A stretch of DNA of 64,000 bases from an uncultured virus (IMG/VR IMGVR_UViG_3300028840_003545) (IMGVR_UViG_3300028840_003545), one strand, 5' to 3'. Shown: positions 1-64,000, counted from the stretch's first letter. The notes: generated by a model from the letters alone, not told the origin. Translations and numbers: made by a program.

Positions 1-223
1 CTTCGAAGTTTTTGAGCATAGTAAGAAATGTTGTAACGTTTTCTTGACTGTCATGCTCCCACCATAACGATACAAGACAAGCGGTAAGATACATGCTGTT
101 TTCTGCATAGATAGCAGTTATAACGTCGTTACGTTGACCATTTGCCCATTGTTCGTAAAGTTCTCTAGCTTTATTCTGGTATACTTTCTGATATGACGGC
201 ATTATTTAATCTCCTATTGTTGG

Positions 224-253
224 GTTAATAACATATATCAGATGTTTACATAA
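224..253 (-). promoter_or_regulatory. Repeated upstream element, copy 1 (putative phage promoter)
   Basis: 17-nt GTTAATAACATATATCA identical to 1070-1086, followed by TTTACAT in both; on the - strand it lies just upstream of an AGGAG RBS and the ATG at 202. Confidence 0.55.
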
Positions 254-257
254 AATA

Positions 258-524
258 CTAACAGGTATGTTGTCCGTGTTGGCTAGGATGATTACGATCT
301 TCGCCGCATATAGGACATGGATCGGTTTTTTTAGCGTAACAGATATCAATGTAGTTTTGAGGATTAACTATAGAGTCTTTCTTAGCTATCAGTTCAGCAA
401 ATTCCTCTAAGCCGCCACCATCGATAAACTCAGCGAATTTACCAAAACGTTTTTTACCAAGAATCACCGCTATTACTTCAACGATGTACTTTAGTTCTTT
501 ATCGTATTCGCTTTGATATGACAT
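258..524 (-). CDS. Hypothetical protein, C-terminal CxxC
   Basis: ORF 88 aa, co-oriented with neighbours. Confidence 0.6.
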   Translation of the reverse strand: MSYQSEYDKELKYIVEVIAVILGKKRFGKFAEFIDGGGLEEFAELIAKKDSIVNPQNYIDICYAKKTDPCPICGEDRNHPSQHGQHTC

Positions 525-727
525 TATTATTACCTGTAGAATTTAGCGTTAGGATATCTGTCGCGAATTTCATTGTCGCTTTAGAGTCTTCAGCGTCATG
601 AATACATCCCTTAACCTAACAGGCTTGAATGCTGCAAAAGTATTATCCCATACAAATTTATAGTGTCTTGGATTCCAAATCTTTACATTGAGTGTGCCGT
701 CATCTTGAATTACAAGTAAATGTAGTT

Positions 728-952
728 TCATTTGACAACCTCGATAGTAGCTATTTTCCAAGGCTCTGGACGTTTAAAGCTATCTGACAATGGCTCTATA
801 CAGACGTGTTTATTTGGCTCTAATGGATATTTCCATGAACAATTAGGACAGCGACCATACGTATCGCCACAGTGGTTAGTCTGCACAGAATGTATATGAT
901 TGCATCTGGTGCATTTATACTGTTTCCAGCTTACTTTGCCTGTTGTTTTCAT
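728..952 (-). CDS. Small zinc-ribbon protein
   Basis: CTRC...CPNC pairs. Confidence 0.6.
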   Translation of the reverse strand: MKTTGKVSWKQYKCTRCNHIHSVQTNHCGDTYGRCPNCSWKYPLEPNKHVCIEPLSDSFKRPEPWKIATIEVVK

Positions 953-1069
953 TTATTTAGCCTTTCAATGAAGTTGTTCAGCATATATAGTGGTGTGAAG
1001 AAAATTGCCATTATCAAAATTATGTATAGAGTATCTACTAATTCAGTCATTTTTTTCTCCTTTTACAGT

Positions 1070-1098
1070 GTTAATAACATATATCACAATTTACATTA
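1070..1098 (-). promoter_or_regulatory. Repeated upstream element, copy 2 (putative phage promoter)
   Basis: Same 17-mer as 224-240, upstream of an AGGAG RBS and the ATG at 1050. Confidence 0.55.
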
Positions 1099-1234
1099 AT
1101 ATCTAAATGCTTTCGTTCATTCACATTTATTCAATTCTCCACCATAACCATATTCATGTTTATATTCATCAAAGTTGTATTCTTCTTGTGTGATAATTGT
1201 AGAACATTTTCCACATACGGGGGCGGTAGCTGGG

Positions 1235-1471
1235 TCAGCTAGCCATCATCAGAGCGTCGTGCCACGCTTCGTGCTCGTTGTCCGTCATCCAGCGGAAGTG
1301 CTCACCATCGTTTACGAGCACGCATCCATCACCCCCATCGGCGAATTCTGGTGCGTCGATGACAGCGCTCGCAAGGTCCTCCATCGTGTCGCCTGTCGCT
1401 AGCGCCATCGTTGCATTATTATGATCGAGGGCCATCGATGCGTGATATGTCGTGATTGCGATGTAGCTCAT
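1235..1471 (-). CDS. Hypothetical protein, GC-rich (foreign composition)
   Basis: ORF 78 aa, visibly far more GC-rich than flanks along its whole length. Confidence 0.55.
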   Translation of the reverse strand: MSYIAITTYHASMALDHNNATMALATGDTMEDLASAVIDAPEFADGGDGCVLVNDGEHFRWMTDNEHEAWHDALMMAS

Positions 1472-1841
1472 GTCGATTTTTTATCCTTTTCCAGTAACAG
1501 TATGGTTGACTGTCACCTATTCTAATGAATTCCATTCGAATTAGTTTATCGTCAAATCGAGGGTTCATAACGTTTTCAACGAAGATAATTGTATTTGGAT
1601 AATTGTCAAAAATCCAATCGACTAAATTAGAAAAAGCGCCATTGCCAGGGCAAGACGCTTTGATATTGGCCAAGTCTAATGTTTCTGTTAGATTACCTTC
1701 GATATTATGAAAACCATGCCTAACATACAATGATTCAAAACCAGGAAAACTAACATAAGCGTTAGCGGGACGTTTTGGTCTTTTACTATCAATGAATTGT
1801 TTTAGTGAGGATATGCACATTAGATTATTCCATTGGGGCAC
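1419..1841 (-). CDS. GNAT-fold-like hypothetical protein
   Basis: LDLANIKASCPGNGAFSNLV...VENVMNPRF resembles GNAT motif A/B. Confidence 0.4.
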   Translation of the reverse strand: MPQWNNLMCISSLKQFIDSKRPKRPANAYVSFPGFESLYVRHGFHNIEGNLTETLDLANIKASCPGNGAFSNLVDWIFDNYPNTIIFVENVMNPRFDDKLIRMEFIRIGDSQPYCYWKRIKNRHELHRNHDISRIDGPRS

Positions 1842-1989
1842 TTTGCGGAATTACATACTACCGCCAAGCACCCATGTGAAAGGTAACACCACCCTGCAAG
1901 GGTGTCAACAACAATTTGGTATCGGTTGTGAACGGATGGGGAACGAAAAGGTAACGGACGAGTAAGAGAGGAGGAGCGCGCACGCGCGT

Positions 1990-2006
1990 AGCAAGGTCCG
2001 TGCCAA
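1990..2006 (-). promoter_or_regulatory. Sigma-54 (-24/-12) promoter
   Basis: - strand reads TTGGCACGGACCTTGCT, an exact match to TGGCACG-N4-TTGCW; intergenic. Confidence 0.75.
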
Positions 2007-2035
2007 TCAGCTTAAATATTATTCGATTTTGTTAA

Positions 2036-3652
2036 TTAGCGTTTCGTTGTTTTGCGCTTAATGATACGTTTCTTAGTAGTTTTGCGCTTAGTTACTTTTC
2101 GCTTAGGCTCACCTAATGAGGCTAAAGTTAATGATGCTTCATCACAGCCTACGGTAAACACATAACCTTTGCCTTTACGATTTTTGGTATACGTGTATTC
2201 ATCTTCTTTCAGTAAAGATTCGAATTCTCGAGCTTTAATAGTGTTAGGTAGTGTTATATCTGAGCCAGATACCTTACCACCCATTGATTTAGCTGTTTTC
2301 TTAAGTTCGACTAATGGTTTTGGAGTAGTTTTGCATGCTGGTTTTGGTTCGTCTAGGTTACATTTTTCTAGTTTAGTGTAATATTTAGGATGTTCTTTTA
2401 AATGATCTATAGCGATTTTTTCAGCGAATTCTATCTGTTTTTTCGTAGGTTTTTTACCTGGTTTTAGATTTACATGTTCTAACTCGTGTTTAGTGCCTAT
2501 AGCTAATTCTTTTGGATTTATTTTACTATTTGGCTTTGGTTCTCTTATCTTACGAGTATTAGAGCAGTTGCACATTGATTCTGATGCTATAAATGGTTCT
2601 TCTGCACTCATAATTCCATCATCGTCATCATCTATAGGCATTAGAAGATCTAGAATAGTGTTAGATGCTTTAACGATACGTTTAGCAGATTCTTCGATTT
2701 GTTTTATGGCGACTTCTTTTTTACCTTTTGACCATGAAGCGACATACACTATAGCTGCAACTCCAGTATCTAAACCAAGTGCTTTAGTTACTACGTATGC
2801 AACACTTTCTGCTTCTATCTCTTTTTGACTTGTTGTTGTATTCTCATCGTCACCATGAAGTAATGCATGTGCGGCTTCATGAACTAAAGTAGCAAACATC
2901 TTGCTACGGTTTTTATCTCTAACAATAACTATCTTTTTAGATTTTTTATTATACCATCCAGCCGCTCGTGGATGCTGCTCTTCTTTAGGTAGCTTACTTC
3001 TTTCTATAATTTGCACTCCTTTTACTTTACCATCGGTAGCGTTTTCTAGTAAGATTGCTAACTTTTCCACACTGCTACTAAATACTTCTTTATCTTCAAA
3101 ATCAGGTAGTTCTGGTGGCGCTAACCAGTCTGGAGGTAATTCTTCACCTTCTGTTACTGCTATATCAAATACATACATTGGGGCAAAGTATATTCTACCT
3201 GTCTTAATCTTTTTTTTGCCACTTTTGTCAGTGAATATATTTCCATTTGCTATATCTTCAGGAGTTGCTTTTTCTATTGGAATAGTTATCGGGATAGGTC
3301 GGAAAATCATAATTCCCTTACTACCCTTAGCAGGCCAACGTTTAATCTTACGCCAACGCTGATAAGTCGCTACTGCTGTAGCATTTTCATCTTGCATGTA
3401 AACTAGCATTTGGTTGATAAATGATAGTCTACTTGGAGCAAATTTACTTCGTTTTGCTACATGATCTAAAAAGTTTATCCATTCTTCTTTACTATCTAAT
3501 CCAGATATCGCTTTTACTAATGCTTCTTTAGCTGCAGATACTTTCTTTTCTTGTTCCTCTTTACGTTTAGCCTTTTCTTCATCACTGATAGGCTTTTTCT
3601 TGTATTTTTTGGTTGATTTTTTAGCTGATTTACGTGCTTTAGTTGCTGCCAT
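2036..3652 (-). CDS. ArdC-like ssDNA-binding domain + zincin metallopeptidase (HExxH) + DUF5661-like domain
   Basis: SFINQMLV...ATAVATYQRW...KGSKGIMIFRP...YVFDIAVTEG (ArdC-N); TLVHEAAHALLH...EIEAESVAYVV; GTKHELEH...IAIDHLKEHPKYYTKL; start set at MAATK behind GGAG. Confidence 0.75.
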   Translation of the reverse strand: MAATKARKSAKKSTKKYKKKPISDEEKAKRKEEQEKKVSAAKEALVKAISGLDSKEEWINFLDHVAKRSKFAPSRLSFINQMLVYMQDENATAVATYQRWRKIKRWPAKGSKGIMIFRPIPITIPIEKATPEDIANGNIFTDKSGKKKIKTGRIYFAPMYVFDIAVTEGEELPPDWLAPPELPDFEDKEVFSSSVEKLAILLENATDGKVKGVQIIERSKLPKEEQHPRAAGWYNKKSKKIVIVRDKNRSKMFATLVHEAAHALLHGDDENTTTSQKEIEAESVAYVVTKALGLDTGVAAIVYVASWSKGKKEVAIKQIEESAKRIVKASNTILDLLMPIDDDDDGIMSAEEPFIASESMCNCSNTRKIREPKPNSKINPKELAIGTKHELEHVNLKPGKKPTKKQIEFAEKIAIDHLKEHPKYYTKLEKCNLDEPKPACKTTPKPLVELKKTAKSMGGKVSGSDITLPNTIKAREFESLLKEDEYTYTKNRKGKGYVFTVGCDEASLTLASLGEPKRKVTKRKTTKKRIIKRKTTKR

Positions 3653-3665
3653 TACAAATCTCCAT

Positions 3666-4085
3666 TTACTGGGTACATCTAACAAATCCTGCAATTCTAA
3701 TTAAACGTCTTTTTACACTCTTTCTTTTACGTTCAACTTTGCCATTTAAATCTATCACTCCCCATTCGTAATTGTTGATAGTATAATACACCTTTTTCAC
3801 TTGCTTGTTGCGAAGTTTTCGCATACAGTGTTTACATGGTCTAGCCATAGCAAAATTGCCACTTTTGTTTACTCTTGATACGTAAACTACGGCTCCCTTA
3901 TCGAGTTTTTTACATATTTTAGATTCAGCATGCACTTCTGGGTTAGTTTCTAATCTGCTAGGACTATTCCTAGCTTTAACAATAGCTCCATCTTTCCTGA
4001 TAGCTAAAGCGCCTAATAGATATGCTCGTTCATCTTTGCGTGCCAACGCAAATAAAGCTGCTTCAAGAAATGGTTTTGGTAACAC
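3666..4085 (-). CDS. Cytidine/deoxycytidylate deaminase-fold protein
   Basis: HAE ... PCKHC zinc-binding motifs. Confidence 0.8.
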   Translation of the reverse strand: MLPKPFLEAALFALARKDERAYLLGALAIRKDGAIVKARNSPSRLETNPEVHAESKICKKLDKGAVVYVSRVNKSGNFAMARPCKHCMRKLRNKQVKKVYYTINNYEWGVIDLNGKVERKRKSVKRRLIRIAGFVRCTQ

Positions 4086-4370
4086 TAAATGGTACCTTTC
4101 GCGTCGGGGTTCCGTTGACGAATAGACAAAATACTCAACGTTTGTAGCAAATTGTTGTCATGTTTTCATCGGTAGGTAACTACAATTTCTCCACTGTAGC
4201 AAATGGGTAAGATCGCCATAAGAAGAACTATTAGTGGGGTCCAAAATCAAATTTTTCGAGACGTAAATTATGTTGGATTTTGGATGACAAAATTGTCTGA
4301 ACCCTACAAATATCAGGATCCAGGGAAATCGAAGGTCTAAAATCGTCTGTGGTGTACGAAAGGGCATGAT

Positions 4371-4778
4371 ATGAAGATTCCTACGCCAAATATGTTAGTT
4401 GGAGCCTATATAAAGGATATGAGAAAAGCAAAAGGCTATAGCATCAGAGGTCTATGTAGAGAGATAGAATTGAGCGCTCAACACCTATCGGAAATAGAAC
4501 GAGGTGTTGTAAAAGCTTCTGCACCAGTGATAACAGAATTAGCAAAGAAGCTTGATTTAGATGTTGCGGAACTAATGGCTCGTGGGGGAGTTGTCCCAGA
4601 TCAAGTGCGTCAATATATTGCTGAACACCCAGCCGCTGGGGTGCTTCTACAGAGATTGATCAAATATAACTTAAGCGATAGAAGTATACGATTGTTTATC
4701 AATCATATTGATGCTGTTGTCGAAAATTCTCGCAATCGTAAGAAAGAAATTGAGGACAAGAAAAAATCTGCACATTAA
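4371..4778 (+). CDS. XRE-family HTH transcriptional regulator
   Basis: IKDMRKAKGYSIRGLCREIELSAQHLSEIERG. Confidence 0.85.
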   Translation: MKIPTPNMLVGAYIKDMRKAKGYSIRGLCREIELSAQHLSEIERGVVKASAPVITELAKKLDLDVAELMARGGVVPDQVRQYIAEHPAAGVLLQRLIKYNLSDRSIRLFINHIDAVVENSRNRKKEIEDKKKSAH

Positions 4779-5088
4779 CTACAATATCTATGTTTTGTAA
4801 CAAAGGTACCAATTGATTTTATTCGATCGAGCCACAGTAGTCGTCTTTTCTTTTTCGGAATTGTATTTTTTGGCTTAACAGGTATCGATTGCTCTTTTTT
4901 GCATCGATTACATATTAGCGTATTATTATCTTTTGACTCAATATGTGCGGCCCATGACCAAGTCTGTGATGTAGCCATCGAATTACCTGTTGCTTCGAGA
5001 ATTTGGGGGCGTGGTGAGGTTTGGGGTATCACCCCTAGCTGCGGAGCGACGAAAGCTCGCCAGGGTGACAAATCTTGGCAGCGTGGCC

Positions 5089-5571
5089 CTAATCGATTGG
5101 AGGGCAGTCGAGCGTGACGCGGATTGCGTGATAACGCGGTGCGGCAGACTGCTGATCGTATTTCCAATTAAGTCTAATATCATCATCATTAGTTAATCCG
5201 AGATAATCTGTGATTCCATCGCGTATGGCTTTGAATGCCATTGTTATATTATCATCTGAATCTAATTGTCTTGGTGCAATACGACATAATGTAACTATGA
5301 TAGGTAGTTTTGGACTGAATTCAGCAGTATTTAGTATTGTTTTGATACCTTGTCTTTGTTCTTTCGTTCTTTTTGCCTTAGCAGTCCAATGTTCTTGTAT
5401 ATTAGCTCTGGAAGGCAATCTATAACCTTCCAAAAGCAATATTAACCTCCGACCTTCATCTTGTATTCTAAACTTAGGTACAATTACTGGTGGAGGTTTT
5501 TTAATCTTTCTCTTTTTTTTGGTCTTTTTACCCGTTAATAACTCTAACTGAGTTTGTTTTTTTCTTTGCAT
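5089..5571 (-). CDS. RusA-like Holliday junction resolvase/endonuclease
   Basis: LPSRAN...VTLCRIAPRQLDSDDNITMAFKAIRDGI...NDDD, the RusA acidic/Lys pattern. Confidence 0.6.
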   Translation of the reverse strand: MQRKKQTQLELLTGKKTKKKRKIKKPPPVIVPKFRIQDEGRRLILLLEGYRLPSRANIQEHWTAKAKRTKEQRQGIKTILNTAEFSPKLPIIVTLCRIAPRQLDSDDNITMAFKAIRDGITDYLGLTNDDDIRLNWKYDQQSAAPRYHAIRVTLDCPPID

Positions 5572-6151
5572 TTTTATTTTTTCGTTTGTATTGTAAGATA
5601 GGTGTTTTACCGTGAGAAACTATGACAGTGGTACCACTTTTGGTTGCTTTTTTGACATTTTTAGCAGGTTTTCTGCTTTCTGTTATTGCTTTTTTCTTTT
5701 CTTCGTCATATTCTACAAATGGAATAAATAGTTCCATACCTTTCATCATTTCAAATGGAACTTTAAAAACACCTTTACTATATTCATCTTCTGCCATTTC
5801 TTTCGGATCTGTTTGGTATTCTGCCAAAATCAACGAATCAGAGATAAATAACATTGCGGCTTGACATTTCTTAAAATTCATTTCCCAATTAAATTCTACT
5901 GTATATGTATTGCCAAAAAACATTTTTAATGAAGCTACACATCTATCTTTACATGGTATTTCTGAATATTGTAAGTTTTCTTGCATTGCTTCGTGGTCAT
6001 TTTTACTAATAAATCCTTCTATAATGTACACGATATACTTCTTCGGAACATCGTTAGCCTTAACCATTATCATGGATCGGCCAGTTCTCATACAATTATG
6101 CTTTAGACATTTCAGGACAGCAATTTTATCAGCCTTGGTTTCGTATTGCAT
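5528..6151 (-). CDS. Hypothetical protein
   Basis: ORF 207 aa overlapping neighbours in an operon-like arrangement. Confidence 0.6.
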   Translation of the reverse strand: MQYETKADKIAVLKCLKHNCMRTGRSMIMVKANDVPKKYIVYIIEGFISKNDHEAMQENLQYSEIPCKDRCVASLKMFFGNTYTVEFNWEMNFKKCQAAMLFISDSLILAEYQTDPKEMAEDEYSKGVFKVPFEMMKGMELFIPFVEYDEEKKKAITESRKPAKNVKKATKSGTTVIVSHGKTPILQYKRKNKNAKKKTNSVRVING

Positions 6152-6854
6152 TATATGTATCCTCTTGTAGTAGTTCTCGTTTTAATATACGTTGTATTTG
6201 AGTTATACCTAGTGGTTTACCTGCTCTAGATAGTACACCCAAATCTTTTAGTTCCGATGCGATTTGTTTTAGAAAAAGTCCATTATCTCTCATAGTTGTA
6301 ATTGAATTGATTACATTTCTTTCTTTCTCATCTACCACTATACGTCCATTTTCTACTTTGTACCCATATGGTGGTCTACCACCTGTATACAATCCCTGCT
6401 CTTTCATATGTTGCATAACTAGGGTTGTACGTTCTCTTATTTGGTTACGTTCTAATTCAGCAACGCCAGCCATAATTGTGATAAAGAATTTACCCATAGG
6501 ACCAGCGGTATTAATAGCTTGTTGTCCCATTTCAATTAAATGCAGTGAAGTTGATTGTTTATCCCATTTTTCAACCACATTTAGACAATCAGATGCGTTT
6601 CTAAATAGTCTGTCTAGTTTTAATGATACAACTCCATCAACTTCTTTATTATTGACCATTTCTATAATTCGCTTGCCGCCAGAACGATCTTCCAGGGGAT
6701 TTCCAGCACTTACCCCTGGATCTGCGACAATATCTACTAATTGAGCATCAAATAAAGACGTATATTTAGATATCTTTTCTTTTTGAGCATCCAATGACAA
6801 GCCTTCTTTAGCTTGTTCTTCAGTGGATACTCTTATGTAACCTACTAATTTCAT
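6129..6854 (-). CDS. Serine recombinase (resolvase/invertase family) with short C-terminal DNA-binding region
   Basis: GYIRVSTEEQ (catalytic Ser), DPGVSAG, KLDRLFRN, AELERNQIRERT, GGRPPYGY. Confidence 0.92.
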   Translation of the reverse strand: MKLVGYIRVSTEEQAKEGLSLDAQKEKISKYTSLFDAQLVDIVADPGVSAGNPLEDRSGGKRIIEMVNNKEVDGVVSLKLDRLFRNASDCLNVVEKWDKQSTSLHLIEMGQQAINTAGPMGKFFITIMAGVAELERNQIRERTTLVMQHMKEQGLYTGGRPPYGYKVENGRIVVDEKERNVINSITTMRDNGLFLKQIASELKDLGVLSRAGKPLGITQIQRILKRELLQEDTYNAIRNQG

Positions 6855-7049
6855 TTTAAATCTGTTCCAAATAGATTCGGATCGTTAGCAGCTTCTTCTG
6901 AAAAACCGCAATCATCACATAGTATAAGTTTCGATATTGGATCGTTTTGAACCCATCTCATTTTAGAACTACATTTAGGACATGGTTGACAGCCATACAT
7001 GTTAGCGCTTTTCAATTCATAGTTTAAATGGTTTGATGGTACAGTATTT

Positions 7050-7331
7050 TTAGTCATCTTTTTTATCTTTATGACATTCACAACAACAGCCGCCAGGACC
7101 AGAACATCCTTTACATCTTTCACAGTCATTTTCTGTAATTGAATACATTGAAATGAATTGGCACATGTGACATTCAATATAAATTATTGGCTTGACAAAT
7201 TTAACGTCTCCAATTGAACAATTAGGAGTTGCCTTATTTGATAGGTAAGCTTTTTCAGGTTTGTACAGTAATTCTTCGCCACAATTAGGACAGAATCTAT
7301 CTTTTAAATTATCCATTACAAATTCTTTCAT
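7050..7331 (-). CDS. Cys-rich zinc-ribbon protein
   Basis: CPNC, CHMC, CERCKGC, CCCECH. Confidence 0.6.
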   Translation of the reverse strand: MKEFVMDNLKDRFCPNCGEELLYKPEKAYLSNKATPNCSIGDVKFVKPIIYIECHMCQFISMYSITENDCERCKGCSGPGGCCCECHKDKKDD

Positions 7332-7414
7332 ATATATCTAGGATCGCAGTCCGAATCGTACGGAGACGGTAACACAATTCCATCCCACTGTGTATTTATT
7401 TGTGCTCTCGAGTG

Positions 7415-7431
7415 TTGGCACGGACTTTGCT
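7415..7431 (+). promoter_or_regulatory. Sigma-54 (-24/-12) promoter
   Basis: TTGGCACGGACTTTGCT, exact consensus, intergenic, upstream of the 7601 gene. Confidence 0.75.
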
Positions 7432-7520
7432 TTCGCGTGCGCGCATCCGTCTGTCTGTATCAGACGTTCGGGAATTCTACGTAAGGTTTGAATTACATTG
7501 TTCTCTATATCCTGGATCGC

Positions 7521-7550
7521 TTGCACTTGTACGTATAAAGGTGATACACT
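7521..7550 (+). promoter_or_regulatory. Sigma-70-type promoter candidate
   Basis: TTGCAC-N18-TACACT with TG extended -10, ~50 nt upstream of ATG 7601. Confidence 0.4.
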
Positions 7551-7600
7551 CTAATAGGGTAAACTCGGATTAGTGTATCTGTAATTAGGAGAACCAAATA

Positions 7601-10600
7601 ATGCAATTTTTTGCTGGCAGTGATACTGCATTAGGAATTGAACAAGCATTACAGAAAGTATACAGACAAGTTAAACATTTAATATCAACAGGTACTGTAC
7701 CACCTACTAGAGTAATAGATTCTGGAAATGGATTGATAGGTGGAGGAGATCTTTCTGCAGATAGAACATTAGACGTTGTAGGTAATGCTGACGGCTCTAT
7801 TCAGGTTAATGCTTCAGATGTTCAAGTAGGTATATTAGCTACTGATACACAGCATGGTAATAGAGGAGGAGGGCCGCTTCATATTGATGCTACTTCTATT
7901 TTAGCTGGATTTATGTCTGCTGCTGACAAGTCTAAATTAGATATACTAGGAAGCATCGAAAGAGTTTTAGTAGTTGGTTTAAGTGGACAGATAGACGATA
8001 CATCAGTTGCAAGCGCGATAGATACTGCAATATTAGGTGGCGCTAGTGCTAGCTCTCCTTGGCTTATTTCAGTTAAACCAGGAACATACATAGAACCACC
8101 TATGAATATTCCTCCTGGTATTGCATTAATATCAGAAGTAAATAGGGTTGATACTGTATTTATTGAAGCATCTAATCCAAATGAAGATCTTTTTACATGT
8201 ACCGGCGGTTTTATATGTGGTATTGTTACACAGGGCGTAACAGATCCAACGAAAGCTTTATTTAGAATTGCTACACCCAATGCTATAGTCGTAATGCACG
8301 GTCTTGGTTGGCGTAATTGTAAAAATGGAATTATAGTTGAAAATGGGGCAGCGTGTACTATTACAAACTCTGGTGTTAGTATTAGTGGAGCAAATCAAGG
8401 TGTTGAAACTGCTATCATATGCAGGGATGCTGGATCATTTCTAGGAGTAAGTGGATTTTTTATTAATGTACCATCTGCCGTTTTACCTTTATATCCTGGT
8501 GTTAATCCTATCCAAACATGTATTTCAGTATCTGGAGCAGCAACTTCTAATATTGATACAGTTATTTGGAAAGTTGCATACAATGTTGCTAACAATGATG
8601 GATTAATTGCTGACAATGGAGCGTTTGTTACTTTATTTGGCGCCAGTTTAGAAGATTTTTACTATGCTACAAGAATTGGATCTACAGGAAGTAATACCAA
8701 TATTATAGTACAAGGTGGAGCATTTCGAAATAATGATGTAAATTTTAGATCTGATAGTTCCACCGGGGTATTTCAGATTTCTGTTGGAGTTGATGATGTT
8801 AAATTTAGCTCCGTAGCTGGTGGAAAATTGAATGGATTTGCTCAGTCAACTACTAGTGGAGAAACTTTAGTTGTTGGTGACAGTGAATACATATATAGCA
8901 GTGAAAAGAAACTTAATTTAGGATTTTATTTTCATGATGATGGTGCCACAGGTCAAACAGAAGGTGGTGTAGTTACTGACGCCGGAGGTTTATCTGTAGA
9001 TGTTACAGCTGGAAATGGATATTCTTCTAGAGAAGCACCAATCGAAGATATTGAATCTGTAAATTGGTCTTCTGTTAGCGGTTTATCACTAACTGATAAT
9101 TCTACGAATTATATTTATTACGACAATGTTTCTGAAGCAATTGTAGCTGGTGTTGCACCTTATGGATCCGAACAAATTGGTCTTGCTTTAGTTGTAACAT
9201 TATCTGGTTCCATTATTTACATTCATGACGTCAGGAAAGATATTCATCAAGCAGAAACATTATTATGGGATTATTTATTAGATACTAGAAAAATTGCTTG
9301 GCAGAGTGGGTTAGCGGTTTCTCAAGGTACAACAAATACTGAATTAGATGTAGATGCTGGTTCTTGGTATAGAGCATGGAAGTTACTTTCAGTAGCTGGT
9401 GGTTCAGATATAACCTGGGCATATTATTATGGCTCTGGAGGAGGTCTTACTCGGGTACATCCTGTTACAGATGTGGATGTTTTACAATATGACAACGCAG
9501 GTGTTTTAACCACAATTCCGTTAAATGAATATAAAGCAGATACACTTATTGTTACATCTGATAATCAATTCACAATTATATATGGAACTTCTACATTTGC
9601 TACACAAGCTGGGGCTGAAGATACTGCTAATAAAGCAGCAATACCGTCTATCATTAGTCCGACAGGATGTTACGCTGCTCTTATTATATCACAGAGAACT
9701 GGGGCTGGGGTTGGTAGTGTTGTAAGTTATATTGATATTCGTCCAGATCCTAATGCCGCAACCTCAGGAGGAGGCGGAGGAGGGGGAACCAACGATCATA
9801 GTGCGCTATTAAATTTAGCAAATGACGATCATTTACAGTATCTACGTACTGATGGCGCTCGCGCTATGACTGGTGGCTTAGATGTTGGCGGTAATAATAT
9901 AGGTAATGTAGGTTTAGTAGATGGTGTTGACGTATCTGGACATGCGAGTAGACATTCTCCAGGAGGATTAGACGCTTTAGCATTAGCCAATCCAGTATCC
10001 ATATCAGTAGGCGCTTCACCTTCAGGTGGAAGCGCTAATAGTTATTCTAGATCAGACCATCAACATGGTATAGCAGCGGGCAATCCTATAGATGTGGGAG
10101 CGTCAAATCAGCCAGGTAGCGCGTCTAGTGTAGCTCGTTCAGATCATCAACACAGTCATGGTAATTTACTTGGAGGATTGTTACATGCTGTAGCAACTAC
10201 CATATCAAATGGTTTTATGTCTGCCGCAGATAAGACAAAACTTGATGGTTTAAGTGGTACTGCAGGGTATGCTGAAATATATCTTAATTCTCCAACAACT
10301 CAATTAGGCATAACTGCTACACCAGCAACTTTAACGTTGTTTGACACTGATGGAATTAATTCAAATGCTACACCTGATCAAGCTAATAATAGAATAACTA
10401 TAGTGGAAGATGGAGATTACGATATAGATTTTTCTATAAGTTTCAGTGGTGGTAACAATATTACGTACACATTGGTAATAGCCGTAAATGGTGTGGCTCA
10501 AAATAATGGTAAATTACAACGTAAGTTAGGTACTGGTGGAGATGTTGGTTCAGGAAGTTTTAGTTGTCTATTGTCTTTAACTGCAGGTCAACATCTCACT

Positions 10601-10672
10601 GTATTAATTTCATCTACAACTAATACTATCGCAAATGGTGCTACTGTCAACTTGAATATTTCTAAGTTGTAA
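7601..10672 (+). CDS. Large virion fibre/spike-like protein
   Basis: Gly/Ser/Thr-rich beta protein; two GFMSAADK[ST]KLD fibre motifs, beta-helix-like middle, His-rich SRSDHQHG repeats, C1q/TNF-like C-terminus (NNRITIVEDGDYDIDFSISF). Confidence 0.7.
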   Translation: MQFFAGSDTALGIEQALQKVYRQVKHLISTGTVPPTRVIDSGNGLIGGGDLSADRTLDVVGNADGSIQVNASDVQVGILATDTQHGNRGGGPLHIDATSILAGFMSAADKSKLDILGSIERVLVVGLSGQIDDTSVASAIDTAILGGASASSPWLISVKPGTYIEPPMNIPPGIALISEVNRVDTVFIEASNPNEDLFTCTGGFICGIVTQGVTDPTKALFRIATPNAIVVMHGLGWRNCKNGIIVENGAACTITNSGVSISGANQGVETAIICRDAGSFLGVSGFFINVPSAVLPLYPGVNPIQTCISVSGAATSNIDTVIWKVAYNVANNDGLIADNGAFVTLFGASLEDFYYATRIGSTGSNTNIIVQGGAFRNNDVNFRSDSSTGVFQISVGVDDVKFSSVAGGKLNGFAQSTTSGETLVVGDSEYIYSSEKKLNLGFYFHDDGATGQTEGGVVTDAGGLSVDVTAGNGYSSREAPIEDIESVNWSSVSGLSLTDNSTNYIYYDNVSEAIVAGVAPYGSEQIGLALVVTLSGSIIYIHDVRKDIHQAETLLWDYLLDTRKIAWQSGLAVSQGTTNTELDVDAGSWYRAWKLLSVAGGSDITWAYYYGSGGGLTRVHPVTDVDVLQYDNAGVLTTIPLNEYKADTLIVTSDNQFTIIYGTSTFATQAGAEDTANKAAIPSIISPTGCYAALIISQRTGAGVGSVVSYIDIRPDPNAATSGGGGGGGTNDHSALLNLANDDHLQYLRTDGARAMTGGLDVGGNNIGNVGLVDGVDVSGHASRHSPGGLDALALANPVSISVGASPSGGSANSYSRSDHQHGIAAGNPIDVGASNQPGSASSVARSDHQHSHGNLLGGLLHAVATTISNGFMSAADKTKLDGLSGTAGYAEIYLNSPTTQLGITATPATLTLFDTDGINSNATPDQANNRITIVEDGDYDIDFSISFSGGNNITYTLVIAVNGVAQNNGKLQRKLGTGGDVGSGSFSCLLSLTAGQHLTVLISSTTNTIANGATVNLNISKL

Positions 10673-10691
10673 TGGGTAATTAAAATGGAAA

Positions 10692-13289
10692 TTATCCCCT
10701 AACTCTTTTCCATTCGTCTCTAAGCTGTCTAGTTTTTCTATCTTTTGACTGAGAGACGATGAAGTTTATTCTCTTTTTTATTATTTCTTCCATCATTTGA
10801 TTTATTATAAGTATAAAGCTTCTTATATCTACTCCCCCAATATTTCCGTTAGCATTTACAAATACAACTCTATCTCCATTGCTTTGTATTATAACTCCAG
10901 GTAAAATTTCCATACTATCACTTGATCCATATCTTATATCCCACCAATTATCGAATAGATTTTGTAAAAATTCTCCCATGTTAGCTTTATCACTGTAAAC
11001 TATTGTATTGTCTGCAGTAATTTCTAATCTACAATCAAGTCCAGCCCAACCATCTTTGGGCGTATGTTCCCACATATATTTAAATTGTATTTGATCAGGA
11101 TTACCAAATGTTTTCACAACTTTTGGTCTACCTCTACCACTTTTGGCTATTGCAAATAATCCTGTTTCTTGGGTAGCAGAAATACCGATACTTGTTTTAC
11201 GTTCTTTTCTAGTAGATTCTGTCACTATAGCTTTTGCTACCTTTTTAACTTCTTTGAATCCTGCGCATTTTGCAATATTGTATGTAAGTGCTACAGGAAA
11301 TTCTAAATCATAGTCGCTTAGACCTGTTGCCATATGTGTGCATTCATGAATTGCAGCGGCGTACATAAGCCTTAAATGCTCTTCATTACCTGGCTTCATA
11401 ACTTCGCCAGTATCTATCCAGGTTTTTTTGTCTTTTGTTTTTGGTGACAATACAATAGGATTAAGTAGTATCCATTCTTCTCCATTTTCCATTACATACA
11501 TAGCTTGGAAGTCATTAGTAAATACGAAACCAACATTAAATTCTCTATATATATCAAGTTGAGACAATGTCCATCTAACAAATTCTGTCCAGTATTTAGC
11601 TAATCTAATAACACCTGGTGTCATTGTTTCCGGATAGAATTTTCTAGGTGGCTGTTGTCCTTCCTTTTCATTTTTAACTGCAAAATTAGGTTTCCAAACT
11701 AGATTTTTTATTGCATTATTAAGTTGATCTGGTCCTCTAAACTTCGTTCCTTTAATCATAGCTACAGCGGTTTCAGATCCAATTGTCGCTATAGATGTTT
11801 CAGTATCTGCTTTAACATTTGAAGAGAATTCCTTTATAAAGCTACCTATTTGTTCTATAGACATTTCTGGAATAGCTACGGTCTTTTTACCGCTAGGATC
11901 TGTTACTACTCTCACATTTCCAGTAGATAGTGTTATTTCTGCCGCTTGCACTTCTGATTCACGGCGTTTACGTTCTTGTGCTGCAAAGCCACCTTCTCCG
12001 TAGTATTTCTTGAAGAATAGCTTTTTCTTTTCTTTAAGTAATCTACCTTGTTTTCTATTTATTTCTTGTATAAAGTCGTAAACTTCATTACTTAATCTTG
12101 CATTTCTCCAGCCATCTCTATTTTCAGTTAAAACAAATTTAGATGGTACTTCTAATTCCACAAATACGACATACTTTTTTGAGAATTCATAGTTAATTGG
12201 TAATCCGAACATAAACACGCCGCGATCTCTTACTAAGAGTTCTTGAGTAGATACTTGATTTTTAGGCTGTTTTCTAATATATGCTGTAGCTAATAGCGTA
12301 TCTGGTATTTTTTCAGTTTTTACACTTCCATCTGGTTTAACTGTAAATGTTTGATAAGTACCTCTTATTTCAAAGCTAGCCGGCTTTTCTTCATCTCCTA
12401 TAGAAAATGCAGTTGCTCTACCAGTACCTAAGTTAGCTTTAATAGTTCTAGTTTCTATTGCGTCTGTTTCGTATTTACCAGTAACTTTGTATGTTACGCC
12501 TGGCGTATTGCATAACTTCAAAAACGCTAACAGATAAGATATATCAGTATGTTCGGCAGCTGGCATTGAAACTTCAAGTCTTGTACCGTTCAATCTTTTG
12601 TTGCCAGTGGTAATGTCTGCGAACTTTTCACCAGTTCTAGTAGCCCTATCACTGTAAGCAATATTGTCTCTTGTATGTACTCTAAAATATATCCAAGGTA
12701 AAAGTAGAATTTCTTTTGCTTTACCAAATCCTCCTACATTTTCTCCACTTTCAGTTTTACCTCCTGTACCTCCCAATGCTAAGAAGGCATCTGTTAAAGT
12801 TTGCAGATCCATTCCTTTACCATTATCTTCACACCATATTAGCCAGGTTCCGTCTTCTTGTTCGACAGCGCCACATTCAATATTATTTGCTTTAGCATCT
12901 TTTGCGTTTTGTATAGCTTCTCTCCACCATATCTTTTGCCATCCAGCAGCATACGTTCTAAGTGCTTGATCTCCACTTATAACTTGTTTTGATACCTTAA
13001 ATGGGATAGATATTTTTTGTGGATCCGGATTTGATTTGTATATCTTACCATTCAATTTTCTTTTTTTAACTCTTACTATAGGTTGTTGTATAATTGCATC
13101 TATATAATTAGTTTGAATGTGCTCAACTAATTCACTATTTATCATTGCCATTAATATTGGATAAGCTTCAGTGTCTGAGTATGTTGTGTATATGCCTGGA
13201 CTGGCTAATAAATCAGTAGGATTAAATACGTCTTTTAAAAATCCAGCTTTTACGGATGGAATTGCTATTTTGTTAACTTTTGATGACAT
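10692..13289 (-). CDS. GHKL (HATPase_c) ATPase with downstream HExxH motif
   Basis: REAIQNAKDA (N box), EDNGKGM (G1), GGFGKAK (G2), GTRLEV; AAIHECTH. Confidence 0.8.
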   Translation of the reverse strand: MSSKVNKIAIPSVKAGFLKDVFNPTDLLASPGIYTTYSDTEAYPILMAMINSELVEHIQTNYIDAIIQQPIVRVKKRKLNGKIYKSNPDPQKISIPFKVSKQVISGDQALRTYAAGWQKIWWREAIQNAKDAKANNIECGAVEQEDGTWLIWCEDNGKGMDLQTLTDAFLALGGTGGKTESGENVGGFGKAKEILLLPWIYFRVHTRDNIAYSDRATRTGEKFADITTGNKRLNGTRLEVSMPAAEHTDISYLLAFLKLCNTPGVTYKVTGKYETDAIETRTIKANLGTGRATAFSIGDEEKPASFEIRGTYQTFTVKPDGSVKTEKIPDTLLATAYIRKQPKNQVSTQELLVRDRGVFMFGLPINYEFSKKYVVFVELEVPSKFVLTENRDGWRNARLSNEVYDFIQEINRKQGRLLKEKKKLFFKKYYGEGGFAAQERKRRESEVQAAEITLSTGNVRVVTDPSGKKTVAIPEMSIEQIGSFIKEFSSNVKADTETSIATIGSETAVAMIKGTKFRGPDQLNNAIKNLVWKPNFAVKNEKEGQQPPRKFYPETMTPGVIRLAKYWTEFVRWTLSQLDIYREFNVGFVFTNDFQAMYVMENGEEWILLNPIVLSPKTKDKKTWIDTGEVMKPGNEEHLRLMYAAAIHECTHMATGLSDYDLEFPVALTYNIAKCAGFKEVKKVAKAIVTESTRKERKTSIGISATQETGLFAIAKSGRGRPKVVKTFGNPDQIQFKYMWEHTPKDGWAGLDCRLEITADNTIVYSDKANMGEFLQNLFDNWWDIRYGSSDSMEILPGVIIQSNGDRVVFVNANGNIGGVDIRSFILIINQMMEEIIKKRINFIVSQSKDRKTRQLRDEWKRVRG

Positions 13290-13321
13290 AACTATCCCTT
13301 GATTTGAATTCGGATTAAAAT

Positions 13322-13747
13322 TTATCGGAGAGTGTAGACGGTGGGATCATCTACTGTAGAACCAGCTAATCCCATTTCTTGAGTTTTTGCCAATATAAAC
13401 GGTAGTATTTCTCTAACTATCGTCCAAGCGGCATTGAATTCTTTAAATATGGCAGGATAATTAGGAGACTCACATTCTTCTTTTGCTTTGCGAATTGCAA
13501 TGTTTGCTTTTTGAAGTGCTGTGTGAGCTTCTACAATTGCCCTTTGAATTTTGATTCTGTGTTCTGTACTAATATTATCACCGACAGCATTTACAATACT
13601 TTCAGCTTTCGCTAACGCTTGTGCAGCTTCATCGGTTAAATTCTGACTTTGAACAAATAATGGGATTGCATCACGGCATGTACAACTACTAACTAACAAT
13701 GGAAGTGTGGCTATTGTCAAAAAACAGGCTAATATTCTACTGTACAT
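13322..13747 (-). CDS. Putative lipoprotein, helical
   Basis: Hydrophobic N-terminus ending in LVSSC lipobox-like motif. Confidence 0.55.
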   Translation of the reverse strand: MYSRILACFLTIATLPLLVSSCTCRDAIPLFVQSQNLTDEAAQALAKAESIVNAVGDNISTEHRIKIQRAIVEAHTALQKANIAIRKAKEECESPNYPAIFKEFNAAWTIVREILPFILAKTQEMGLAGSTVDDPTVYTLR

Positions 13748-13757
13748 TTTTATTTTC

Positions 13758-14132
13758 CTAGTATTGAGTTACTTGACCTATCTTATACTTACTATCGTTT
13801 CTTTCAACCCAATCACCCCAAGTAGTTAGTAACCATGTACCTGTTTCGGTTTTATAAAGAAGCGTTGGAGAGTACGTGTCTCCTGTATTTATATAAAATG
13901 CAACGATATCTCTAAAGTAGTAATCTATTATAGTATCACCTCTGATAGTTTCTACTCCAAAACCATCTACAATTTTATCTATTTTTTGTAAAGTTTTTTC
14001 AGCTTCTTTACTACCATGTGATTTTTGCAGAAGCTGTCTTATCTTTTCAGCGTCCGCATCTGGATCTTTAGAAGAATGATCTAGATTAAACCATTCCTTT
14101 ATACGTTTTACGCTAGGTATTCGTTGTGCCAT
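13758..14132 (-). CDS. Hypothetical phage protein
   Basis: ORF 124 aa, YINTGDTYSPTLLY motif. Confidence 0.65.
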   Translation of the reverse strand: MAQRIPSVKRIKEWFNLDHSSKDPDADAEKIRQLLQKSHGSKEAEKTLQKIDKIVDGFGVETIRGDTIIDYYFRDIVAFYINTGDTYSPTLLYKTETGTWLLTTWGDWVERNDSKYKIGQVTQY

Positions 14133-14140
14133 ATTGGCAC

Positions 14141-14473
14141 CTATTTCTTCAATTGATCCAAACGTCCAGATTCGGTTGCAAGCCCTTCTTTAATTCTTGC
14201 AGGAGTCTTCTTATAGGCCTTAGTAAAGTAGACTACCCACTTTTCCTTACCTTTGGCGTAGCTACTCTTTTCGGTTTTATTGCCAACTTTAACTTCTACT
14301 ACTGGCTTTTTAGTACCACCACTTACGTAGGTTACTGTAGCATTAGGCCCCTTAGATGTAACCTTAAATGAAGTGGAAGGTGAAAATACAACCAATCCTT
14401 TAAATCTGATAATGTATCCATTACCACTTTTAGTTTTTACAATTCTACGTGTTCGGTCAGCTACAGATGCCAT
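14141..14473 (-). CDS. Basic hypothetical protein
   Basis: Start set at MASVAD behind AAGGA. Confidence 0.55.
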   Translation of the reverse strand: MASVADRTRRIVKTKSGNGYIIRFKGLVVFSPSTSFKVTSKGPNATVTYVSGGTKKPVVEVKVGNKTEKSSYAKGKEKWVVYFTKAYKKTPARIKEGLATESGRLDQLKK

Positions 14474-14581
14474 GGTTTCTCGTCCTTTCCTTGACGGGCG
14501 AAATGTGGCTCGGTTCGTGGTACACTCCACTAGAGCCTAAAGGCCAGCGTACCACACTCACCCAGGTAGGAGCGAATAAAT

Positions 14582-14977
14582 ATGTCAGCTACGAAAACAT
14601 CTAGTACAAAAACTAAGCGCGCGTCTATTTTAAGTATAACAAGCGCTACAAAAGGATGGAATGCAGTTTTTTTTGATAATGATGCTCCAGAGATTTGGTT
14701 TGAATCTGTAGCTTGTTTTGCATTGTGCAAAAGAGGAACAGAAACATTTGTGGGGGCTGTAGTTTCTCAAGATAATAAGGGATTAGTTATAGCTGAAGAA
14801 GCTGGTAACTTTTTAGGTATAGCCGCGCCAGGGGAAACGTCAGAAGATTGGGAAGAAGCTGTAGCTGCTATGGCAGCAGAAAATGAAGATAACGACGACG
14901 ATGAAGATGATGATGTTCAGGTTGTAGAAGTTGGCAATGTGCCACGTAGGAAAAAGAGGATAGCAATTAGAGATTAA
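14582..14977 (+). CDS. Hypothetical protein with acidic tract
   Basis: AGGAG RBS; first gene of the + strand operon. Confidence 0.7.
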   Translation: MSATKTSSTKTKRASILSITSATKGWNAVFFDNDAPEIWFESVACFALCKRGTETFVGAVVSQDNKGLVIAEEAGNFLGIAAPGETSEDWEEAVAAMAAENEDNDDDEDDDVQVVEVGNVPRRKKRIAIRD

Positions 14978-15042
14978 TTTTAATTGTTTGTTAGTAAATT
15001 GTAGGGGGGGGGATTCAATTTGACTTTAAATGGAGTATCAAA

Positions 15043-15729
15043 ATGGCTGTTGATGTTGGTAATTGTAAAAATACTTTGACTGAAAATGATTTAAGATTTT
15101 TTGCTAGTTTTTTGGAAAAAGTAGCGTGGTTTGAATATTTAAGGGAGGAAGGTATAGATCTTACTCCATTTAGGAACATTATGCGCAAAAATATTAATAC
15201 TGAAGAGTTACCACAAGAAAATGAATTTTGGCATATGATACAAGAACTTGACGATAAACCAGGTTCTTGGGCTGAAAATTACGCTAATTCAGTTAAAATG
15301 TTCATATCTGATTATGGCCCACCTGGTTGGAATCCTAACACTTGTAAGATAGATTGGAAGGAATATGCTTGTTTTTGCAACGGTGGAGCAAAAATTCATT
15401 TTAAATTGAGAGATTCCGGTTTACATCCTGAAAAGAAGGATAAGATACTAGGCCAATATTTTAGTCAGTTTGATGGTAGCAAAGATGTAATGCCTTTTGA
15501 TTGCAGTCAAGAAACATTAGTAGATCCAATATATGATGAACTTAATAATGGTAAAACAGAAATGTCTGATGATTTATTAGGTATTAAAAAGATGAATAGA
15601 ACTACTAAATATATAACTGCAGGGTTACTAACTGCAGTTTTTATTGGAATTGTAGCTTGGAGTTTTTGGCCAAAAAAAAGTGATAAACAGATAGCTGAAG
15701 AACAATACAGACTAGCGAGAGGATATTGA
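15043..15729 (+). CDS. C-terminally membrane-anchored protein
   Basis: YITAGLLTAVFIGIVAWSFWPKK hydrophobic helix near the C-terminus. Confidence 0.7.
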   Translation: MAVDVGNCKNTLTENDLRFFASFLEKVAWFEYLREEGIDLTPFRNIMRKNINTEELPQENEFWHMIQELDDKPGSWAENYANSVKMFISDYGPPGWNPNTCKIDWKEYACFCNGGAKIHFKLRDSGLHPEKKDKILGQYFSQFDGSKDVMPFDCSQETLVDPIYDELNNGKTEMSDDLLGIKKMNRTTKYITAGLLTAVFIGIVAWSFWPKKSDKQIAEEQYRLARGY

Positions 15730-15730
15730 T

Positions 15731-16531
15731 ATGTCGCAATTATTCGGTTTAAAGTTTCAACCTAAGTTGATGAGTTTAAAACTTGGTAAAACTATCAAGG
15801 AAGTAGACTGTGATAAAATGGAAACGTGTGGAGCTTTAAGCTCTGCAAGCGTGCCAGTTAAATATTCTCTTTTAGCTCATGCTCAAAATATAAGATTTGA
15901 TCAAAAAGATCCGTCTTGTGTAGCAAATAGTTTAGCAATATCTATAGTTATAATTCATTCTATACTTTATCCAGGTAAACCAATATCATTACCATCTGTT
16001 TACGCTCTTTATTATTGGAGTAGACAGACACACAATTCTCAAAATTTCAATACAGGTACATTTATATTTGCATGTATTGAAGCTGCAAAGTTTCTTGGCA
16101 TACCACTAGATAAATCTTGGAATGATAGTCACACTCCATTTGATAAGCCTAGCTGGTCAGTATATACCGACGCAGATCCAAATAAACCTCTTTTAACCGA
16201 AAGAGTTTATGATTATGACGATAATCTTTTGAAAAGAATAAAAGAAACAATTTCTATAAAAGAAAGACCTATACAATTTGGTATGAATGTAGATAGCAGG
16301 TTTGCAGATTGGAAGTACAAGAAAGAGTCTGATGTATATGACTACGTTGGTCCAAGTTTAGGTGGACATGCAATGTCTATAGTTGGATATGATGACGAAA
16401 ATGATAATGTTGAAATTATCAATAGTCATGGTAGGAAATTTGGTCACAATGGTGTTTTAAGAATAGGATACAATACTGTTGTAAAACATTTCAGGGAACC
16501 GACTATAATCAAACATATACCAGTAATGTAG
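15731..16531 (+). CDS. Papain-like (C1) cysteine peptidase
   Basis: DQKDPSCVANS (Gln/Cys), GGHAMSIVGYD (His), INSHG (Asn). Confidence 0.85.
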   Translation: MSQLFGLKFQPKLMSLKLGKTIKEVDCDKMETCGALSSASVPVKYSLLAHAQNIRFDQKDPSCVANSLAISIVIIHSILYPGKPISLPSVYALYYWSRQTHNSQNFNTGTFIFACIEAAKFLGIPLDKSWNDSHTPFDKPSWSVYTDADPNKPLLTERVYDYDDNLLKRIKETISIKERPIQFGMNVDSRFADWKYKKESDVYDYVGPSLGGHAMSIVGYDDENDNVEIINSHGRKFGHNGVLRIGYNTVVKHFREPTIIKHIPVM

Positions 16532-16600
16532 GTGGCAATAATGCACGCAAGGTTAGCTAGTATATTGTACGATGTATCAAATCTTTACAGAAGGTAAATA

Positions 16601-17140
16601 ATGACTTATCTTCCTAAAATGTTGATTGAAGAAGTTGTCAGAGATTCAAGGTATGATCCTTTAGTAGTTGATTTTGACGGAGTAAAAAGGCAGGCTATAT
16701 TAAACTATATTTTAGGTAGAAGTATAGTAACTGAAGTAACAGATGGAAAATATAATGTAGCTATAGTTGTAGTAGATAATTGTAATTCTGTTGAGGTAAT
16801 AAAATCATTGGAATTACCAAATTATCCTGTTGCTTGTGGTAGATTTATGAATTGGTGGGAGAAAGATCATAAAAAATATTTCGATATAAGTAAAACCAAT
16901 TGGGAAGGAATGAAATACAGTGAACGAGCTTCTATTGAAGCAGCACTACAGTTAGAGTTATGGGTGAAAGATGAGTTTGCTAGAAATTTTGCAAGCATAT
17001 ATTATCCTGAAGTATATGATAAATGGTGGTGGGCAAATGTAAATAATCGTAGATTAACTTTAATAAAAGTTAACAAATATTGGTGGAAGTTTTTAAATAA
17101 TCTAGATGAATTTCCTGAATTAATAAAGGTGATAAAATGA
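16601..17140 (+). CDS. Hypothetical protein
   Basis: ORF 179 aa in operon. Confidence 0.65.
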   Translation: MTYLPKMLIEEVVRDSRYDPLVVDFDGVKRQAILNYILGRSIVTEVTDGKYNVAIVVVDNCNSVEVIKSLELPNYPVACGRFMNWWEKDHKKYFDISKTNWEGMKYSERASIEAALQLELWVKDEFARNFASIYYPEVYDKWWWANVNNRRLTLIKVNKYWWKFLNNLDEFPELIKVIK

Positions 17141-17799
17141 GCGAATCATTACCTGGATTTCCACCGTCATCTTGGGAAGATCAAATGCAGCGTCTAGATG
17201 GTATAAATACAGGTGACGATTATATACGAAAAACTTGCGCTCATATTGCAGTATCTTGTGTAGGCATGAAAAATATAGATCCAGTCTTTTACGATGCTCT
17301 TTATCCTTGGGACATAGAGGTGTATCGTAAAAGTATGGCTAAGGGGCAAGATAAATGTGCTTTATTTGCCCTTATGGTCTTACGTGGTTGTGGTTTTGCA
17401 TTACCAGAAGATGGTAAAGGTGTTTCTTGGCGTTTTGGTCATTGTCCACCTGGTAGAAGACCACCTTTAGATCCTATGTCTCAACTTAGGGTGATAAATG
17501 CCTGGAAGTCGGTAAATGAATTAGCAAAACCAGGTTGTATGAATATAGTAATGCGTCCTGGAGACGATGATAGTTGTCATGTATTTATTGTAAAAGAGGT
17601 CAATGGGGATAAGATTGTATCGGTAGACGGTGGCAATCAAGTAGCTGTTAGTGAAAAAACTAGAGATGTGGTCCAAATAGGTAAAGATCTTTGTGTGTAT
17701 GATAAATTCATGGGTAATAGGGTAATTCTTGGCGTAATTGATCCTGCTTTAATGCGTAGAACTGTTGTTCGTAATTATTATTTGCCAATTAGACAATGA
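17137..17799 (+). CDS. CHAP/NlpC-P60-like amidase candidate
   Basis: KCALFALMVLRGCG ... HVFIVKEVNGDKIVSVDGGN Cys/His pattern. Confidence 0.5.
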   Translation: MSESLPGFPPSSWEDQMQRLDGINTGDDYIRKTCAHIAVSCVGMKNIDPVFYDALYPWDIEVYRKSMAKGQDKCALFALMVLRGCGFALPEDGKGVSWRFGHCPPGRRPPLDPMSQLRVINAWKSVNELAKPGCMNIVMRPGDDDSCHVFIVKEVNGDKIVSVDGGNQVAVSEKTRDVVQIGKDLCVYDKFMGNRVILGVIDPALMRRTVVRNYYLPIRQ

Positions 17800-18101
17800 A
17801 TACAGGATACAAATCAGCAATTTTGCGCAATGGCAGATTATATTCACCGTCTGCGCCTGATTTTGAGATTAGTAAAGCTCGAATCGGAAGTGTTGTGCGA
17901 CTAGATAAGTTTTATTTAGGCACTACAGAAGAATTTGTAATTGATTTTTATTCTGGCTTATCTGATGAGCCTGAAGTTTTATTAACGTATGAGTATAAAG
18001 ATAGTGATGTAGTAAGCGGTGGACCACCGTCCCATCCGTATTCAGAGATTGTAGTTAAGCGAGCTAAATTATTAGCGATTGAGCCAATTGAAGAGGGATG
18101 A
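17796..18101 (+). CDS. Hypothetical protein
   Basis: ORF 101 aa, ATGA overlaps. Confidence 0.65.
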   Translation: MNTGYKSAILRNGRLYSPSAPDFEISKARIGSVVRLDKFYLGTTEEFVIDFYSGLSDEPEVLLTYEYKDSDVVSGGPPSHPYSEIVVKRAKLLAIEPIEEG

Positions 18102-18415
18102 TGAAAAAGTTACTAGCAATATCACTGTTTGTTTTAGTTTCCACTAGTTGTGGCCCAAAGCAAGATCCTAATACGCCTCCACCCGATGTAAACGGTGACG
18201 TATGCACTAAAGCGTGCGCAGCATGGGAACATTTTGCCAAAACAGATGAAAGCTGTAAAAAAGAAGCAGAGCCTAATAAAGCAGGTAAAGAGTGTGATGT
18301 ATTATGTAGAGAAGTAGAATCCAGTGATTGGACTACAATGTATCCAGAATGCATCCCAAAGGCTGCTGATTGTAAGCAAGCCAAAAAGTTTAGCTCTGAA
18401 GGGTGCGGTCAATGA
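18098..18415 (+). CDS. Cys-rich lipoprotein
   Basis: MMKKLLAISLFVLVSTSC signal/lipobox; multiple further Cys. Confidence 0.7.
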   Translation: MMKKLLAISLFVLVSTSCGPKQDPNTPPPDVNGDVCTKACAAWEHFAKTDESCKKEAEPNKAGKECDVLCREVESSDWTTMYPECIPKAADCKQAKKFSSEGCGQ

Positions 18416-19680
18416 AATCACTACCAGTTTTGTCATCAGATACGCAATTAGGTATTCAGCAACAACTACGTAAACTTTACAAACGTATTGTAGAGTACAG
18501 TGGTATTATACCTGATTTACGTTTCAATAATACAAGTTACCAAGGATTGAGAAATTATCTTGATCCTATTCATCGCAGGTGTGAAAAGGTTGAATTTGGA
18601 GTAGGGTCATATACGCATAAAGTAACCGCTGTTAACGTTGCGTATTCTGGTGGAGTTTACAGTCCAACTCAAAATAGGATATATTTAGTACCATATTTAC
18701 AATCAGGTGAATCACAGTGGCATTACATTGATTGTAATACAGGTGAAGTAGTAGCTTATACACATGGGGTTACTGTTGTAGATTTTGCATATCAAGGTGG
18801 AGTTTATAGTCCAACTCAGAATAGAATATACTTTGTACCATCAGCGCAGGGTTCACAAGCTATTTGGCACTACATTGATTGTAATACAGGTGAAGTAGTA
18901 GCTTATGTAAATGGAGTTACTGCTGTAAGTTATGCATATTATGGTGGAGTTTATAGCCCAACTCAGAATAGGATATATTTTGTTCCATCTTGGCAATCAG
19001 ATCAATCACAGTGGCATTACATTGATTGTAACACAGGAGACGTTGTTACTTATACACATGGGACTATCGTAGTTAAGTATGCGTATTCTGGTGGAGTTTA
19101 TAGTCCAACCCAGAATAGGATATATTTTGTCCCATCTGATCAGGGAAATGAAGTTGAATGGCATTACATTGATTGCGATACAGGAGACGTAGACGTAGTA
19201 GCTTACAGACCTGGTATTACCACTGTTGCTTATTACACTGGTGGAGTTTACAGTCCAATTCAGAATAGGATATATTTTGTCCCATCTGATCAGGGAGATG
19301 AAGCTGAATGGCACTACATTAACTGTAATACTGGAGAAGTAGTAGCTTACACGCATGGAGCTACAGCTTTAGATTTTGCATATCAAGGTGGAGCTTATAA
19401 TCCAATTCAAAATAGGATATATTTTTCTCCAGCGGCTCAGGGTCCACAATCTATCTGGCATTATATCGACTGTAATACCGGTGAAGTAGTAGCATATGTT
19501 CATAGTATTACCGCTGTTGATTATTCATACAATGGTTGCATTTACAGTCCTATACAAAATAGAATATATTTTGTACCATATTCACAGGGTCCACAATTAG
19601 AATGGCATTTTATTCAAGATTATTCCGATGTGAAAGTTAGTAGAAATTTAATGGCCGGAACATTATTTAATAAATATTGA
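18412..19680 (+). CDS. Seven-repeat beta-propeller paralog 1
   Basis: Constant N-terminus MKSLPVLSSDTQLGIQQQ...; 7 x ~49-aa GGVYSPTQNRIYFVP-x8-WHYIDCNTGEVVAYTHG; constant C-terminus QDYSDVKVSR. Confidence 0.85.
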   Translation: MKSLPVLSSDTQLGIQQQLRKLYKRIVEYSGIIPDLRFNNTSYQGLRNYLDPIHRRCEKVEFGVGSYTHKVTAVNVAYSGGVYSPTQNRIYLVPYLQSGESQWHYIDCNTGEVVAYTHGVTVVDFAYQGGVYSPTQNRIYFVPSAQGSQAIWHYIDCNTGEVVAYVNGVTAVSYAYYGGVYSPTQNRIYFVPSWQSDQSQWHYIDCNTGDVVTYTHGTIVVKYAYSGGVYSPTQNRIYFVPSDQGNEVEWHYIDCDTGDVDVVAYRPGITTVAYYTGGVYSPIQNRIYFVPSDQGDEAEWHYINCNTGEVVAYTHGATALDFAYQGGAYNPIQNRIYFSPAAQGPQSIWHYIDCNTGEVVAYVHSITAVDYSYNGCIYSPIQNRIYFVPYSQGPQLEWHFIQDYSDVKVSRNLMAGTLFNKY

Positions 19681-19681
19681 T

Positions 19682-19999
19682 ATGATTCTTTTAAATGAAA
19701 GATGGAATTCCAAAGATGTAGACGTTCATATAGTTGAAAGTGATGAAGCTATAGTTGTATACAAGATAATAGTGTCTAAATCCAAAAGAGGTGAAGGTGT
19801 AGGCACTAAAGTAATGCAAGATATTTGCAAGTACGCTGACATTATTAGAAAGCGTATAGAACTTAGTCCATCTAAAGATTTTGGAGCTAGTTCCGTTACA
19901 AGGTTAAAGAAGTTCTACAAGCAATTTGGATTTGTAGAAAATAAAGGTCGTAATAAAGATTACGAGATATCGCATTCGATGTATCGTTTACCTAGTTAA
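19682..19999 (+). CDS. GNAT-family acetyltransferase
   Basis: IIVSKSKRGEGVGTKVM, LKKFYKQFGF. Confidence 0.85.
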   Translation: MILLNERWNSKDVDVHIVESDEAIVVYKIIVSKSKRGEGVGTKVMQDICKYADIIRKRIELSPSKDFGASSVTRLKKFYKQFGFVENKGRNKDYEISHSMYRLPS

Positions 20000-20013
20000 G
20001 TATAGAGGAACAC

Positions 20014-20481
20014 ATGCCGACTAAAATAGATGCCACAAAAATAACTGATTACATGTATATTGGAAGTGCTCCTAAGAAAGATGATCCTCTTCATTTATTA
20101 TGTAATATAGTTGTACTTACTGCAGTTGAATATCAACCTACTAGAGATTATTGGGAATATGTAGACGTAGTTAGGGCACCTATAGACGATACGATTCCTA
20201 TGGATGCATTTGATATGAAAACCGCTAAAAAGACTTCTGAATTTTTAGCAGATAAGATAAGAGAGGGTAACGTTGTTCTTAGCACATGTGCTATGGGAGT
20301 GAATAGAAGCTCTTTAATAGCTGCATTAACTATCATGAATCTACATCCAGATATAAGACCACAAGAAGTTATAGATTTAATTCGTGCTACTCGTGGTGTA
20401 GATTTAGCAGAGTTAGGTGTAAATATGTCACCTCTTTGTAATACGTCTTTTCAGAAATTCATTAAAAAGCAAAGGAATTAA
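20014..20481 (+). CDS. Dual-specificity protein phosphatase
   Basis: CX5R loop CAMGVNRS; ITDYMYIGSAP; PIDD acid loop. Confidence 0.85.
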   Translation: MPTKIDATKITDYMYIGSAPKKDDPLHLLCNIVVLTAVEYQPTRDYWEYVDVVRAPIDDTIPMDAFDMKTAKKTSEFLADKIREGNVVLSTCAMGVNRSSLIAALTIMNLHPDIRPQEVIDLIRATRGVDLAELGVNMSPLCNTSFQKFIKKQRN

Positions 20482-20485
20482 AATA

Positions 20486-20758
20486 ATGGCATCGTCACGT
20501 GGTAATCTATTACAAAGAATTAGCTTGAATGAAGAAAAATCTGAACAATTACTTACTCCAATTCGAGTAATTGATCATTCTACAAAAGATTCTAGTGCTA
20601 ATATTACTAGCGCTCAGGAATCAGATGTAGAAGATGAAACCAAGGAAGGTGTAACTGATTCAAGATGGTTTGAAATATTCACAGGTATAGCCATATCCAC
20701 TATTCCCATGGTATTAGGTGGTTATTTACTTCATGTATTGACTACTAAAAAAGAATAA
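20486..20758 (+). CDS. Small C-terminally membrane-anchored protein
   Basis: IFTGIAISTIPMVLGGYLLHVLTTKKE. Confidence 0.65.
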   Translation: MASSRGNLLQRISLNEEKSEQLLTPIRVIDHSTKDSSANITSAQESDVEDETKEGVTDSRWFEIFTGIAISTIPMVLGGYLLHVLTTKKE

Positions 20759-20764
20759 TTTGTC

Positions 20765-21253
20765 ATGTATAATAAAACGGAATTACCAAATTTTGTACAT
20801 CTTACAGATAAATATTTAGGAGAAACAGTCACACTTAAACCCAATTTACCTAGAGAACCATTTGAAGATGAATTTGGAAATCCGATAGAGGATACATCTA
20901 CTCCTAGAGTAAGTTTCGCTGATTCATTAGATTCTGCTTTGTTAGCTCTTAAAGGTTATGCACCTTATGAAGTTTATTACATATATGGGACAGACAAATT
21001 AAATGGACGCTTTGTTCCGAAATCTTTAGAAGATACTGATAATGCTGTAGATGTTATAAAGAGAAAAGGACTCTTACCCAAAGGATTTGATCAAAAAGAA
21101 GAAAATTTAATATTAGCAGTTGGTAGAGATAGATATAGAAAAGCTTTTATTGGAATAGTGCCAGATTCAGATACAACTGGCGAGATTTGGGCTAAAAAAC
21201 CAACGAAAGTAAAATATATTGGAAAATTGATTTTTAATAAGATTAAGCGATAA
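20765..21253 (+). CDS. Hypothetical protein, possible ADP-ribosyltransferase fold
   Basis: FVHLT...PRVSFADSLDSAL...YYIY...TGEIW, an H-S-E-like strand order. Confidence 0.35.
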   Translation: MYNKTELPNFVHLTDKYLGETVTLKPNLPREPFEDEFGNPIEDTSTPRVSFADSLDSALLALKGYAPYEVYYIYGTDKLNGRFVPKSLEDTDNAVDVIKRKGLLPKGFDQKEENLILAVGRDRYRKAFIGIVPDSDTTGEIWAKKPTKVKYIGKLIFNKIKR

Positions 21254-21255
21254 GA

Positions 21256-21954
21256 ATGGAGTTTATTATGCCTAATGAATTGCAGAGCCAAATTACTGAA
21301 ATATCATCACTAGATATGATTCGTTATTTTCATAAGGGATGGACTGTTTACTTTAATTCTGCCCCACCTAGCAGAGAAAGCATTTGGATTCTTTTGTCAT
21401 ATTGGGCTATTGTAACTGATTGGGGTAGTAATATTTATAATTACAATGTAGGTAATATATCAAGTGAAGATGAAGATGGATACGATTACATACACAGACC
21501 AGAATGTAAGTTACTTAAAATTGATGAAGCTAAAAAATTGAAAGACAAGGATCCAGGTCTTGTTAGTATCACCTATAACGGAAGCTCTAAACATGATGCT
21601 ATAGTATGGTTTTTACCTAGTCATAAGTTTAGTAGATTTAGAGCATATCAAAGTATAAGTGAAGGCATTGTAGATTATTTCTGTTATCTTGCACGCTCTT
21701 TACCTGACGAGACGTGGAAGCTGGTGCGGGAGGCGGACGCGAGCGCTCTAGCGGCGGATTTGGAGCGTCTAGGGTGGGTTTCTGAGCCCTTGATCACTTC
21801 TAAGGGGTGCGGTTTTGCTGACGCATTGAGTAAATATGTAACTGCATACAAAACTATAGATTTTGACTACGATAGTTTAGTAGCTTTTACTGAAGATGAA
21901 AAAGAACAAATCAAGAATTTGATTGGTTTGAGTTTAATTGGAGAAGTGAAATAA
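21256..21954 (+). CDS. GH73/FlgJ-like glucosaminidase homologue, possibly inactive
   Basis: WAIVTDWG...NYNVGNI...FRAYQSISEGIVDY...LERLGW; expected catalytic Glu absent. Confidence 0.45.
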   Translation: MEFIMPNELQSQITEISSLDMIRYFHKGWTVYFNSAPPSRESIWILLSYWAIVTDWGSNIYNYNVGNISSEDEDGYDYIHRPECKLLKIDEAKKLKDKDPGLVSITYNGSSKHDAIVWFLPSHKFSRFRAYQSISEGIVDYFCYLARSLPDETWKLVREADASALAADLERLGWVSEPLITSKGCGFADALSKYVTAYKTIDFDYDSLVAFTEDEKEQIKNLIGLSLIGEVK

Positions 21955-23213
21955 TGAAATCGTTACCAGTTCTGTCATCAAATACACAATTGGGTATTCA
22001 GCAACAGCTACGTAAGCTTTACAAGAAGATTGTAGACTATAGTGGAGTTATACCTGATTTACGCTTCAACAATACTAGTTATCAAGGATTGAGAAATTAT
22101 CTTGATCCTATTCATCGTAAATGTGAGAAAGTAGAGTTTGGGGTAGGATCATATACACATGGTGTCACAGCTGTTATATATGGATATCATGGAAATGTTT
22201 ATAACCCAACTCAAAATAGAATATATTTTGTACCCTATCTTCAAGGCGATAATGTTAATTGGCATTACATAGATTGTAATACTGGTGAAGTTGTAGCTTA
22301 TACCCATGGAGTATCTGTTGAAGATGGTGGATATAATGGAGGCGTGTATTCTCCTACTCAAAATAGAATTTATTTCGTTCCACATGCTCAAGGTCCAGAA
22401 CTACAATGGCACTACATTGATTGTAATACTGGTGAAGTTGTAGCTTATACTCATGGAGTATCTGTTAAACTTAGTGGTTATAATGGAGGTGTATATTCTC
22501 CTACTCAAAATAGAATTTATTTCGTTCCATATTCTCAAGCACCTGAATCTCAATGGCATTACATTGATTGTAATACAGGTGATGTAGTAGCTTATACGCA
22601 TGGGGTTACAGCAGTTAATTACGCTTACGTAGGAGGTGTTTACAGTCTAACACAAAATAGAATTTATTTAGTTCCATTTACTCAATCTGATCAGCAATAT
22701 TGGCATTACATTGATTGCGATACAGGGGAGGTTGTAGCTTATTCTCATGTCGTAGTTTCTGGCACTGGATATGCTGGAGGTGTATATTCTCCTATTCAAA
22801 ATAGAATTTACTTTGTGCCACAAAATTCAGAAGCACAATGGCATTATATTGATTGTAATACAGGTGAAGTAGGTAGTTATACACATGGAGCTTCAGTAGT
22901 AGGAATTTATGCATACGCTGGAGGCGCTTACAGTCCTGCACAAAATAGAATTTATTTTGTTCCTTATGGTCAATCTAATCAAGAATATTGGCATTATATC
23001 GATTGTAATACAGGTGAAGTTATTCCTTATAAGAACAGGGTAACAGTAGAAGCGTATGGATATTTTGGAAGTGTTTATAGCTCAACTGAAAATAGAATTT
23101 ATTTTACACCATATTCGCAAGGACCAGAGTCTGAATGGCATTACATTCAAGATTATTCAGATGTTAAAGTAAGTAGAAGTTTAATGTCTGGAGCATTATT
23201 CAATAAACTGTGA
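21954..23213 (+). CDS. Seven-repeat beta-propeller paralog 2
   Basis: Same architecture as paralog 1. Confidence 0.85.
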   Translation: MKSLPVLSSNTQLGIQQQLRKLYKKIVDYSGVIPDLRFNNTSYQGLRNYLDPIHRKCEKVEFGVGSYTHGVTAVIYGYHGNVYNPTQNRIYFVPYLQGDNVNWHYIDCNTGEVVAYTHGVSVEDGGYNGGVYSPTQNRIYFVPHAQGPELQWHYIDCNTGEVVAYTHGVSVKLSGYNGGVYSPTQNRIYFVPYSQAPESQWHYIDCNTGDVVAYTHGVTAVNYAYVGGVYSLTQNRIYLVPFTQSDQQYWHYIDCDTGEVVAYSHVVVSGTGYAGGVYSPIQNRIYFVPQNSEAQWHYIDCNTGEVGSYTHGASVVGIYAYAGGAYSPAQNRIYFVPYGQSNQEYWHYIDCNTGEVIPYKNRVTVEAYGYFGSVYSSTENRIYFTPYSQGPESEWHYIQDYSDVKVSRSLMSGALFNKL

Positions 23214-23222
23214 GGAATAAGA

Positions 23223-24503
23223 ATGAAATCGTTACCAGTTTTATCATCAGATACACAATTAGGTATTCAGCAACAACTACGTAAACTTTACAAACGCATT
23301 GTAGAGTACAGCGGTATTATACCTGACGTGCGTTTCAACAACACAAATTATCAAGGATTGAGAAATTATCTTGATCCTATTCATCGCAGGTGTGAAAAGG
23401 TTGGATTTGGAGTTGGTAGATATAATGGTGTGATAACAACTTGGGGATATTATGGTTCTGTTTATTCTCCTACTCAAAGTAGAGTTTATTTCGTACCTTC
23501 TGGTGAAGGAAATCAAGTGCAATGGCATTATGTAGATTGTGAAACTGGCAATTTAGTAGCATATACTCATGGAGCTACGGCAGTTCAGTATGCATATCAA
23601 GGTGGAGTTTATTCTCCAACACAAAACAGAATTTATTTCGTACCTGCTGTGCAAGGACCACAAGCTAATTGGCATTATGTAAATTGCAATACTGGTGAGA
23701 TAGTGGCGTACGCTCATGGCTCAAGTGCTACTAGTTACGCATATGCAGGAGGCGCATACAGTCCGACGCAAAATAGAATTTATTTTGCACCATATTATGA
23801 GTCTGATCAAGCTGTATGGCATTATATAGATTGCGATACAGGTGATGTGGTAGAATATACAAACAATAATGCTACATCAGTTCAATATGCTTATAATGGA
23901 GCAGTATATAGTCCAACACAAAATAGAATCTATCTGGTACCTTATAAGCAAGCCTTAGAGTCTATTTGGCATTACATTGATTGCGACACTGGTGAAGTAG
24001 TAGCTTATGAGCATGGACATTCAGATCTTTACATTAACGCTTATGCCGGAGGGGTTTATTCTCCAACGCAAAATAGAATATATTTTGTTTCTTTTAATCA
24101 GGGAAATCCTTTCAGTGAACCAACTACAAATTGGCATTATGTAGATTGCGATACAGGTGAAATTGTAGCTTACGAAGGTGTTATAACAGTTAATAGTTAC
24201 ACGTATGTAGGAGGTGTTTACAATCCAGTTCTTAATAAATGTTTCCTAATACCATATGGCGGAACCGCAGCATCTCAGTGGCATTATATAGATTGTACGG
24301 ATGGGTCTGTAGTAGCATACGAACATGGTCAGGTTTTAGCTGATTATGGATATAATGGTGGAACATATGATCCGATTTCAAATATTATATACATGAGTCC
24401 TGCTGTACAAGCAACTGCTAATTGGAGTAAGATTCAAGATTATTCAGATGTTAAAGTAAGTCGTAGTTTAATGTCTGGAGCATTGTTTAATGTTAATGTA
24501 TAA
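23223..24503 (+). CDS. Seven-repeat beta-propeller paralog 3
   Basis: Same architecture as paralog 1. Confidence 0.85.
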   Translation: MKSLPVLSSDTQLGIQQQLRKLYKRIVEYSGIIPDVRFNNTNYQGLRNYLDPIHRRCEKVGFGVGRYNGVITTWGYYGSVYSPTQSRVYFVPSGEGNQVQWHYVDCETGNLVAYTHGATAVQYAYQGGVYSPTQNRIYFVPAVQGPQANWHYVNCNTGEIVAYAHGSSATSYAYAGGAYSPTQNRIYFAPYYESDQAVWHYIDCDTGDVVEYTNNNATSVQYAYNGAVYSPTQNRIYLVPYKQALESIWHYIDCDTGEVVAYEHGHSDLYINAYAGGVYSPTQNRIYFVSFNQGNPFSEPTTNWHYVDCDTGEIVAYEGVITVNSYTYVGGVYNPVLNKCFLIPYGGTAASQWHYIDCTDGSVVAYEHGQVLADYGYNGGTYDPISNIIYMSPAVQATANWSKIQDYSDVKVSRSLMSGALFNVNV

Positions 24504-24518
24504 TGGAGAAGTGAAATA

Positions 24519-25796
24519 ATGAAATCGTTACCAGTTCTGTCATCAAATACACAATTGGGTATTCAGCAACAGCTACGTAAGCTTTACAAACGCATTGTAG
24601 AGTACAGCGGTATCATACCTGATTTGCGTTTTAATGATACAAGTTATCAAGGATTGAGAAATTATCTTGATCCTATTCATCGTAAAACGCAGAAATGTGA
24701 ATTTGGGGTAGGGCGATACAATACAGATTTAGCGCCTCTTATTGCTAATGCATACATTGGAGCAGTGTACGCTCCTACTTTGAATCGTATATATTTGGTT
24801 CCTTTTGAAATATCAAATCAAGCTAGTTGGCATTATATAGATTGCAATACTGGCAAAGTAGTAGCATATGCTCACAATCTTGGTGTAGACACTCCTGTAA
24901 ATCAAGCATATACTTGGGGAGGTTATGATCCTTACAATGATATTTTATGGTTTACACCAGCAAATCAAGGAACTCAAAGTAAATGGCATTATGTAGATGG
25001 TAAAACTGGTAAAGTAGTTGCATATGAACATGGTACAGGTGTTACAGTTGATCATCCTTACTATTCTGCAATATATTCTCCTAAGCAAAATAGAATGTAT
25101 CTTGTACCTCTTTTACAATTTGATCAAGGAAATTATCATTACATAGATTGTGAAACTAAAACAGTTGTAGCCTATACTCCAACAAATCCGTTACCGTCTA
25201 TTTCTGTTGGAGGTAGTTATGATCCAATCAATGATAGGATTTATTTTGCACCGTGGCCTTTTCCACCAACGTCGAATGATGGTTTTTCTTATATAAATTG
25301 TAAAGATGGATCTGTAGAAACTTTAGTATCAGATGAAATTGTTCAAGCAGCGTACGCAGGAGCAATTTTTAGTCCTACCTTAAGGAGAATATATTTTATT
25401 CCTTACAGGCAAACCGTGAATGATTTATGGCATTATATTGATTGTGATACAAATGAGGTAGTATTATATAATCATGGTGTTACTATTGTTGATTATGGAT
25501 ACAATGGAGGGGCATATTCAGCTGCGAGTAATAGAATTTATTTTTCTCCTTTTCTTCAGTACAATGAAACGTATTGGCATTATATTGATTGCAATACTGG
25601 AGAAGTTGCAGCTTATATTTCCGAGAATAAATTTCAATGCACTGGTGCTGTTTATGTTCCTAATTTATCTAGAGTGTATCTGACTCCAAGTTTAAGTGGA
25701 ACAGCTTCAAGTGATTGGATTTTTATTCAGGAATATACTGATGTTGAAGTTAGTAGAAGTTTAAGTGGTGGTTGTCTTTACAATAAGACACCTTAA
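24519..25796 (+). CDS. Seven-repeat beta-propeller paralog 4 (most divergent repeats)
   Basis: Constant N-terminus, 7 degenerate repeats. Confidence 0.85.
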   Translation: MKSLPVLSSNTQLGIQQQLRKLYKRIVEYSGIIPDLRFNDTSYQGLRNYLDPIHRKTQKCEFGVGRYNTDLAPLIANAYIGAVYAPTLNRIYLVPFEISNQASWHYIDCNTGKVVAYAHNLGVDTPVNQAYTWGGYDPYNDILWFTPANQGTQSKWHYVDGKTGKVVAYEHGTGVTVDHPYYSAIYSPKQNRMYLVPLLQFDQGNYHYIDCETKTVVAYTPTNPLPSISVGGSYDPINDRIYFAPWPFPPTSNDGFSYINCKDGSVETLVSDEIVQAAYAGAIFSPTLRRIYFIPYRQTVNDLWHYIDCDTNEVVLYNHGVTIVDYGYNGGAYSAASNRIYFSPFLQYNETYWHYIDCNTGEVAAYISENKFQCTGAVYVPNLSRVYLTPSLSGTASSDWIFIQEYTDVEVSRSLSGGCLYNKTP

Positions 25797-25838
25797 TAAT
25801 TCTAGATTTAGACTAATGTGTAATTAGGAGAGATTAAA

Positions 25839-26519
25839 ATGATTTGGGATACAGCTAAAGAGTACGGCTCTAAGGTATATAGTTGGTATGGTGAAAATAA
25901 TGATGCTATGGATGAAGTTGATAGAAAGGCTCAAGAGCTTTTCGATCAAGATATGAAAGCAGCTAGACAATTACCAGTAATTGGTGCATATTGGATGTTT
26001 GTAGAAGGTGATTATTGGTATGTTACTCATGATGATTTATCTATATCAGAAATGGCTTCAACCTATCTTCCTGTTGATAGAAATGTAGAGCCAGTATGGA
26101 ATAAAAGATTTCCAGAACTTTGGAATTATCAGCCTACTGAATTTCAATTTATGGCTACAAATTATGGATTAAAAAACTATCCTAATAAGGTAATAAATAA
26201 TGGCATATATTGGGGTCCACTCCCAAATGGTACCCCAGTTAGAATGCCTACTGAGTCTGTAGATATAGCAATGTCACATGGTGTAGTTATACCAAATCTT
26301 GATCCTGCTCCTGAACCGGATCTAGATGAAAATAAACCAATTGCTGTTCCTAATATATTTCCATCTGCTTTGGAAAGATCCCAAATATATTCTGGCAAAA
26401 TATCAGGTTTAATTAAAGGAAGTGAAGAACGAAAGTTTAATTATGTAACTTGGGGACTTGGCGGTGTAGCAATTTTAGGTGCAATTGGAACAGGTTTATA
26501 TTTTTGGAGGATAAAATGA
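25839..26519 (+). CDS. Membrane-anchored protein, possible degenerate LysM-like region
   Basis: WYVTHDDLSISEMASTY...ELWNYQ...GTPVRMP; C-terminal WGLGGVAILGAIGTGLYFWRIK. Confidence 0.6.
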   Translation: MIWDTAKEYGSKVYSWYGENNDAMDEVDRKAQELFDQDMKAARQLPVIGAYWMFVEGDYWYVTHDDLSISEMASTYLPVDRNVEPVWNKRFPELWNYQPTEFQFMATNYGLKNYPNKVINNGIYWGPLPNGTPVRMPTESVDIAMSHGVVIPNLDPAPEPDLDENKPIAVPNIFPSALERSQIYSGKISGLIKGSEERKFNYVTWGLGGVAILGAIGTGLYFWRIK

Positions 26520-27466
26520 GCGTTGATGAATATGTAGATGTAGATAATTTACCTGGTGACAAGATAGATAGAGAAGGTAATGATGAGGTAGCAGCGCAAG
26601 CTTTTACCGCTGCATGTACTGCTATGGGTGGGCCAGCGGCAGGCGGCTTATGTGATTGGTATACTCATGGTGGAGCGGAATGGATTCAAAATGCTATAAT
26701 GTCTATTTTACCGGATAGCTGGAAGGCTCAAGGTGTATACGATTGGTTTAATCTAATTGATCCAATTAGAACACCTGCAATGCAGATATGGCACGCTCAA
26801 TGGATAGCAGCAGAAGATTCTTATAGACTTTTATTAGAAAAGAAGGGACTTGTTAAGCCAAATGAAAAGACTCCAGACTATCTACTATGGAGTAATACTA
26901 GGTATAATTCAGATACAGGACAATCTGAACAGATAGGTGTTCAAAGATTTATATTAGATCCTAATCCTGCCGGACCATTTGGATGGTGGGTTAGACAAAT
27001 TGCAAACGAAAAATTTGGAATGGATAAATTTCGTGATGCAATGTGCGATGATTATAAACAGTTTGTTCAATTAAGATCTTTTGATGATTGTGTAGCTGTA
27101 ACAGGTGAAGATAATTGGAAATCATATTTTTGCGTAAAGCTTCAAGGAATATCTCAGACTCCTAGCGAAAATGATCTAAATGTAATGGCAAAATGTCTAT
27201 CTAGAGTTTTAGCTACAAGTAGACTTAATCCATTTAAAAAAGCTCAAGTTCTGGCATTGGATGCGGCAAGTATTGCTATTGACAAGGCTGTAGAGCAACA
27301 GCAAGCTTATTACAATCTAATAGAAAATATAGCTATTACAAAACCAGAACTTATAGTTCAACCACTTGCTAAAAAGAAGAAGATAAATTATTTAGCATGG
27401 GGATTTGGTGGCGTAGCAGCAATTGGAGCAATTGGAACAGGTATCTACTTTTGGAAGGTTAAGTAA
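26516..27466 (+). CDS. Membrane-anchored protein
   Basis: GGAGG RBS and ATGA overlap; C-terminal WGFGGVAAIGAIGTGIYFWKVK. Confidence 0.7.
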   Translation: MSVDEYVDVDNLPGDKIDREGNDEVAAQAFTAACTAMGGPAAGGLCDWYTHGGAEWIQNAIMSILPDSWKAQGVYDWFNLIDPIRTPAMQIWHAQWIAAEDSYRLLLEKKGLVKPNEKTPDYLLWSNTRYNSDTGQSEQIGVQRFILDPNPAGPFGWWVRQIANEKFGMDKFRDAMCDDYKQFVQLRSFDDCVAVTGEDNWKSYFCVKLQGISQTPSENDLNVMAKCLSRVLATSRLNPFKKAQVLALDAASIAIDKAVEQQQAYYNLIENIAITKPELIVQPLAKKKKINYLAWGFGGVAAIGAIGTGIYFWKVK

Positions 27467-27687
27467 TGATTAAAGCAAAATTCAAATGTGATCATGTAGA
27501 TTTAAAAGATGAAAATGAGTACATCACTCTAAATGTTGTCACAGACGATGGAGGAGAATGTAATAGACAATGGTCTAAATTTACTCCATCTGGTAGTCTT
27601 GATCTTGTTATATCTAATGAGAAAGCTCATGGAAAATTTGAAGTAGGAAAATGTTATTACGTGTACATTGAAGAGACTGAACAATGA
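27466..27687 (+). CDS. Small hypothetical phage protein
   Basis: AKFKC...WSKFTPSGSLDLVISN...GKCYYV. Confidence 0.65.
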   Translation: MIKAKFKCDHVDLKDENEYITLNVVTDDGGECNRQWSKFTPSGSLDLVISNEKAHGKFEVGKCYYVYIEETEQ

Positions 27688-28580
27688 AACAACTAAAAGC
27701 TATTTACAATAAACCGAATCCGCCATGGGCTGATAAAGCTGTTGAGGCTAATAGAACACGTATAGTTCGAGCTTTTGGTAAGAAAAGTTTGCCGGAGTTA
27801 GCGACTCCAACAGATAAAACTAAATATGTTGAATATGGTTGTGGACATTATGGTTGCGTGTATCCAACGCAGGAAATGGGTAAAGTATTAAAAATAACAT
27901 CTGATCCAACTGAAGTAGCTTTAGTTAAGTACATATTAAAGAATGGTTCAGCCAAAGAATATTTAAGTGGATTAGTTAGGTATTACAAAATTTTGAATCT
28001 TAATACTAGATATAGGAAAAGAGATGTTTATGCAATATTAAGAGAAGAGGCTTTCGATGTTGGAGCAATGACTGAAGATAAATTGTATCGAGAACAATCA
28101 AGAAAAATATCAGCATTTCTATGGTTTGCTAGACATGTTAGAGATATGTATGTCAAACATGGTAGCAAACCTGGATTCAATAATAAAGTAGACTTATCAT
28201 ATACAAGATGGAGAGATACTGTAGAATATAATAACAATAATTTAATTATTGGAGGATCAGAGTTTAGATATATTGATATGTACAGTCTTCGTAACAGTTG
28301 GAAAATACCAAGTTGGATAAAATCATCGGATAGAGCAGGATTTGCGTTAGTTGGAGCGTTAGCTGCTGCAGAGGATATAGCGCAAACTCCAGAGATAACA
28401 GACATTGGAGAGACTTTAATGTGGTTTCTTTGTAAAGGAAAGTTATTAGCTGATGTACATTTGAATAATATTGGAAAAGTTATCAGAGAAGAAAATTACA
28501 GAGAACCAATGTTTGTAATTACTGATCCTGGCCATGCTGTAGACGTAGTATCTCTTTATTCATACATTTGTGAGGAATAA
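27684..28580 (+). CDS. Protein kinase-like fold protein
   Basis: GCGHYGCVY (Gly loop), VLKIT (Lys), TE helix, DVHLNNIG (catalytic loop), ITDPG (DFG equivalent). Confidence 0.8.
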   Translation: MKQLKAIYNKPNPPWADKAVEANRTRIVRAFGKKSLPELATPTDKTKYVEYGCGHYGCVYPTQEMGKVLKITSDPTEVALVKYILKNGSAKEYLSGLVRYYKILNLNTRYRKRDVYAILREEAFDVGAMTEDKLYREQSRKISAFLWFARHVRDMYVKHGSKPGFNNKVDLSYTRWRDTVEYNNNNLIIGGSEFRYIDMYSLRNSWKIPSWIKSSDRAGFALVGALAAAEDIAQTPEITDIGETLMWFLCKGKLLADVHLNNIGKVIREENYREPMFVITDPGHAVDVVSLYSYICEE

Positions 28581-28582
28581 AA

Positions 28583-29863
28583 ATGAAATCGCTACCAGTT
28601 CTGTCATCAAATACGCAATTAGGTATTCAACAACAACTACGTAAACTTTACAAACGCATTGTAGAGTACAGTGGTATCATACCTGATTTGCGTTTCAACA
28701 ACACAAGTTATCAAGGATTGAGAAATTATCTCGATCCTATTCATCGCAGATGTGAGAAAGTAGAGTTTGGTGTAGGATCATACACACATGGTGCTACAGC
28801 TCTAACAGGAGCATATAGAGGAGGAGTATATAGTCCAATTCAAAATAGAATTTATATGGTTCCAGCAATTCAAGCGCCACAGCCGAATTGGCATTACTTA
28901 GACTGTAATACTGTTGAAGTTGTAGCTTATGCAAATGGTTTAGGTGTTCCCGCTCATATATGGGCATACACAGGAGGATGTTACAGTCCAACCCAGAATC
29001 GTATATATTTTGCTCCAAATGAGCAAGCTTTAGAGACTAATTGGCATTATATTGATTGTAATACAGGTGAAGTTGTAGCTTACGCGCATGGTTCAACTAC
29101 ACTTGTCAATTTTGCTTATCATGGATGTATATATAGTCCAACTCAAAATCGTATATATTTTATACCTAATGCCCAATCTGCTGAAACTAAGTGGCATTAC
29201 ATTGATTGTGATACAGGAGATGTAGTTGAATATGAACATGGACTAACAGTTCCATGGTTTGCTTATAATAGTGGAGTTTACAGTCCTACACAAAATCGTA
29301 TATACATGGTTCCAGATGGTCAAGCACCCTTGCCTATCTGGCATTACATTGATTGTGATACAGGTGATGTAGTAGAATATAATAACAATCTAACAGTTCC
29401 TGCTGATACATATGAAGGAGGTGTATACAGTCCGATTCAAAATAGAATATATTTTGTACCATACACCGGGGCGAATAAAGACACGTGGCATTACATTGAT
29501 TGTAATACAGGGGATGTTGTTATTTATAATGTAACGTCATCTTTACCTGAACAATTTGCATATGTTGGTGGTGTTTATAATCCTACGCAAAATAGAATAT
29601 ATTTAGTTCCATTTGGTCAATCTGATGAATCTACGTGGCATTACATTGATTGTAATACTGGAGAAGTTGTAGCTTATGAACATGGGGTTACGATAGTTGG
29701 GAATAATGCTTATTATGGGGGGATTTACAGTTCATCTCAAAATAGAATATATTTTATTCCAGCTTTTGAAGCTGACAAACCTGTTTGGCATTACATTCAA
29801 GATTATTCAGATGTTAAAGTAAGTAGAAGTTTAATGTCTGGACCAATGTTTAATAAACTGTGA
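28583..29863 (+). CDS. Seven-repeat beta-propeller paralog 5
   Basis: Same architecture as paralog 1. Confidence 0.85.
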   Translation: MKSLPVLSSNTQLGIQQQLRKLYKRIVEYSGIIPDLRFNNTSYQGLRNYLDPIHRRCEKVEFGVGSYTHGATALTGAYRGGVYSPIQNRIYMVPAIQAPQPNWHYLDCNTVEVVAYANGLGVPAHIWAYTGGCYSPTQNRIYFAPNEQALETNWHYIDCNTGEVVAYAHGSTTLVNFAYHGCIYSPTQNRIYFIPNAQSAETKWHYIDCDTGDVVEYEHGLTVPWFAYNSGVYSPTQNRIYMVPDGQAPLPIWHYIDCDTGDVVEYNNNLTVPADTYEGGVYSPIQNRIYFVPYTGANKDTWHYIDCNTGDVVIYNVTSSLPEQFAYVGGVYNPTQNRIYLVPFGQSDESTWHYIDCNTGEVVAYEHGVTIVGNNAYYGGIYSSSQNRIYFIPAFEADKPVWHYIQDYSDVKVSRSLMSGPMFNKL

Positions 29864-29872
29864 GGAATAAAA

Positions 29873-31135
29873 ATGAAATCGTTACCAGTTCTGTCATCAG
29901 ATACACAATTAGGTATTCAGCAACAACTACGTAAACTTTACAAACGCATTGTAGAGTATAGTGGTATCATACCTGATTTGCGTTTCAACAACACAAGTTA
30001 TCAAGGATTGAGAAATTATCTCGATCCTATTCATCGTAAATGTGAAAAAGTAGAGTTTGGGGTAGGGTCATATACTCACGGAGCTACTGTTTCCGAGTAT
30101 GCTTACATTGGTAGTGTTTACAGTCCAACTCAAAATAGGGTTTATTTTGTCCCATTTGCTCAAGGAAATCAAGCACAGTGGCATTATATTGACTGTAATA
30201 CAGGTGAAGTAGTAGCTTATACGCATGGGGCTACTGCTTCAAATGGAGCTTATTCTGGAGGTGTTTATAGTCCTACACAAAATAGGATATATTTTGTACC
30301 AGCTAATGAATCAAATGAATTACAATGGCATTATATTGATTGTAATACAGGTGAAGTAGTAGCTTATACGCATGGGGCTACAGCAGTTGACTATGCTTAT
30401 TCAGGAGGAGTTTATAGTCCTACACAAAATAGGATATATTTTGTACCAGATGGTCAAGCACCACAGGTTAATTGGCATTATATTGATTGTGATACCGGCG
30501 ATGTAGTAGCTTATATTAATGGTGCTTCTGTTAGTGGGGCGCTTGCTTATGTTGGAGGTGTTTATAGTCCTACACAAAATAGGATATATTTTGTTCCTGT
30601 TGGTCAGGCAGATGAGCCACAATGGCATTATATCGATTGTGATACAGGTGATGTAGTAGCTTACACTCATGGAGCAACAGCAGTTAATTATGCTTATGCA
30701 GGAGGTGCTTATAGTCCAGTACAAAATAGAATTTATTTCGCACCATCTCTTCAGTCTGTAGAGCCTCAATGGCATTACATTGATTGTGATACAGGAGATG
30801 TAGTAGCTTACACACATGGAGCTACAACACTTGAATATTACAGTTGTGTTTATAATCCTGTACAAAATAGGATATATCTTGTACCTTACGCTGCTGCTAC
30901 ACAATCTACATGGCATTATATTGATTGCAATACTGGTAATGTAGTAGCCTATGAACATGGAGTAACAGTAGGTACTAGCGCTTATATTGGAGGATTTTAC
31001 GTTCCTTCAATTAATAGAATATACTTAACCCCATATCGTCAAGCTGACGATCCTGTTTGGCATTACATTCAAGATTATTCAGATGTTGAAGTAAGTAGAA
31101 GTTTAATGTCTGGAGCATTATTCAATAAACTGTGA
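29873..31135 (+). CDS. Seven-repeat beta-propeller paralog 6
   Basis: Same architecture as paralog 1. Confidence 0.85.
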   Translation: MKSLPVLSSDTQLGIQQQLRKLYKRIVEYSGIIPDLRFNNTSYQGLRNYLDPIHRKCEKVEFGVGSYTHGATVSEYAYIGSVYSPTQNRVYFVPFAQGNQAQWHYIDCNTGEVVAYTHGATASNGAYSGGVYSPTQNRIYFVPANESNELQWHYIDCNTGEVVAYTHGATAVDYAYSGGVYSPTQNRIYFVPDGQAPQVNWHYIDCDTGDVVAYINGASVSGALAYVGGVYSPTQNRIYFVPVGQADEPQWHYIDCDTGDVVAYTHGATAVNYAYAGGAYSPVQNRIYFAPSLQSVEPQWHYIDCDTGDVVAYTHGATTLEYYSCVYNPVQNRIYLVPYAAATQSTWHYIDCNTGNVVAYEHGVTVGTSAYIGGFYVPSINRIYLTPYRQADDPVWHYIQDYSDVEVSRSLMSGALFNKL

Positions 31136-31142
31136 GGAATAA

Positions 31143-32411
31143 ATGAAATCGTTACCAGTTCTGTCATCAGATACACAATTAGGTATTCAACAACAACTAC
31201 GTAAACTTTATAAACGCATTGTAGAGTATAGTGGTATCATACCTGATTTGCGTTTCAACAACACAAGTTATCAAGGATTGAGAAATTATCTTGATCCTAT
31301 TCATCGTAAATGTGAAAAGGTTGAATTTGGAGTAGGGTCATATACTCACGGAGTTGGTGGTATTTCAAGCAATGCCTTTTCTGGAGGTGTGTACAGTCCG
31401 ACACAAAATAGGATATATTTAGTTCCAAATGGAGAAGCGGACGAAGCTAATTGGCATTATATTGATTGTAATACAGGTGAAGTTATAACTTATGCTCATG
31501 GATCTTCTGCTGTAAATTTTGGTTATAGTGGTGGTGTTTATTCACCTATCCAAAATAGAATTTATTTTATTCCAGCGGCTCAGTCTGATCAAGTAAATTG
31601 GCATTATGTAGATTGTAACACTGGAGATATCGTTGAATATGCTCATGGTTCTGGAGCCATTGGTTCATACGCTGGAGGAGTATATAGTCCAAGACAGAAT
31701 AGAATTTATATGGCACCTAATGGCGCTGCAGATGAAGCTAATTGGCATTACATTGATTGTGATACAGGTAATGTAGTTTCATACGCTCACGGAGCTGGAA
31801 CAGTTTTAAACGTTGCGTATGTTAGTGCTGTGTACAGTCCAACTCAAAATAGGATATATCTTGTTCCATTCGCACAATCAGATCAATCTTATTGGCATTA
31901 CATTGATTGTGATACAGGAGATGTGGTTGCATATACGCCAAATGTTACCTGTGTAAGTGGAGCGTATTCCGGTGGAGTTTATTCTCCAATTCAAAATAGA
32001 ATATATTTTGTTCCTAGATTTCAAGCTGATCAATCTCATTGGCATTATATTGATTGTAATACAGGTGATGTGGTTGCATATACGCCAAATGTTACTGTAC
32101 AGTCTGCTGGATACGTTAGCGGATCTTACAATCCTACTCAAGATAGAATTTATTTTACTCCATTTGCGCAGGCATCGCAACCACAGTGGCATTATATAGA
32201 TTGTAACACAGGAAATGTAATTGAGTACACAAATAATGTTACCTGTTTAGCTAATGGATATTTAGGATCTGTATATAGTCCGACACAGAATAAAATATAT
32301 TTATGTCCAGCAATACAATCAGATCAATCTGTTTGGCATTACATTCAAGATTATTCAGATGTTAAAGTAAGTAGAAGTTTAATGTCTGGAGCATTATTCA
32401 ATAAACTGTGA
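31143..32411 (+). CDS. Seven-repeat beta-propeller paralog 7
   Basis: Same architecture as paralog 1. Confidence 0.85.
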   Translation: MKSLPVLSSDTQLGIQQQLRKLYKRIVEYSGIIPDLRFNNTSYQGLRNYLDPIHRKCEKVEFGVGSYTHGVGGISSNAFSGGVYSPTQNRIYLVPNGEADEANWHYIDCNTGEVITYAHGSSAVNFGYSGGVYSPIQNRIYFIPAAQSDQVNWHYVDCNTGDIVEYAHGSGAIGSYAGGVYSPRQNRIYMAPNGAADEANWHYIDCDTGNVVSYAHGAGTVLNVAYVSAVYSPTQNRIYLVPFAQSDQSYWHYIDCDTGDVVAYTPNVTCVSGAYSGGVYSPIQNRIYFVPRFQADQSHWHYIDCNTGDVVAYTPNVTVQSAGYVSGSYNPTQDRIYFTPFAQASQPQWHYIDCNTGNVIEYTNNVTCLANGYLGSVYSPTQNKIYLCPAIQSDQSVWHYIQDYSDVKVSRSLMSGALFNKL

Positions 32412-32423
32412 TTGGTGATTAAG

Positions 32424-33254
32424 ATGACAATTAGTAAAAGACAAAGACGTTCTGCTAAATCAGCAACTGCTAACTATCCTGGTCTTTCAGGTGCTGTAAT
32501 TCCTAAAAGACGCGTCTCCAAAGCTGCATCTGTCGCCTCGACACCTACCCCTACAGAGGCAAATGTTGGGGTTGGAGCCGTGGATTCTGGAAGTTTAAGA
32601 CCAGCGCAGGATGACATAGAACCACCTAAGCCAGTTGGAGTAGATGGTGTCAAAGAAGAAGAAATTAAAACAGAGTCAGTTGGAGTAGATGGTGCTGAAA
32701 AAGCTAAAGAGATAGTAGAAAACGTTGTGGAGGATGTAGGAGTAGGAAGAGTAAATATTGATGATATGCAATTACCATCTCCCCCCGCTTATGCGGCACC
32801 CTCTGAAGATATGGGAGTAGGTGATACTTTTAGTGATATTGCACAAACTCATAGATTAATGATAAAGCGTTTTGATGCTCCACGTAGAGTTTATCATACT
32901 CCAACATGGAATAGTATGGTTGCTTTTGTAACTCATAAACAACCAGGAGCAGGAACATTTTATAATTCTCACACAACTTATGCAGAATGGTATACTGGTT
33001 TTTCCATAGCTGCTATGTATGATGATTTAGTTCTTTATTGGGGGTTGATTGTTAGAGGAGCACTGCCTTCTATTTGGCCTCAAGGTCCACTTCAAGCAAT
33101 AAATGAAGCTAAAGCTGCTGGAGTACACATTAGTAATAATGGTGTTTTGAATCCTGGTAAAGATTTTTACCAGTGGATGATTAACGGTAAGGTTAGAACC
33201 TGGATAGATGGATATCTCAAATCTACATATCCAGGTGGAATTGATATAGACTAA
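32424..33254 (+). CDS. Hypothetical protein with VGV-containing low-complexity N-half
   Basis: Repeated [VM]GV[GD] motifs, basic N-terminus. Confidence 0.65.
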   Translation: MTISKRQRRSAKSATANYPGLSGAVIPKRRVSKAASVASTPTPTEANVGVGAVDSGSLRPAQDDIEPPKPVGVDGVKEEEIKTESVGVDGAEKAKEIVENVVEDVGVGRVNIDDMQLPSPPAYAAPSEDMGVGDTFSDIAQTHRLMIKRFDAPRRVYHTPTWNSMVAFVTHKQPGAGTFYNSHTTYAEWYTGFSIAAMYDDLVLYWGLIVRGALPSIWPQGPLQAINEAKAAGVHISNNGVLNPGKDFYQWMINGKVRTWIDGYLKSTYPGGIDID

Positions 33255-33269
33255 TTAAATGAGGATAAA

Positions 33270-34541
33270 ATGAAATCGCTACCAGTTTTGTCATCAAATA
33301 CGCAATTAGGTATTCAACAACAGCTACGTAAACTTTATAAACGCATTGTAGAGTACAGTGGTATTATACCTGATTTGCGTTTTAACAATACTAGTTATCA
33401 AGGATTGAGAAATTATCTTGATCCTATACATCGCAAATGTGAGAAAGTAGAGTTTGGAGTAGGATCATATACACATGGTGCAATATTAAATGGTTCTTAT
33501 GAAGGAGCTGCTTATTCACCAACATTAAATAGAATATATTGGGCTCCGTATGGACAATCTGATCAAATTGATTGGCATTATCTAGATTGTAACACAGGTG
33601 AAGTTGTAGCTTACACACATGGCACTGGGGCAGTTAGTGATGCATACAGTGGAGCAGTTTATGATCCATTTAATAATAGAATATATTTTACTCCAAATGG
33701 ACAATCTGATCAAACTGATTGGCATTATTTAGATTGTAATACAGGTGAAGTTGTAGCTTACACACATGGCACTGGAATACTAACTAAATATGCATACGCT
33801 GGAGGTTGTTATCATCCAATATTAAATAGAATTTATTTTGCACCTACTGCTCAAGCTACAGAAGCGATTTGGCATTACATAGATTGTAATGATAGTTCTG
33901 TTGTTGCTTACAATAATAATATTTCTGATGTAGTAGCTTTTGCATATAATTCCATTGTATACAGTCCAACTCAAAATAGAATGTATTTATTACCATTGAT
34001 GCAAAGTTCTCAGGATAACTGGCATTATATTAATGAAAATGGAGATATTGTTTCATACGTAAATGGCACTGGTATAACAATTCCACTTGCTTATATAAAT
34101 GGTTCTTATAGTCCAGTAGATAATAGAATATATTTATCTCCATACAATCAAAGTGATCAATTGTATTGGCATTATATAGATTGCAATGATGGATCAGTAA
34201 AACCTTACACATCTGGATTAAATACTGTTTTATCAGCTTATGTTGGAGCGGTATATAATCCGGCATTAAATAGGATATATTTTATACCATCTGCTCAAGG
34301 TCGAGAATCAATTTGGCATTATTTTGATTGTAGTATAGATGAAGTTGTCGGATACAATCCTGGTTTAACTACAGTTTCACTTAATTCTTATAATGGAGGC
34401 TTTTATGATGTAGTAAATAATAGAATATGTATGACACCAGGAGGAGAATATAATGATCCAGAATGGCATTACATTCAGGATTACTCAGATATAAAAATTA
34501 GTAGGAATTTAGTAGCTGGATCGTTGTTTAATAGATACTAA
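33270..34541 (+). CDS. Seven-repeat beta-propeller paralog 8
   Basis: Same architecture as paralog 1; last gene of the + strand operon. Confidence 0.85.
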   Translation: MKSLPVLSSNTQLGIQQQLRKLYKRIVEYSGIIPDLRFNNTSYQGLRNYLDPIHRKCEKVEFGVGSYTHGAILNGSYEGAAYSPTLNRIYWAPYGQSDQIDWHYLDCNTGEVVAYTHGTGAVSDAYSGAVYDPFNNRIYFTPNGQSDQTDWHYLDCNTGEVVAYTHGTGILTKYAYAGGCYHPILNRIYFAPTAQATEAIWHYIDCNDSSVVAYNNNISDVVAFAYNSIVYSPTQNRMYLLPLMQSSQDNWHYINENGDIVSYVNGTGITIPLAYINGSYSPVDNRIYLSPYNQSDQLYWHYIDCNDGSVKPYTSGLNTVLSAYVGAVYNPALNRIYFIPSAQGRESIWHYFDCSIDEVVGYNPGLTTVSLNSYNGGFYDVVNNRICMTPGGEYNDPEWHYIQDYSDIKISRNLVAGSLFNRY

Positions 34542-34569
34542 GCAACAAGAAAGCTTGTCTATTATTGGT

Positions 34570-35076
34570 TTAACTAATCTTTTTTTTTCGCTTTTGCTTT
34601 TCCCGCCTCTTTCCTGCCTTCACGCTTTCCCGCAGTCCCTTCCACGGATCGAAGCCTTTAAACGGCTCTGCAGCCCCCGATAGCGAGGCTACGGGGGCTT
34701 GTGGGGCAAGTTTGGCTTCTATTTCATCAGGCCCACAGCAAAGCAGAGTCATACCTTTTGAGCGAGCTTCAAAAAAAGTATGAGCTATAACTTTGTCTGT
34801 CTTTATTTTTCTAGTTGCTTTCCATTTATTCCCACTCTTTATTACATGGATTTTATTAGAATCAAATTGTTTTTCTGCCTTTATTGTCGCTTGCTCTTCA
34901 GTTGCTGCATCTATTATAATTGATTCAATTTTAGTTACTATCCATTCTACATCACCAGTTGGAGGTGGCTCTATATCTATATCAAGTTCTTCTACAATTC
35001 TTCCAGATGGTAATCTTTTCTTAGTTTTATTAGGTGTATCTTTTTTTGTCATTATATCTTCTCCAACGGTTTGCAA
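34570..35076 (-). CDS. Hypothetical protein
   Basis: ORF, basic C-terminus; likely start at 35052. Confidence 0.6.
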   Translation of the reverse strand: MQTVGEDIMTKKDTPNKTKKRLPSGRIVEELDIDIEPPPTGDVEWIVTKIESIIIDAATEEQATIKAEKQFDSNKIHVIKSGNKWKATRKIKTDKVIAHTFFEARSKGMTLLCCGPDEIEAKLAPQAPVASLSGAAEPFKGFDPWKGLRESVKAGKRREKQKRKKKIS

Positions 35077-35160
35077 TTCTTTTGTACATGCGTTTTTGAG
35101 CAGGTGTTGCTCTTTTTAGAAGTTTTCCTTGGCGAGATATGCATATTTTATGTTGACTCA

Positions 35161-35421
35161 TTATGTTATAATTAGTTTTTCGAAGTTTTCTTCTGTATCT
35201 TCATGAAATGATGAATATGGATTATATGTTCCTGGTAATGTTGTTTTTATAAATGTTTTTATCAGTAACAATACCTGTAAAGTTGTTAGATTACTTTGCC
35301 ATTGTCTTTTGTATTCTTTCAGTTCTTCGAAGCATGTGCGACATAAATACCATTTGCCGTCTATACATATATCACACATTATATTTTCGCAGTTTTTTCT
35401 ACTACACGCTTTTACACCCAT
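35161..35421 (-). CDS. Small Cys-rich protein (paralog of 60331-60570)
   Basis: MGVKACSRKNCENIMC...YLCRTCFEEL. Confidence 0.65.
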   Translation of the reverse strand: MGVKACSRKNCENIMCDICIDGKWYLCRTCFEELKEYKRQWQSNLTTLQVLLLIKTFIKTTLPGTYNPYSSFHEDTEENFEKLIIT

Positions 35422-35431
35422 AATATCATCC

Positions 35432-35812
35432 TCATTTTAGTTCCGTATGTTTACTGTCATCTTGTGATTTAAAGTGAAATAATGGATGAGTGTTTTCTTC
35501 AAATTCTAACATCATCATATTAGCAGCGTCAACTAAACATTCTCCATTGCCAGTTGCATTGTATTCTACAATTTTTTCTATTGCATATCTTAGTCTATCA
35601 TATTGAGGTTTACCTTTACTTCCCATTGGTCCATATCTATACGAACCGAATAGAAGTCTTTTTCTCATGTATGATTCAAATTTGTATGACCATTCTTCAC
35701 CTATATTTACAGGTTTATTTAGTGAACGTTCTTTTAGTCCACATTTCCATCTCCAAAGATTACTGAAGAATGGTTTAATAGTTTCTAGAGTTTCACTTTT
35801 CATTTTTATCAA
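35432..35812 (-). CDS. Hypothetical protein, possible all-alpha NTP pyrophosphatase-like
   Basis: GSYRYG...LVDAANMMMLEF. Confidence 0.4.
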   Translation of the reverse strand: MIKMKSETLETIKPFFSNLWRWKCGLKERSLNKPVNIGEEWSYKFESYMRKRLLFGSYRYGPMGSKGKPQYDRLRYAIEKIVEYNATGNGECLVDAANMMMLEFEENTHPLFHFKSQDDSKHTELK

Positions 35813-36028
35813 ACTTGTTGTTTTTAGTTATTATTCCCATTGAATAGAGTAAGCAGTCTAGATGATAAGGCACTAATTTTTCGCCGTTGCTAGAAGTAAA
35901 TGGCAACATTACTCCTTTATCATATCTAGTGAACTTTTTACCACAATGAAAGCATTTTTCTTTAACTGGTATTTTTACTTGTTCTTTTGGTTGACATACA
36001 GGAGCGTTCCAGTCTTTACCGAACCATT

Positions 36029-36712
36029 TCATATCGTTCTCATTATTCTGTTAAACATATCTAGGCATCTACTTTTAGCTTCTTCTTCGCTTTTTGCAAT
36101 ACCGCTGTATGAAAAGTTGCCGTCGTTATCGTGTATTTGAATTTCTACAGAAACTGTAAAATATTCTTTACTTATATTTACAACTTGTATTACATATAAG
36201 ACTATTATACTAGGAATATCTCCTATCACAGTTCCAGCATGCAAGTTACCGTTTATACGATTCCACTCTATACTTATATTATCTTTTTCAACTGGTTGAG
36301 CATTTTTAAATTCTCCACAACACGATCTACATTGCCATACCCAATCATAGTTAGTATGTCGTCTGCAGTTGTGGTACACATCTAAGTGTTGTATTTTACA
36401 TTCATTACACCACACTCTAGTTACGATAAGAGGCTTATCCGGTTCGCTTAGATTTCTAATTGTAATTCTGTGATTAAGTATTTTGTGTTCGTTTAAGAAT
36501 TCCAGTGTCATATTAATCAGATTTTCAAATTGATCTGGATGTGGGATTATTTCAAGATATGGTATACCTTCTTCCTTTATATAAGATATATACTCATCAA
36601 CGTATTCATCTGTAAGACCGCATTCTTGTAGTGCTGTTATAACTGAACCTCTAAATAGTTTACGTAGCTTGTCTACACTTTCGTTATTAAGTGACATGAT
36701 ATTTACCTCCAC
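36029..36712 (-). CDS. Hypothetical protein with zinc ribbon
   Basis: CNEC...CRSC. Confidence 0.55.
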   Translation of the reverse strand: MEVNIMSLNNESVDKLRKLFRGSVITALQECGLTDEYVDEYISYIKEEGIPYLEIIPHPDQFENLINMTLEFLNEHKILNHRITIRNLSEPDKPLIVTRVWCNECKIQHLDVYHNCRRHTNYDWVWQCRSCCGEFKNAQPVEKDNISIEWNRINGNLHAGTVIGDIPSIIVLYVIQVVNISKEYFTVSVEIQIHDNDGNFSYSGIAKSEEEAKSRCLDMFNRIMRTI

Positions 36713-37053
36713 ATCTTAACTGTTGCTTTAGGATATCTTCTTGCTACAGCGTACATTGGTCCTAAAAAGTGTCTAACTAAGTCTTTCCTGCTACCCCAGC
36801 CGTTAGGAGGATTCATTTTATCGAAATGTTCTTTTTCTCTTACAAGACGACCGATAGCTGTTTTTAACATATGAATTATTTCTTCAGCTTTTTTACCTTC
36901 AGCAAGATCGTCGTCGAATCCTGCTTCATTCCACATTTTAGAGCAATTGTATGTAAAATTGAAGTCTGCGATAGTTTCTTTTTCGCGACCACAACAATCG
37001 CATGCATCAATTTCGAAATATATATCTAGTGACATTATAACCTCATGTGTCAA
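36703..37053 (-). CDS. Hypothetical phage protein
   Basis: MSLDIYF...NFTYNCSKMW...NPPNGWGS. Confidence 0.65.
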   Translation of the reverse strand: MTHEVIMSLDIYFEIDACDCCGREKETIADFNFTYNCSKMWNEAGFDDDLAEGKKAEEIIHMLKTAIGRLVREKEHFDKMNPPNGWGSRKDLVRHFLGPMYAVARRYPKATVKMWR

Positions 37054-37311
37054 CTATAGTTAGAATTGCTTTCAGCCACTTGTTACAGTTGTTATCTAGC
37101 TACAAGGAATCCTCGCCATTTAGCAGGAATTCCGAATTGTTTTTCATGAAGCTCATTTATAGTTTCTTTATGTTCTCTACAAGCGTACCAATTGTCACAT
37201 TTTCCACAGTAACATTGACTAATTGATGGTGCCATACATAAATAAATAAGTTCATCATCCAAGATAGGACCGTTACACATTGGGGTTTTACTAATTTTAG
37301 TCTTTCCCATA

Positions 37312-37554
37312 TTATCTTATTTCTTTTTTGATTATATCTAGTAATATTTTTGCTTCTTTTTTGATTGATGATGATACAAATTTACTTGTAGCGTATTTGT
37401 GTAGAATACTTTCTTCTTTATCTAACCTAGTCCTAAGCATGTTGCGTATTAACGCAACTGGATTTAGACCAGTAGCTTTCTCTAATACATCTACTATCTT
37501 TTTTTCTTTATCTGATAGCGGTACCCTTATACTATGTGGACGATCAATCGACAT
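37312..37554 (-). CDS. Ribbon-helix-helix-like DNA-binding protein
   Basis: SIRVPLSDKEKKIVDVLEKATGLNPVALIRNML. Confidence 0.5.
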   Translation of the reverse strand: MSIDRPHSIRVPLSDKEKKIVDVLEKATGLNPVALIRNMLRTRLDKEESILHKYATSKFVSSSIKKEAKILLDIIKKEIR

Positions 37555-39977
37555 TTTTATCTGTTCCTTGTTGCATTTCTATTATATTGATGCATAATTT
37601 ATCAACAAATTTAAGTAAATCTCCTGTATCACCTAGACACAACTCTTCTAAGCCATCACCTTCAGCGTCTTTACCTAAATAGTAATTCCATAATGTTGAC
37701 ATTATTAAAAGTTTAAAGTAAGGATCTAGTTCGGACCAATTTTCTTCTTCAAGGAATATTTCTTTTAGTGATTCAATATCTGAGTCATCTAGTTTACAGT
37801 CTTGTTTACCAAAATTCTGTTCGTATTGCTCCCACTGTTCACTAGTCCATGTGAGTTTACGAAAACGTACCAATTGTTGGTTAGCATGTTTTTGTAGTAT
37901 TGTGATTTGCTTATTTAATTGTTTTTTGCTCATCTTGTTTTTCTGAATGAACTTCACCAGCAATTTGATAAAAATCAGACATTACTATTGATACTCTTCT
38001 TGCGGCAGCACGAAGTCTAGGATCATGCTTGGTTACACCTAGGTCTTTTACCTGATCTTCCCAAACCTCTAATAACATTGAAGCTCTATCCATAACTTCA
38101 TGATAATGATCTTCATCTGGAATGAATTCATCACTACATTGTTCTTTTCCTTTCACTTCTATTTTTTTCTTTTTAGGGAAGAATACAATCACGAAAGCCG
38201 TAATTGCAAAAATTACAGTTAGTGCGATAGACAAATGATCGCCTTTAAGTTCCATATCAATAATACTTTCTAGTGTATCGCTCTTTAAATGGAGCACCGT
38301 GCTTTTTACGTTCTGGTTCTTGTATACGTTTTATCGATCTAAGTAGATGAGTAGCTGATTGAAGTGCTGTAAAAGCTAAATACCAAGACTTTTCAGGAAA
38401 TTCGTGTCCGTCTCTCTGATCTACCTTTTGACACTTGTCTACTTGTTCTTTAAGTAATCTAATATTCTCTTCAGTAAGGTTTTGTCTAAGAGCCTTGGTT
38501 AGACGTATAATTTTTTCGTTATCTGTTTCGGGTTTCATTTTTCAATACCGAACATTTTTCTCATACGTTTTTGCATGAAAACTTGACCTTGCATAAATGC
38601 TTGGTTTAGTGCATCATTTATAGCGCAAGAAATTCTATCTGCGTCTGCTAAGTCTGTTATTACAAGCTTAACTCCTGGACCTTGAAAAGTAGATACGATT
38701 GGTCTAGATGTTTGAGTACCTTCTACTTTTACTTTGTATATTGCATCTCCATTTTCTTTTCTTTTTTGTTTAATTATATTAACAGCTTCTTTTATCAGTT
38801 CACACGGATCTGTAGCAGCTAGTAGATGTCCGTTTGGTATTTCGTCTGCTAATTTATCTACAGCTTCTTCTAGTTCTTTGTTACTCATTATTATTTTCTC
38901 TCTCTATACTATCTGGTTGTACATTATAGCTAGCATTTTTTAATGTATTTGATATTTCGTTAAGAAAATCTGTTTCAGTTTCTGATTCAGTTTCATCAAA
39001 ACTTGGACAAATTACACACAAGGATACGAAATATATTTCTCCTGGTTTTAAATCTCCACTTTTACATTCTTGCCATTGATTGTGACTTAGCTTAGATTTT
39101 GAATCTGTAATTCTTTTTTCAGCTACATAAAATGCTTCTGCATGTTTTTTTATTACAGCAAAGAAAGGTTGTATTAAATTGTACTTCTGACTAACTAAAT
39201 CAGCTGCTTTCATCATTGCTACCAAAGCTTTAGCTAAACTATCTCGTTCTGATTTGATAGTACGAATACAATCAGGCCAAGACTGTCCCTTGCTCGTAGC
39301 AGGATCATTAGATAATTCCGAACACATCTCTCTAACTATTTTTTCAGCTTCTGGTTTCATTTTTTTCAGCTCTTTACATTCAATAGTCCAACAGTTTGTA
39401 GTTTTTAACATCTTTTTCAGTTTTCATTTAAATTATCCTTGTGGTTAAGATTGTTCTGGATATTCTGCACATGCTGCTTTCCAAATATCGTTAAGATCTA
39501 TCCAAAATAAAATTTGTAAATCGTTAGGAAATTTATCGATAATTAGTTTAAGTGCTTTCCACAAATGATTTTTCATAATTGCTCGTTCGTCTTCAGAGCA
39601 ATTGATCCATGCTTTTAAGACTTTCATCATGTATTACATTTGTCATCTGTATGGTCCTTTATCAAGTGGCTTTCTTCTTATATTACCGCCATCTACTATA
39701 ATCTCATTAGCTGTCATATTTACTAAGCTATAACCAAAATGTGACACATTTGAAGAATCTATAATTTCTTCTATTTCAGATAACACATTCTTATCCGCGA
39801 TAACGTTTATTCTTAATGCTAATCCTATACAGTTTACACTTCCAACAATTACAGGTAATATTTTTTTATTGGGGGAATCTACTGTAGGTTTAACTTCAAA
39901 TCCTTTTTCTATTAATTTAGTTATAATAGTAGATTTTGATTCCGATACAAGTAATGATATCATTACGAAATGGATAT

Positions 39978-40742
39978 TCATCCTAACCTCTCAAGTATTT
40001 TGGTATATTCTACAACGCTTCTTTCAATTAGAATGAAGCGTCTACCCAGGTTTCGCGCTGCCACTGCTGCCGTGCCGCTACCCGCAAAGGTATCGAGCAC
40101 GATATCATCGGGTTCAGTGTGAATTAGTATAGGTATCTCAAAAAGCTTTACTGGCTTTTGTGCTGTGCTAATTTTTCCTCTAAATAGTTCAGTAATATCA
40201 GTCCAAACATTAGTCCGTCTTAAGTATTCACTTTTAGCTGGATACTTAGCGTTGTATCCAGCGTAACCACGCTTTTCATCTAGTAGTGGTATATCAAATT
40301 TTAATGGTTTCTTTTCATCACCTAAAATCATATATATTAGCTCTTCACGAGTGAATAGGTAGTTCCATTGAATACCATATGCTCGTCTTTTTTTCCATGT
40401 TATATGGTTTGCAATAGTCCAATCAGTTTCTTCTTCAACTCTAGCCAAAAACTTATAAAGTGGACGCATTCCAGGTTTACCGATTCCACCCCACATGTAG
40501 CAAGCAGATTGCCAAGTGCATATCTCTCTGTACACTTGCATACAATCTATTAAAAAGTCAGCAAAGTTACTATCATGCTTTATTTGTTTATCCCATTTGT
40601 TATTAATTACTCCACCATATGGAGGGTCTGTTTCTACTAGCTTAATTTTTCCGTCAGCGTAAGCTTTAATTGCTTCTACCACATCTGGATCAGGGAATTG
40701 TCCTAAGATAACAATACCGTCTTTATACGTCTTTATTTTCAT
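39978..40742 (-). CDS. DNA amino-methyltransferase (N6-A/N4-C, beta class)
   Basis: TDPPY motif IV before VLDTFAGSGT motif I; QKPVKL; no adjacent REase recognised. Confidence 0.9.
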   Translation of the reverse strand: MKIKTYKDGIVILGQFPDPDVVEAIKAYADGKIKLVETDPPYGGVINNKWDKQIKHDSNFADFLIDCMQVYREICTWQSACYMWGGIGKPGMRPLYKFLARVEEETDWTIANHITWKKRRAYGIQWNYLFTREELIYMILGDEKKPLKFDIPLLDEKRGYAGYNAKYPAKSEYLRRTNVWTDITELFRGKISTAQKPVKLFEIPILIHTEPDDIVLDTFAGSGTAAVAARNLGRRFILIERSVVEYTKILERLG

Positions 40743-41555
40743 CTTTACCTTTTATAGCTTCAGTGATGTTTTTATCTGCGGCACCTATGTATCCACACAT
40801 ACAATTAGCAGAGCAAGATAAAGCAGTTAGGTGTCCAGTTATATTTGCTAGTACGTTATTAATTTTTATTAGTACGAGTACAAGTTTTTCTAATGTACCG
40901 TATATTACTAGCATTAGTAGTGTCATGCATATAAAACACACTAAGAAAGCCGTGTAGAAGAATATTTGTATAGGTTCCATCAGTCGTAGCTTTCGTCATA
41001 AGGTTCAGTTGGATCGTTAATCCCGCAGTTGTGACATTTGCTTGATTTTATATCGTTTAGCTTTTTACAACTGCGGCATTGCTTCTTTAGTTTAGCTTGT
41101 GGTAGATATCTCTTAAACCAGTCGATAGTATTTTGACTATCATCTATTAATATCAATCCATGCTCGATGTTAAATGATTCTTGTATTTCTTTTTCATTTA
41201 GACCACAAGAATCAAGTTCTCTTCGTATTTCTGCGGCGGTAACCTCTGTAACTACAGTATTTTTTACCATTGTTTAGCACCACCCCAATCGTCTTTCATT
41301 GGTGTTTTTTCTGGTGTTTTTTCTTTACCAGAAAATTCTATAACACTCCATATTGGAGGTCTACTGTAAATTCTTAAATGTTTACTTTCGACATTGGTTA
41401 TATGCTCTTGACATGAGTAAAATCGCTGATCTGGTTCATTTGAACATTTACTACATGTACAATATACTACTACATCATTTTTACATCCTAATTTTATACC
41501 ATGTGAACTGGATGCGTCACAAGTTGGTTTTTCTACTGAATTCATAACTTTTTCC

Positions 41556-41834
41556 TCAAGGATCTAGATCTACAGTTATAGAAATAATTTCTCCTTTATC
41601 ATTACGGTAAATGTAAACTGGGAATTTACCGTCACCTTTCGTTAAGGATACCACTCCAAGCGGTATTCTCCCTAAGCCTTTAGTAAAAGTTTCACCGGCT
41701 GGTGTTCCTCTGCTTGTTGTTAGTCTAACGCAATCTTCATAATCATCTTGTGTGAACTTTTTTAGATATGCAGGATCTGCAACCATAAGTTGTCCACTGT
41801 CAACAGGCACATATCCTATTAGTTCTTTAGGCAT
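41556..41834 (-). CDS. DUF4241-like small protein
   Basis: VDSGQLMVADP...GDGKFPVY. Confidence 0.55.
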   Translation of the reverse strand: MPKELIGYVPVDSGQLMVADPAYLKKFTQDDYEDCVRLTTSRGTPAGETFTKGLGRIPLGVVSLTKGDGKFPVYIYRNDKGEIISITVDLDP

Positions 41835-42108
41835 CTTTATTCCTATGGTTTGTCTCTTTGTACCTATTTACCGTTAACGGATATATCTAGTTCATCTCTC
41901 ATATGTTCTAAACATCCGTCGTATCCGTAGGCGGCAAGGTCGGATCGGCGAGGGTATTCGGCTTCTAGACACTCTTTCGGTCTAATTAGGTGTCCCATGT
42001 ATCTAACTAGAACTACTTTGAACTTTTTACACCAATGTATTTTTATCTTTCTATGCGGACACTTTTCGCAAGTATATTTACCTATAGGTACTTCTTCTGT
42101 TAGTGTTC

Positions 42109-42252
42109 TCACTTCTTTTCTTTCTCAGCTTCTCTAGCTTTTTTGAAGTAATCGTTAATTTGATCACGAGTCAAAGGTTTACTACCCTTGTCTACGGTCA
42201 AAGCGATTGCGTGATCACGGAGTTTCTTATCTAGTCCTTTAGAGCTTCCCAT
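42109..42252 (-). CDS. 47-aa protein not in ORF track (MGSSKGLDKKLRDHAIAL...)
   Basis: AAGGA RBS; stop overlaps next start; first 11 codons shared with upstream gene. Confidence 0.6.
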   Translation of the reverse strand: MGSSKGLDKKLRDHAIALTVDKGSKPLTRDQINDYFKKAREAEKEKK

Positions 42253-42273
42253 TTTGTTTCCTTTTAGTTATTT

Positions 42274-42465
42274 TTACGCGTTTTTGTATTGATCACGTAC
42301 AGAATCTAATTCTTGATTGAGTCTAACAATCGAATCCTTATATCTACTTATTTCATTATCTGTTTCTAGCAATTTTTTATTTTTTCTTTTGATTGACTTC
42401 TTTATTTTCTTGAATTTCTTCATCATTTTTTTGAGTTTTTTATCCATTCCTTTAGAGCTTCCCAT
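42274..42465 (-). CDS. Small basic coiled-coil protein (MGSSKGMDKKL...)
   Basis: GGAGG RBS upstream of ATG 42465. Confidence 0.6.
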   Translation of the reverse strand: MGSSKGMDKKLKKMMKKFKKIKKSIKRKNKKLLETDNEISRYKDSIVRLNQELDSVRDQYKNA

Positions 42466-42467
42466 TT

Positions 42468-43034
42468 CTAAGTCCTCCACTTGTAAGGCTCGATAGTTCC
42501 ATGATTTGGTCCGTAGACCCTACACCTGACGTCCTGCCACGAATTATAAGTTAGCTCTATAATACTGTCAGCAGGGATAGTGAATTCTAGCCAAAGAAAG
42601 ATATCCTTTAGTGCTTTGATGGCTTTTCTTTGATATTCATCATGGCGCATTGGATATTGAACTTTACCCTTAAGAGTAGCCCTAGAAAGTCTGCTTAAGG
42701 TAATAAGTAAATTAGCTGGGTTAGATTCTATTTTCTTATCACCTCTATCTGCGAAAATCTCTGATACATTCAATTGTTCGTTAGAGCAGTAAGCAATACA
42801 AGCAATCATTATATCGCCTACCGCATCTTCTAGTTCTTTAAGAGCTTTTACATCTCTTATGGTAGTATCAGTAACAGCTTCTACCAATTCACCGCATTCT
42901 TCTACAATTGCTGCCAAAGATGCGAATGTATCATGATGTTGTGGTGACACTTCCCAGTTTAAAAGTGGGCTGTAATTCCATTGAAGCCAAGTTTCAACTT
43001 CACTTTGAATATCGTCTAGGTCCATTTCATCCAT
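42468..43034 (-). CDS. MazG-like nucleotide pyrophosphohydrolase
   Basis: IVEECGELVEA...ELEDAVGDIM (ExxE...ExxD-like). Confidence 0.65.
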   Translation of the reverse strand: MDEMDLDDIQSEVETWLQWNYSPLLNWEVSPQHHDTFASLAAIVEECGELVEAVTDTTIRDVKALKELEDAVGDIMIACIAYCSNEQLNVSEIFADRGDKKIESNPANLLITLSRLSRATLKGKVQYPMRHDEYQRKAIKALKDIFLWLEFTIPADSIIELTYNSWQDVRCRVYGPNHGTIEPYKWRT

Positions 43035-43566
43035 TTTACTTATCCCTGTAATCTCTTATTGGTTTACCATTCACCTAGTAGCCACCTTAATTATTCAGCG
43101 CGATTCATTTTTAATAATATCTATCGATAGTCGATCTTGTGGACCATCTAGAAGAGCTAAAGCATCTGCTTTCTCTTGTTTTAATTCTTTAATCATATTT
43201 TCCATATCTTCGATAACACTTATCAATTCTTCTAAATGACTATCAAAAATTTGATCAGCTTCTTCTAAATCAGAAGTTCTGACTTTAAGTGGAAGTGAAT
43301 AGCTAGCTCTAAGTCTAGCTAATTCCATACTAAGTGCTCTACTTATTTTATAATTTTCAGTAGCGGTAGCTATTTTTCGAATTAATTCTTCAGCTTCAGT
43401 TGGGTTAGCTTCGAAAGCCAATTTAGCAAGATCAACCATTTCATCGATAATATCCATAATTCAATCCTTTTTATATTAAACAGTGTGTGGTAGTCAAGCT
43501 ACCTACTGCACCCTTACCCGACCACCACACACTTATGCCCTTACTGTAGGAGACTCAAGATCTCAC

Positions 43567-44583
43567 TTAAATTTTAGGACGTCGTTTTCCCATCTTTACA
43601 AGTGCTCGCCAATAGTCGTTTTTGTTTATTCGAACAACCTTTTCTCCACGAACCTCGTAAATTACCTCCCCCTCTTCGATATCCCGACCGTCTACTTCAT
43701 GAAGCCAGTAGCGAATAATACTTCTATCTTTATATTTAAGTGCTCTAACACAACGTTTTTGACCATCTGATGTATGTGAATAAACTTCTACAGGTGTTTT
43801 GTCTGCAGTTTTAAGCATAAGAGAGTGATTCTGTTTTACTATATCTCCATTCAATTCTGGATGAACGAAGTGCAATTTATCGTTTATACGAACTGTTGCA
43901 CTGTTAAGTATCATTATCCTTACAATGACACCATCTGCACCTGTCATTTCTGTTACAGGATTGGCAGGAAATGGATAAAAACCAGGACAAAACTCGAAAC
44001 CTTCGAATTCTTTAAGAATACTTACGCAAAGATCAAAAGCTTCATTTGAGACGCTTTCGTAAATCTCGTCTTGGTCTTTACGCTGCAATACGGCTTTGGC
44101 GGGATCACTAAAAATAGGCTGCTGACGGGGCCACCTACCGCGCGTGGCTCGTGACATATCGCTCGTGTTTCGAGCCGTTTGAGGACCGGTTTCGACTGGA
44201 TGCGCAGGAGGTTGCGGACTGTTTTCGATTGGATGCACAGGGGGTCGGACGGGTGGGGTAGGAGGCGAAATTGGAACGCGAGCATCCCCAAAATAGATAG
44301 AATAGTAATCTATTCCTTCTCTACCGCATTTTTCACATAGATTATGTTCGTTATCTACTACAATAAAACAATTGCCGCATAGATTATATCTTTCGTCTTG
44401 GATTTCCGGGTAGATATCCAAAAGTAGCCTGTGAATATCTTTCTTTACCTTGCCTGCATGCTCTTTTGCCAGTAGTCCTTTAAAAAGTGATACTGACAGA
44501 TTTTTACGAGTGTTTGTTTTTGCTCCTCTAAGTCTGCTAACTAAAATTTGCACCGCTTCTGAGTATTGTCCGATTGGTCGCAT
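43567..44583 (-). CDS. Hypothetical protein with zinc ribbon and Pro-rich linker
   Basis: CGNC...CEKC; PISPPTPPVRPP. Confidence 0.6.
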   Translation of the reverse strand: MRPIGQYSEAVQILVSRLRGAKTNTRKNLSVSLFKGLLAKEHAGKVKKDIHRLLLDIYPEIQDERYNLCGNCFIVVDNEHNLCEKCGREGIDYYSIYFGDARVPISPPTPPVRPPVHPIENSPQPPAHPVETGPQTARNTSDMSRATRGRWPRQQPIFSDPAKAVLQRKDQDEIYESVSNEAFDLCVSILKEFEGFEFCPGFYPFPANPVTEMTGADGVIVRIMILNSATVRINDKLHFVHPELNGDIVKQNHSLMLKTADKTPVEVYSHTSDGQKRCVRALKYKDRSIIRYWLHEVDGRDIEEGEVIYEVRGEKVVRINKNDYWRALVKMGKRRPKI

Positions 44584-45770
44584 GTTTTAACTCCGTTTTC
44601 CGACGTTTCCGATTGTTTTACAGCGTGACTGCTGCAAAAATCTGTAGCATTGCGAAAACTATCATTTGCGCAACAGTATGCTCTTCTAGGCTTTATAGGT
44701 TCTTCAAAGTAGTTACACGTATCACAGCTTTTGTGTTCACTTATATTCGCACTAAGGAATAGTGTTTCTGAACATTCAGCACATTTAATCATCTTTGCGA
44801 AATTAGCATTATCACCATTGACAATAACTTTGTAAGTATCATTACCACAAAACCAACATGTCAAAATTGAATCATTCATTCTACAAGCTCCAATTCAATT
44901 ATTGTGACTGTTATTCTTTCACTGTTCAAATCAAATAAACCATTACCGCAACATTTATTTTTGAATTTTTTTATTTCATCTTCATTTGGATATTTAACAT
45001 AAACAAATTTAGAAAGTATAGATCTTCTAGTATCAAAACATGACATAAGTCCGTGTATTTTGATCTGGTATACTTTTCTTACCATAACTTACAACACTTC
45101 AAGAAATGGTTTTATAAAATTCACAATACATTCTTCTGTTCTTTTAACTATTACAGACAACTCTTTGGTAAGCGCTATGTTTTGCATAAATCTATCATGA
45201 CGACCTATCTCTTTCTTTCTGTACATTCTAATTTCGTGATGCCTTCTTGATTCACGTTTTTTAAATGTACGCAGTTTCATTACAATTTCACAACGCCGTT
45301 TTCGTCTATGAACATTACAAGATGACATGTATCACTCATTCGAATACCTCTTTAAACCAATCTTGAAATTCTTTTACATCGTCGTCATGCCACAAGCTAC
45401 TTTCTTTCATATTCTTTTTAATCTTTTCCGCTAGCTTCTTTTTGTATTCAGTATCAAATCTATTTACTCTATCAAAAGCGTACTGTCTAAGTGATCCAGG
45501 ACATTGATCATCCGAATGCATATTTTCTATCAAATTTATTAAATCATCTTCAAAATGTTGTTTTAATTCTCTTACTAATTTCGTAATTTCACATATATCT
45601 TTACTTAGTTGTTTTGCACTCATTACTCTTTCCGTTTCCAATCACTACAAACTTTATCATGAACTTCATCGGTTATTTTGATAATAGGGTGAATATTTAT
45701 TCTTACGGTATCACCAAGAATTTTTTGAGCTTCTTCATCAGTAAGCACTTTTAATTCAGGTTTATTGTAT

Positions 45771-46265
45771 TTATTTTTTTGCATTTCTCAATTGTCCTAC
45801 AGTGGCTACAGTTAATGCTAAATTTGACAAGTTTTCATTGGCTTCTTGTTTGTCTTCTTCTTCTTCTTCTTTATCTATGTATCCACCTACTGCACCAAGA
45901 ATGTGATCGATATTTTCTCTAACTCCTGCTGCCACAAGAATCTGATGTAAAACCTTTTCACATTTGCCTTGCTTTTCCATCATTTTACGTAGTTTTCTAG
46001 ATGGTACATTTACGTTGTACCCTCTAGGACACTTCATAGCTTCATTATGACCAAAAAGTTTACATAAAAGAGGTCTAACAGTGTAAACACTACATTTACC
46101 ATCTGTATAAAGTGGACAAGTAACGCCATTATCTACAGGAACTATCTCTTTCTCTAATACATACTCTAATATTACTTCAAATTCTTTATTAGTTACAGGA
46201 ACCACGCCACAGCAGCCACCGCAGCCGTTATCGCATTGCATTTTAGGTAGCTTAAACTTACTCAT
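45771..46265 (-). CDS. YkgJ-family cysteine cluster protein
   Basis: CDNGCGGCCG...CPLY..GKCSVYTVRPLLCKLFG. Confidence 0.8.
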   Translation of the reverse strand: MSKFKLPKMQCDNGCGGCCGVVPVTNKEFEVILEYVLEKEIVPVDNGVTCPLYTDGKCSVYTVRPLLCKLFGHNEAMKCPRGYNVNVPSRKLRKMMEKQGKCEKVLHQILVAAGVRENIDHILGAVGGYIDKEEEEEDKQEANENLSNLALTVATVGQLRNAKK

Positions 46266-47895
46266 TTTATTCACCTATGATTAAATCTATAAAGTTAGCG
46301 TGTTGTCTTAATGCATCTCTATAATTTTTAAGCGCTTTTCTTTTACTAGAAGTAAGCTTTGGTAATTTTTCAAGTTGCTTAAGTTCTTTTATGAATTCAT
46401 TTATTGATTCTTCACTTAAATCTTCAAATTCTTCAGGCAAATCCTCGAATACTTCTTCATCTTCTAGCCAATCCGGTCCCCATTTAATATCAGTTCCAAG
46501 TTTTGATAGTATTCCGTTAATATGATCTATAAATCTACTATCTTCGCCATTTAATAAATTATCTACAGCTACCCAAATTGGCGCAACAGTTGAGAAGAAC
46601 TTTTTCTCTGAATCTCTTAGCCAATTTCCATATTCTTCATATGTTTCATCAGAAGGATTTTCAATTAAAGATTTGAATTTTTGTAAATCATTTATTATAC
46701 CTTGTACGATTGTTTTGTCTTTTTGATCTAGTAACATTTGTTAACATCTTTCAACAGTGTAATCGCCGCTTTTAATCATGTGTGTTTTACATCTACCATG
46801 ACGATCTAGTAATGTACTTTTAGCAATATTTATAATATGAATATCACTAGAATTTTCTGGAGCAGTAACATTTAAGGTACCGTTCATCTTAGCAACTTCG
46901 TTATATCCAATAGCATATTTAACTTTGAATACTATATCTTTTTTACTTACTTTTTTCATCTTCTACAATCACCGTAATAGGTTTTCTTTCAATACAAACG
47001 TTTAGTGCTCTTTGACATTCACTTAGCTTATTTTCAGCTTCATTAATCCGTCTTTGATATTCATCTTCTGCGTTTTGACACGATACCAGGCTTGTACTTA
47101 ACGTCTCTGAAACATTCTCATACACATGAGACTTGTATGAAAAGTAAGATAACGCAAGTATCAAAAACAATATTACAGCATACGATACAGTTGTGGAATC
47201 GATCTTTCTCATTTTATACCAAGACCGTGTTGGTTAAAAACCTTGTTCAATCCATCTTTAACATTAGAGTATCCATAAGGTACTTTAATTTTTATATGAA
47301 TACTATCAGATTGAATATGCATATCAATTTTTTCTACAACAATGTTAGGATCCATTCCCCTGTATTGAGCAATGCATTTAGCAAAGTTTTCATGCATGTC
47401 ATCATTATCATCACCTTCCACGGTGCCTTTTATAATATAAGTATGTTTTTTGCTTACTGGAATTAGTTTAACTTTCATTATACATCCCAATCTTGTAGTG
47501 TACATTTACCATTAAACGATACAAGATGCACACCTCTAGTTGTTATCAAGTCTTCTAATGTACATTCATTTTGAAGTACATCGTAATATACATGACTTGT
47601 AGTTTTAAATTCGAATTTATTACCTTTTTCATCTTCATATATAACGTCACAAGGATATCTTTTACCAGATGATATCATTGTTCCGCCACCTACTCTTTTA
47701 AGTTTGCTACTAGTATTAACTTCTAATGTAATTTTCATTTTCTGTACCTTGGTTTGGTTCCTTTTTCTAAAACATGTACACTCAATACATCAAACCCTAG
47801 TTCTTCACAGTACTTTTTAAACTTCAGTAGTTTCTCATCTTCTACTGGATGTTTTGCTCTTCTCTGTTTACTGTATAAAATACCTAACCATTATT

Positions 47896-48093
47896 TTATT
47901 CTTCTTTCATGTGGCCGCACGTTTTAACGCAAATGCGGTATGACTCTATACATTCATTTTCTTTATCGTGTGTTTTACGGAAACAATCATTCTGACTGTA
48001 TCCACAATTAGATACACAGTAAGAAGAGTCTCCTCTACCACATCCAACAATGAAAAGACTAACTAGCAATAGGCAAAACTTTTTCATCATCAA
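47896..48093 (-). CDS. Small Cys-rich lipoprotein
   Basis: MKKFCLLLVSLFIVGC lipobox; CxxxC repeats. Confidence 0.65.
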   Translation of the reverse strand: MMMKKFCLLLVSLFIVGCGRGDSSYCVSNCGYSQNDCFRKTHDKENECIESYRICVKTCGHMKEE

Positions 48094-48507
48094 ACTCTAT
48101 AGGGTCGTAACCGGCGGCTCTTCGAATCTTGTTTATAGTAAACTTTTCTTGTCTACTAAGTTCTTCTTTATCTTTCTTACAGAGTTTTGGATTGACACAG
48201 ATTCTGCCAGTACAAAACTCTTCAAAGTAGCACTGTTTTAAGTTACTCGACTTAAGTGAAATCATTTTACTTCCTTATTAATTCTATTCTAGCTACTGCT
48301 TTATGCTCGATACGTTTATAATACATTTTAGTTATCTTTCACATATTTGTAATAAGCGCTGGAGTCTACTTATTTCAGCTTTAGCATTAGCTAATTCATC
48401 TTTTAACCGTGCATTTTCAATTTCCAGCGGCTGTTTAGCCTCATTAATTCGACGTTGTTCAATGTCTCGGTCTATCTCCCAATTCTTAGGAATATGTATA
48501 CCCATCT

Positions 48508-48720
48508 TTAATTACCTTTCTTTGGACAAGGAACAGGAATGAACTGATAGTTTTCTTCTATCCAACATTCACCTGTTTTAGTATTTTCATACACAATGTA
48601 AGTTTTACCGTTAGGATGTTTGACTTTATGCTTGACAGTGTCTTCCCATCGTGGGCCGCAGCCGAAGCCGACGCCGACTACCATCATGATCACAATTGAA
48701 ATTAGTGCTAGCTTTTTCAT
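48508..48720 (-). CDS. Small lipoprotein
   Basis: MKKLALISIVIMMVVGVGFGC. Confidence 0.6.
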   Translation of the reverse strand: MKKLALISIVIMMVVGVGFGCGPRWEDTVKHKVKHPNGKTYIVYENTKTGECWIEENYQFIPVPCPKKGN

Positions 48721-49097
48721 GGTTTGAATTCCTTTAACTCGTAACTATCTTCAGTAACTATGTAGTAATCTTCTTCACAAATGCATTTAGCATTGCACTC
48801 ATTTTTGATATCTTCAGCTTCTTTTTCAGATAAACCTGGTCCAGCTATCAAAACATCATCTATATAATCACGATTAAAATTATCTGTTCTAATTACCTTC
48901 ATATCTATTCTCCCTGTAATTTTGGAGTAGTATTTACATACTCCCATATCCAACGTTCAATTTCAGTCTGCGTCATTGTTAACAATTTATATTGACAAAC
49001 TGTATATGGTGCTCCAGTTCTTTTTTGCAGTGATCTAATACGCTTCTTTAATTTTGACTTCTGTGTCATATTTATAGCCCCCCTTTTTTTATCTATA

Positions 49098-49733
49098 TCA
49101 CGCTGCCATTTTCTGTGGGAATAGAACTGGCAATTGCAAATAGATTTGGTTGTAAAGCATCCACATAAGCTCTTGCATCTGGGGGTGAGCGGTAGGATCT
49201 GTGCGAAGTTTGAAAACATGCCGCCACATTCTAAGATTACATGTCATAATAATTTCAGTTTTTAGATCGATGGGTAATACTCCACGTGCAATTTGTGGCT
49301 TTTGACCACGATCTAAAAGCCTGAAGTAATTAAACTCGCAAGCTTGCATTGCCTCTACCCATATTTCAAAATCTAACGTATTAGGTTCTATACCATATGG
49401 AGTAATACAACGAATCTGTTTGTCGTGCTTACCTTTAGAGTAGTTACAATAACGCGTTGATTCTTGCGTGTAACTTGCTAAACGATGTCGCACCATCTCA
49501 TGGGTCATACCACGACAGCAAATAAACCTAGCCGTCATACTATGGTGCTCAATAGGGCTATCATGCGGAACAGGCTTTTTGTCTAAAAGACTTTGAATCA
49601 TTTTGTCGGCAGTACCAGGACCGATCTTTGCTTCTGACTTCCAAGCGAGTCTAGCCCACTTTTCCAAATCAGTCATGATGATTTCTGGTTTATGCATTCT
49701 CTCGATATGTGCGCTTTGCTCTACAATAATCAT
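49098..49733 (-). CDS. thyX: Flavin-dependent thymidylate synthase
   Basis: HDSPIEH, HEMVRHRLASYTQESTRY (RHRx7S), QIARGVLP, NLRMWRHVFKLR..AHPQM. Confidence 0.95.
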   Translation of the reverse strand: MIIVEQSAHIERMHKPEIIMTDLEKWARLAWKSEAKIGPGTADKMIQSLLDKKPVPHDSPIEHHSMTARFICCRGMTHEMVRHRLASYTQESTRYCNYSKGKHDKQIRCITPYGIEPNTLDFEIWVEAMQACEFNYFRLLDRGQKPQIARGVLPIDLKTEIIMTCNLRMWRHVFKLRTDPTAHPQMQELMWMLYNQIYLQLPVLFPQKMAA

Positions 49734-49758
49734 AACTATTCCCTTTCTTAACTACCAG

Positions 49759-49861
49759 TGGACAGAGCAGGACTCGAACCTGCATCATCAGTCTACAGTT
49801 AGGGTTATCTACCGATTGTTTTACCGTCACTCCCTAAAGTGAACTATTAAACTATCTGCCC
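49759..49861 (-). tRNA. Atypical 103-nt tRNA-like gene (possibly Tyr GUA) with D-loop and anticodon-loop insertions
   Basis: Acceptor GGGCAGA/TCTGTCC+A, D stem GTTT/AAAC, anticodon stem ATCGG/CTGAT, T arm GCAGG-TTCGAGT-CCTGC. Confidence 0.65.
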
Positions 49862-49866
49862 TTAAA

Positions 49867-50283
49867 TCACTTATAACCTTTGTAAGAAGCCTGTCCTGGT
49901 TCGATTGATATAGTCTTTTGTTCTTCTTCAAGCTTTTTTATATCTTCATCAGTCAATGGTAAACTAATTTCCATATTAGTCATTCCGCAGCAACAATCGA
50001 AATGTTTAGCAGTCAAGCATTCATTTAATTCCATCTCTATACGAGATATATTACCCAAATCTGCTGGCTTTTTCTTAGACCATGTATCCATTAAATGAGC
50101 ATGATCGCGAGCCAACTTGGATAGTTTTGGATCACCAAAGACAAAATCATTCAGTACAGCCCACATTCTTACTGCTGTAGCTCCAACCGAATCTTGAGCA
50201 CGAATTATAAAAACAGGCTCATCAACAGGGATCTTGTTTTCAGGATCTTGAATGCGATTGTAATCTGGTCTAGCATGTTTCAT
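49867..50283 (-). CDS. Hypothetical phage protein
   Basis: IPVDEPVFIIRAQD motif. Confidence 0.65.
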   Translation of the reverse strand: MKHARPDYNRIQDPENKIPVDEPVFIIRAQDSVGATAVRMWAVLNDFVFGDPKLSKLARDHAHLMDTWSKKKPADLGNISRIEMELNECLTAKHFDCCCGMTNMEISLPLTDEDIKKLEEEQKTISIEPGQASYKGYK

Positions 50284-50744
50284 TTATTCATTCCTTCCAT
50301 CATGTTCTTTATGCCATGTAAAGTTTTTACAACTTTTTCTTTAACTTCTTTTACTAACTTCATCATACCACATAAAGCTTCAGCTGGATCTTCATCCATG
50401 TATGACAAACTTGGGTATCTGTAACATTTGCACACATATTTTTTATCTTCTTCAGAAAAATGAATGTGAAATCTATCAATTTTTGTATCAATACATTCTT
50501 CTATATTTTTGGAACAAATTGGACACAATTCTAGATGCATTGCGTATTGTTGTCCAACTTGCCCTCTTTGTAATGTAAATTTACCACCTTTCTCCCAAAA
50601 CTCTTCATAAGAAGTTTCTACTTTGCATATATCACATATATAAATTGAATCAGAAATATCACTATTGTACTCATAAAACTGTCCTGGTACAACACTGTCT
50701 CTAACTCTAAACTTGTGTGCCATTATATTACCTATCTTCTTCAA
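50280..50744 (-). CDS. Zinc ribbon fused to HicB-like domain
   Basis: CDIC...CPIC; FHIHFSEEDKKYVCKCYRYPSLSYMDEDPAEAL. Confidence 0.55.
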   Translation of the reverse strand: MKKIGNIMAHKFRVRDSVVPGQFYEYNSDISDSIYICDICKVETSYEEFWEKGGKFTLQRGQVGQQYAMHLELCPICSKNIEECIDTKIDRFHIHFSEEDKKYVCKCYRYPSLSYMDEDPAEALCGMMKLVKEVKEKVVKTLHGIKNMMEGMNK

Positions 50745-51267
50745 TCTGTTTAAAACTTTGCGAAACTACAGCGCCTTTTGATGTTTTATCTTTGTAATGT
50801 CCATTATAAAGTTTTACTTTTCCAATCATTTCATGAAAACGAACTTGACAAAAACGCATACCTTTTAATATACGAACTGGATGTAAAACTACTACTTCAA
50901 GTGTCCCATGTCCGATAAAACCTGGATCAAAAAAACCAGCTGTTACATGAATCCATATAAATAAACGTCCAAGACTGCTTTTACCATCCAATACAGGAAC
51001 AAATTTTTCTGAACCAAAACGCTCCATTGTATGCATAAGATACCCAAAACCAGGCAAAAGAAGCATAGTATTATCTGTATCCCATTTTACGTCTATCGTC
51101 TCATTTTCCTTTCTAACATCTAAACAATAATCGTAATCATATCTAACTACCTGATCACCTAAACGTAAATCATAACTAGTAGGATTGAGTTGTTTCGAAT
51201 CAAATGGATCAATAATTATATCTTTTCTTTCAACAGATTCTTTAATGTATTCACCAGTTAATATCAT
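50728..51267 (-). CDS. dcd: dCTP deaminase
   Basis: LNPTSYDLRLG, GKSSLGRL, TAGFFDPGFIGHGTLE, GMRFCQ. Confidence 0.92.
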   Translation of the reverse strand: MILTGEYIKESVERKDIIIDPFDSKQLNPTSYDLRLGDQVVRYDYDYCLDVRKENETIDVKWDTDNTMLLLPGFGYLMHTMERFGSEKFVPVLDGKSSLGRLFIWIHVTAGFFDPGFIGHGTLEVVVLHPVRILKGMRFCQVRFHEMIGKVKLYNGHYKDKTSKGAVVSQSFKQIEEDR

Positions 51268-51921
51268 AATACATTCCTTTATTTACTTCTAAAACCTGTT
51301 AAAGCAAACACAGCACCTACACCTACTGCTGCTAGTCCTAGTACAGCCATGTACAATTCTGATTCTAAATACTCAAGCGTTATTAACTCTTCTTTAGTAC
51401 ATAATTGTCTATCACAAACCTGACAAGCTCCCCATTTCATACCACGAAAAAACTTTTCTACTCTATAGTCAATAGAATGATATTTATATCTAAACCTATT
51501 TAAAAATTCCGATGGCATGAAACTTGCTTTCCTATAAATCGATCATTGATTATCAACGATTATCAATCAATATTGTTGATTATAAACAGGCTGCTTTATA
51601 TTCCAGGATCTTCGCCTCCTTCTCCATTCCACGTGCGACTTCCCTGACTGCTATTTAAACTAGCTTGTTGTACTCTAAATATCATATCGCTACTTTGACT
51701 ACGACGTCTTTTAGGTTTGATAAACTTTTCTGATTTACGTTTTTCTCCGATAGGAATCCAATTGTCATCTTTATCACAATTATCACAACAATACCCAGGT
51801 CCAACACATTTTAAAGAATTTGATTTGAAGTCATAATGATAAATATCTACTCCAGACCAACGGGTAGCAGGAGCACCACAATATCTACATTTATGTTCCA
51901 TTGCTATCCTTTAGATTTTAT

Positions 51922-52530
51922 CTAACAACCGTCCTGTAATGGTATAGTATTTTTATCAAAATCAGGCGTTGCTGTTAACTTTCTCCATATCCACCGTGCC
52001 CAACTGGCTCGACCAGCTTCCGAGGGGTGAAGTTTATCATCCCACATTTCTATATCAATCTGTCTTGAATCTAATACTATCACCTCTGGAATTAGCATAT
52101 TGTATATTTTAAGCAGTCCTTCTTTAGCATATTCAAGTTTGGGTGGACCAATCCAAACAACCTTCGTTTGCTTTCTTCTTAATCTAGACAATAGACGATA
52201 CAAATAAGGTGGCTCATTTGCTATTACATGTGATTCGAAATAAGCGTCATTAGAGCCAAGTGCCACCAATACTACATCAGGATTAAAACGTCTAAGCTCT
52301 CTATATTCATTTCTAAGCTCTAAATCCCATTGAATTATTGAGCTACCTGCTACCGGATTGCCTCCAAAAACCACGCCATTGCGCTTTGTAATCCTCGGTA
52401 GTTCATGCATAAGTAAACATGCATTTGAATCTCCAATCATCCATACTCTGTCTCCTTCTTTAACAAGCGACTCGGTTTGAACCACCGTAGAAAAGAGCAG
52501 AGTAAAAGCTAAAAAGTTGACGCCATTCAT
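51922..52530 (-). CDS. SGNH/GDSL hydrolase with signal peptide
   Basis: IGDSN, GSS, LGSND, DKLHP blocks. Confidence 0.85.
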   Translation of the reverse strand: MNGVNFLAFTLLFSTVVQTESLVKEGDRVWMIGDSNACLLMHELPRITKRNGVVFGGNPVAGSSIIQWDLELRNEYRELRRFNPDVVLVALGSNDAYFESHVIANEPPYLYRLLSRLRRKQTKVVWIGPPKLEYAKEGLLKIYNMLIPEVIVLDSRQIDIEMWDDKLHPSEAGRASWARWIWRKLTATPDFDKNTIPLQDGC

Positions 52531-53171
52531 TTACTTCTTATTCAACTTATAACTAAAAATTTCGAAAGCTTTCTCAGATTCAGTATGAAACTCTTCAATT
52601 AATTTTATAGTATTATTCAAACGTTCTTTAACAGGCTCCTGTAATTCTTCAGAAAGGGCCGCTAAACACCAACTACAAAGAGTTAAATGTCCAAGAAATG
52701 CTCCTAATGAATTATGTACATCCTTTTTATATACAGAACATCCCATTGCTATCGATTTGTCAGTCAACTGTTCTTTAGTTACACCACAACAATCACACTT
52801 ATTGTTAAAACCATCTCTAGGCATTATTTACCCCACCTATCATGACGTCCTAGCTCTCTTTTTCTTTCTCTTTTTATATCATCTTCCATACGAGATAGCT
52901 TCTTATTTATACGTCGCATACTTTTATTCGTTTTGTCTCATATTATGTATTCCTAGCTATCTCACAATCTTTACAATTACAAAAACCGAATTTACTCATT
53001 TTAAAAGTTCTTACAGCGTCATCAGCTCGCTTTTGAGCCCAGTCTAGCCATTTAGTCTCATCTGGCAAGATATCATTTTTAACATGAATCTCAGATACAG
53101 GTTTCATACACCTTCTTAAAGAAAGGGTGTAAACATGCATCCAAAGCTCTTGCTCTAACTGACTTAGTTCT

Positions 53172-53861
53172 TTATGTTCCATCGTTTTGCTTTCTTAACA
53201 TAGTAAATGAACCGTGATCATATCGCTGCAAAGGAGTTGCGAATTTCATGAAATTTATTGTTGGAATCTTAGTTTTCGTTAAATCTGATTCCAATCTACT
53301 CAAAACCGCCTCCTTTATCCATCTATTGTGGCTACCACGTTTCTTATGATAACGCTTACGATTCTTTTTATTCCAATCAGCAAACTTCTTTTTCTCTTCT
53401 CTAGTATAATATCTAAATATCTCACTAGCATAATGATCATTGTGTTTATTCATAACCATTAGTAGACGAACAACTTCTACAACTAATTCTGTAGGAAGTT
53501 TTGAGGACATTACATCTTCATCTAGTTCCGTAGACTCTATGTCGTTTGGAGGATCATTAAAGTAAACAACTATGTAATCAAGATTGCAAGTTTCATCAAA
53601 TTCACCAGCGGCAAATCTACTGAATCTCCCTAATACTTTACTAAGTTCAATTCGAATCCTATTACCAAACCATCCTATATCAACAAAAACACCATTCAAT
53701 ACATCACTACAACTTATACTTACATACCATGGACGAAGCCCTTTGCTAACTTGATGCTTATAACTATCGATAGCAGATAAATGTTGTTTTAGCGTTCTTC
53801 TAGGTGGCTTATAATTACACCCTCTTTTACGATAAATAGAAACCATTTGATAATAATTCAT
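53172..53861 (-). CDS. Hypothetical protein
   Basis: ORF 229 aa in array. Confidence 0.55.
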   Translation of the reverse strand: MNYYQMVSIYRKRGCNYKPPRRTLKQHLSAIDSYKHQVSKGLRPWYVSISCSDVLNGVFVDIGWFGNRIRIELSKVLGRFSRFAAGEFDETCNLDYIVVYFNDPPNDIESTELDEDVMSSKLPTELVVEVVRLLMVMNKHNDHYASEIFRYYTREEKKKFADWNKKNRKRYHKKRGSHNRWIKEAVLSRLESDLTKTKIPTINFMKFATPLQRYDHGSFTMLRKQNDGT

Positions 53862-54475
53862 GTTATATATCCTTGATTTCTAAATTTAATGTACACCAAG
53901 ACTCATGTCGATCTGAAGGTCTAGCATTGCAATAAGGACAAAATATTCTATCGTTACATTTTATCCATTCTACTGCCTTAAGAACAACATGTTTACGTCT
54001 AATTTTAGACTTTAACTTCTTATTTTCATCTAAAAGTGTGTCAATATTGTGCTTCATTGGATCTGTTATAGCCATTTTATTATCCCTCGTAGTAATCTAG
54101 ATGTTTCACAATCAACAGCTTTACCTATAACATCACATTTAGCAGTGCGCCAAGGTTTCATATCCTCTTTATCACATTCTGGATATACTAACTCATATTA
54201 ATTTGACTTATTACACCATGTGTTCCATCTGGAAGTAATTTTCTTTCCTGTAAAAGCATATTACAACCAAGTACAACGAACATGCGTCCACATCTATTAC
54301 ATTCTATGATTACTTTACCATCACTAAGTGATACATGAAACAGATTATGTTTTTTACAATCTGGATCATTGCATACCAACATTTTAGTAATGGCTGGAGC
54401 TGGAACCGTAGCAACAACAGACATCTTATCCCCTTCTTTTCTTTCTATATGCAGAACTGACTATTATATCGTTAG

Positions 54476-54549
54476 TAGGTCAAGCGGGAATCGAACCCGC
54501 AACTTACGGATTAAAAGTCCGTTACTCTACCTAGTTGAGTTATTGACCC
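54476..54549 (-). tRNA. trnK: tRNA-Lys (UUU)
   Basis: GGGTCAA/TTGACCT acceptor, ACGGA-CTTTTAA-TCCGT anticodon arm, GCGGG-TTCGATT-CCCGC T arm; no encoded CCA. Confidence 0.95.
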
Positions 54550-54801
54550 TAATTAGTATTCAATTTATCTAAAGGCCCATCATCTCCATCTATACATCTC
54601 CTTTCTCTCATAGGTAAATCACGATAAGAATTCAATATAAGACCGTTATTGAATAATATACAATGTTTAAAACGATAATTTGGACATTTTATCGAACAAT
54701 GGTCTTTATTACCATCACCACAAATATATATCCTAATTAAAAATCTAGATTGCTTTCCTCTTCTGACCATACGAGATTGAATCATGATCAGTTCTCTTTT
54801 G

Positions 54802-54919
54802 TCCTAGCGACAGGAATCGAACCTGTTAGCCCCACCAATTCACAACACCATAACCCGAAAGGCAATCGAAATGAGCAAGCATGAATTGGTTTGTTGACTT
54901 CATCCATATGATCGCTAGG
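54802..54919 (-). ncRNA. tRNA-like RNA with long extended arm replacing the anticodon arm
   Basis: CCTAGCG/CGCTAGG+A acceptor, ACAGG-TTCGATT-CCTGT T arm, TCAT/ATGA D-like stem, ACCAATTCA/TGAATTGGT long stem. Confidence 0.7.
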
Positions 54920-54928
54920 ATAATTAAG

Positions 54929-55309
54929 TTAAAACTTCAAGGTAACTTTTGGTCTATTATTAACCTCATAAGTTAAAGGGTCAACATATTTGACCACTCT
55001 AGAAATTGAATCAGCGTATGCGGTTTCTCCTATTATACCAGTGCTTTCTTGCCATCCTGATAAAAGTAAAATCCAATACTCGGTGCATATATTAATCAAA
55101 GCATGATTATATTTGTGCCAATACTTGTAATCAGTTGGCAATTCTGAAACCTTTGCGATAGAATGACAATGCGCTATAGGTGATATAATATTAAGTCCTT
55201 GACGCATAAAGTAACCTGCTGCTTTACAAACAGCATCTACCCGATATAAGACTATATCTTCATCATTATGAGTATATGGACTTGCTAAGTATATCATAAT
55301 ATCTTTCAA
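54929..55309 (-). CDS. DUF1937 / nucleoside 2-deoxyribosyltransferase-like protein
   Basis: IYLASPYT...SPIAHCH...GWQESTGIIGE. Confidence 0.75.
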   Translation of the reverse strand: MKDIMIYLASPYTHNDEDIVLYRVDAVCKAAGYFMRQGLNIISPIAHCHSIAKVSELPTDYKYWHKYNHALINICTEYWILLLSGWQESTGIIGETAYADSISRVVKYVDPLTYEVNNRPKVTLKF

Positions 55310-56667
55310 TGAAACGTTAAAACTTCCGAATGACCCGCTTCACCATTGATTACGAATCTACCGCGACCATGAGGATTTTCCTTCAATGTTTTCATAATTC
55401 TATTCCATTGTTTAATTCCATATATTCCGATATACTGCCATCTCCAATGCGCTCCCAAAATTTGTTTATCCAATTTGGGACCTATTTTGCGACTGCGAGT
55501 ATTTCTTTTAGCGAATGTTCTATATTTCATGATCAATTCACGTTCTTATTAAGTTCAGGTATTCTAACACCTTTATTCTGTAAAGCAAGTACCATATTAC
55601 CAATACCCATTTGCATAAGCTTACTATCATTCATAAGAGCTTGTTTTTCGATATTAGTCATAGTTTTATTCCACTTAACTGCGGCATCTTTCCATAACTC
55701 TTCAAGTTTATGTCCGTCTACCCCTTCTGGATAAGGACCACAACTAATAGTGAATTCTTTTCCTTGAGTCTTTAAAGTCATAAATATACCATTAGCATAA
55801 AGAGCCATGTATATATCATCAGACTTAAACCCAAGACGTCTAAACATCTCGAATGCTGCTAGCGACTCTTTTATTACTTTATACATTTTAATCACAACTC
55901 CCGTGACACCACCACTTGGCTTCGAATAAAACGCCTAGACCTTCTGCTATCTCGTTTTCATTTATACATATATCTTGAGGACCACCGTAGCCACCAGGAT
56001 TAAAACCCAATTTATTTTGAGCTTTTACTACATCTTCATAACTTGGCTTTTCGTCGAAATTCACAGTAAAACGTACTTTTGAATTACGACCATTACCCTG
56101 CCTCTCATATCCTGATGTTATAGTATTCATTTCCACTCTTTTTCTAAAGTGTCAGCTACTTTTCTAAGTCCATTAGCCATTGCTAATCTAACTCTAAAAA
56201 ATAGATATATCTCGAAAATCCTTCTCAATTTCATATCATCCTTTATCTACAGGTATTAGCTTAACTACCATACCTGAATGTATAGCATCACCCGCTTTGC
56301 CCACGCACGTCTCTATAACGTATTCCTCATCGGCGACGGGTAAAGCCTCAGGAGAGGGCACAGAGCCGCTCCACGTGGACATTTCGGGGCGAAACGAGCC
56401 GTTCGGAGTCTCGATCGTTAGTTCTAACTCATCTCCCATATGATTACATACACACTGAAGTGCGCCGTTTGTTCCTTTTTGATTTTCTTCTGTTTTAAGA
56501 GCGAAACCACAGCATGGGCAAAAAGCAGTCAAGATTCTCTTTAATATTTCTTTTCTTTCTAATTCTGTGCAGTGATAATGCAAGTCACTCAATATTTGCA
56601 TTATAAAAAGTTCTTTTTCTTTATCCATCTTGACTGCCTTATCTATTCCTAATGCCTCATTTGAATC

Positions 56668-57099
56668 CTAATTATTTCCTATATTATCATCTTCATCTTC
56701 ATTTGTATCATCATCAATATCAACATCCACTTCGTCATCACTGTACTGTTGCTGTTCTTGTTGACGCTTTTTATGTCCACTTCTCATAAAATGTGGTCTA
56801 CGCTCTTCTGGCATCCTATCTATAACTTCTTCAAAATCCACAGCAGCATGAACTGGTCTAATACTCATAACGCATATGTCTTCTGGAATACCAAAAGTTC
56901 CGCCACGAGTAATAAACGTAACCTGTGTTTCCAGACATTTGCCAGTATATTCACTAGCATGTGGATCAAATTCACGCATAATAACTATATCACCAGCGCG
57001 ATAATCTTTATCACCTTTCCTAACTTCGTGCGTCTTTGCTCCCCTACGCACTGCATCAAATTGCTTAGTCCAAACTTTTAGATAGTGTGTTTTCATCAT
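56668..57099 (-). CDS. ASCH/PUA-like (DUF3850) protein
   Basis: HYLKVWTKQFDAVRRGAKTHEVRKGDKDYRAGD. Confidence 0.8.
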   Translation of the reverse strand: MMKTHYLKVWTKQFDAVRRGAKTHEVRKGDKDYRAGDIVIMREFDPHASEYTGKCLETQVTFITRGGTFGIPEDICVMSIRPVHAAVDFEEVIDRMPEERRPHFMRSGHKKRQQEQQQYSDDEVDVDIDDDTNEDEDDNIGNN

Positions 57100-57716
57100 T
57101 TGAAGTATTACCGTTTCCTTTTCTTCTTTAACAGCTAATTATTATTGTCTAGGATAACCTGCAACCATAGAAGGAAGATTACGACCCATAGCAGACGACA
57201 TACCACCTACTATCTGAATTATATTTGATAGCAAAGCTAACTCTAACCCATCAATACGTGCCAAATTCTTTTCATCTGGACCAATCATAATATAACTTTG
57301 TGGAATCTTATCGGCTTTAGTTGGATCATAAGAAGCAAGCTCTTCTATTGATAAAGATTCTGTAACTATAACTATTACAGTACCTCTATCTAATGTTATC
57401 TTTTTTCTTTCAACTTTCATCTCATAATCTCCTTAGCTAATACTCTATACAATTGTGGTAGATTGTTAAATCCAGCTTCTTGAATGTCTTTCTCTATTAA
57501 TTCTTGTGCTTCTGTATTATTACTACCATATTCTTCCATAATTTCAGCAAGAGCTAGCATAGCCATACCCATATGCTTAGGAGTGATATGATACTTATGT
57601 GATTTAACTTTAAATCTAACTGCTAATTCAGCTAAGTCGTTTCGCATTTTTGTCACCTGATAAAAAGTATCCAACCAGTAGCCCTAAAGTAAAGGCTACA
57701 AAAAATATAGACATGA

Positions 57717-58007
57717 CTAATGCACGTTGGACATTAATGTATCTTTTATCTCTTTCTCAATTACAGATTGTAATCCTACCAACATAAACGGGAGAGTAAC
57801 CTCTACGATTATCTCTTTAGGATTAGTATGTATTTCAACCTTACCATTTACTCCGTTAGCAGCTCCAGAACCTGTAAACTTTAAAAGTGTAGCGCTTTCC
57901 CATTTTGCATCTATATCATAATCTCCTTTCATTTTTACTGCCATCTGATGAGCAATTTTTTGTACATCATTAGGTGGCATTGTATATACTTTTCGAATCT
58001 TAATCAT
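57717..58007 (-). CDS. Polyhydroxyalkanoic-acid-system (PHA_gran_rgn)-like protein
   Basis: MKGDYDIDAKWESATLLKFTGSG..GVNGKVEI...VEVTLPFMLVGLQSVIEKEI. Confidence 0.65.
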   Translation of the reverse strand: MIKIRKVYTMPPNDVQKIAHQMAVKMKGDYDIDAKWESATLLKFTGSGAANGVNGKVEIHTNPKEIIVEVTLPFMLVGLQSVIEKEIKDTLMSNVH

Positions 58008-59156
58008 ACCATATCTCCTTGATTAAAACCTTTGTGATAACGACCAAGAAGAAAATTCTGCTATGTTCCCTCACAAAACAAACCGAGTCTCTTTTTGTCT
58101 TGATCGTCATCACAAAAACATTAATCTTGTTTACCTACAGGTACTCCATCTACAAGCGTATCTATATGACTAACTTCAATTACTTCAGTTTCAGTTGCAT
58201 AACTACTATATCTACTCAAACCTTTCTCTATATTTTCTTGAACCAGCTCTTCAGACATTGGTTTATCATTATCTTCTCTTTCAACGTCTACTCGTATAGT
58301 CACTAAATATTGATCTATCATTATCTTTTACCTCCTTATCACACAACGGACATTCTTCTATTCGCCATTCTCTAGATTCGTCAACTATATATCTACCATG
58401 AATTTCGCATACATCCCAAGTTGGTTCTGCTGTAATGTACGAATCACCAGTTTCGATAGCATTATTTCTATAAAGTAAAAGTTCATAAAGCCATTCTGCT
58501 ATATTATAAAGCCCAAACTTTTTAACAAATAATATTGCAGCATGGATGTTTTCTTCTTCATCTTCATATTTCTTTTGTAAATCCATTACCAACCTCGTCT
58601 AAGTGAACCAATGAGATCTATTGGATTTTTGTTCTTATAATCTTCCAATTCTTGTCTAAATTCTAATTCTATCTTGGCAGCAGTTCTATTCTCTTCAGTT
58701 CCAAAGACAATAAAATCTATAAGTAATTTATTACTGTATCTAGACATTTCGGCTTCATATGAGGCGACTACTCTTCTAAAATTCTCAATTTCTTTATTAG
58801 TCCTCTTTTTAGTCATGATACCACCGGACTGTAACGATTGATTCTTTTACACAACTCACAATCACAATCCATATCAAAGAAATCATCAATTGAGTGAAAA
58901 TCAAAAATATTCAACAAAAATATACACTCAGCTACAGAAAGACCGCTTTGTTCACATTTGACTACTATATAATAAGCTTTCTGAGTCTTTGTTAACGACT
59001 CATTATGTAAAGCTTCTTTAATTACGTTTCTCTGTAATTCAGACAAAACGAATTCATCAACGTACTTTCGCATTCCGAAAATGCACTTGTACGTTCTCCT
59101 AAAAAGAAGAGCTTTGGATTTGTTGATTGTTGTGAAGATTTGAAAGCTTATATTGC

Positions 59157-59615
59157 TCATTTCATTGACCTTATACGTTCTTTTGCACGGTGTATCTTTA
59201 CCCCTACCGTGCTAGCTGGTATATTAGTATATTTACCTATCTCATTGTAATCATATCCTTCTACATACAACGTAAGAAGGTTTTTCTGTAATTTATTCAG
59301 ACTATCTATAGCTTCACCTACGACAACAATATCTACAGTTTCTTTATCTGCAATGTCGTAAGCTTCATCTATATCGCAGAACTGAACCCTACCACGTATC
59401 TCACAAAGTCTCAAGAACTTTGTAAACATTATCCTTTTTACCCAAGCTCTAAGACTACCTCCCTTAAACTGATACGACTTTTCAAATGCTCTTAATAAAG
59501 TATCTTGTAATAGGTCATCTGCAGAATCTTTATTCTTTGTAAATCTATATGCTACACGATAGAAGAATGCCCTATCTTTTGCTATCTCCTCTAATATTTT
59601 TTCTTTGTCGCTCAT
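59157..59615 (-). CDS. ECF-type RNA polymerase sigma factor
   Basis: AYRFTKNKDSADDLLQDTLLRA...LRAWVKRIM (region 2); EGYDYNEIG...STVGVKIHRAK (region 4). Confidence 0.9.
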   Translation of the reverse strand: MSDKEKILEEIAKDRAFFYRVAYRFTKNKDSADDLLQDTLLRAFEKSYQFKGGSLRAWVKRIMFTKFLRLCEIRGRVQFCDIDEAYDIADKETVDIVVVGEAIDSLNKLQKNLLTLYVEGYDYNEIGKYTNIPASTVGVKIHRAKERIRSMK

Positions 59616-60330
59616 TTATCTTTGCTCTTATACTAACCATCTCACGTTCTGATTCTTTCATATTCTGTCTAATATACTTCAAGTCAATGTAAAAATCATT
59701 AAGCAAATAAAGACTGACAACAGAAGATAGCCAACGACAAAGATAACCTTCTACATTACATGGTACCTTGGTAGGTTGCCAATCTTCAATTCTACATTGA
59801 ATAAAATGAAACCTAACCCAAGCTTCCATTGCTGGAAGTTTTTCAGATGTTCCTTTGCATGATGACATTAAAGAGTAAGCTACTTCAATTACATCAAAAT
59901 CATAACGACTAAATTCAAAACCAGATATACGATAAAGACCTGGAGACAAAACTTCAGAATTACTACATTCTTTAATAAGCAATGACGGATTACACTGTGG
60001 ACAAGTACCGCCACCGTTACCATCACAGGTCGCACAAGGTTCTGTAGTCATGGGATGACCAGTTTCTTTATCTATATTTACGTGTCTACTCATCGTATTA
60101 TGTCCTTACATACTGAACAACTCGAATATTTATCTTATAAACTTCCTGGAAATGCAATATACCCATATGGGTTCTAGAACCAAGCATATCTTTCGGAACC
60201 GAATTTACAAAACGATCAAACTTAGCTTGGCTCATACATCTTTTATGAGAACCATTGCTTCTTTTGTCGCGTAAGAGATTAACTCTTTTATAACGATTTA
60301 CTTGCTTTTTATGTGCTCTTGGTTTCATAT

Positions 60331-60570
60331 CTACCATCCAGGTATAAACTTTTTTAATGCTTCATCAGTTCCAATTTCAAGGAAATCACCTTTTGTTGTT
60401 TGCATAAATATATTAATTTTTTCACGAACTTGCCAATGTGTTAAATTGTCATCCCAAAACTTACGTATTCCTCGTAACTCGTCTAAACATTCATTGCATA
60501 TGTACGTCTCCCCTTCAATCAATATTTTACACATTGGTTGATCGCATCTACCACAATTCATAGCACCCAT
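60331..60570 (-). CDS. Small Cys-rich protein (paralog of 35161-35421)
   Basis: MGAMNCGRCDQPMC...YICNECLDEL. Confidence 0.65.
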   Translation of the reverse strand: MGAMNCGRCDQPMCKILIEGETYICNECLDELRGIRKFWDDNLTHWQVREKINIFMQTTKGDFLEIGTDEALKKFIPGW

Positions 60571-60582
60571 AACTTACCTGTA

Positions 60583-61320
60583 TTACTCCTTACCAGGTTT
60601 TCTTACTAATATTGTATAAGGATCTTTCTTTGACTGTTTATTTATTTCTTCAACAACTTCACTTGTTTTAGATTCTTTGGTTTCTATGTATGCTCTGACA
60701 GCAGCATCTTTTGATTCAAGTAACCTATCTAATGCTTTGTCCTTTTCTCGTCCTGCAATCATAGTAGTATCAATAAAAATAGCTAATTCAGCAAATCTCT
60801 TGCTTATCTTTTGCAAATTTTCTGGTAAATGTTCATATTTAAACCATTTAGCTGGAATACTTACAACTTTAACATCTTCTATATTTACAGCGGCTATGTC
60901 TCCTTTTTCATTTCTACAAACCAAATCACCTGGCTTGATCTCTTTATCTGTTCCGCAATGCTCTTTTAAGACTGTCGCAGTTTCACTGTCATCTATCTCT
61001 TTCTCAAATTTTGCTGCTTCTGACTTAATTAATGCGTCCAAACTATCAAACATTTTATCAAACGTAGCTACTGAATCCTTAAATACAGGATCTTGACTTA
61101 CAATTCTACTTACATTTTTGTAACTCAAATCATCTACTTCACGGAAAGGTAAAATAGATACTCTATCACCCTTCCATCTATCATATAATAAAACAGCTAA
61201 AGCTACCAGAACCCTACCTTTACCGGGAACAAATTCCTGAAACTTACTAAGCTCACCAAAATATTTTGGCTTAATCAGTTCTTTTTTGTCATGATTTACT
61301 ATACAATAATAAGTTCCCAT
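60583..61320 (-). CDS. Multi-domain phage protein with C-terminal helical hairpin
   Basis: Start MGTYY behind AAGGA; WFKYEHLPENLQKISKRFAELA...REKDKALDRLLESKDAAVRA. Confidence 0.6.
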   Translation of the reverse strand: MGTYYCIVNHDKKELIKPKYFGELSKFQEFVPGKGRVLVALAVLLYDRWKGDRVSILPFREVDDLSYKNVSRIVSQDPVFKDSVATFDKMFDSLDALIKSEAAKFEKEIDDSETATVLKEHCGTDKEIKPGDLVCRNEKGDIAAVNIEDVKVVSIPAKWFKYEHLPENLQKISKRFAELAIFIDTTMIAGREKDKALDRLLESKDAAVRAYIETKESKTSEVVEEINKQSKKDPYTILVRKPGKE

Positions 61321-61787
61321 GGTTTTCCTTTTATGCTCGTAACGCATCTTGGTGTTCTGGATACGGATCTAAAAATAGCCGAACAAAGCCCAAATCACTT
61401 CCAACGCCATATTCTTTCGCTAACATAAGTGCTCTTAAAGAAGCATGGGGAACACACATACTCATTGCAACTCTAACATTGTTATCGTTTATATCTAAAT
61501 TACCATCTTCCTTTGAAATCATCTTCATAAAAAGATCAAACGTACTATAATCAAAATTACCATCTACTATATCGTACTCTTCTCTTGATACTCTTTCGAT
61601 TAACAGCCATATATTTTTCCATCTTTTTGTAAAATCAAGCAATTGAGTTAGATCTTTTACTTCATTACGCTCTTTCAAAAACGTATCTATGATTACACTA
61701 GTTCCCGCTGCAGAATCTCTATCAACAGGCAATACAGGTAGATCTAGAAGTGTTACTTTGTCCATTATATTACATCCTTTTCTACGG

Positions 61788-61871
61788 TAGCCCTGATCGG
61801 GTTCGAACCGATATGACCATAAGGTCAGCGGGTTTTAAGCCCACCGTGTCTGCCAATTCCACCACAGGGCC
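61788..61871 (-). tRNA. trnL: tRNA-Leu (UAA)
   Basis: GGCCCTG/CAGGGCT acceptor, GTGGG-CTTAAAA-CCCGC anticodon arm, TGACC/GGTCA variable arm, ATCGG-TTCGAAC-CCGAT T arm. Confidence 0.95.
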
Positions 61872-61875
61872 GTTC

Positions 61876-62091
61876 GAGGTTAAAAAGATGATCAGTCTAA
61901 TCAACCTCTAAGGTTCGTCTGACTTAACCAACAGTCAGAATGAGGATTTGCAAGGCTAACGCCTCCACTAAAATGATGCTTTTGCGAGAGAAAAAAAAGC
62001 ACCAATAACCCCATTCAGGTAACTTATCACGGGTCCTCCTGACAATCTAATCGCTCAACCTCTCACAAATCAAACGACTCGAATGAACCTT
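61876..62091 (-). ncRNA. Structured intergenic RNA candidate upstream of tRNA-Leu
   Basis: Gap without a long ORF, with several complementary segments including a closing AAGGTTC/GAACCTT pair. Confidence 0.4.
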
Positions 62092-62286
62092 TATGATACA
62101 AAATTTTTATTATTCAACCAATCCTTACCTGTGTCTGTCAAAAAGTACATACCAGGTTTAGATTTATTCTTTTTAATAAGACCCCATTCAACTAAATCAT
62201 TTGCAACTTTATAATTATAAGCTCTTACTCTACAAGCTAAAACATCTTCCAAAAATATTTCATGTTCTTTCGTAAAATTCATAATG

Positions 62287-62556
62287 TCACTCAAGTATGT
62301 TTTTCATATTAAGATGATAAGCAATAGTCGCTATAGTTACAAGATCTGGATTCGCGTCATCTTCGAATACCAAATCAGAAAGCTGCTCTTCTGTCAAGTC
62401 CAATTTTTGAGCAAGCCACTGCCTACTTAACTTTAGATCATTTAACTTTCTTTGTACATTATGACCGAAAGCTATTCTTACATCTTCTATACTATAAGCA
62501 AGAGAATCTTCTTCACCTAATTCATTACCAAATATGTCTTTGTAAACTACAGTCAT
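62287..62556 (-). CDS. XRE-family HTH protein
   Basis: KLSRQWLAQKLDLTEEQLSDLV..DANPDLVTIATIAYHL. Confidence 0.8.
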   Translation of the reverse strand: MTVVYKDIFGNELGEEDSLAYSIEDVRIAFGHNVQRKLNDLKLSRQWLAQKLDLTEEQLSDLVFEDDANPDLVTIATIAYHLNMKNILE

Positions 62557-62812
62557 TTCTTATTAATTAATTTGTTAATTGCCGATATAAGTAAGCAATC
62601 TTTACATACATCAACAACTACAGTATCACTATAAGCTGAATCGTGAGTAGAATTAACATGACTACTGATAATTCTTTGACGAACTAAACTTTTAATATCA
62701 TCTACACATTTATCAAGTCCATCATGTTCATATGAAATCTTATTCGATCTAAAGACTTCGCCACACTGATCGCATCGCTTAATCTTATTTAATACAACAG
62801 TTACTTCCGTAG

Positions 62813-63064
62813 TCATTTTCTATCCAATTTTTCTTTCTTGAACTTCTTATACAGATCACGACGTTTTATATGCGTATCTTGATGCCAAAATCCAGTGCTA
62901 CCAGCACAAGGTTCGTATCTAAGTGCTCCACAAATAGGACATGCTACATGAATTACACAAACTGGAACCTTTATATACAAAGACTTTGCATATTTAAGCT
63001 GCATCAATACGAATGCAGACCCAGGAAGTCTTACTATATTAGGCTCAAACGCTTGTCTACCCAT
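62813..63064 (-). CDS. Small zinc-finger protein
   Basis: VACPICGALRYEPC...H..R. Confidence 0.6.
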   Translation of the reverse strand: MGRQAFEPNIVRLPGSAFVLMQLKYAKSLYIKVPVCVIHVACPICGALRYEPCAGSTGFWHQDTHIKRRDLYKKFKKEKLDRK

Positions 63065-64000
63065 AATTAACTTTCTTTATATCCCAACGTTATTAAAGCA
63101 TCGACTTTCTTTATATTTATCTCAACAACTGGTATCTTTCTATCTAATAGAACTTCCACTTTACCAGGACTAAGAATGTACCCGGTATTGATAATCAAAT
63201 CAACCAATACTTCATTGCCACATCTACCTTTTACAGGACCAGATACATAAATTTTACCATCCGCATCTGTGAATCTAATCTCATACGTATTCATATTTTA
63301 ACGTTTCTGTTGATGGATATGCACTTTCCTTAACTTTAATTGAACTCTTCTGATGTGATCTGATATGTATTTAATTCTACTTTCTGCTAGTGCAAAATCT
63401 TGTACAATATCTTCATCAATATCTAAATCACATGAATCATTACCTAAAACTGGACCTACACTTGCCAATATGTCAAGACATATTCTAAGCTTTGTAGCTA
63501 TATTAGCAGCTTCTTCTACTTTAATAGCCTTTGAATCTATCTTTTTAGGAGGACTTGACGTCATCTTTTGATCACTTTTCTGTCTTTTAGACTGAATTCT
63601 GTAATACCTACATTAGCGCCTTTTGATATAGCAAATTTAGCCCACTGTATAACTAATCTCTGTTCTGTACCACCATAATCCATGTCACCATAATTATCAC
63701 CATATGTTTTATACAAAGCATCTAAAACTGGTAAAACTTTAACTTTACAATATTCACAACCAAGAGCATTTTTACTTGCAAATATTACAGATTTTCGATC
63801 ACAAGGCGTGAGTACCCTTGTTTATGTAATAGATTGCATTTTGACAGGTAAAATCCAACCTATCACTAAATGGAATACCCAATCGTTCAGCCCACCAAAT
63901 CTGATATCTAACTTTAAAAGCATTTTTAGGTGCTCCCAAAACACATTTACCACTCTCTTTCCAATATCCCCATTCATCATTTGTTGTTAAACCTGGCATG

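Follow-up and report, generated by a model that had tools for sequence, protein, structure and literature searches.

The Eight-Gene Array

The window, meaning the whole 64,000-nucleotide stretch of uncultured virus DNA analysed here (IMGVR_UViG_3300028840_003545), contains eight plus-strand open reading frames encoding paralogous propeller proteins of 419–426 aa (g1–g8, Table 1), which begin where a preliminary description of this DNA had placed them. Every gene carries seven W-H-Y anchors situated 46–55 aa apart, 56 blades in total, and the ~49-aa repeats previously proposed are thus confirmed. The eight proteins are 44–72% identical over their full length, so their resemblance goes beyond chance. 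Broadly, they have a four-part layout: a ~30-aa amphipathic heptad helix, a ~35-aa neck (motif IP.LR...L.NYL.PI...KV.FGVGSY), a seven-bladed YncE/Vgb-like beta-propeller and a ~20-aa tail. The heptad character of the first ~30 residues is read from the sequence, with hydrophobic I15, L19, L22, I26 and Y29 spaced 4-3-4-3.

The 65-aa N-terminus is 86–100% identical at the amino acid level, as had been described, but its DNA identity is merely 83–96%, so that the earlier wording “near-identical in DNA” was overstated. Nor is this region as a whole lineage-specific, as its second half corresponds to the neck, conserved family-wide. The conserved C-terminal stretch of ~21 aa is of equal length in six of the eight genes, while g3 and g4 end differently. 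An additional GTG is present upstream of the g1 start, at 18403.

The neighbours of the array have a non-structural appearance (GNAT, dual-specificity-phosphatase-like, kinase-like and peptidase genes, together with tail-anchored membrane proteins), and no capsid, portal, tail or baseplate gene was recognised within the window. No long fibre shaft was found among the window proteins, a counterpoint to a virion-tip reading of the propellers. Sigma-70 promoter and terminator scans of 15100–35000 remained at or below shuffle expectation, and the Rfam matches were two tRNAs only.

Table 1. Position of the propeller genes and of other features discussed in the text.
Feature	Position (nt)	Strand	Remarks
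Resolvase-family gene	6129-6854		No link to array found
P0121, tailspike-like	7601..10672	+	1023 aa; beta-helix and TNF/C1q-like C-terminal domain
g1 propeller paralog	18412..19680	+	422 aa counted from ATG
g2 propeller paralog	21954..23213	+	419 aa; copy used for AF2 model
g2 N-terminal helix	21978-22040	+	aa 9-29
g2 neck helix	22080-22121	+	aa 43-56
g2 closing strand	22137-22157	+	aa 62-68
g3 propeller paralog	23223..24503	+	426 aa; C-terminal end divergent
g4 propeller paralog	24519..25796	+	425 aa; most divergent; orthologue at distant phage locus L030
g5 propeller paralog	28583..29863	+	426 aa
g6 propeller paralog	29873..31135	+	420 aa
g7 propeller paralog	31143..32411	+	422 aa
g8 propeller paralog	33270..34541	+	423 aa

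Fold of the Propeller Proteins

The AF2 model of g2 is a confident seven-bladed propeller (pLDDT 94.3, pTM 0.91), to which DSSP assigns 1 + 6x4 + 3 strands, that is, 28 strands in 7 blades. The proposed closure by an N-terminal strand is borne out by the model and DSSP as a 3+1 arrangement involving the FGVGSY strand. Among solved structures, the top match is Vgb lyase (2z2o; Z 27.4, rmsd 2.7 over 295 aa, 12–13% identity), ~3 Z units above generic WD40 entries; YncE (Z 24, rmsd 3.0–3.1) and Lp49 are also among the best, and a YVTN S-layer propeller is a further match, the seven-bladed fold being like that of YncE or 1L0Q. The enzymatic nature of Vgb lyase, the top match, is a counterpoint to a binding-tip reading. 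The best viral fold matches are large fibre-like proteins, headed (TMq 0.72) by one with collagen repeats from a Hokovirus, and a 1138-aa Cylindrospermopsis virus protein, whose gene adjoins a virion structural gene, is matched as well.

Sequence searches against the PDB returned chance-level matches only (best E 0.007, CI repressor), and no fitting family was found in Pfam or NCBIfam: at E values up to 1, NCBIfam listed no YVTN model, and the Pfam scan contained no propeller family. PepSY (PF03413) reached a summed 45.6 bits, above its cut-off, yet none of its stretches passes individually and the region is a modelled propeller blade; this match is treated as a repeat artefact. A homotrimer prediction for three copies of residues 1-61 scored 0.02, with the partner fold itself uncertain, and so speaks neither for nor against a trimer.

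Sites of Variation and History of the Genes

Entropy over the eight paralogs is 0.12 bits in the N-terminus, 0.66 in the scaffold, 1.63 in the loop after THG and 1.69 in that after FVP. The two hypervariable segments described earlier are recovered in the 56-blade alignment, where the columns of at least 2.5 bits comprise both loops and one strand position. These segments are the D-A and B-C loops of the blades, which in standard propeller topology lie on the same “top” face, so that both variable loops would be expected on one face of the protein. The comparison of substitutions gives pN/pS values of 0.84–0.85 in loops versus 0.30 in the scaffold; as dN/dS in the loops does not reach 1 and synonymous sites approach saturation, these values do not establish positive selection. 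No nearly invariant column occurs inside the variable loops in a 64-sequence alignment. Regarding their composition, the reported richness in Ser and Asn stands (V/A/S/T/N/G/D are the rich residues), but Tyr, Phe and Gln are not enriched (5.2, 2.5 and 3.7% of hypervariable columns, respectively), and a Gln excess in loop 2 is due to one conserved Q column.

The array differs between relatives. In the related strain L023, flanking proteins are 85–95% identical and same-position cassettes merely 55–69%; furthermore, one propeller cassette carries an in-frame stop, and g8 is missing, with an unrelated 158-aa ORF in its place. The g4 protein is 63% identical to its orthologue at the distant locus L030, its loops being 40% identical to that orthologue versus 15–20% to in-genome paralogs, and its N-terminus 87–93% identical to in-genome paralogs versus 83% to the orthologue. 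With a dS of about 1.3, the bodies of the paralogs are old. The N-terminal pS of 0.37 compares with 0.63 in the scaffold, the N-terminus being lower in 28/28 pairs. By these comparisons, the N-terminal helix evolves in concert within the genome. This reduced synonymous divergence, together with 3' tracts common to g2, g5, g6 and g7 (significant in 6/28 pairs, global p <= 0.005), supports the homologous exchange proposed for the constant ends. On the other hand, the shuffling of single blades between genes did not hold up: no internal fragment is significant, and blades resemble those of their own gene (16 observed versus 5.1 expected, p 0.0003). Paralog joints in two public runs, with sides of 22–39 nt, are probably repeats or belong to other organisms, and were therefore excluded as evidence of recombination.

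Ongoing programmed diversification is not supported: two assemblies, from contigs of two samples, agree at 100% of 21,257 nt of the array, and g4 has a conserved orthologue in a distant phage. The two public runs (X1 and X2, Logan contigs) contain the main strain exactly, with a lower-depth second variant in the intervening genes; their contig sets are nearly the same, so the runs may not be independent. The preliminary description had assumed a system with neither reverse transcriptase nor invertase. The former holds within the window, as no RT domain was found among its 28 ORFs of at least 200 aa (23 scanned, the remaining five being propeller paralogs); the latter needs qualification because of the resolvase-family gene. 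A diversity-generating retroelement was rejected, there being no RT within the window and no adenine-biased changes (mismatches between the most similar blade pairs involve every type of base). Resolvase-driven inversion, or a shufflon, was likewise rejected, as the eight genes are co-oriented and lack convincing flanking inverted repeats; those in 1-18500 are short, at most 29 nt, and imperfectly complementary (70–94%).

The Propeller Family in Other Phages

The family comprises 690 clusters at 50% identity in metagenomes, and the propeller ends <=40 aa from the C-terminus in 71 of 92 long representatives. Among 41 homologues of at least 481 aa, the N-terminal extension matches a tail, tail-fibre or virion-structural PHROG in 11, and other functional PHROG classes in none. 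In the 606-aa protein of L010, residues 1-117 match phrog_1640 (E 3.5e-42), the N-terminus of a tail or tail-fibre protein, and fused forms also occur with a tail collar fibre (L011) and a tail fibre (L007). The L013 gene, another fused form, comes directly after baseplate wedge genes, and in L002 and L021 tail-fibre genes are followed directly by three tandem propeller copies. In proteins whose attachment domain is of tail-fibre or tailspike kind, the propeller thus takes the distal (C-terminal) position, and its fusion to tail-fibre parts in homologues lends support to the receptor-binding role suggested previously. The phage GenBank collection gave one distant match, in a Cylindrospermopsis virus. 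Genome contigs searched with exact peptide words of A1 and g6 yielded no relative, a low-sensitivity search that is no evidence for absence from cellular genomes. No account of this propeller family, or of tandem propeller receptor-binding protein (RBP) arrays, was found in the literature searched.

A Shared N-Terminal Helix

Residues 7-37 of the tailspike-like P0121 carry the helix motif common to the eight paralogs. The best PDB fold matches of P0121 are phage tailspikes (6e1r, E 4.7e-5), CBA120 TSP2 also being matched; in the ESM Atlas it falls with C1q-like, pectate-lyase-like and tail-fibre clusters, with all scores below 0.9, to be taken as leads only. The initial match between P0121 and the propeller N-terminus, at E 1e-3, was a weak one, and the HMM gave an antisense frame the same score; the kinship of both helices thus stands only because of its co-variation by genome. 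Over the first 40 aa, P0121 scores 62 against g6 and 25 against P0029, a propeller of a 122-kb phage, while its homologue P0234, on a 122,384-base contig, scores 59 against P0029 and 40 against g2. Both within-genome pairs (P0121/g6 and P0234/P0029) have shuffle p <= 0.0005. The helix thus seems to co-vary by genome between propellers and tailspike-like protein, as judged from two genomes, for one of which same-contig origin is an inference. Furthermore, L030 encodes a 601-aa protein with the same N-terminal motif (E 1.9e-4), as well as a pectate-lyase-like pair. The ~30-aa helix appears to act as a genome-specific adaptor common to unrelated heads.

Proposed Role and Alternative Explanations

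As the propeller forms the far tip of tail fibres in related phages, the eight paralogs are most likely alternative host-binding proteins, and we think it rather probable, on sequence and model evidence, that they are alternative receptor-binding (adhesin) tips which a large, uncultured tailed phage displays on its virion. This reading draws directly on the fold, the sites of variation, the fused tail-fibre forms, the co-variation of the helix by genome and the differences between arrays. By analogy with known fibres, the 30-aa helix would attach each propeller protein to the virion by plugging it into a common tail docking site or helical bundle, which P0121 might use as well. The top face, formed in the expected geometry by 14 variable D-A and B-C loops, would bind a host surface structure that differs by paralog. 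With eight propellers and P0121, each having its own target, up to nine binding specificities per phage are proposed. The gene set would have arisen via old duplications, its loops diverging rapidly on a conserved scaffold, with the docking helix and 3' ends in concerted evolution, probably through gene conversion, and blades homogenised within each gene; from one related phage to another, cassettes come and go, are replaced or become inactive.

It is unlikely that the propellers are non-virion binders instead, intracellular or released, which target variable host proteins (e.g., in host take-over or as decoys versus defence systems) and whose helix serves another common partner. Large viruses are known to expand repeat-protein families for manipulating their hosts, and the genes among which the array is dispersed are of kinase-like, phosphatase-like, acetyltransferase and peptidase type, none being recognisably structural; nonetheless, the same domain is the C-terminal tail-fibre tip in many phages, arrays follow tail-fibre genes, the helix is common to the tailspike-like protein, and the first 31 residues show by sequence no long hydrophobic stretch of a Sec-type signal. 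Virion-associated or free enzymes seem quite unlikely too; the propellers would then be catalytic, comparable to those of Vgb or the sialidases, and would degrade different host envelope polymers as lyases, lactonases or depolymerase-like enzymes. Such enzymes would fit the virginiamycin B lyase match, the depolymerase-type tailspike-like proteins that accompany the family (P0121 and the L030 pair) and the frequent association of the seven-bladed fold of gp131 with enzymes, noted in PMC13250141. Against them, identity to Vgb is low, no enzyme family was matched in Pfam, NCBIfam or PDB sequence searches, the conserved residues occupy the same scaffold positions in every blade, and the top-face loops contain no blade-specific invariant polar residue, their almost free variation fitting binding better than a fixed active site.

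An active diversity-generating system along the lines of the preliminary description, in which constant ends and repeated scaffolds drive frequent shuffling of cassettes or blades within the population, is very improbable. The reduced N-terminal synonymous divergence, the 3' tracts, the intragenic blade similarity and the non-orthologous cassettes at syntenic positions of a relative would agree with it, but the bodies are old, blades show neither significant exchanged fragments nor positional shuffling between genes, the array is identical in two samples, and the g4 orthologue keeps its loops partly conserved in a distant phage; RT domain, adenine-specific spectrum and convincing inverted repeats were not found in the window either.

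A more far-reaching form of the receptor-binding reading, held only tentatively and doubtful as a whole, is a “plug-in” host-range system of nine RBPs or more, whose heads (eight propellers, one beta-helix tailspike) are of at least two unrelated types, with an interchangeable ~30-aa helix and mosaic virions. All heads would either be rivals for one set of docking sites or occupy it together, gene conversion would keep the helix uniform within each genome, and virions would be combinatorial mosaics, bet-hedging across hosts. New specificities might be gained by grafting the helix onto a head, and the propeller would represent a family of receptor-binding domains, so far unnamed but widespread, in which 14 loops make up a variable, antibody-like face.

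Significance and Comparison With Known Systems

For uncultured environmental phages, sequence alone says little about host range. The locus would define an unnamed receptor-binding-domain family, its 690 clusters having neither Pfam nor NCBIfam model, and pinpoints the likely specificity site to two loops per blade. If confirmed, it would offer a compact, easily modelled scaffold for host-range broadening and switching by paralog expansion, and the combination of helix, neck and propeller could serve as a marker to annotate RBPs in metagenomic phage genomes.

In multi-RBP phages of the CBA120 (TSP1-4), phi92 and K64-1 type, each virion bears several RBPs that combine a conserved module for attachment with a distal domain that varies. 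Most of those RBPs are depolymerases of the beta-helix kind, and their anchor domains are large, whereas here the heads are propellers, in eight copies of one family, on a short-helix anchor. The fold resembles YncE, YVTN-type and Vgb-lyase propellers (Z 24–27, rmsd 2.7–3.1 over about 295–303 residues), at 12–14% identity, with no named propeller HMM match and in a phage-fibre context, not in a known DNA-binding or lyase role.

Extracellular contractile injection systems possess fibres of beta-propeller lectin and collagen tail in which the propeller is the binding module (PMC12923769), and collagen repeats also occur in the top viral fold match of the present propellers; system and shaft are different, and the portion of that source consulted describes no paralog arrays. 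In the baseplate RBP Gp45 of Staphylococcus phage phi11, a triple-helical stem at the N-terminus precedes the propeller domain; Gp45 is described as an experimentally shown trimer with five blades and extra tower domains, encoded by a single gene (PMC4901313). The order of helix and propeller is alike, with seven blades and eight genes here.

By analogy, the nearest counterpart of the array would be the phiKZ gp131 paralogs. The accounts consulted describe gp131-gp135 as paralogous fibre proteins of a large phage whose similar N-terminal regions are part of a helical bundle where the fibre is attached (PMC13250141), gp131 ending distally in a seven-bladed propeller (C-terminal domain PDB 4GBF), a proposed host binder (PMC13250141; PMC4901313). 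The likeness is one of described architecture: 4GBF is absent among the 50 fold matches listed, no sequence relationship was found, and phiKZ-like phage proteins are matched in fold only at TMq 0.42–0.47. The eight proteins likewise end in a modelled seven-bladed propeller. Their conserved N-terminus co-varies by genome and is a putative docking region. Unlike in phiKZ, where these accounts describe a propeller for gp131 only and the C-termini of its paralogs differ, all eight proteins here belong to the same propeller family, share an N-terminus of just ~30 aa and carry variable loops.

Organization of the Array

The eight-gene propeller feature is real: eight co-oriented ORFs of 419–426 aa (g1–g8, in window order) show whole-protein identities of 44–72%. 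W-H-Y anchors occur seven times per protein, spaced 46–55 aa, bearing out the preliminary description's eight paralogs of seven repeats, or 56 blades. Its assertion that the N-termini are near-identical in DNA did not hold, as over 65 aa the proteins are 86–100% but the DNA just 83–96% identical, while the conserved C-terminus it reported (~21 aa, of the same length) was found in six of the eight genes, those of g3 and g4 being different.

Enzyme-like and membrane genes are interspersed in the array, and no capsid, portal or baseplate genes were recognised in the 64-kb window. Two of these neighbours recur in the related strain (locus L020): the larger membrane-anchored paralog at 67% identity, and the 298-aa protein, lacking any Pfam match at E ≤0.1, at 85%. 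The 552-aa protein looks like an ArdC-like anti-restriction protein. The 865-aa gene is convergent with that of the tailspike-like protein P0121. The opposite strand beyond the array is an early or metabolic block. Long antisense ORFs within propeller genes are probably not genes but a side effect of the repeated codon pattern.

Features of the window (the propeller genes are given by ORF start)
Feature	Position	Strand	Remarks
552-aa protein	2036-3694	-	ArdC-N (anti-restriction), DUF6782 (metallopeptidase) and DUF5661 matches, all weak
HTH_3 regulator	4371-4778	+	
Serine recombinase	6129-6854	-	Resolvase N-terminal domain, E 5.8e-32
P0121	7601-10672		1023 aa; N-terminal helix similar to that of the propellers
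865-aa protein	10692-13289	-	sole match weak: GHKL ATPase (HATPase_c_3), residues 124-184
Papain-like peptidase	15731-16531	+	weak
CHAP-like	17137-17799	+	weak
Small Cys-rich protein	18098-18415	+	lipoprotein-like signal
g1	18412	+	
Antisense ORF	19006-19356	-	
GNAT acetyltransferase	19682-19999	+	
Dual-specificity-phosphatase-like	20014-20481	+	
g2	21954	+	
g3	23223	+	
g4	24519	+	
Two paralogs	25839-26519, 26450-27466	+	very similar C-terminal transmembrane anchor, ..WG.GGVA.LGAIGTG.YFW..K
298-aa protein	27684-28580	+	GxGxxG..V...K motif, resembles protein-kinase ATP site
g5	28583	+	
g6	29873	+	
Antisense ORF	30401-30958	-	
g7	31143	+	
Antisense ORF	31878-32192	-	
g8	33270	+	
Early or metabolic block	34570-64000	-	includes all rows below
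N6/N4 DNA methylase	39978-40742	-	
MazG	42468-43034	-	
ThyX	49098-49733	-	
dCTP deaminase	50728-51267	-	
tRNA-Lys(ttt)	54475-54549		
Sigma-70-like factor	59157-59615	-	
tRNA-Leu(taa)	61786-61871		

Predicted Fold and Variable Loops

The AlphaFold2 model of g2, built from a 64-sequence alignment (pLDDT 94.3, pTM 0.91), contains helices at 9–29 and 43–56, followed by one strand (62–68), six four-stranded sets and a last set of three, 28 strands in total. It supports the proposed seven-bladed propeller, in which the N-terminal FGVGSY strand is predicted to complete the last blade. The strand order within the repeat is A (AY.GGVY), B (RIYFVP), C (WHYIDC) and D (EVVAY), and the variable segments are thus the D-A and B-C loops. 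Both of these loops lie on the top face in propellers, where the topology would therefore place the variable segments. The closest solved fold is Vgb lyase (Z 27.4, rmsd 2.7, 295 aa), followed by Lp49 and YncE (Z about 24), with identities of 12–14% for the three. Pfam, NCBIfam and PDB sequence searches returned no fitting family and no enzyme family; a confident match to a known enzyme family with conserved catalytic residues would have told against the preliminary description's reading. A Pfam match to PepSY was rejected, its score being a sum over repeats with 0 single stretches passing.

Column entropy across the eight paralogs is 0.12 bits in the N-terminus, 0.66 in the blade scaffold and 1.63 and 1.69 in the loops, in agreement with two hypervariable segments per blade on a conserved scaffold. 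Across the 56-blade alignment, Y15, G17, Y20, P22, N25-R26-I27-Y28, P31, W47-H48-Y49 and V60 are nearly fixed, and columns of at least 2.5 bits fall in the loops preceding AY.GG and following FVP. Small and polar residues, namely V, A, S, T, N, G and D, abound in the hypervariable columns, so that of the suggested richness in Tyr, Phe, Ser, Asn and Gln the Ser and Asn parts stand and the others do not. In the loop-versus-scaffold comparison that had been proposed, pN/pS among g1–g8 is 0.84–0.85 in the loops vs. 0.30 in the scaffold, which would fit relaxed or diversifying selection.

The Propeller Family in Other Phages

A word-based search found 270 propeller relatives, none with a useful name, and an exhaustive profile search gave 690 clusters at E ≤1e-3 (280 at 1e-30). 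Among the best 150 of these 690, 92 have a length of at least 480 aa, and in 71 of the 92 at most 40 aa separate the end of the propeller from the C-terminus. The N-terminal extensions in the loci examined are parts of tail fibres: residues 1–117 of the 606-aa L010 protein resemble phrog_1640 (E 3.5e-42) and other tail-fibre/tailspike N-termini, and the extension matches a tail collar fibre in L011 and a tail fibre in L007. In L013 the propeller gene lies directly 3' of baseplate hub and wedge genes. Outside the propeller, 11 of 41 homologues of at least 481 aa have tail, tail-fibre or virion-structural PHROG matches, and 0/41 match another functional class. By fold, the closest viral proteins are one with collagen repeats and one of 1138 aa whose gene adjoins a virion structural gene.

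Other tandem arrays, each with a constant N-terminus of its own, comprise three copies following tail-fibre genes (L002/L021), three copies in L009, and at least two each in L026, L027/L032 and L035; the window's eight copies form the largest array among the loci examined. L009/L033 is a 161,742-base contig labelled as a giant-virus MAG, with three propeller paralogs of ~500 aa, one inverted, and phage-like neighbours (HNH endonuclease, PHROG matches). Giant forms of the family, in which a protein may have as many as five or six propeller stretches, include ORFs of 2297 and 3334 aa in L024 (4253-21141), P0123 (3608 aa) and P0128 (4113 aa), and look like very long multi-headed fibres.

The Constant N-Terminus and the Tailspike-Like Protein

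The first ~30 aa of the propeller proteins form a helix with hydrophobics at 15, 19, 22, 26 and 29 (spacing 4-3-4-3). The second half of the N-terminus (IP.LR...L.NYL.PI...KV.FGVGSY) is kept directly before the propeller in long fibre forms, and is thus a neck that belongs to the propeller module. P0121, which has homologues in related phages, shares 12 of 31 helix residues at the same position, a match weak by itself; an antisense frame gives an equal HMM score. The helix co-varies by genome, since P0121 and its homologue P0234, from a 122-kb phage, are each closer to their own-genome propeller in first-40-aa local scores: P0121 scores 62 with g6 and 25 with P0029, the propeller of the 122-kb phage, and P0234 scores 59 with P0029 and 40 with g2 (within-genome pairs, shuffle p ≤0.0005). 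P0234 and P0029 are each assigned to a 122,384-base contig, and we infer their same-contig origin from that equal size. The P0121 model comprises a beta-helix (residues 120–425, pLDDT about 90) and, at the C-terminus, a jelly-roll; phage tailspikes (6e1r, CBA120 TSP2) and TNF/C1q-like domains head its PDB matches.

The distant phage L030 encodes a 601-aa protein with the same helix motif. Adjoining its propeller gene, tandem pectate-lyase/pectinesterase-like paralogs (12831-14252 and 14270-15724) with their own near-identical N-terminus (MGCLPRTPLVHEDQRLTHFA.ALQA.INK) are a second instance of constant N-termini joined to variable bodies in a tandem arrangement.

Origin of the Diversity

The preliminary description envisaged shuffling of cassettes or blades by homologous recombination, with no reverse transcriptase or invertase. 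A runs test over the 28 gene pairs found significant shared tracts at the 3' end only, among g2, g5, g6 and g7 (6/28 pairs, global p ≤0.005), and none inside the blades. With blade 7 excluded, nearest neighbours lay in the same gene 16 times (expected 5.1, p 0.0003), at the same position 5 times (expected 7.1) and elsewhere 27 times; this own-gene excess points to homogenisation of blades within genes, and there was no sign of exchange between genes. Homologous exchange is supported at the constant ends, and shuffling of single blades between genes is not. pS is 0.63 in the blades, near saturation, vs. 0.37 in the N-terminus, which is lower in 28/28 pairs. The g4 orthologue in L030 is 63% identical to g4, vs. 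43–53% for the other paralogs; the g4 loops are 40% identical to those of the orthologue and 15–20% to those of in-genome paralogs, whereas the g4 N-terminus is closer to in-genome paralogs (87–93%) than to the orthologue (83%). Concerted evolution of the docking end, combined with stable and specialised heads, would be expected to produce such a pattern.

Diversification by reverse transcriptase was rejected in the window, as both an RT domain, among ORFs of at least 200 aa (n = 28; Pfam on 23, the other five being propeller paralogs), and an adenine-biased mismatch spectrum between compared blades are absent. The expected lack of an invertase fared less well, given the resolvase-family serine recombinase, which could be a phage integrase or invertase; it lies near the HTH_3 regulator. 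Convincing inverted or target repeats were not found for this gene, and inversion was rejected because the cassettes are all co-oriented and the inverted repeats unconvincing.

The window is 100% identical to contigs of two samples over 21,257 nt. In the related strain (L020/L023), whose flanking proteins reach 85% and 95% identity, the g5- and g7-position propellers match g5 and g7 at just 62% and 55%, no other copy being closer, and an unrelated 158-aa ORF replaces g8; the array thus differs between relatives, whereas invariance would have told against the preliminary description. An extra 143-aa ORF lies upstream of the g5-position gene (L020 1851-3116), in which an in-frame stop falls on the Ser codon of a VYSPTQNR blade motif; the gene is a pseudogene, or else the assembly contains an error.

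Comparison With Known Systems

Most likely, g1–g8 are multi-copy receptor-binding tips of an unnamed propeller family sharing a plug-in helix, which would act as the docking element; virion location, docking and ligands we infer. The closest known system is that of the phiKZ gp131 paralogs, whose shared N-termini resemble that of gp131 and sit in a helical bundle where the fibres attach; gp131 itself ends in a distal seven-bladed propeller, the proposed host binder (PMC13250141). Further analogues are phi11 Gp45, with a helical stem and a propeller of five blades instead of the seven of g1–g8 (PMC4901313), and contractile injection systems with their propeller-lectin fibres (PMC12923769).
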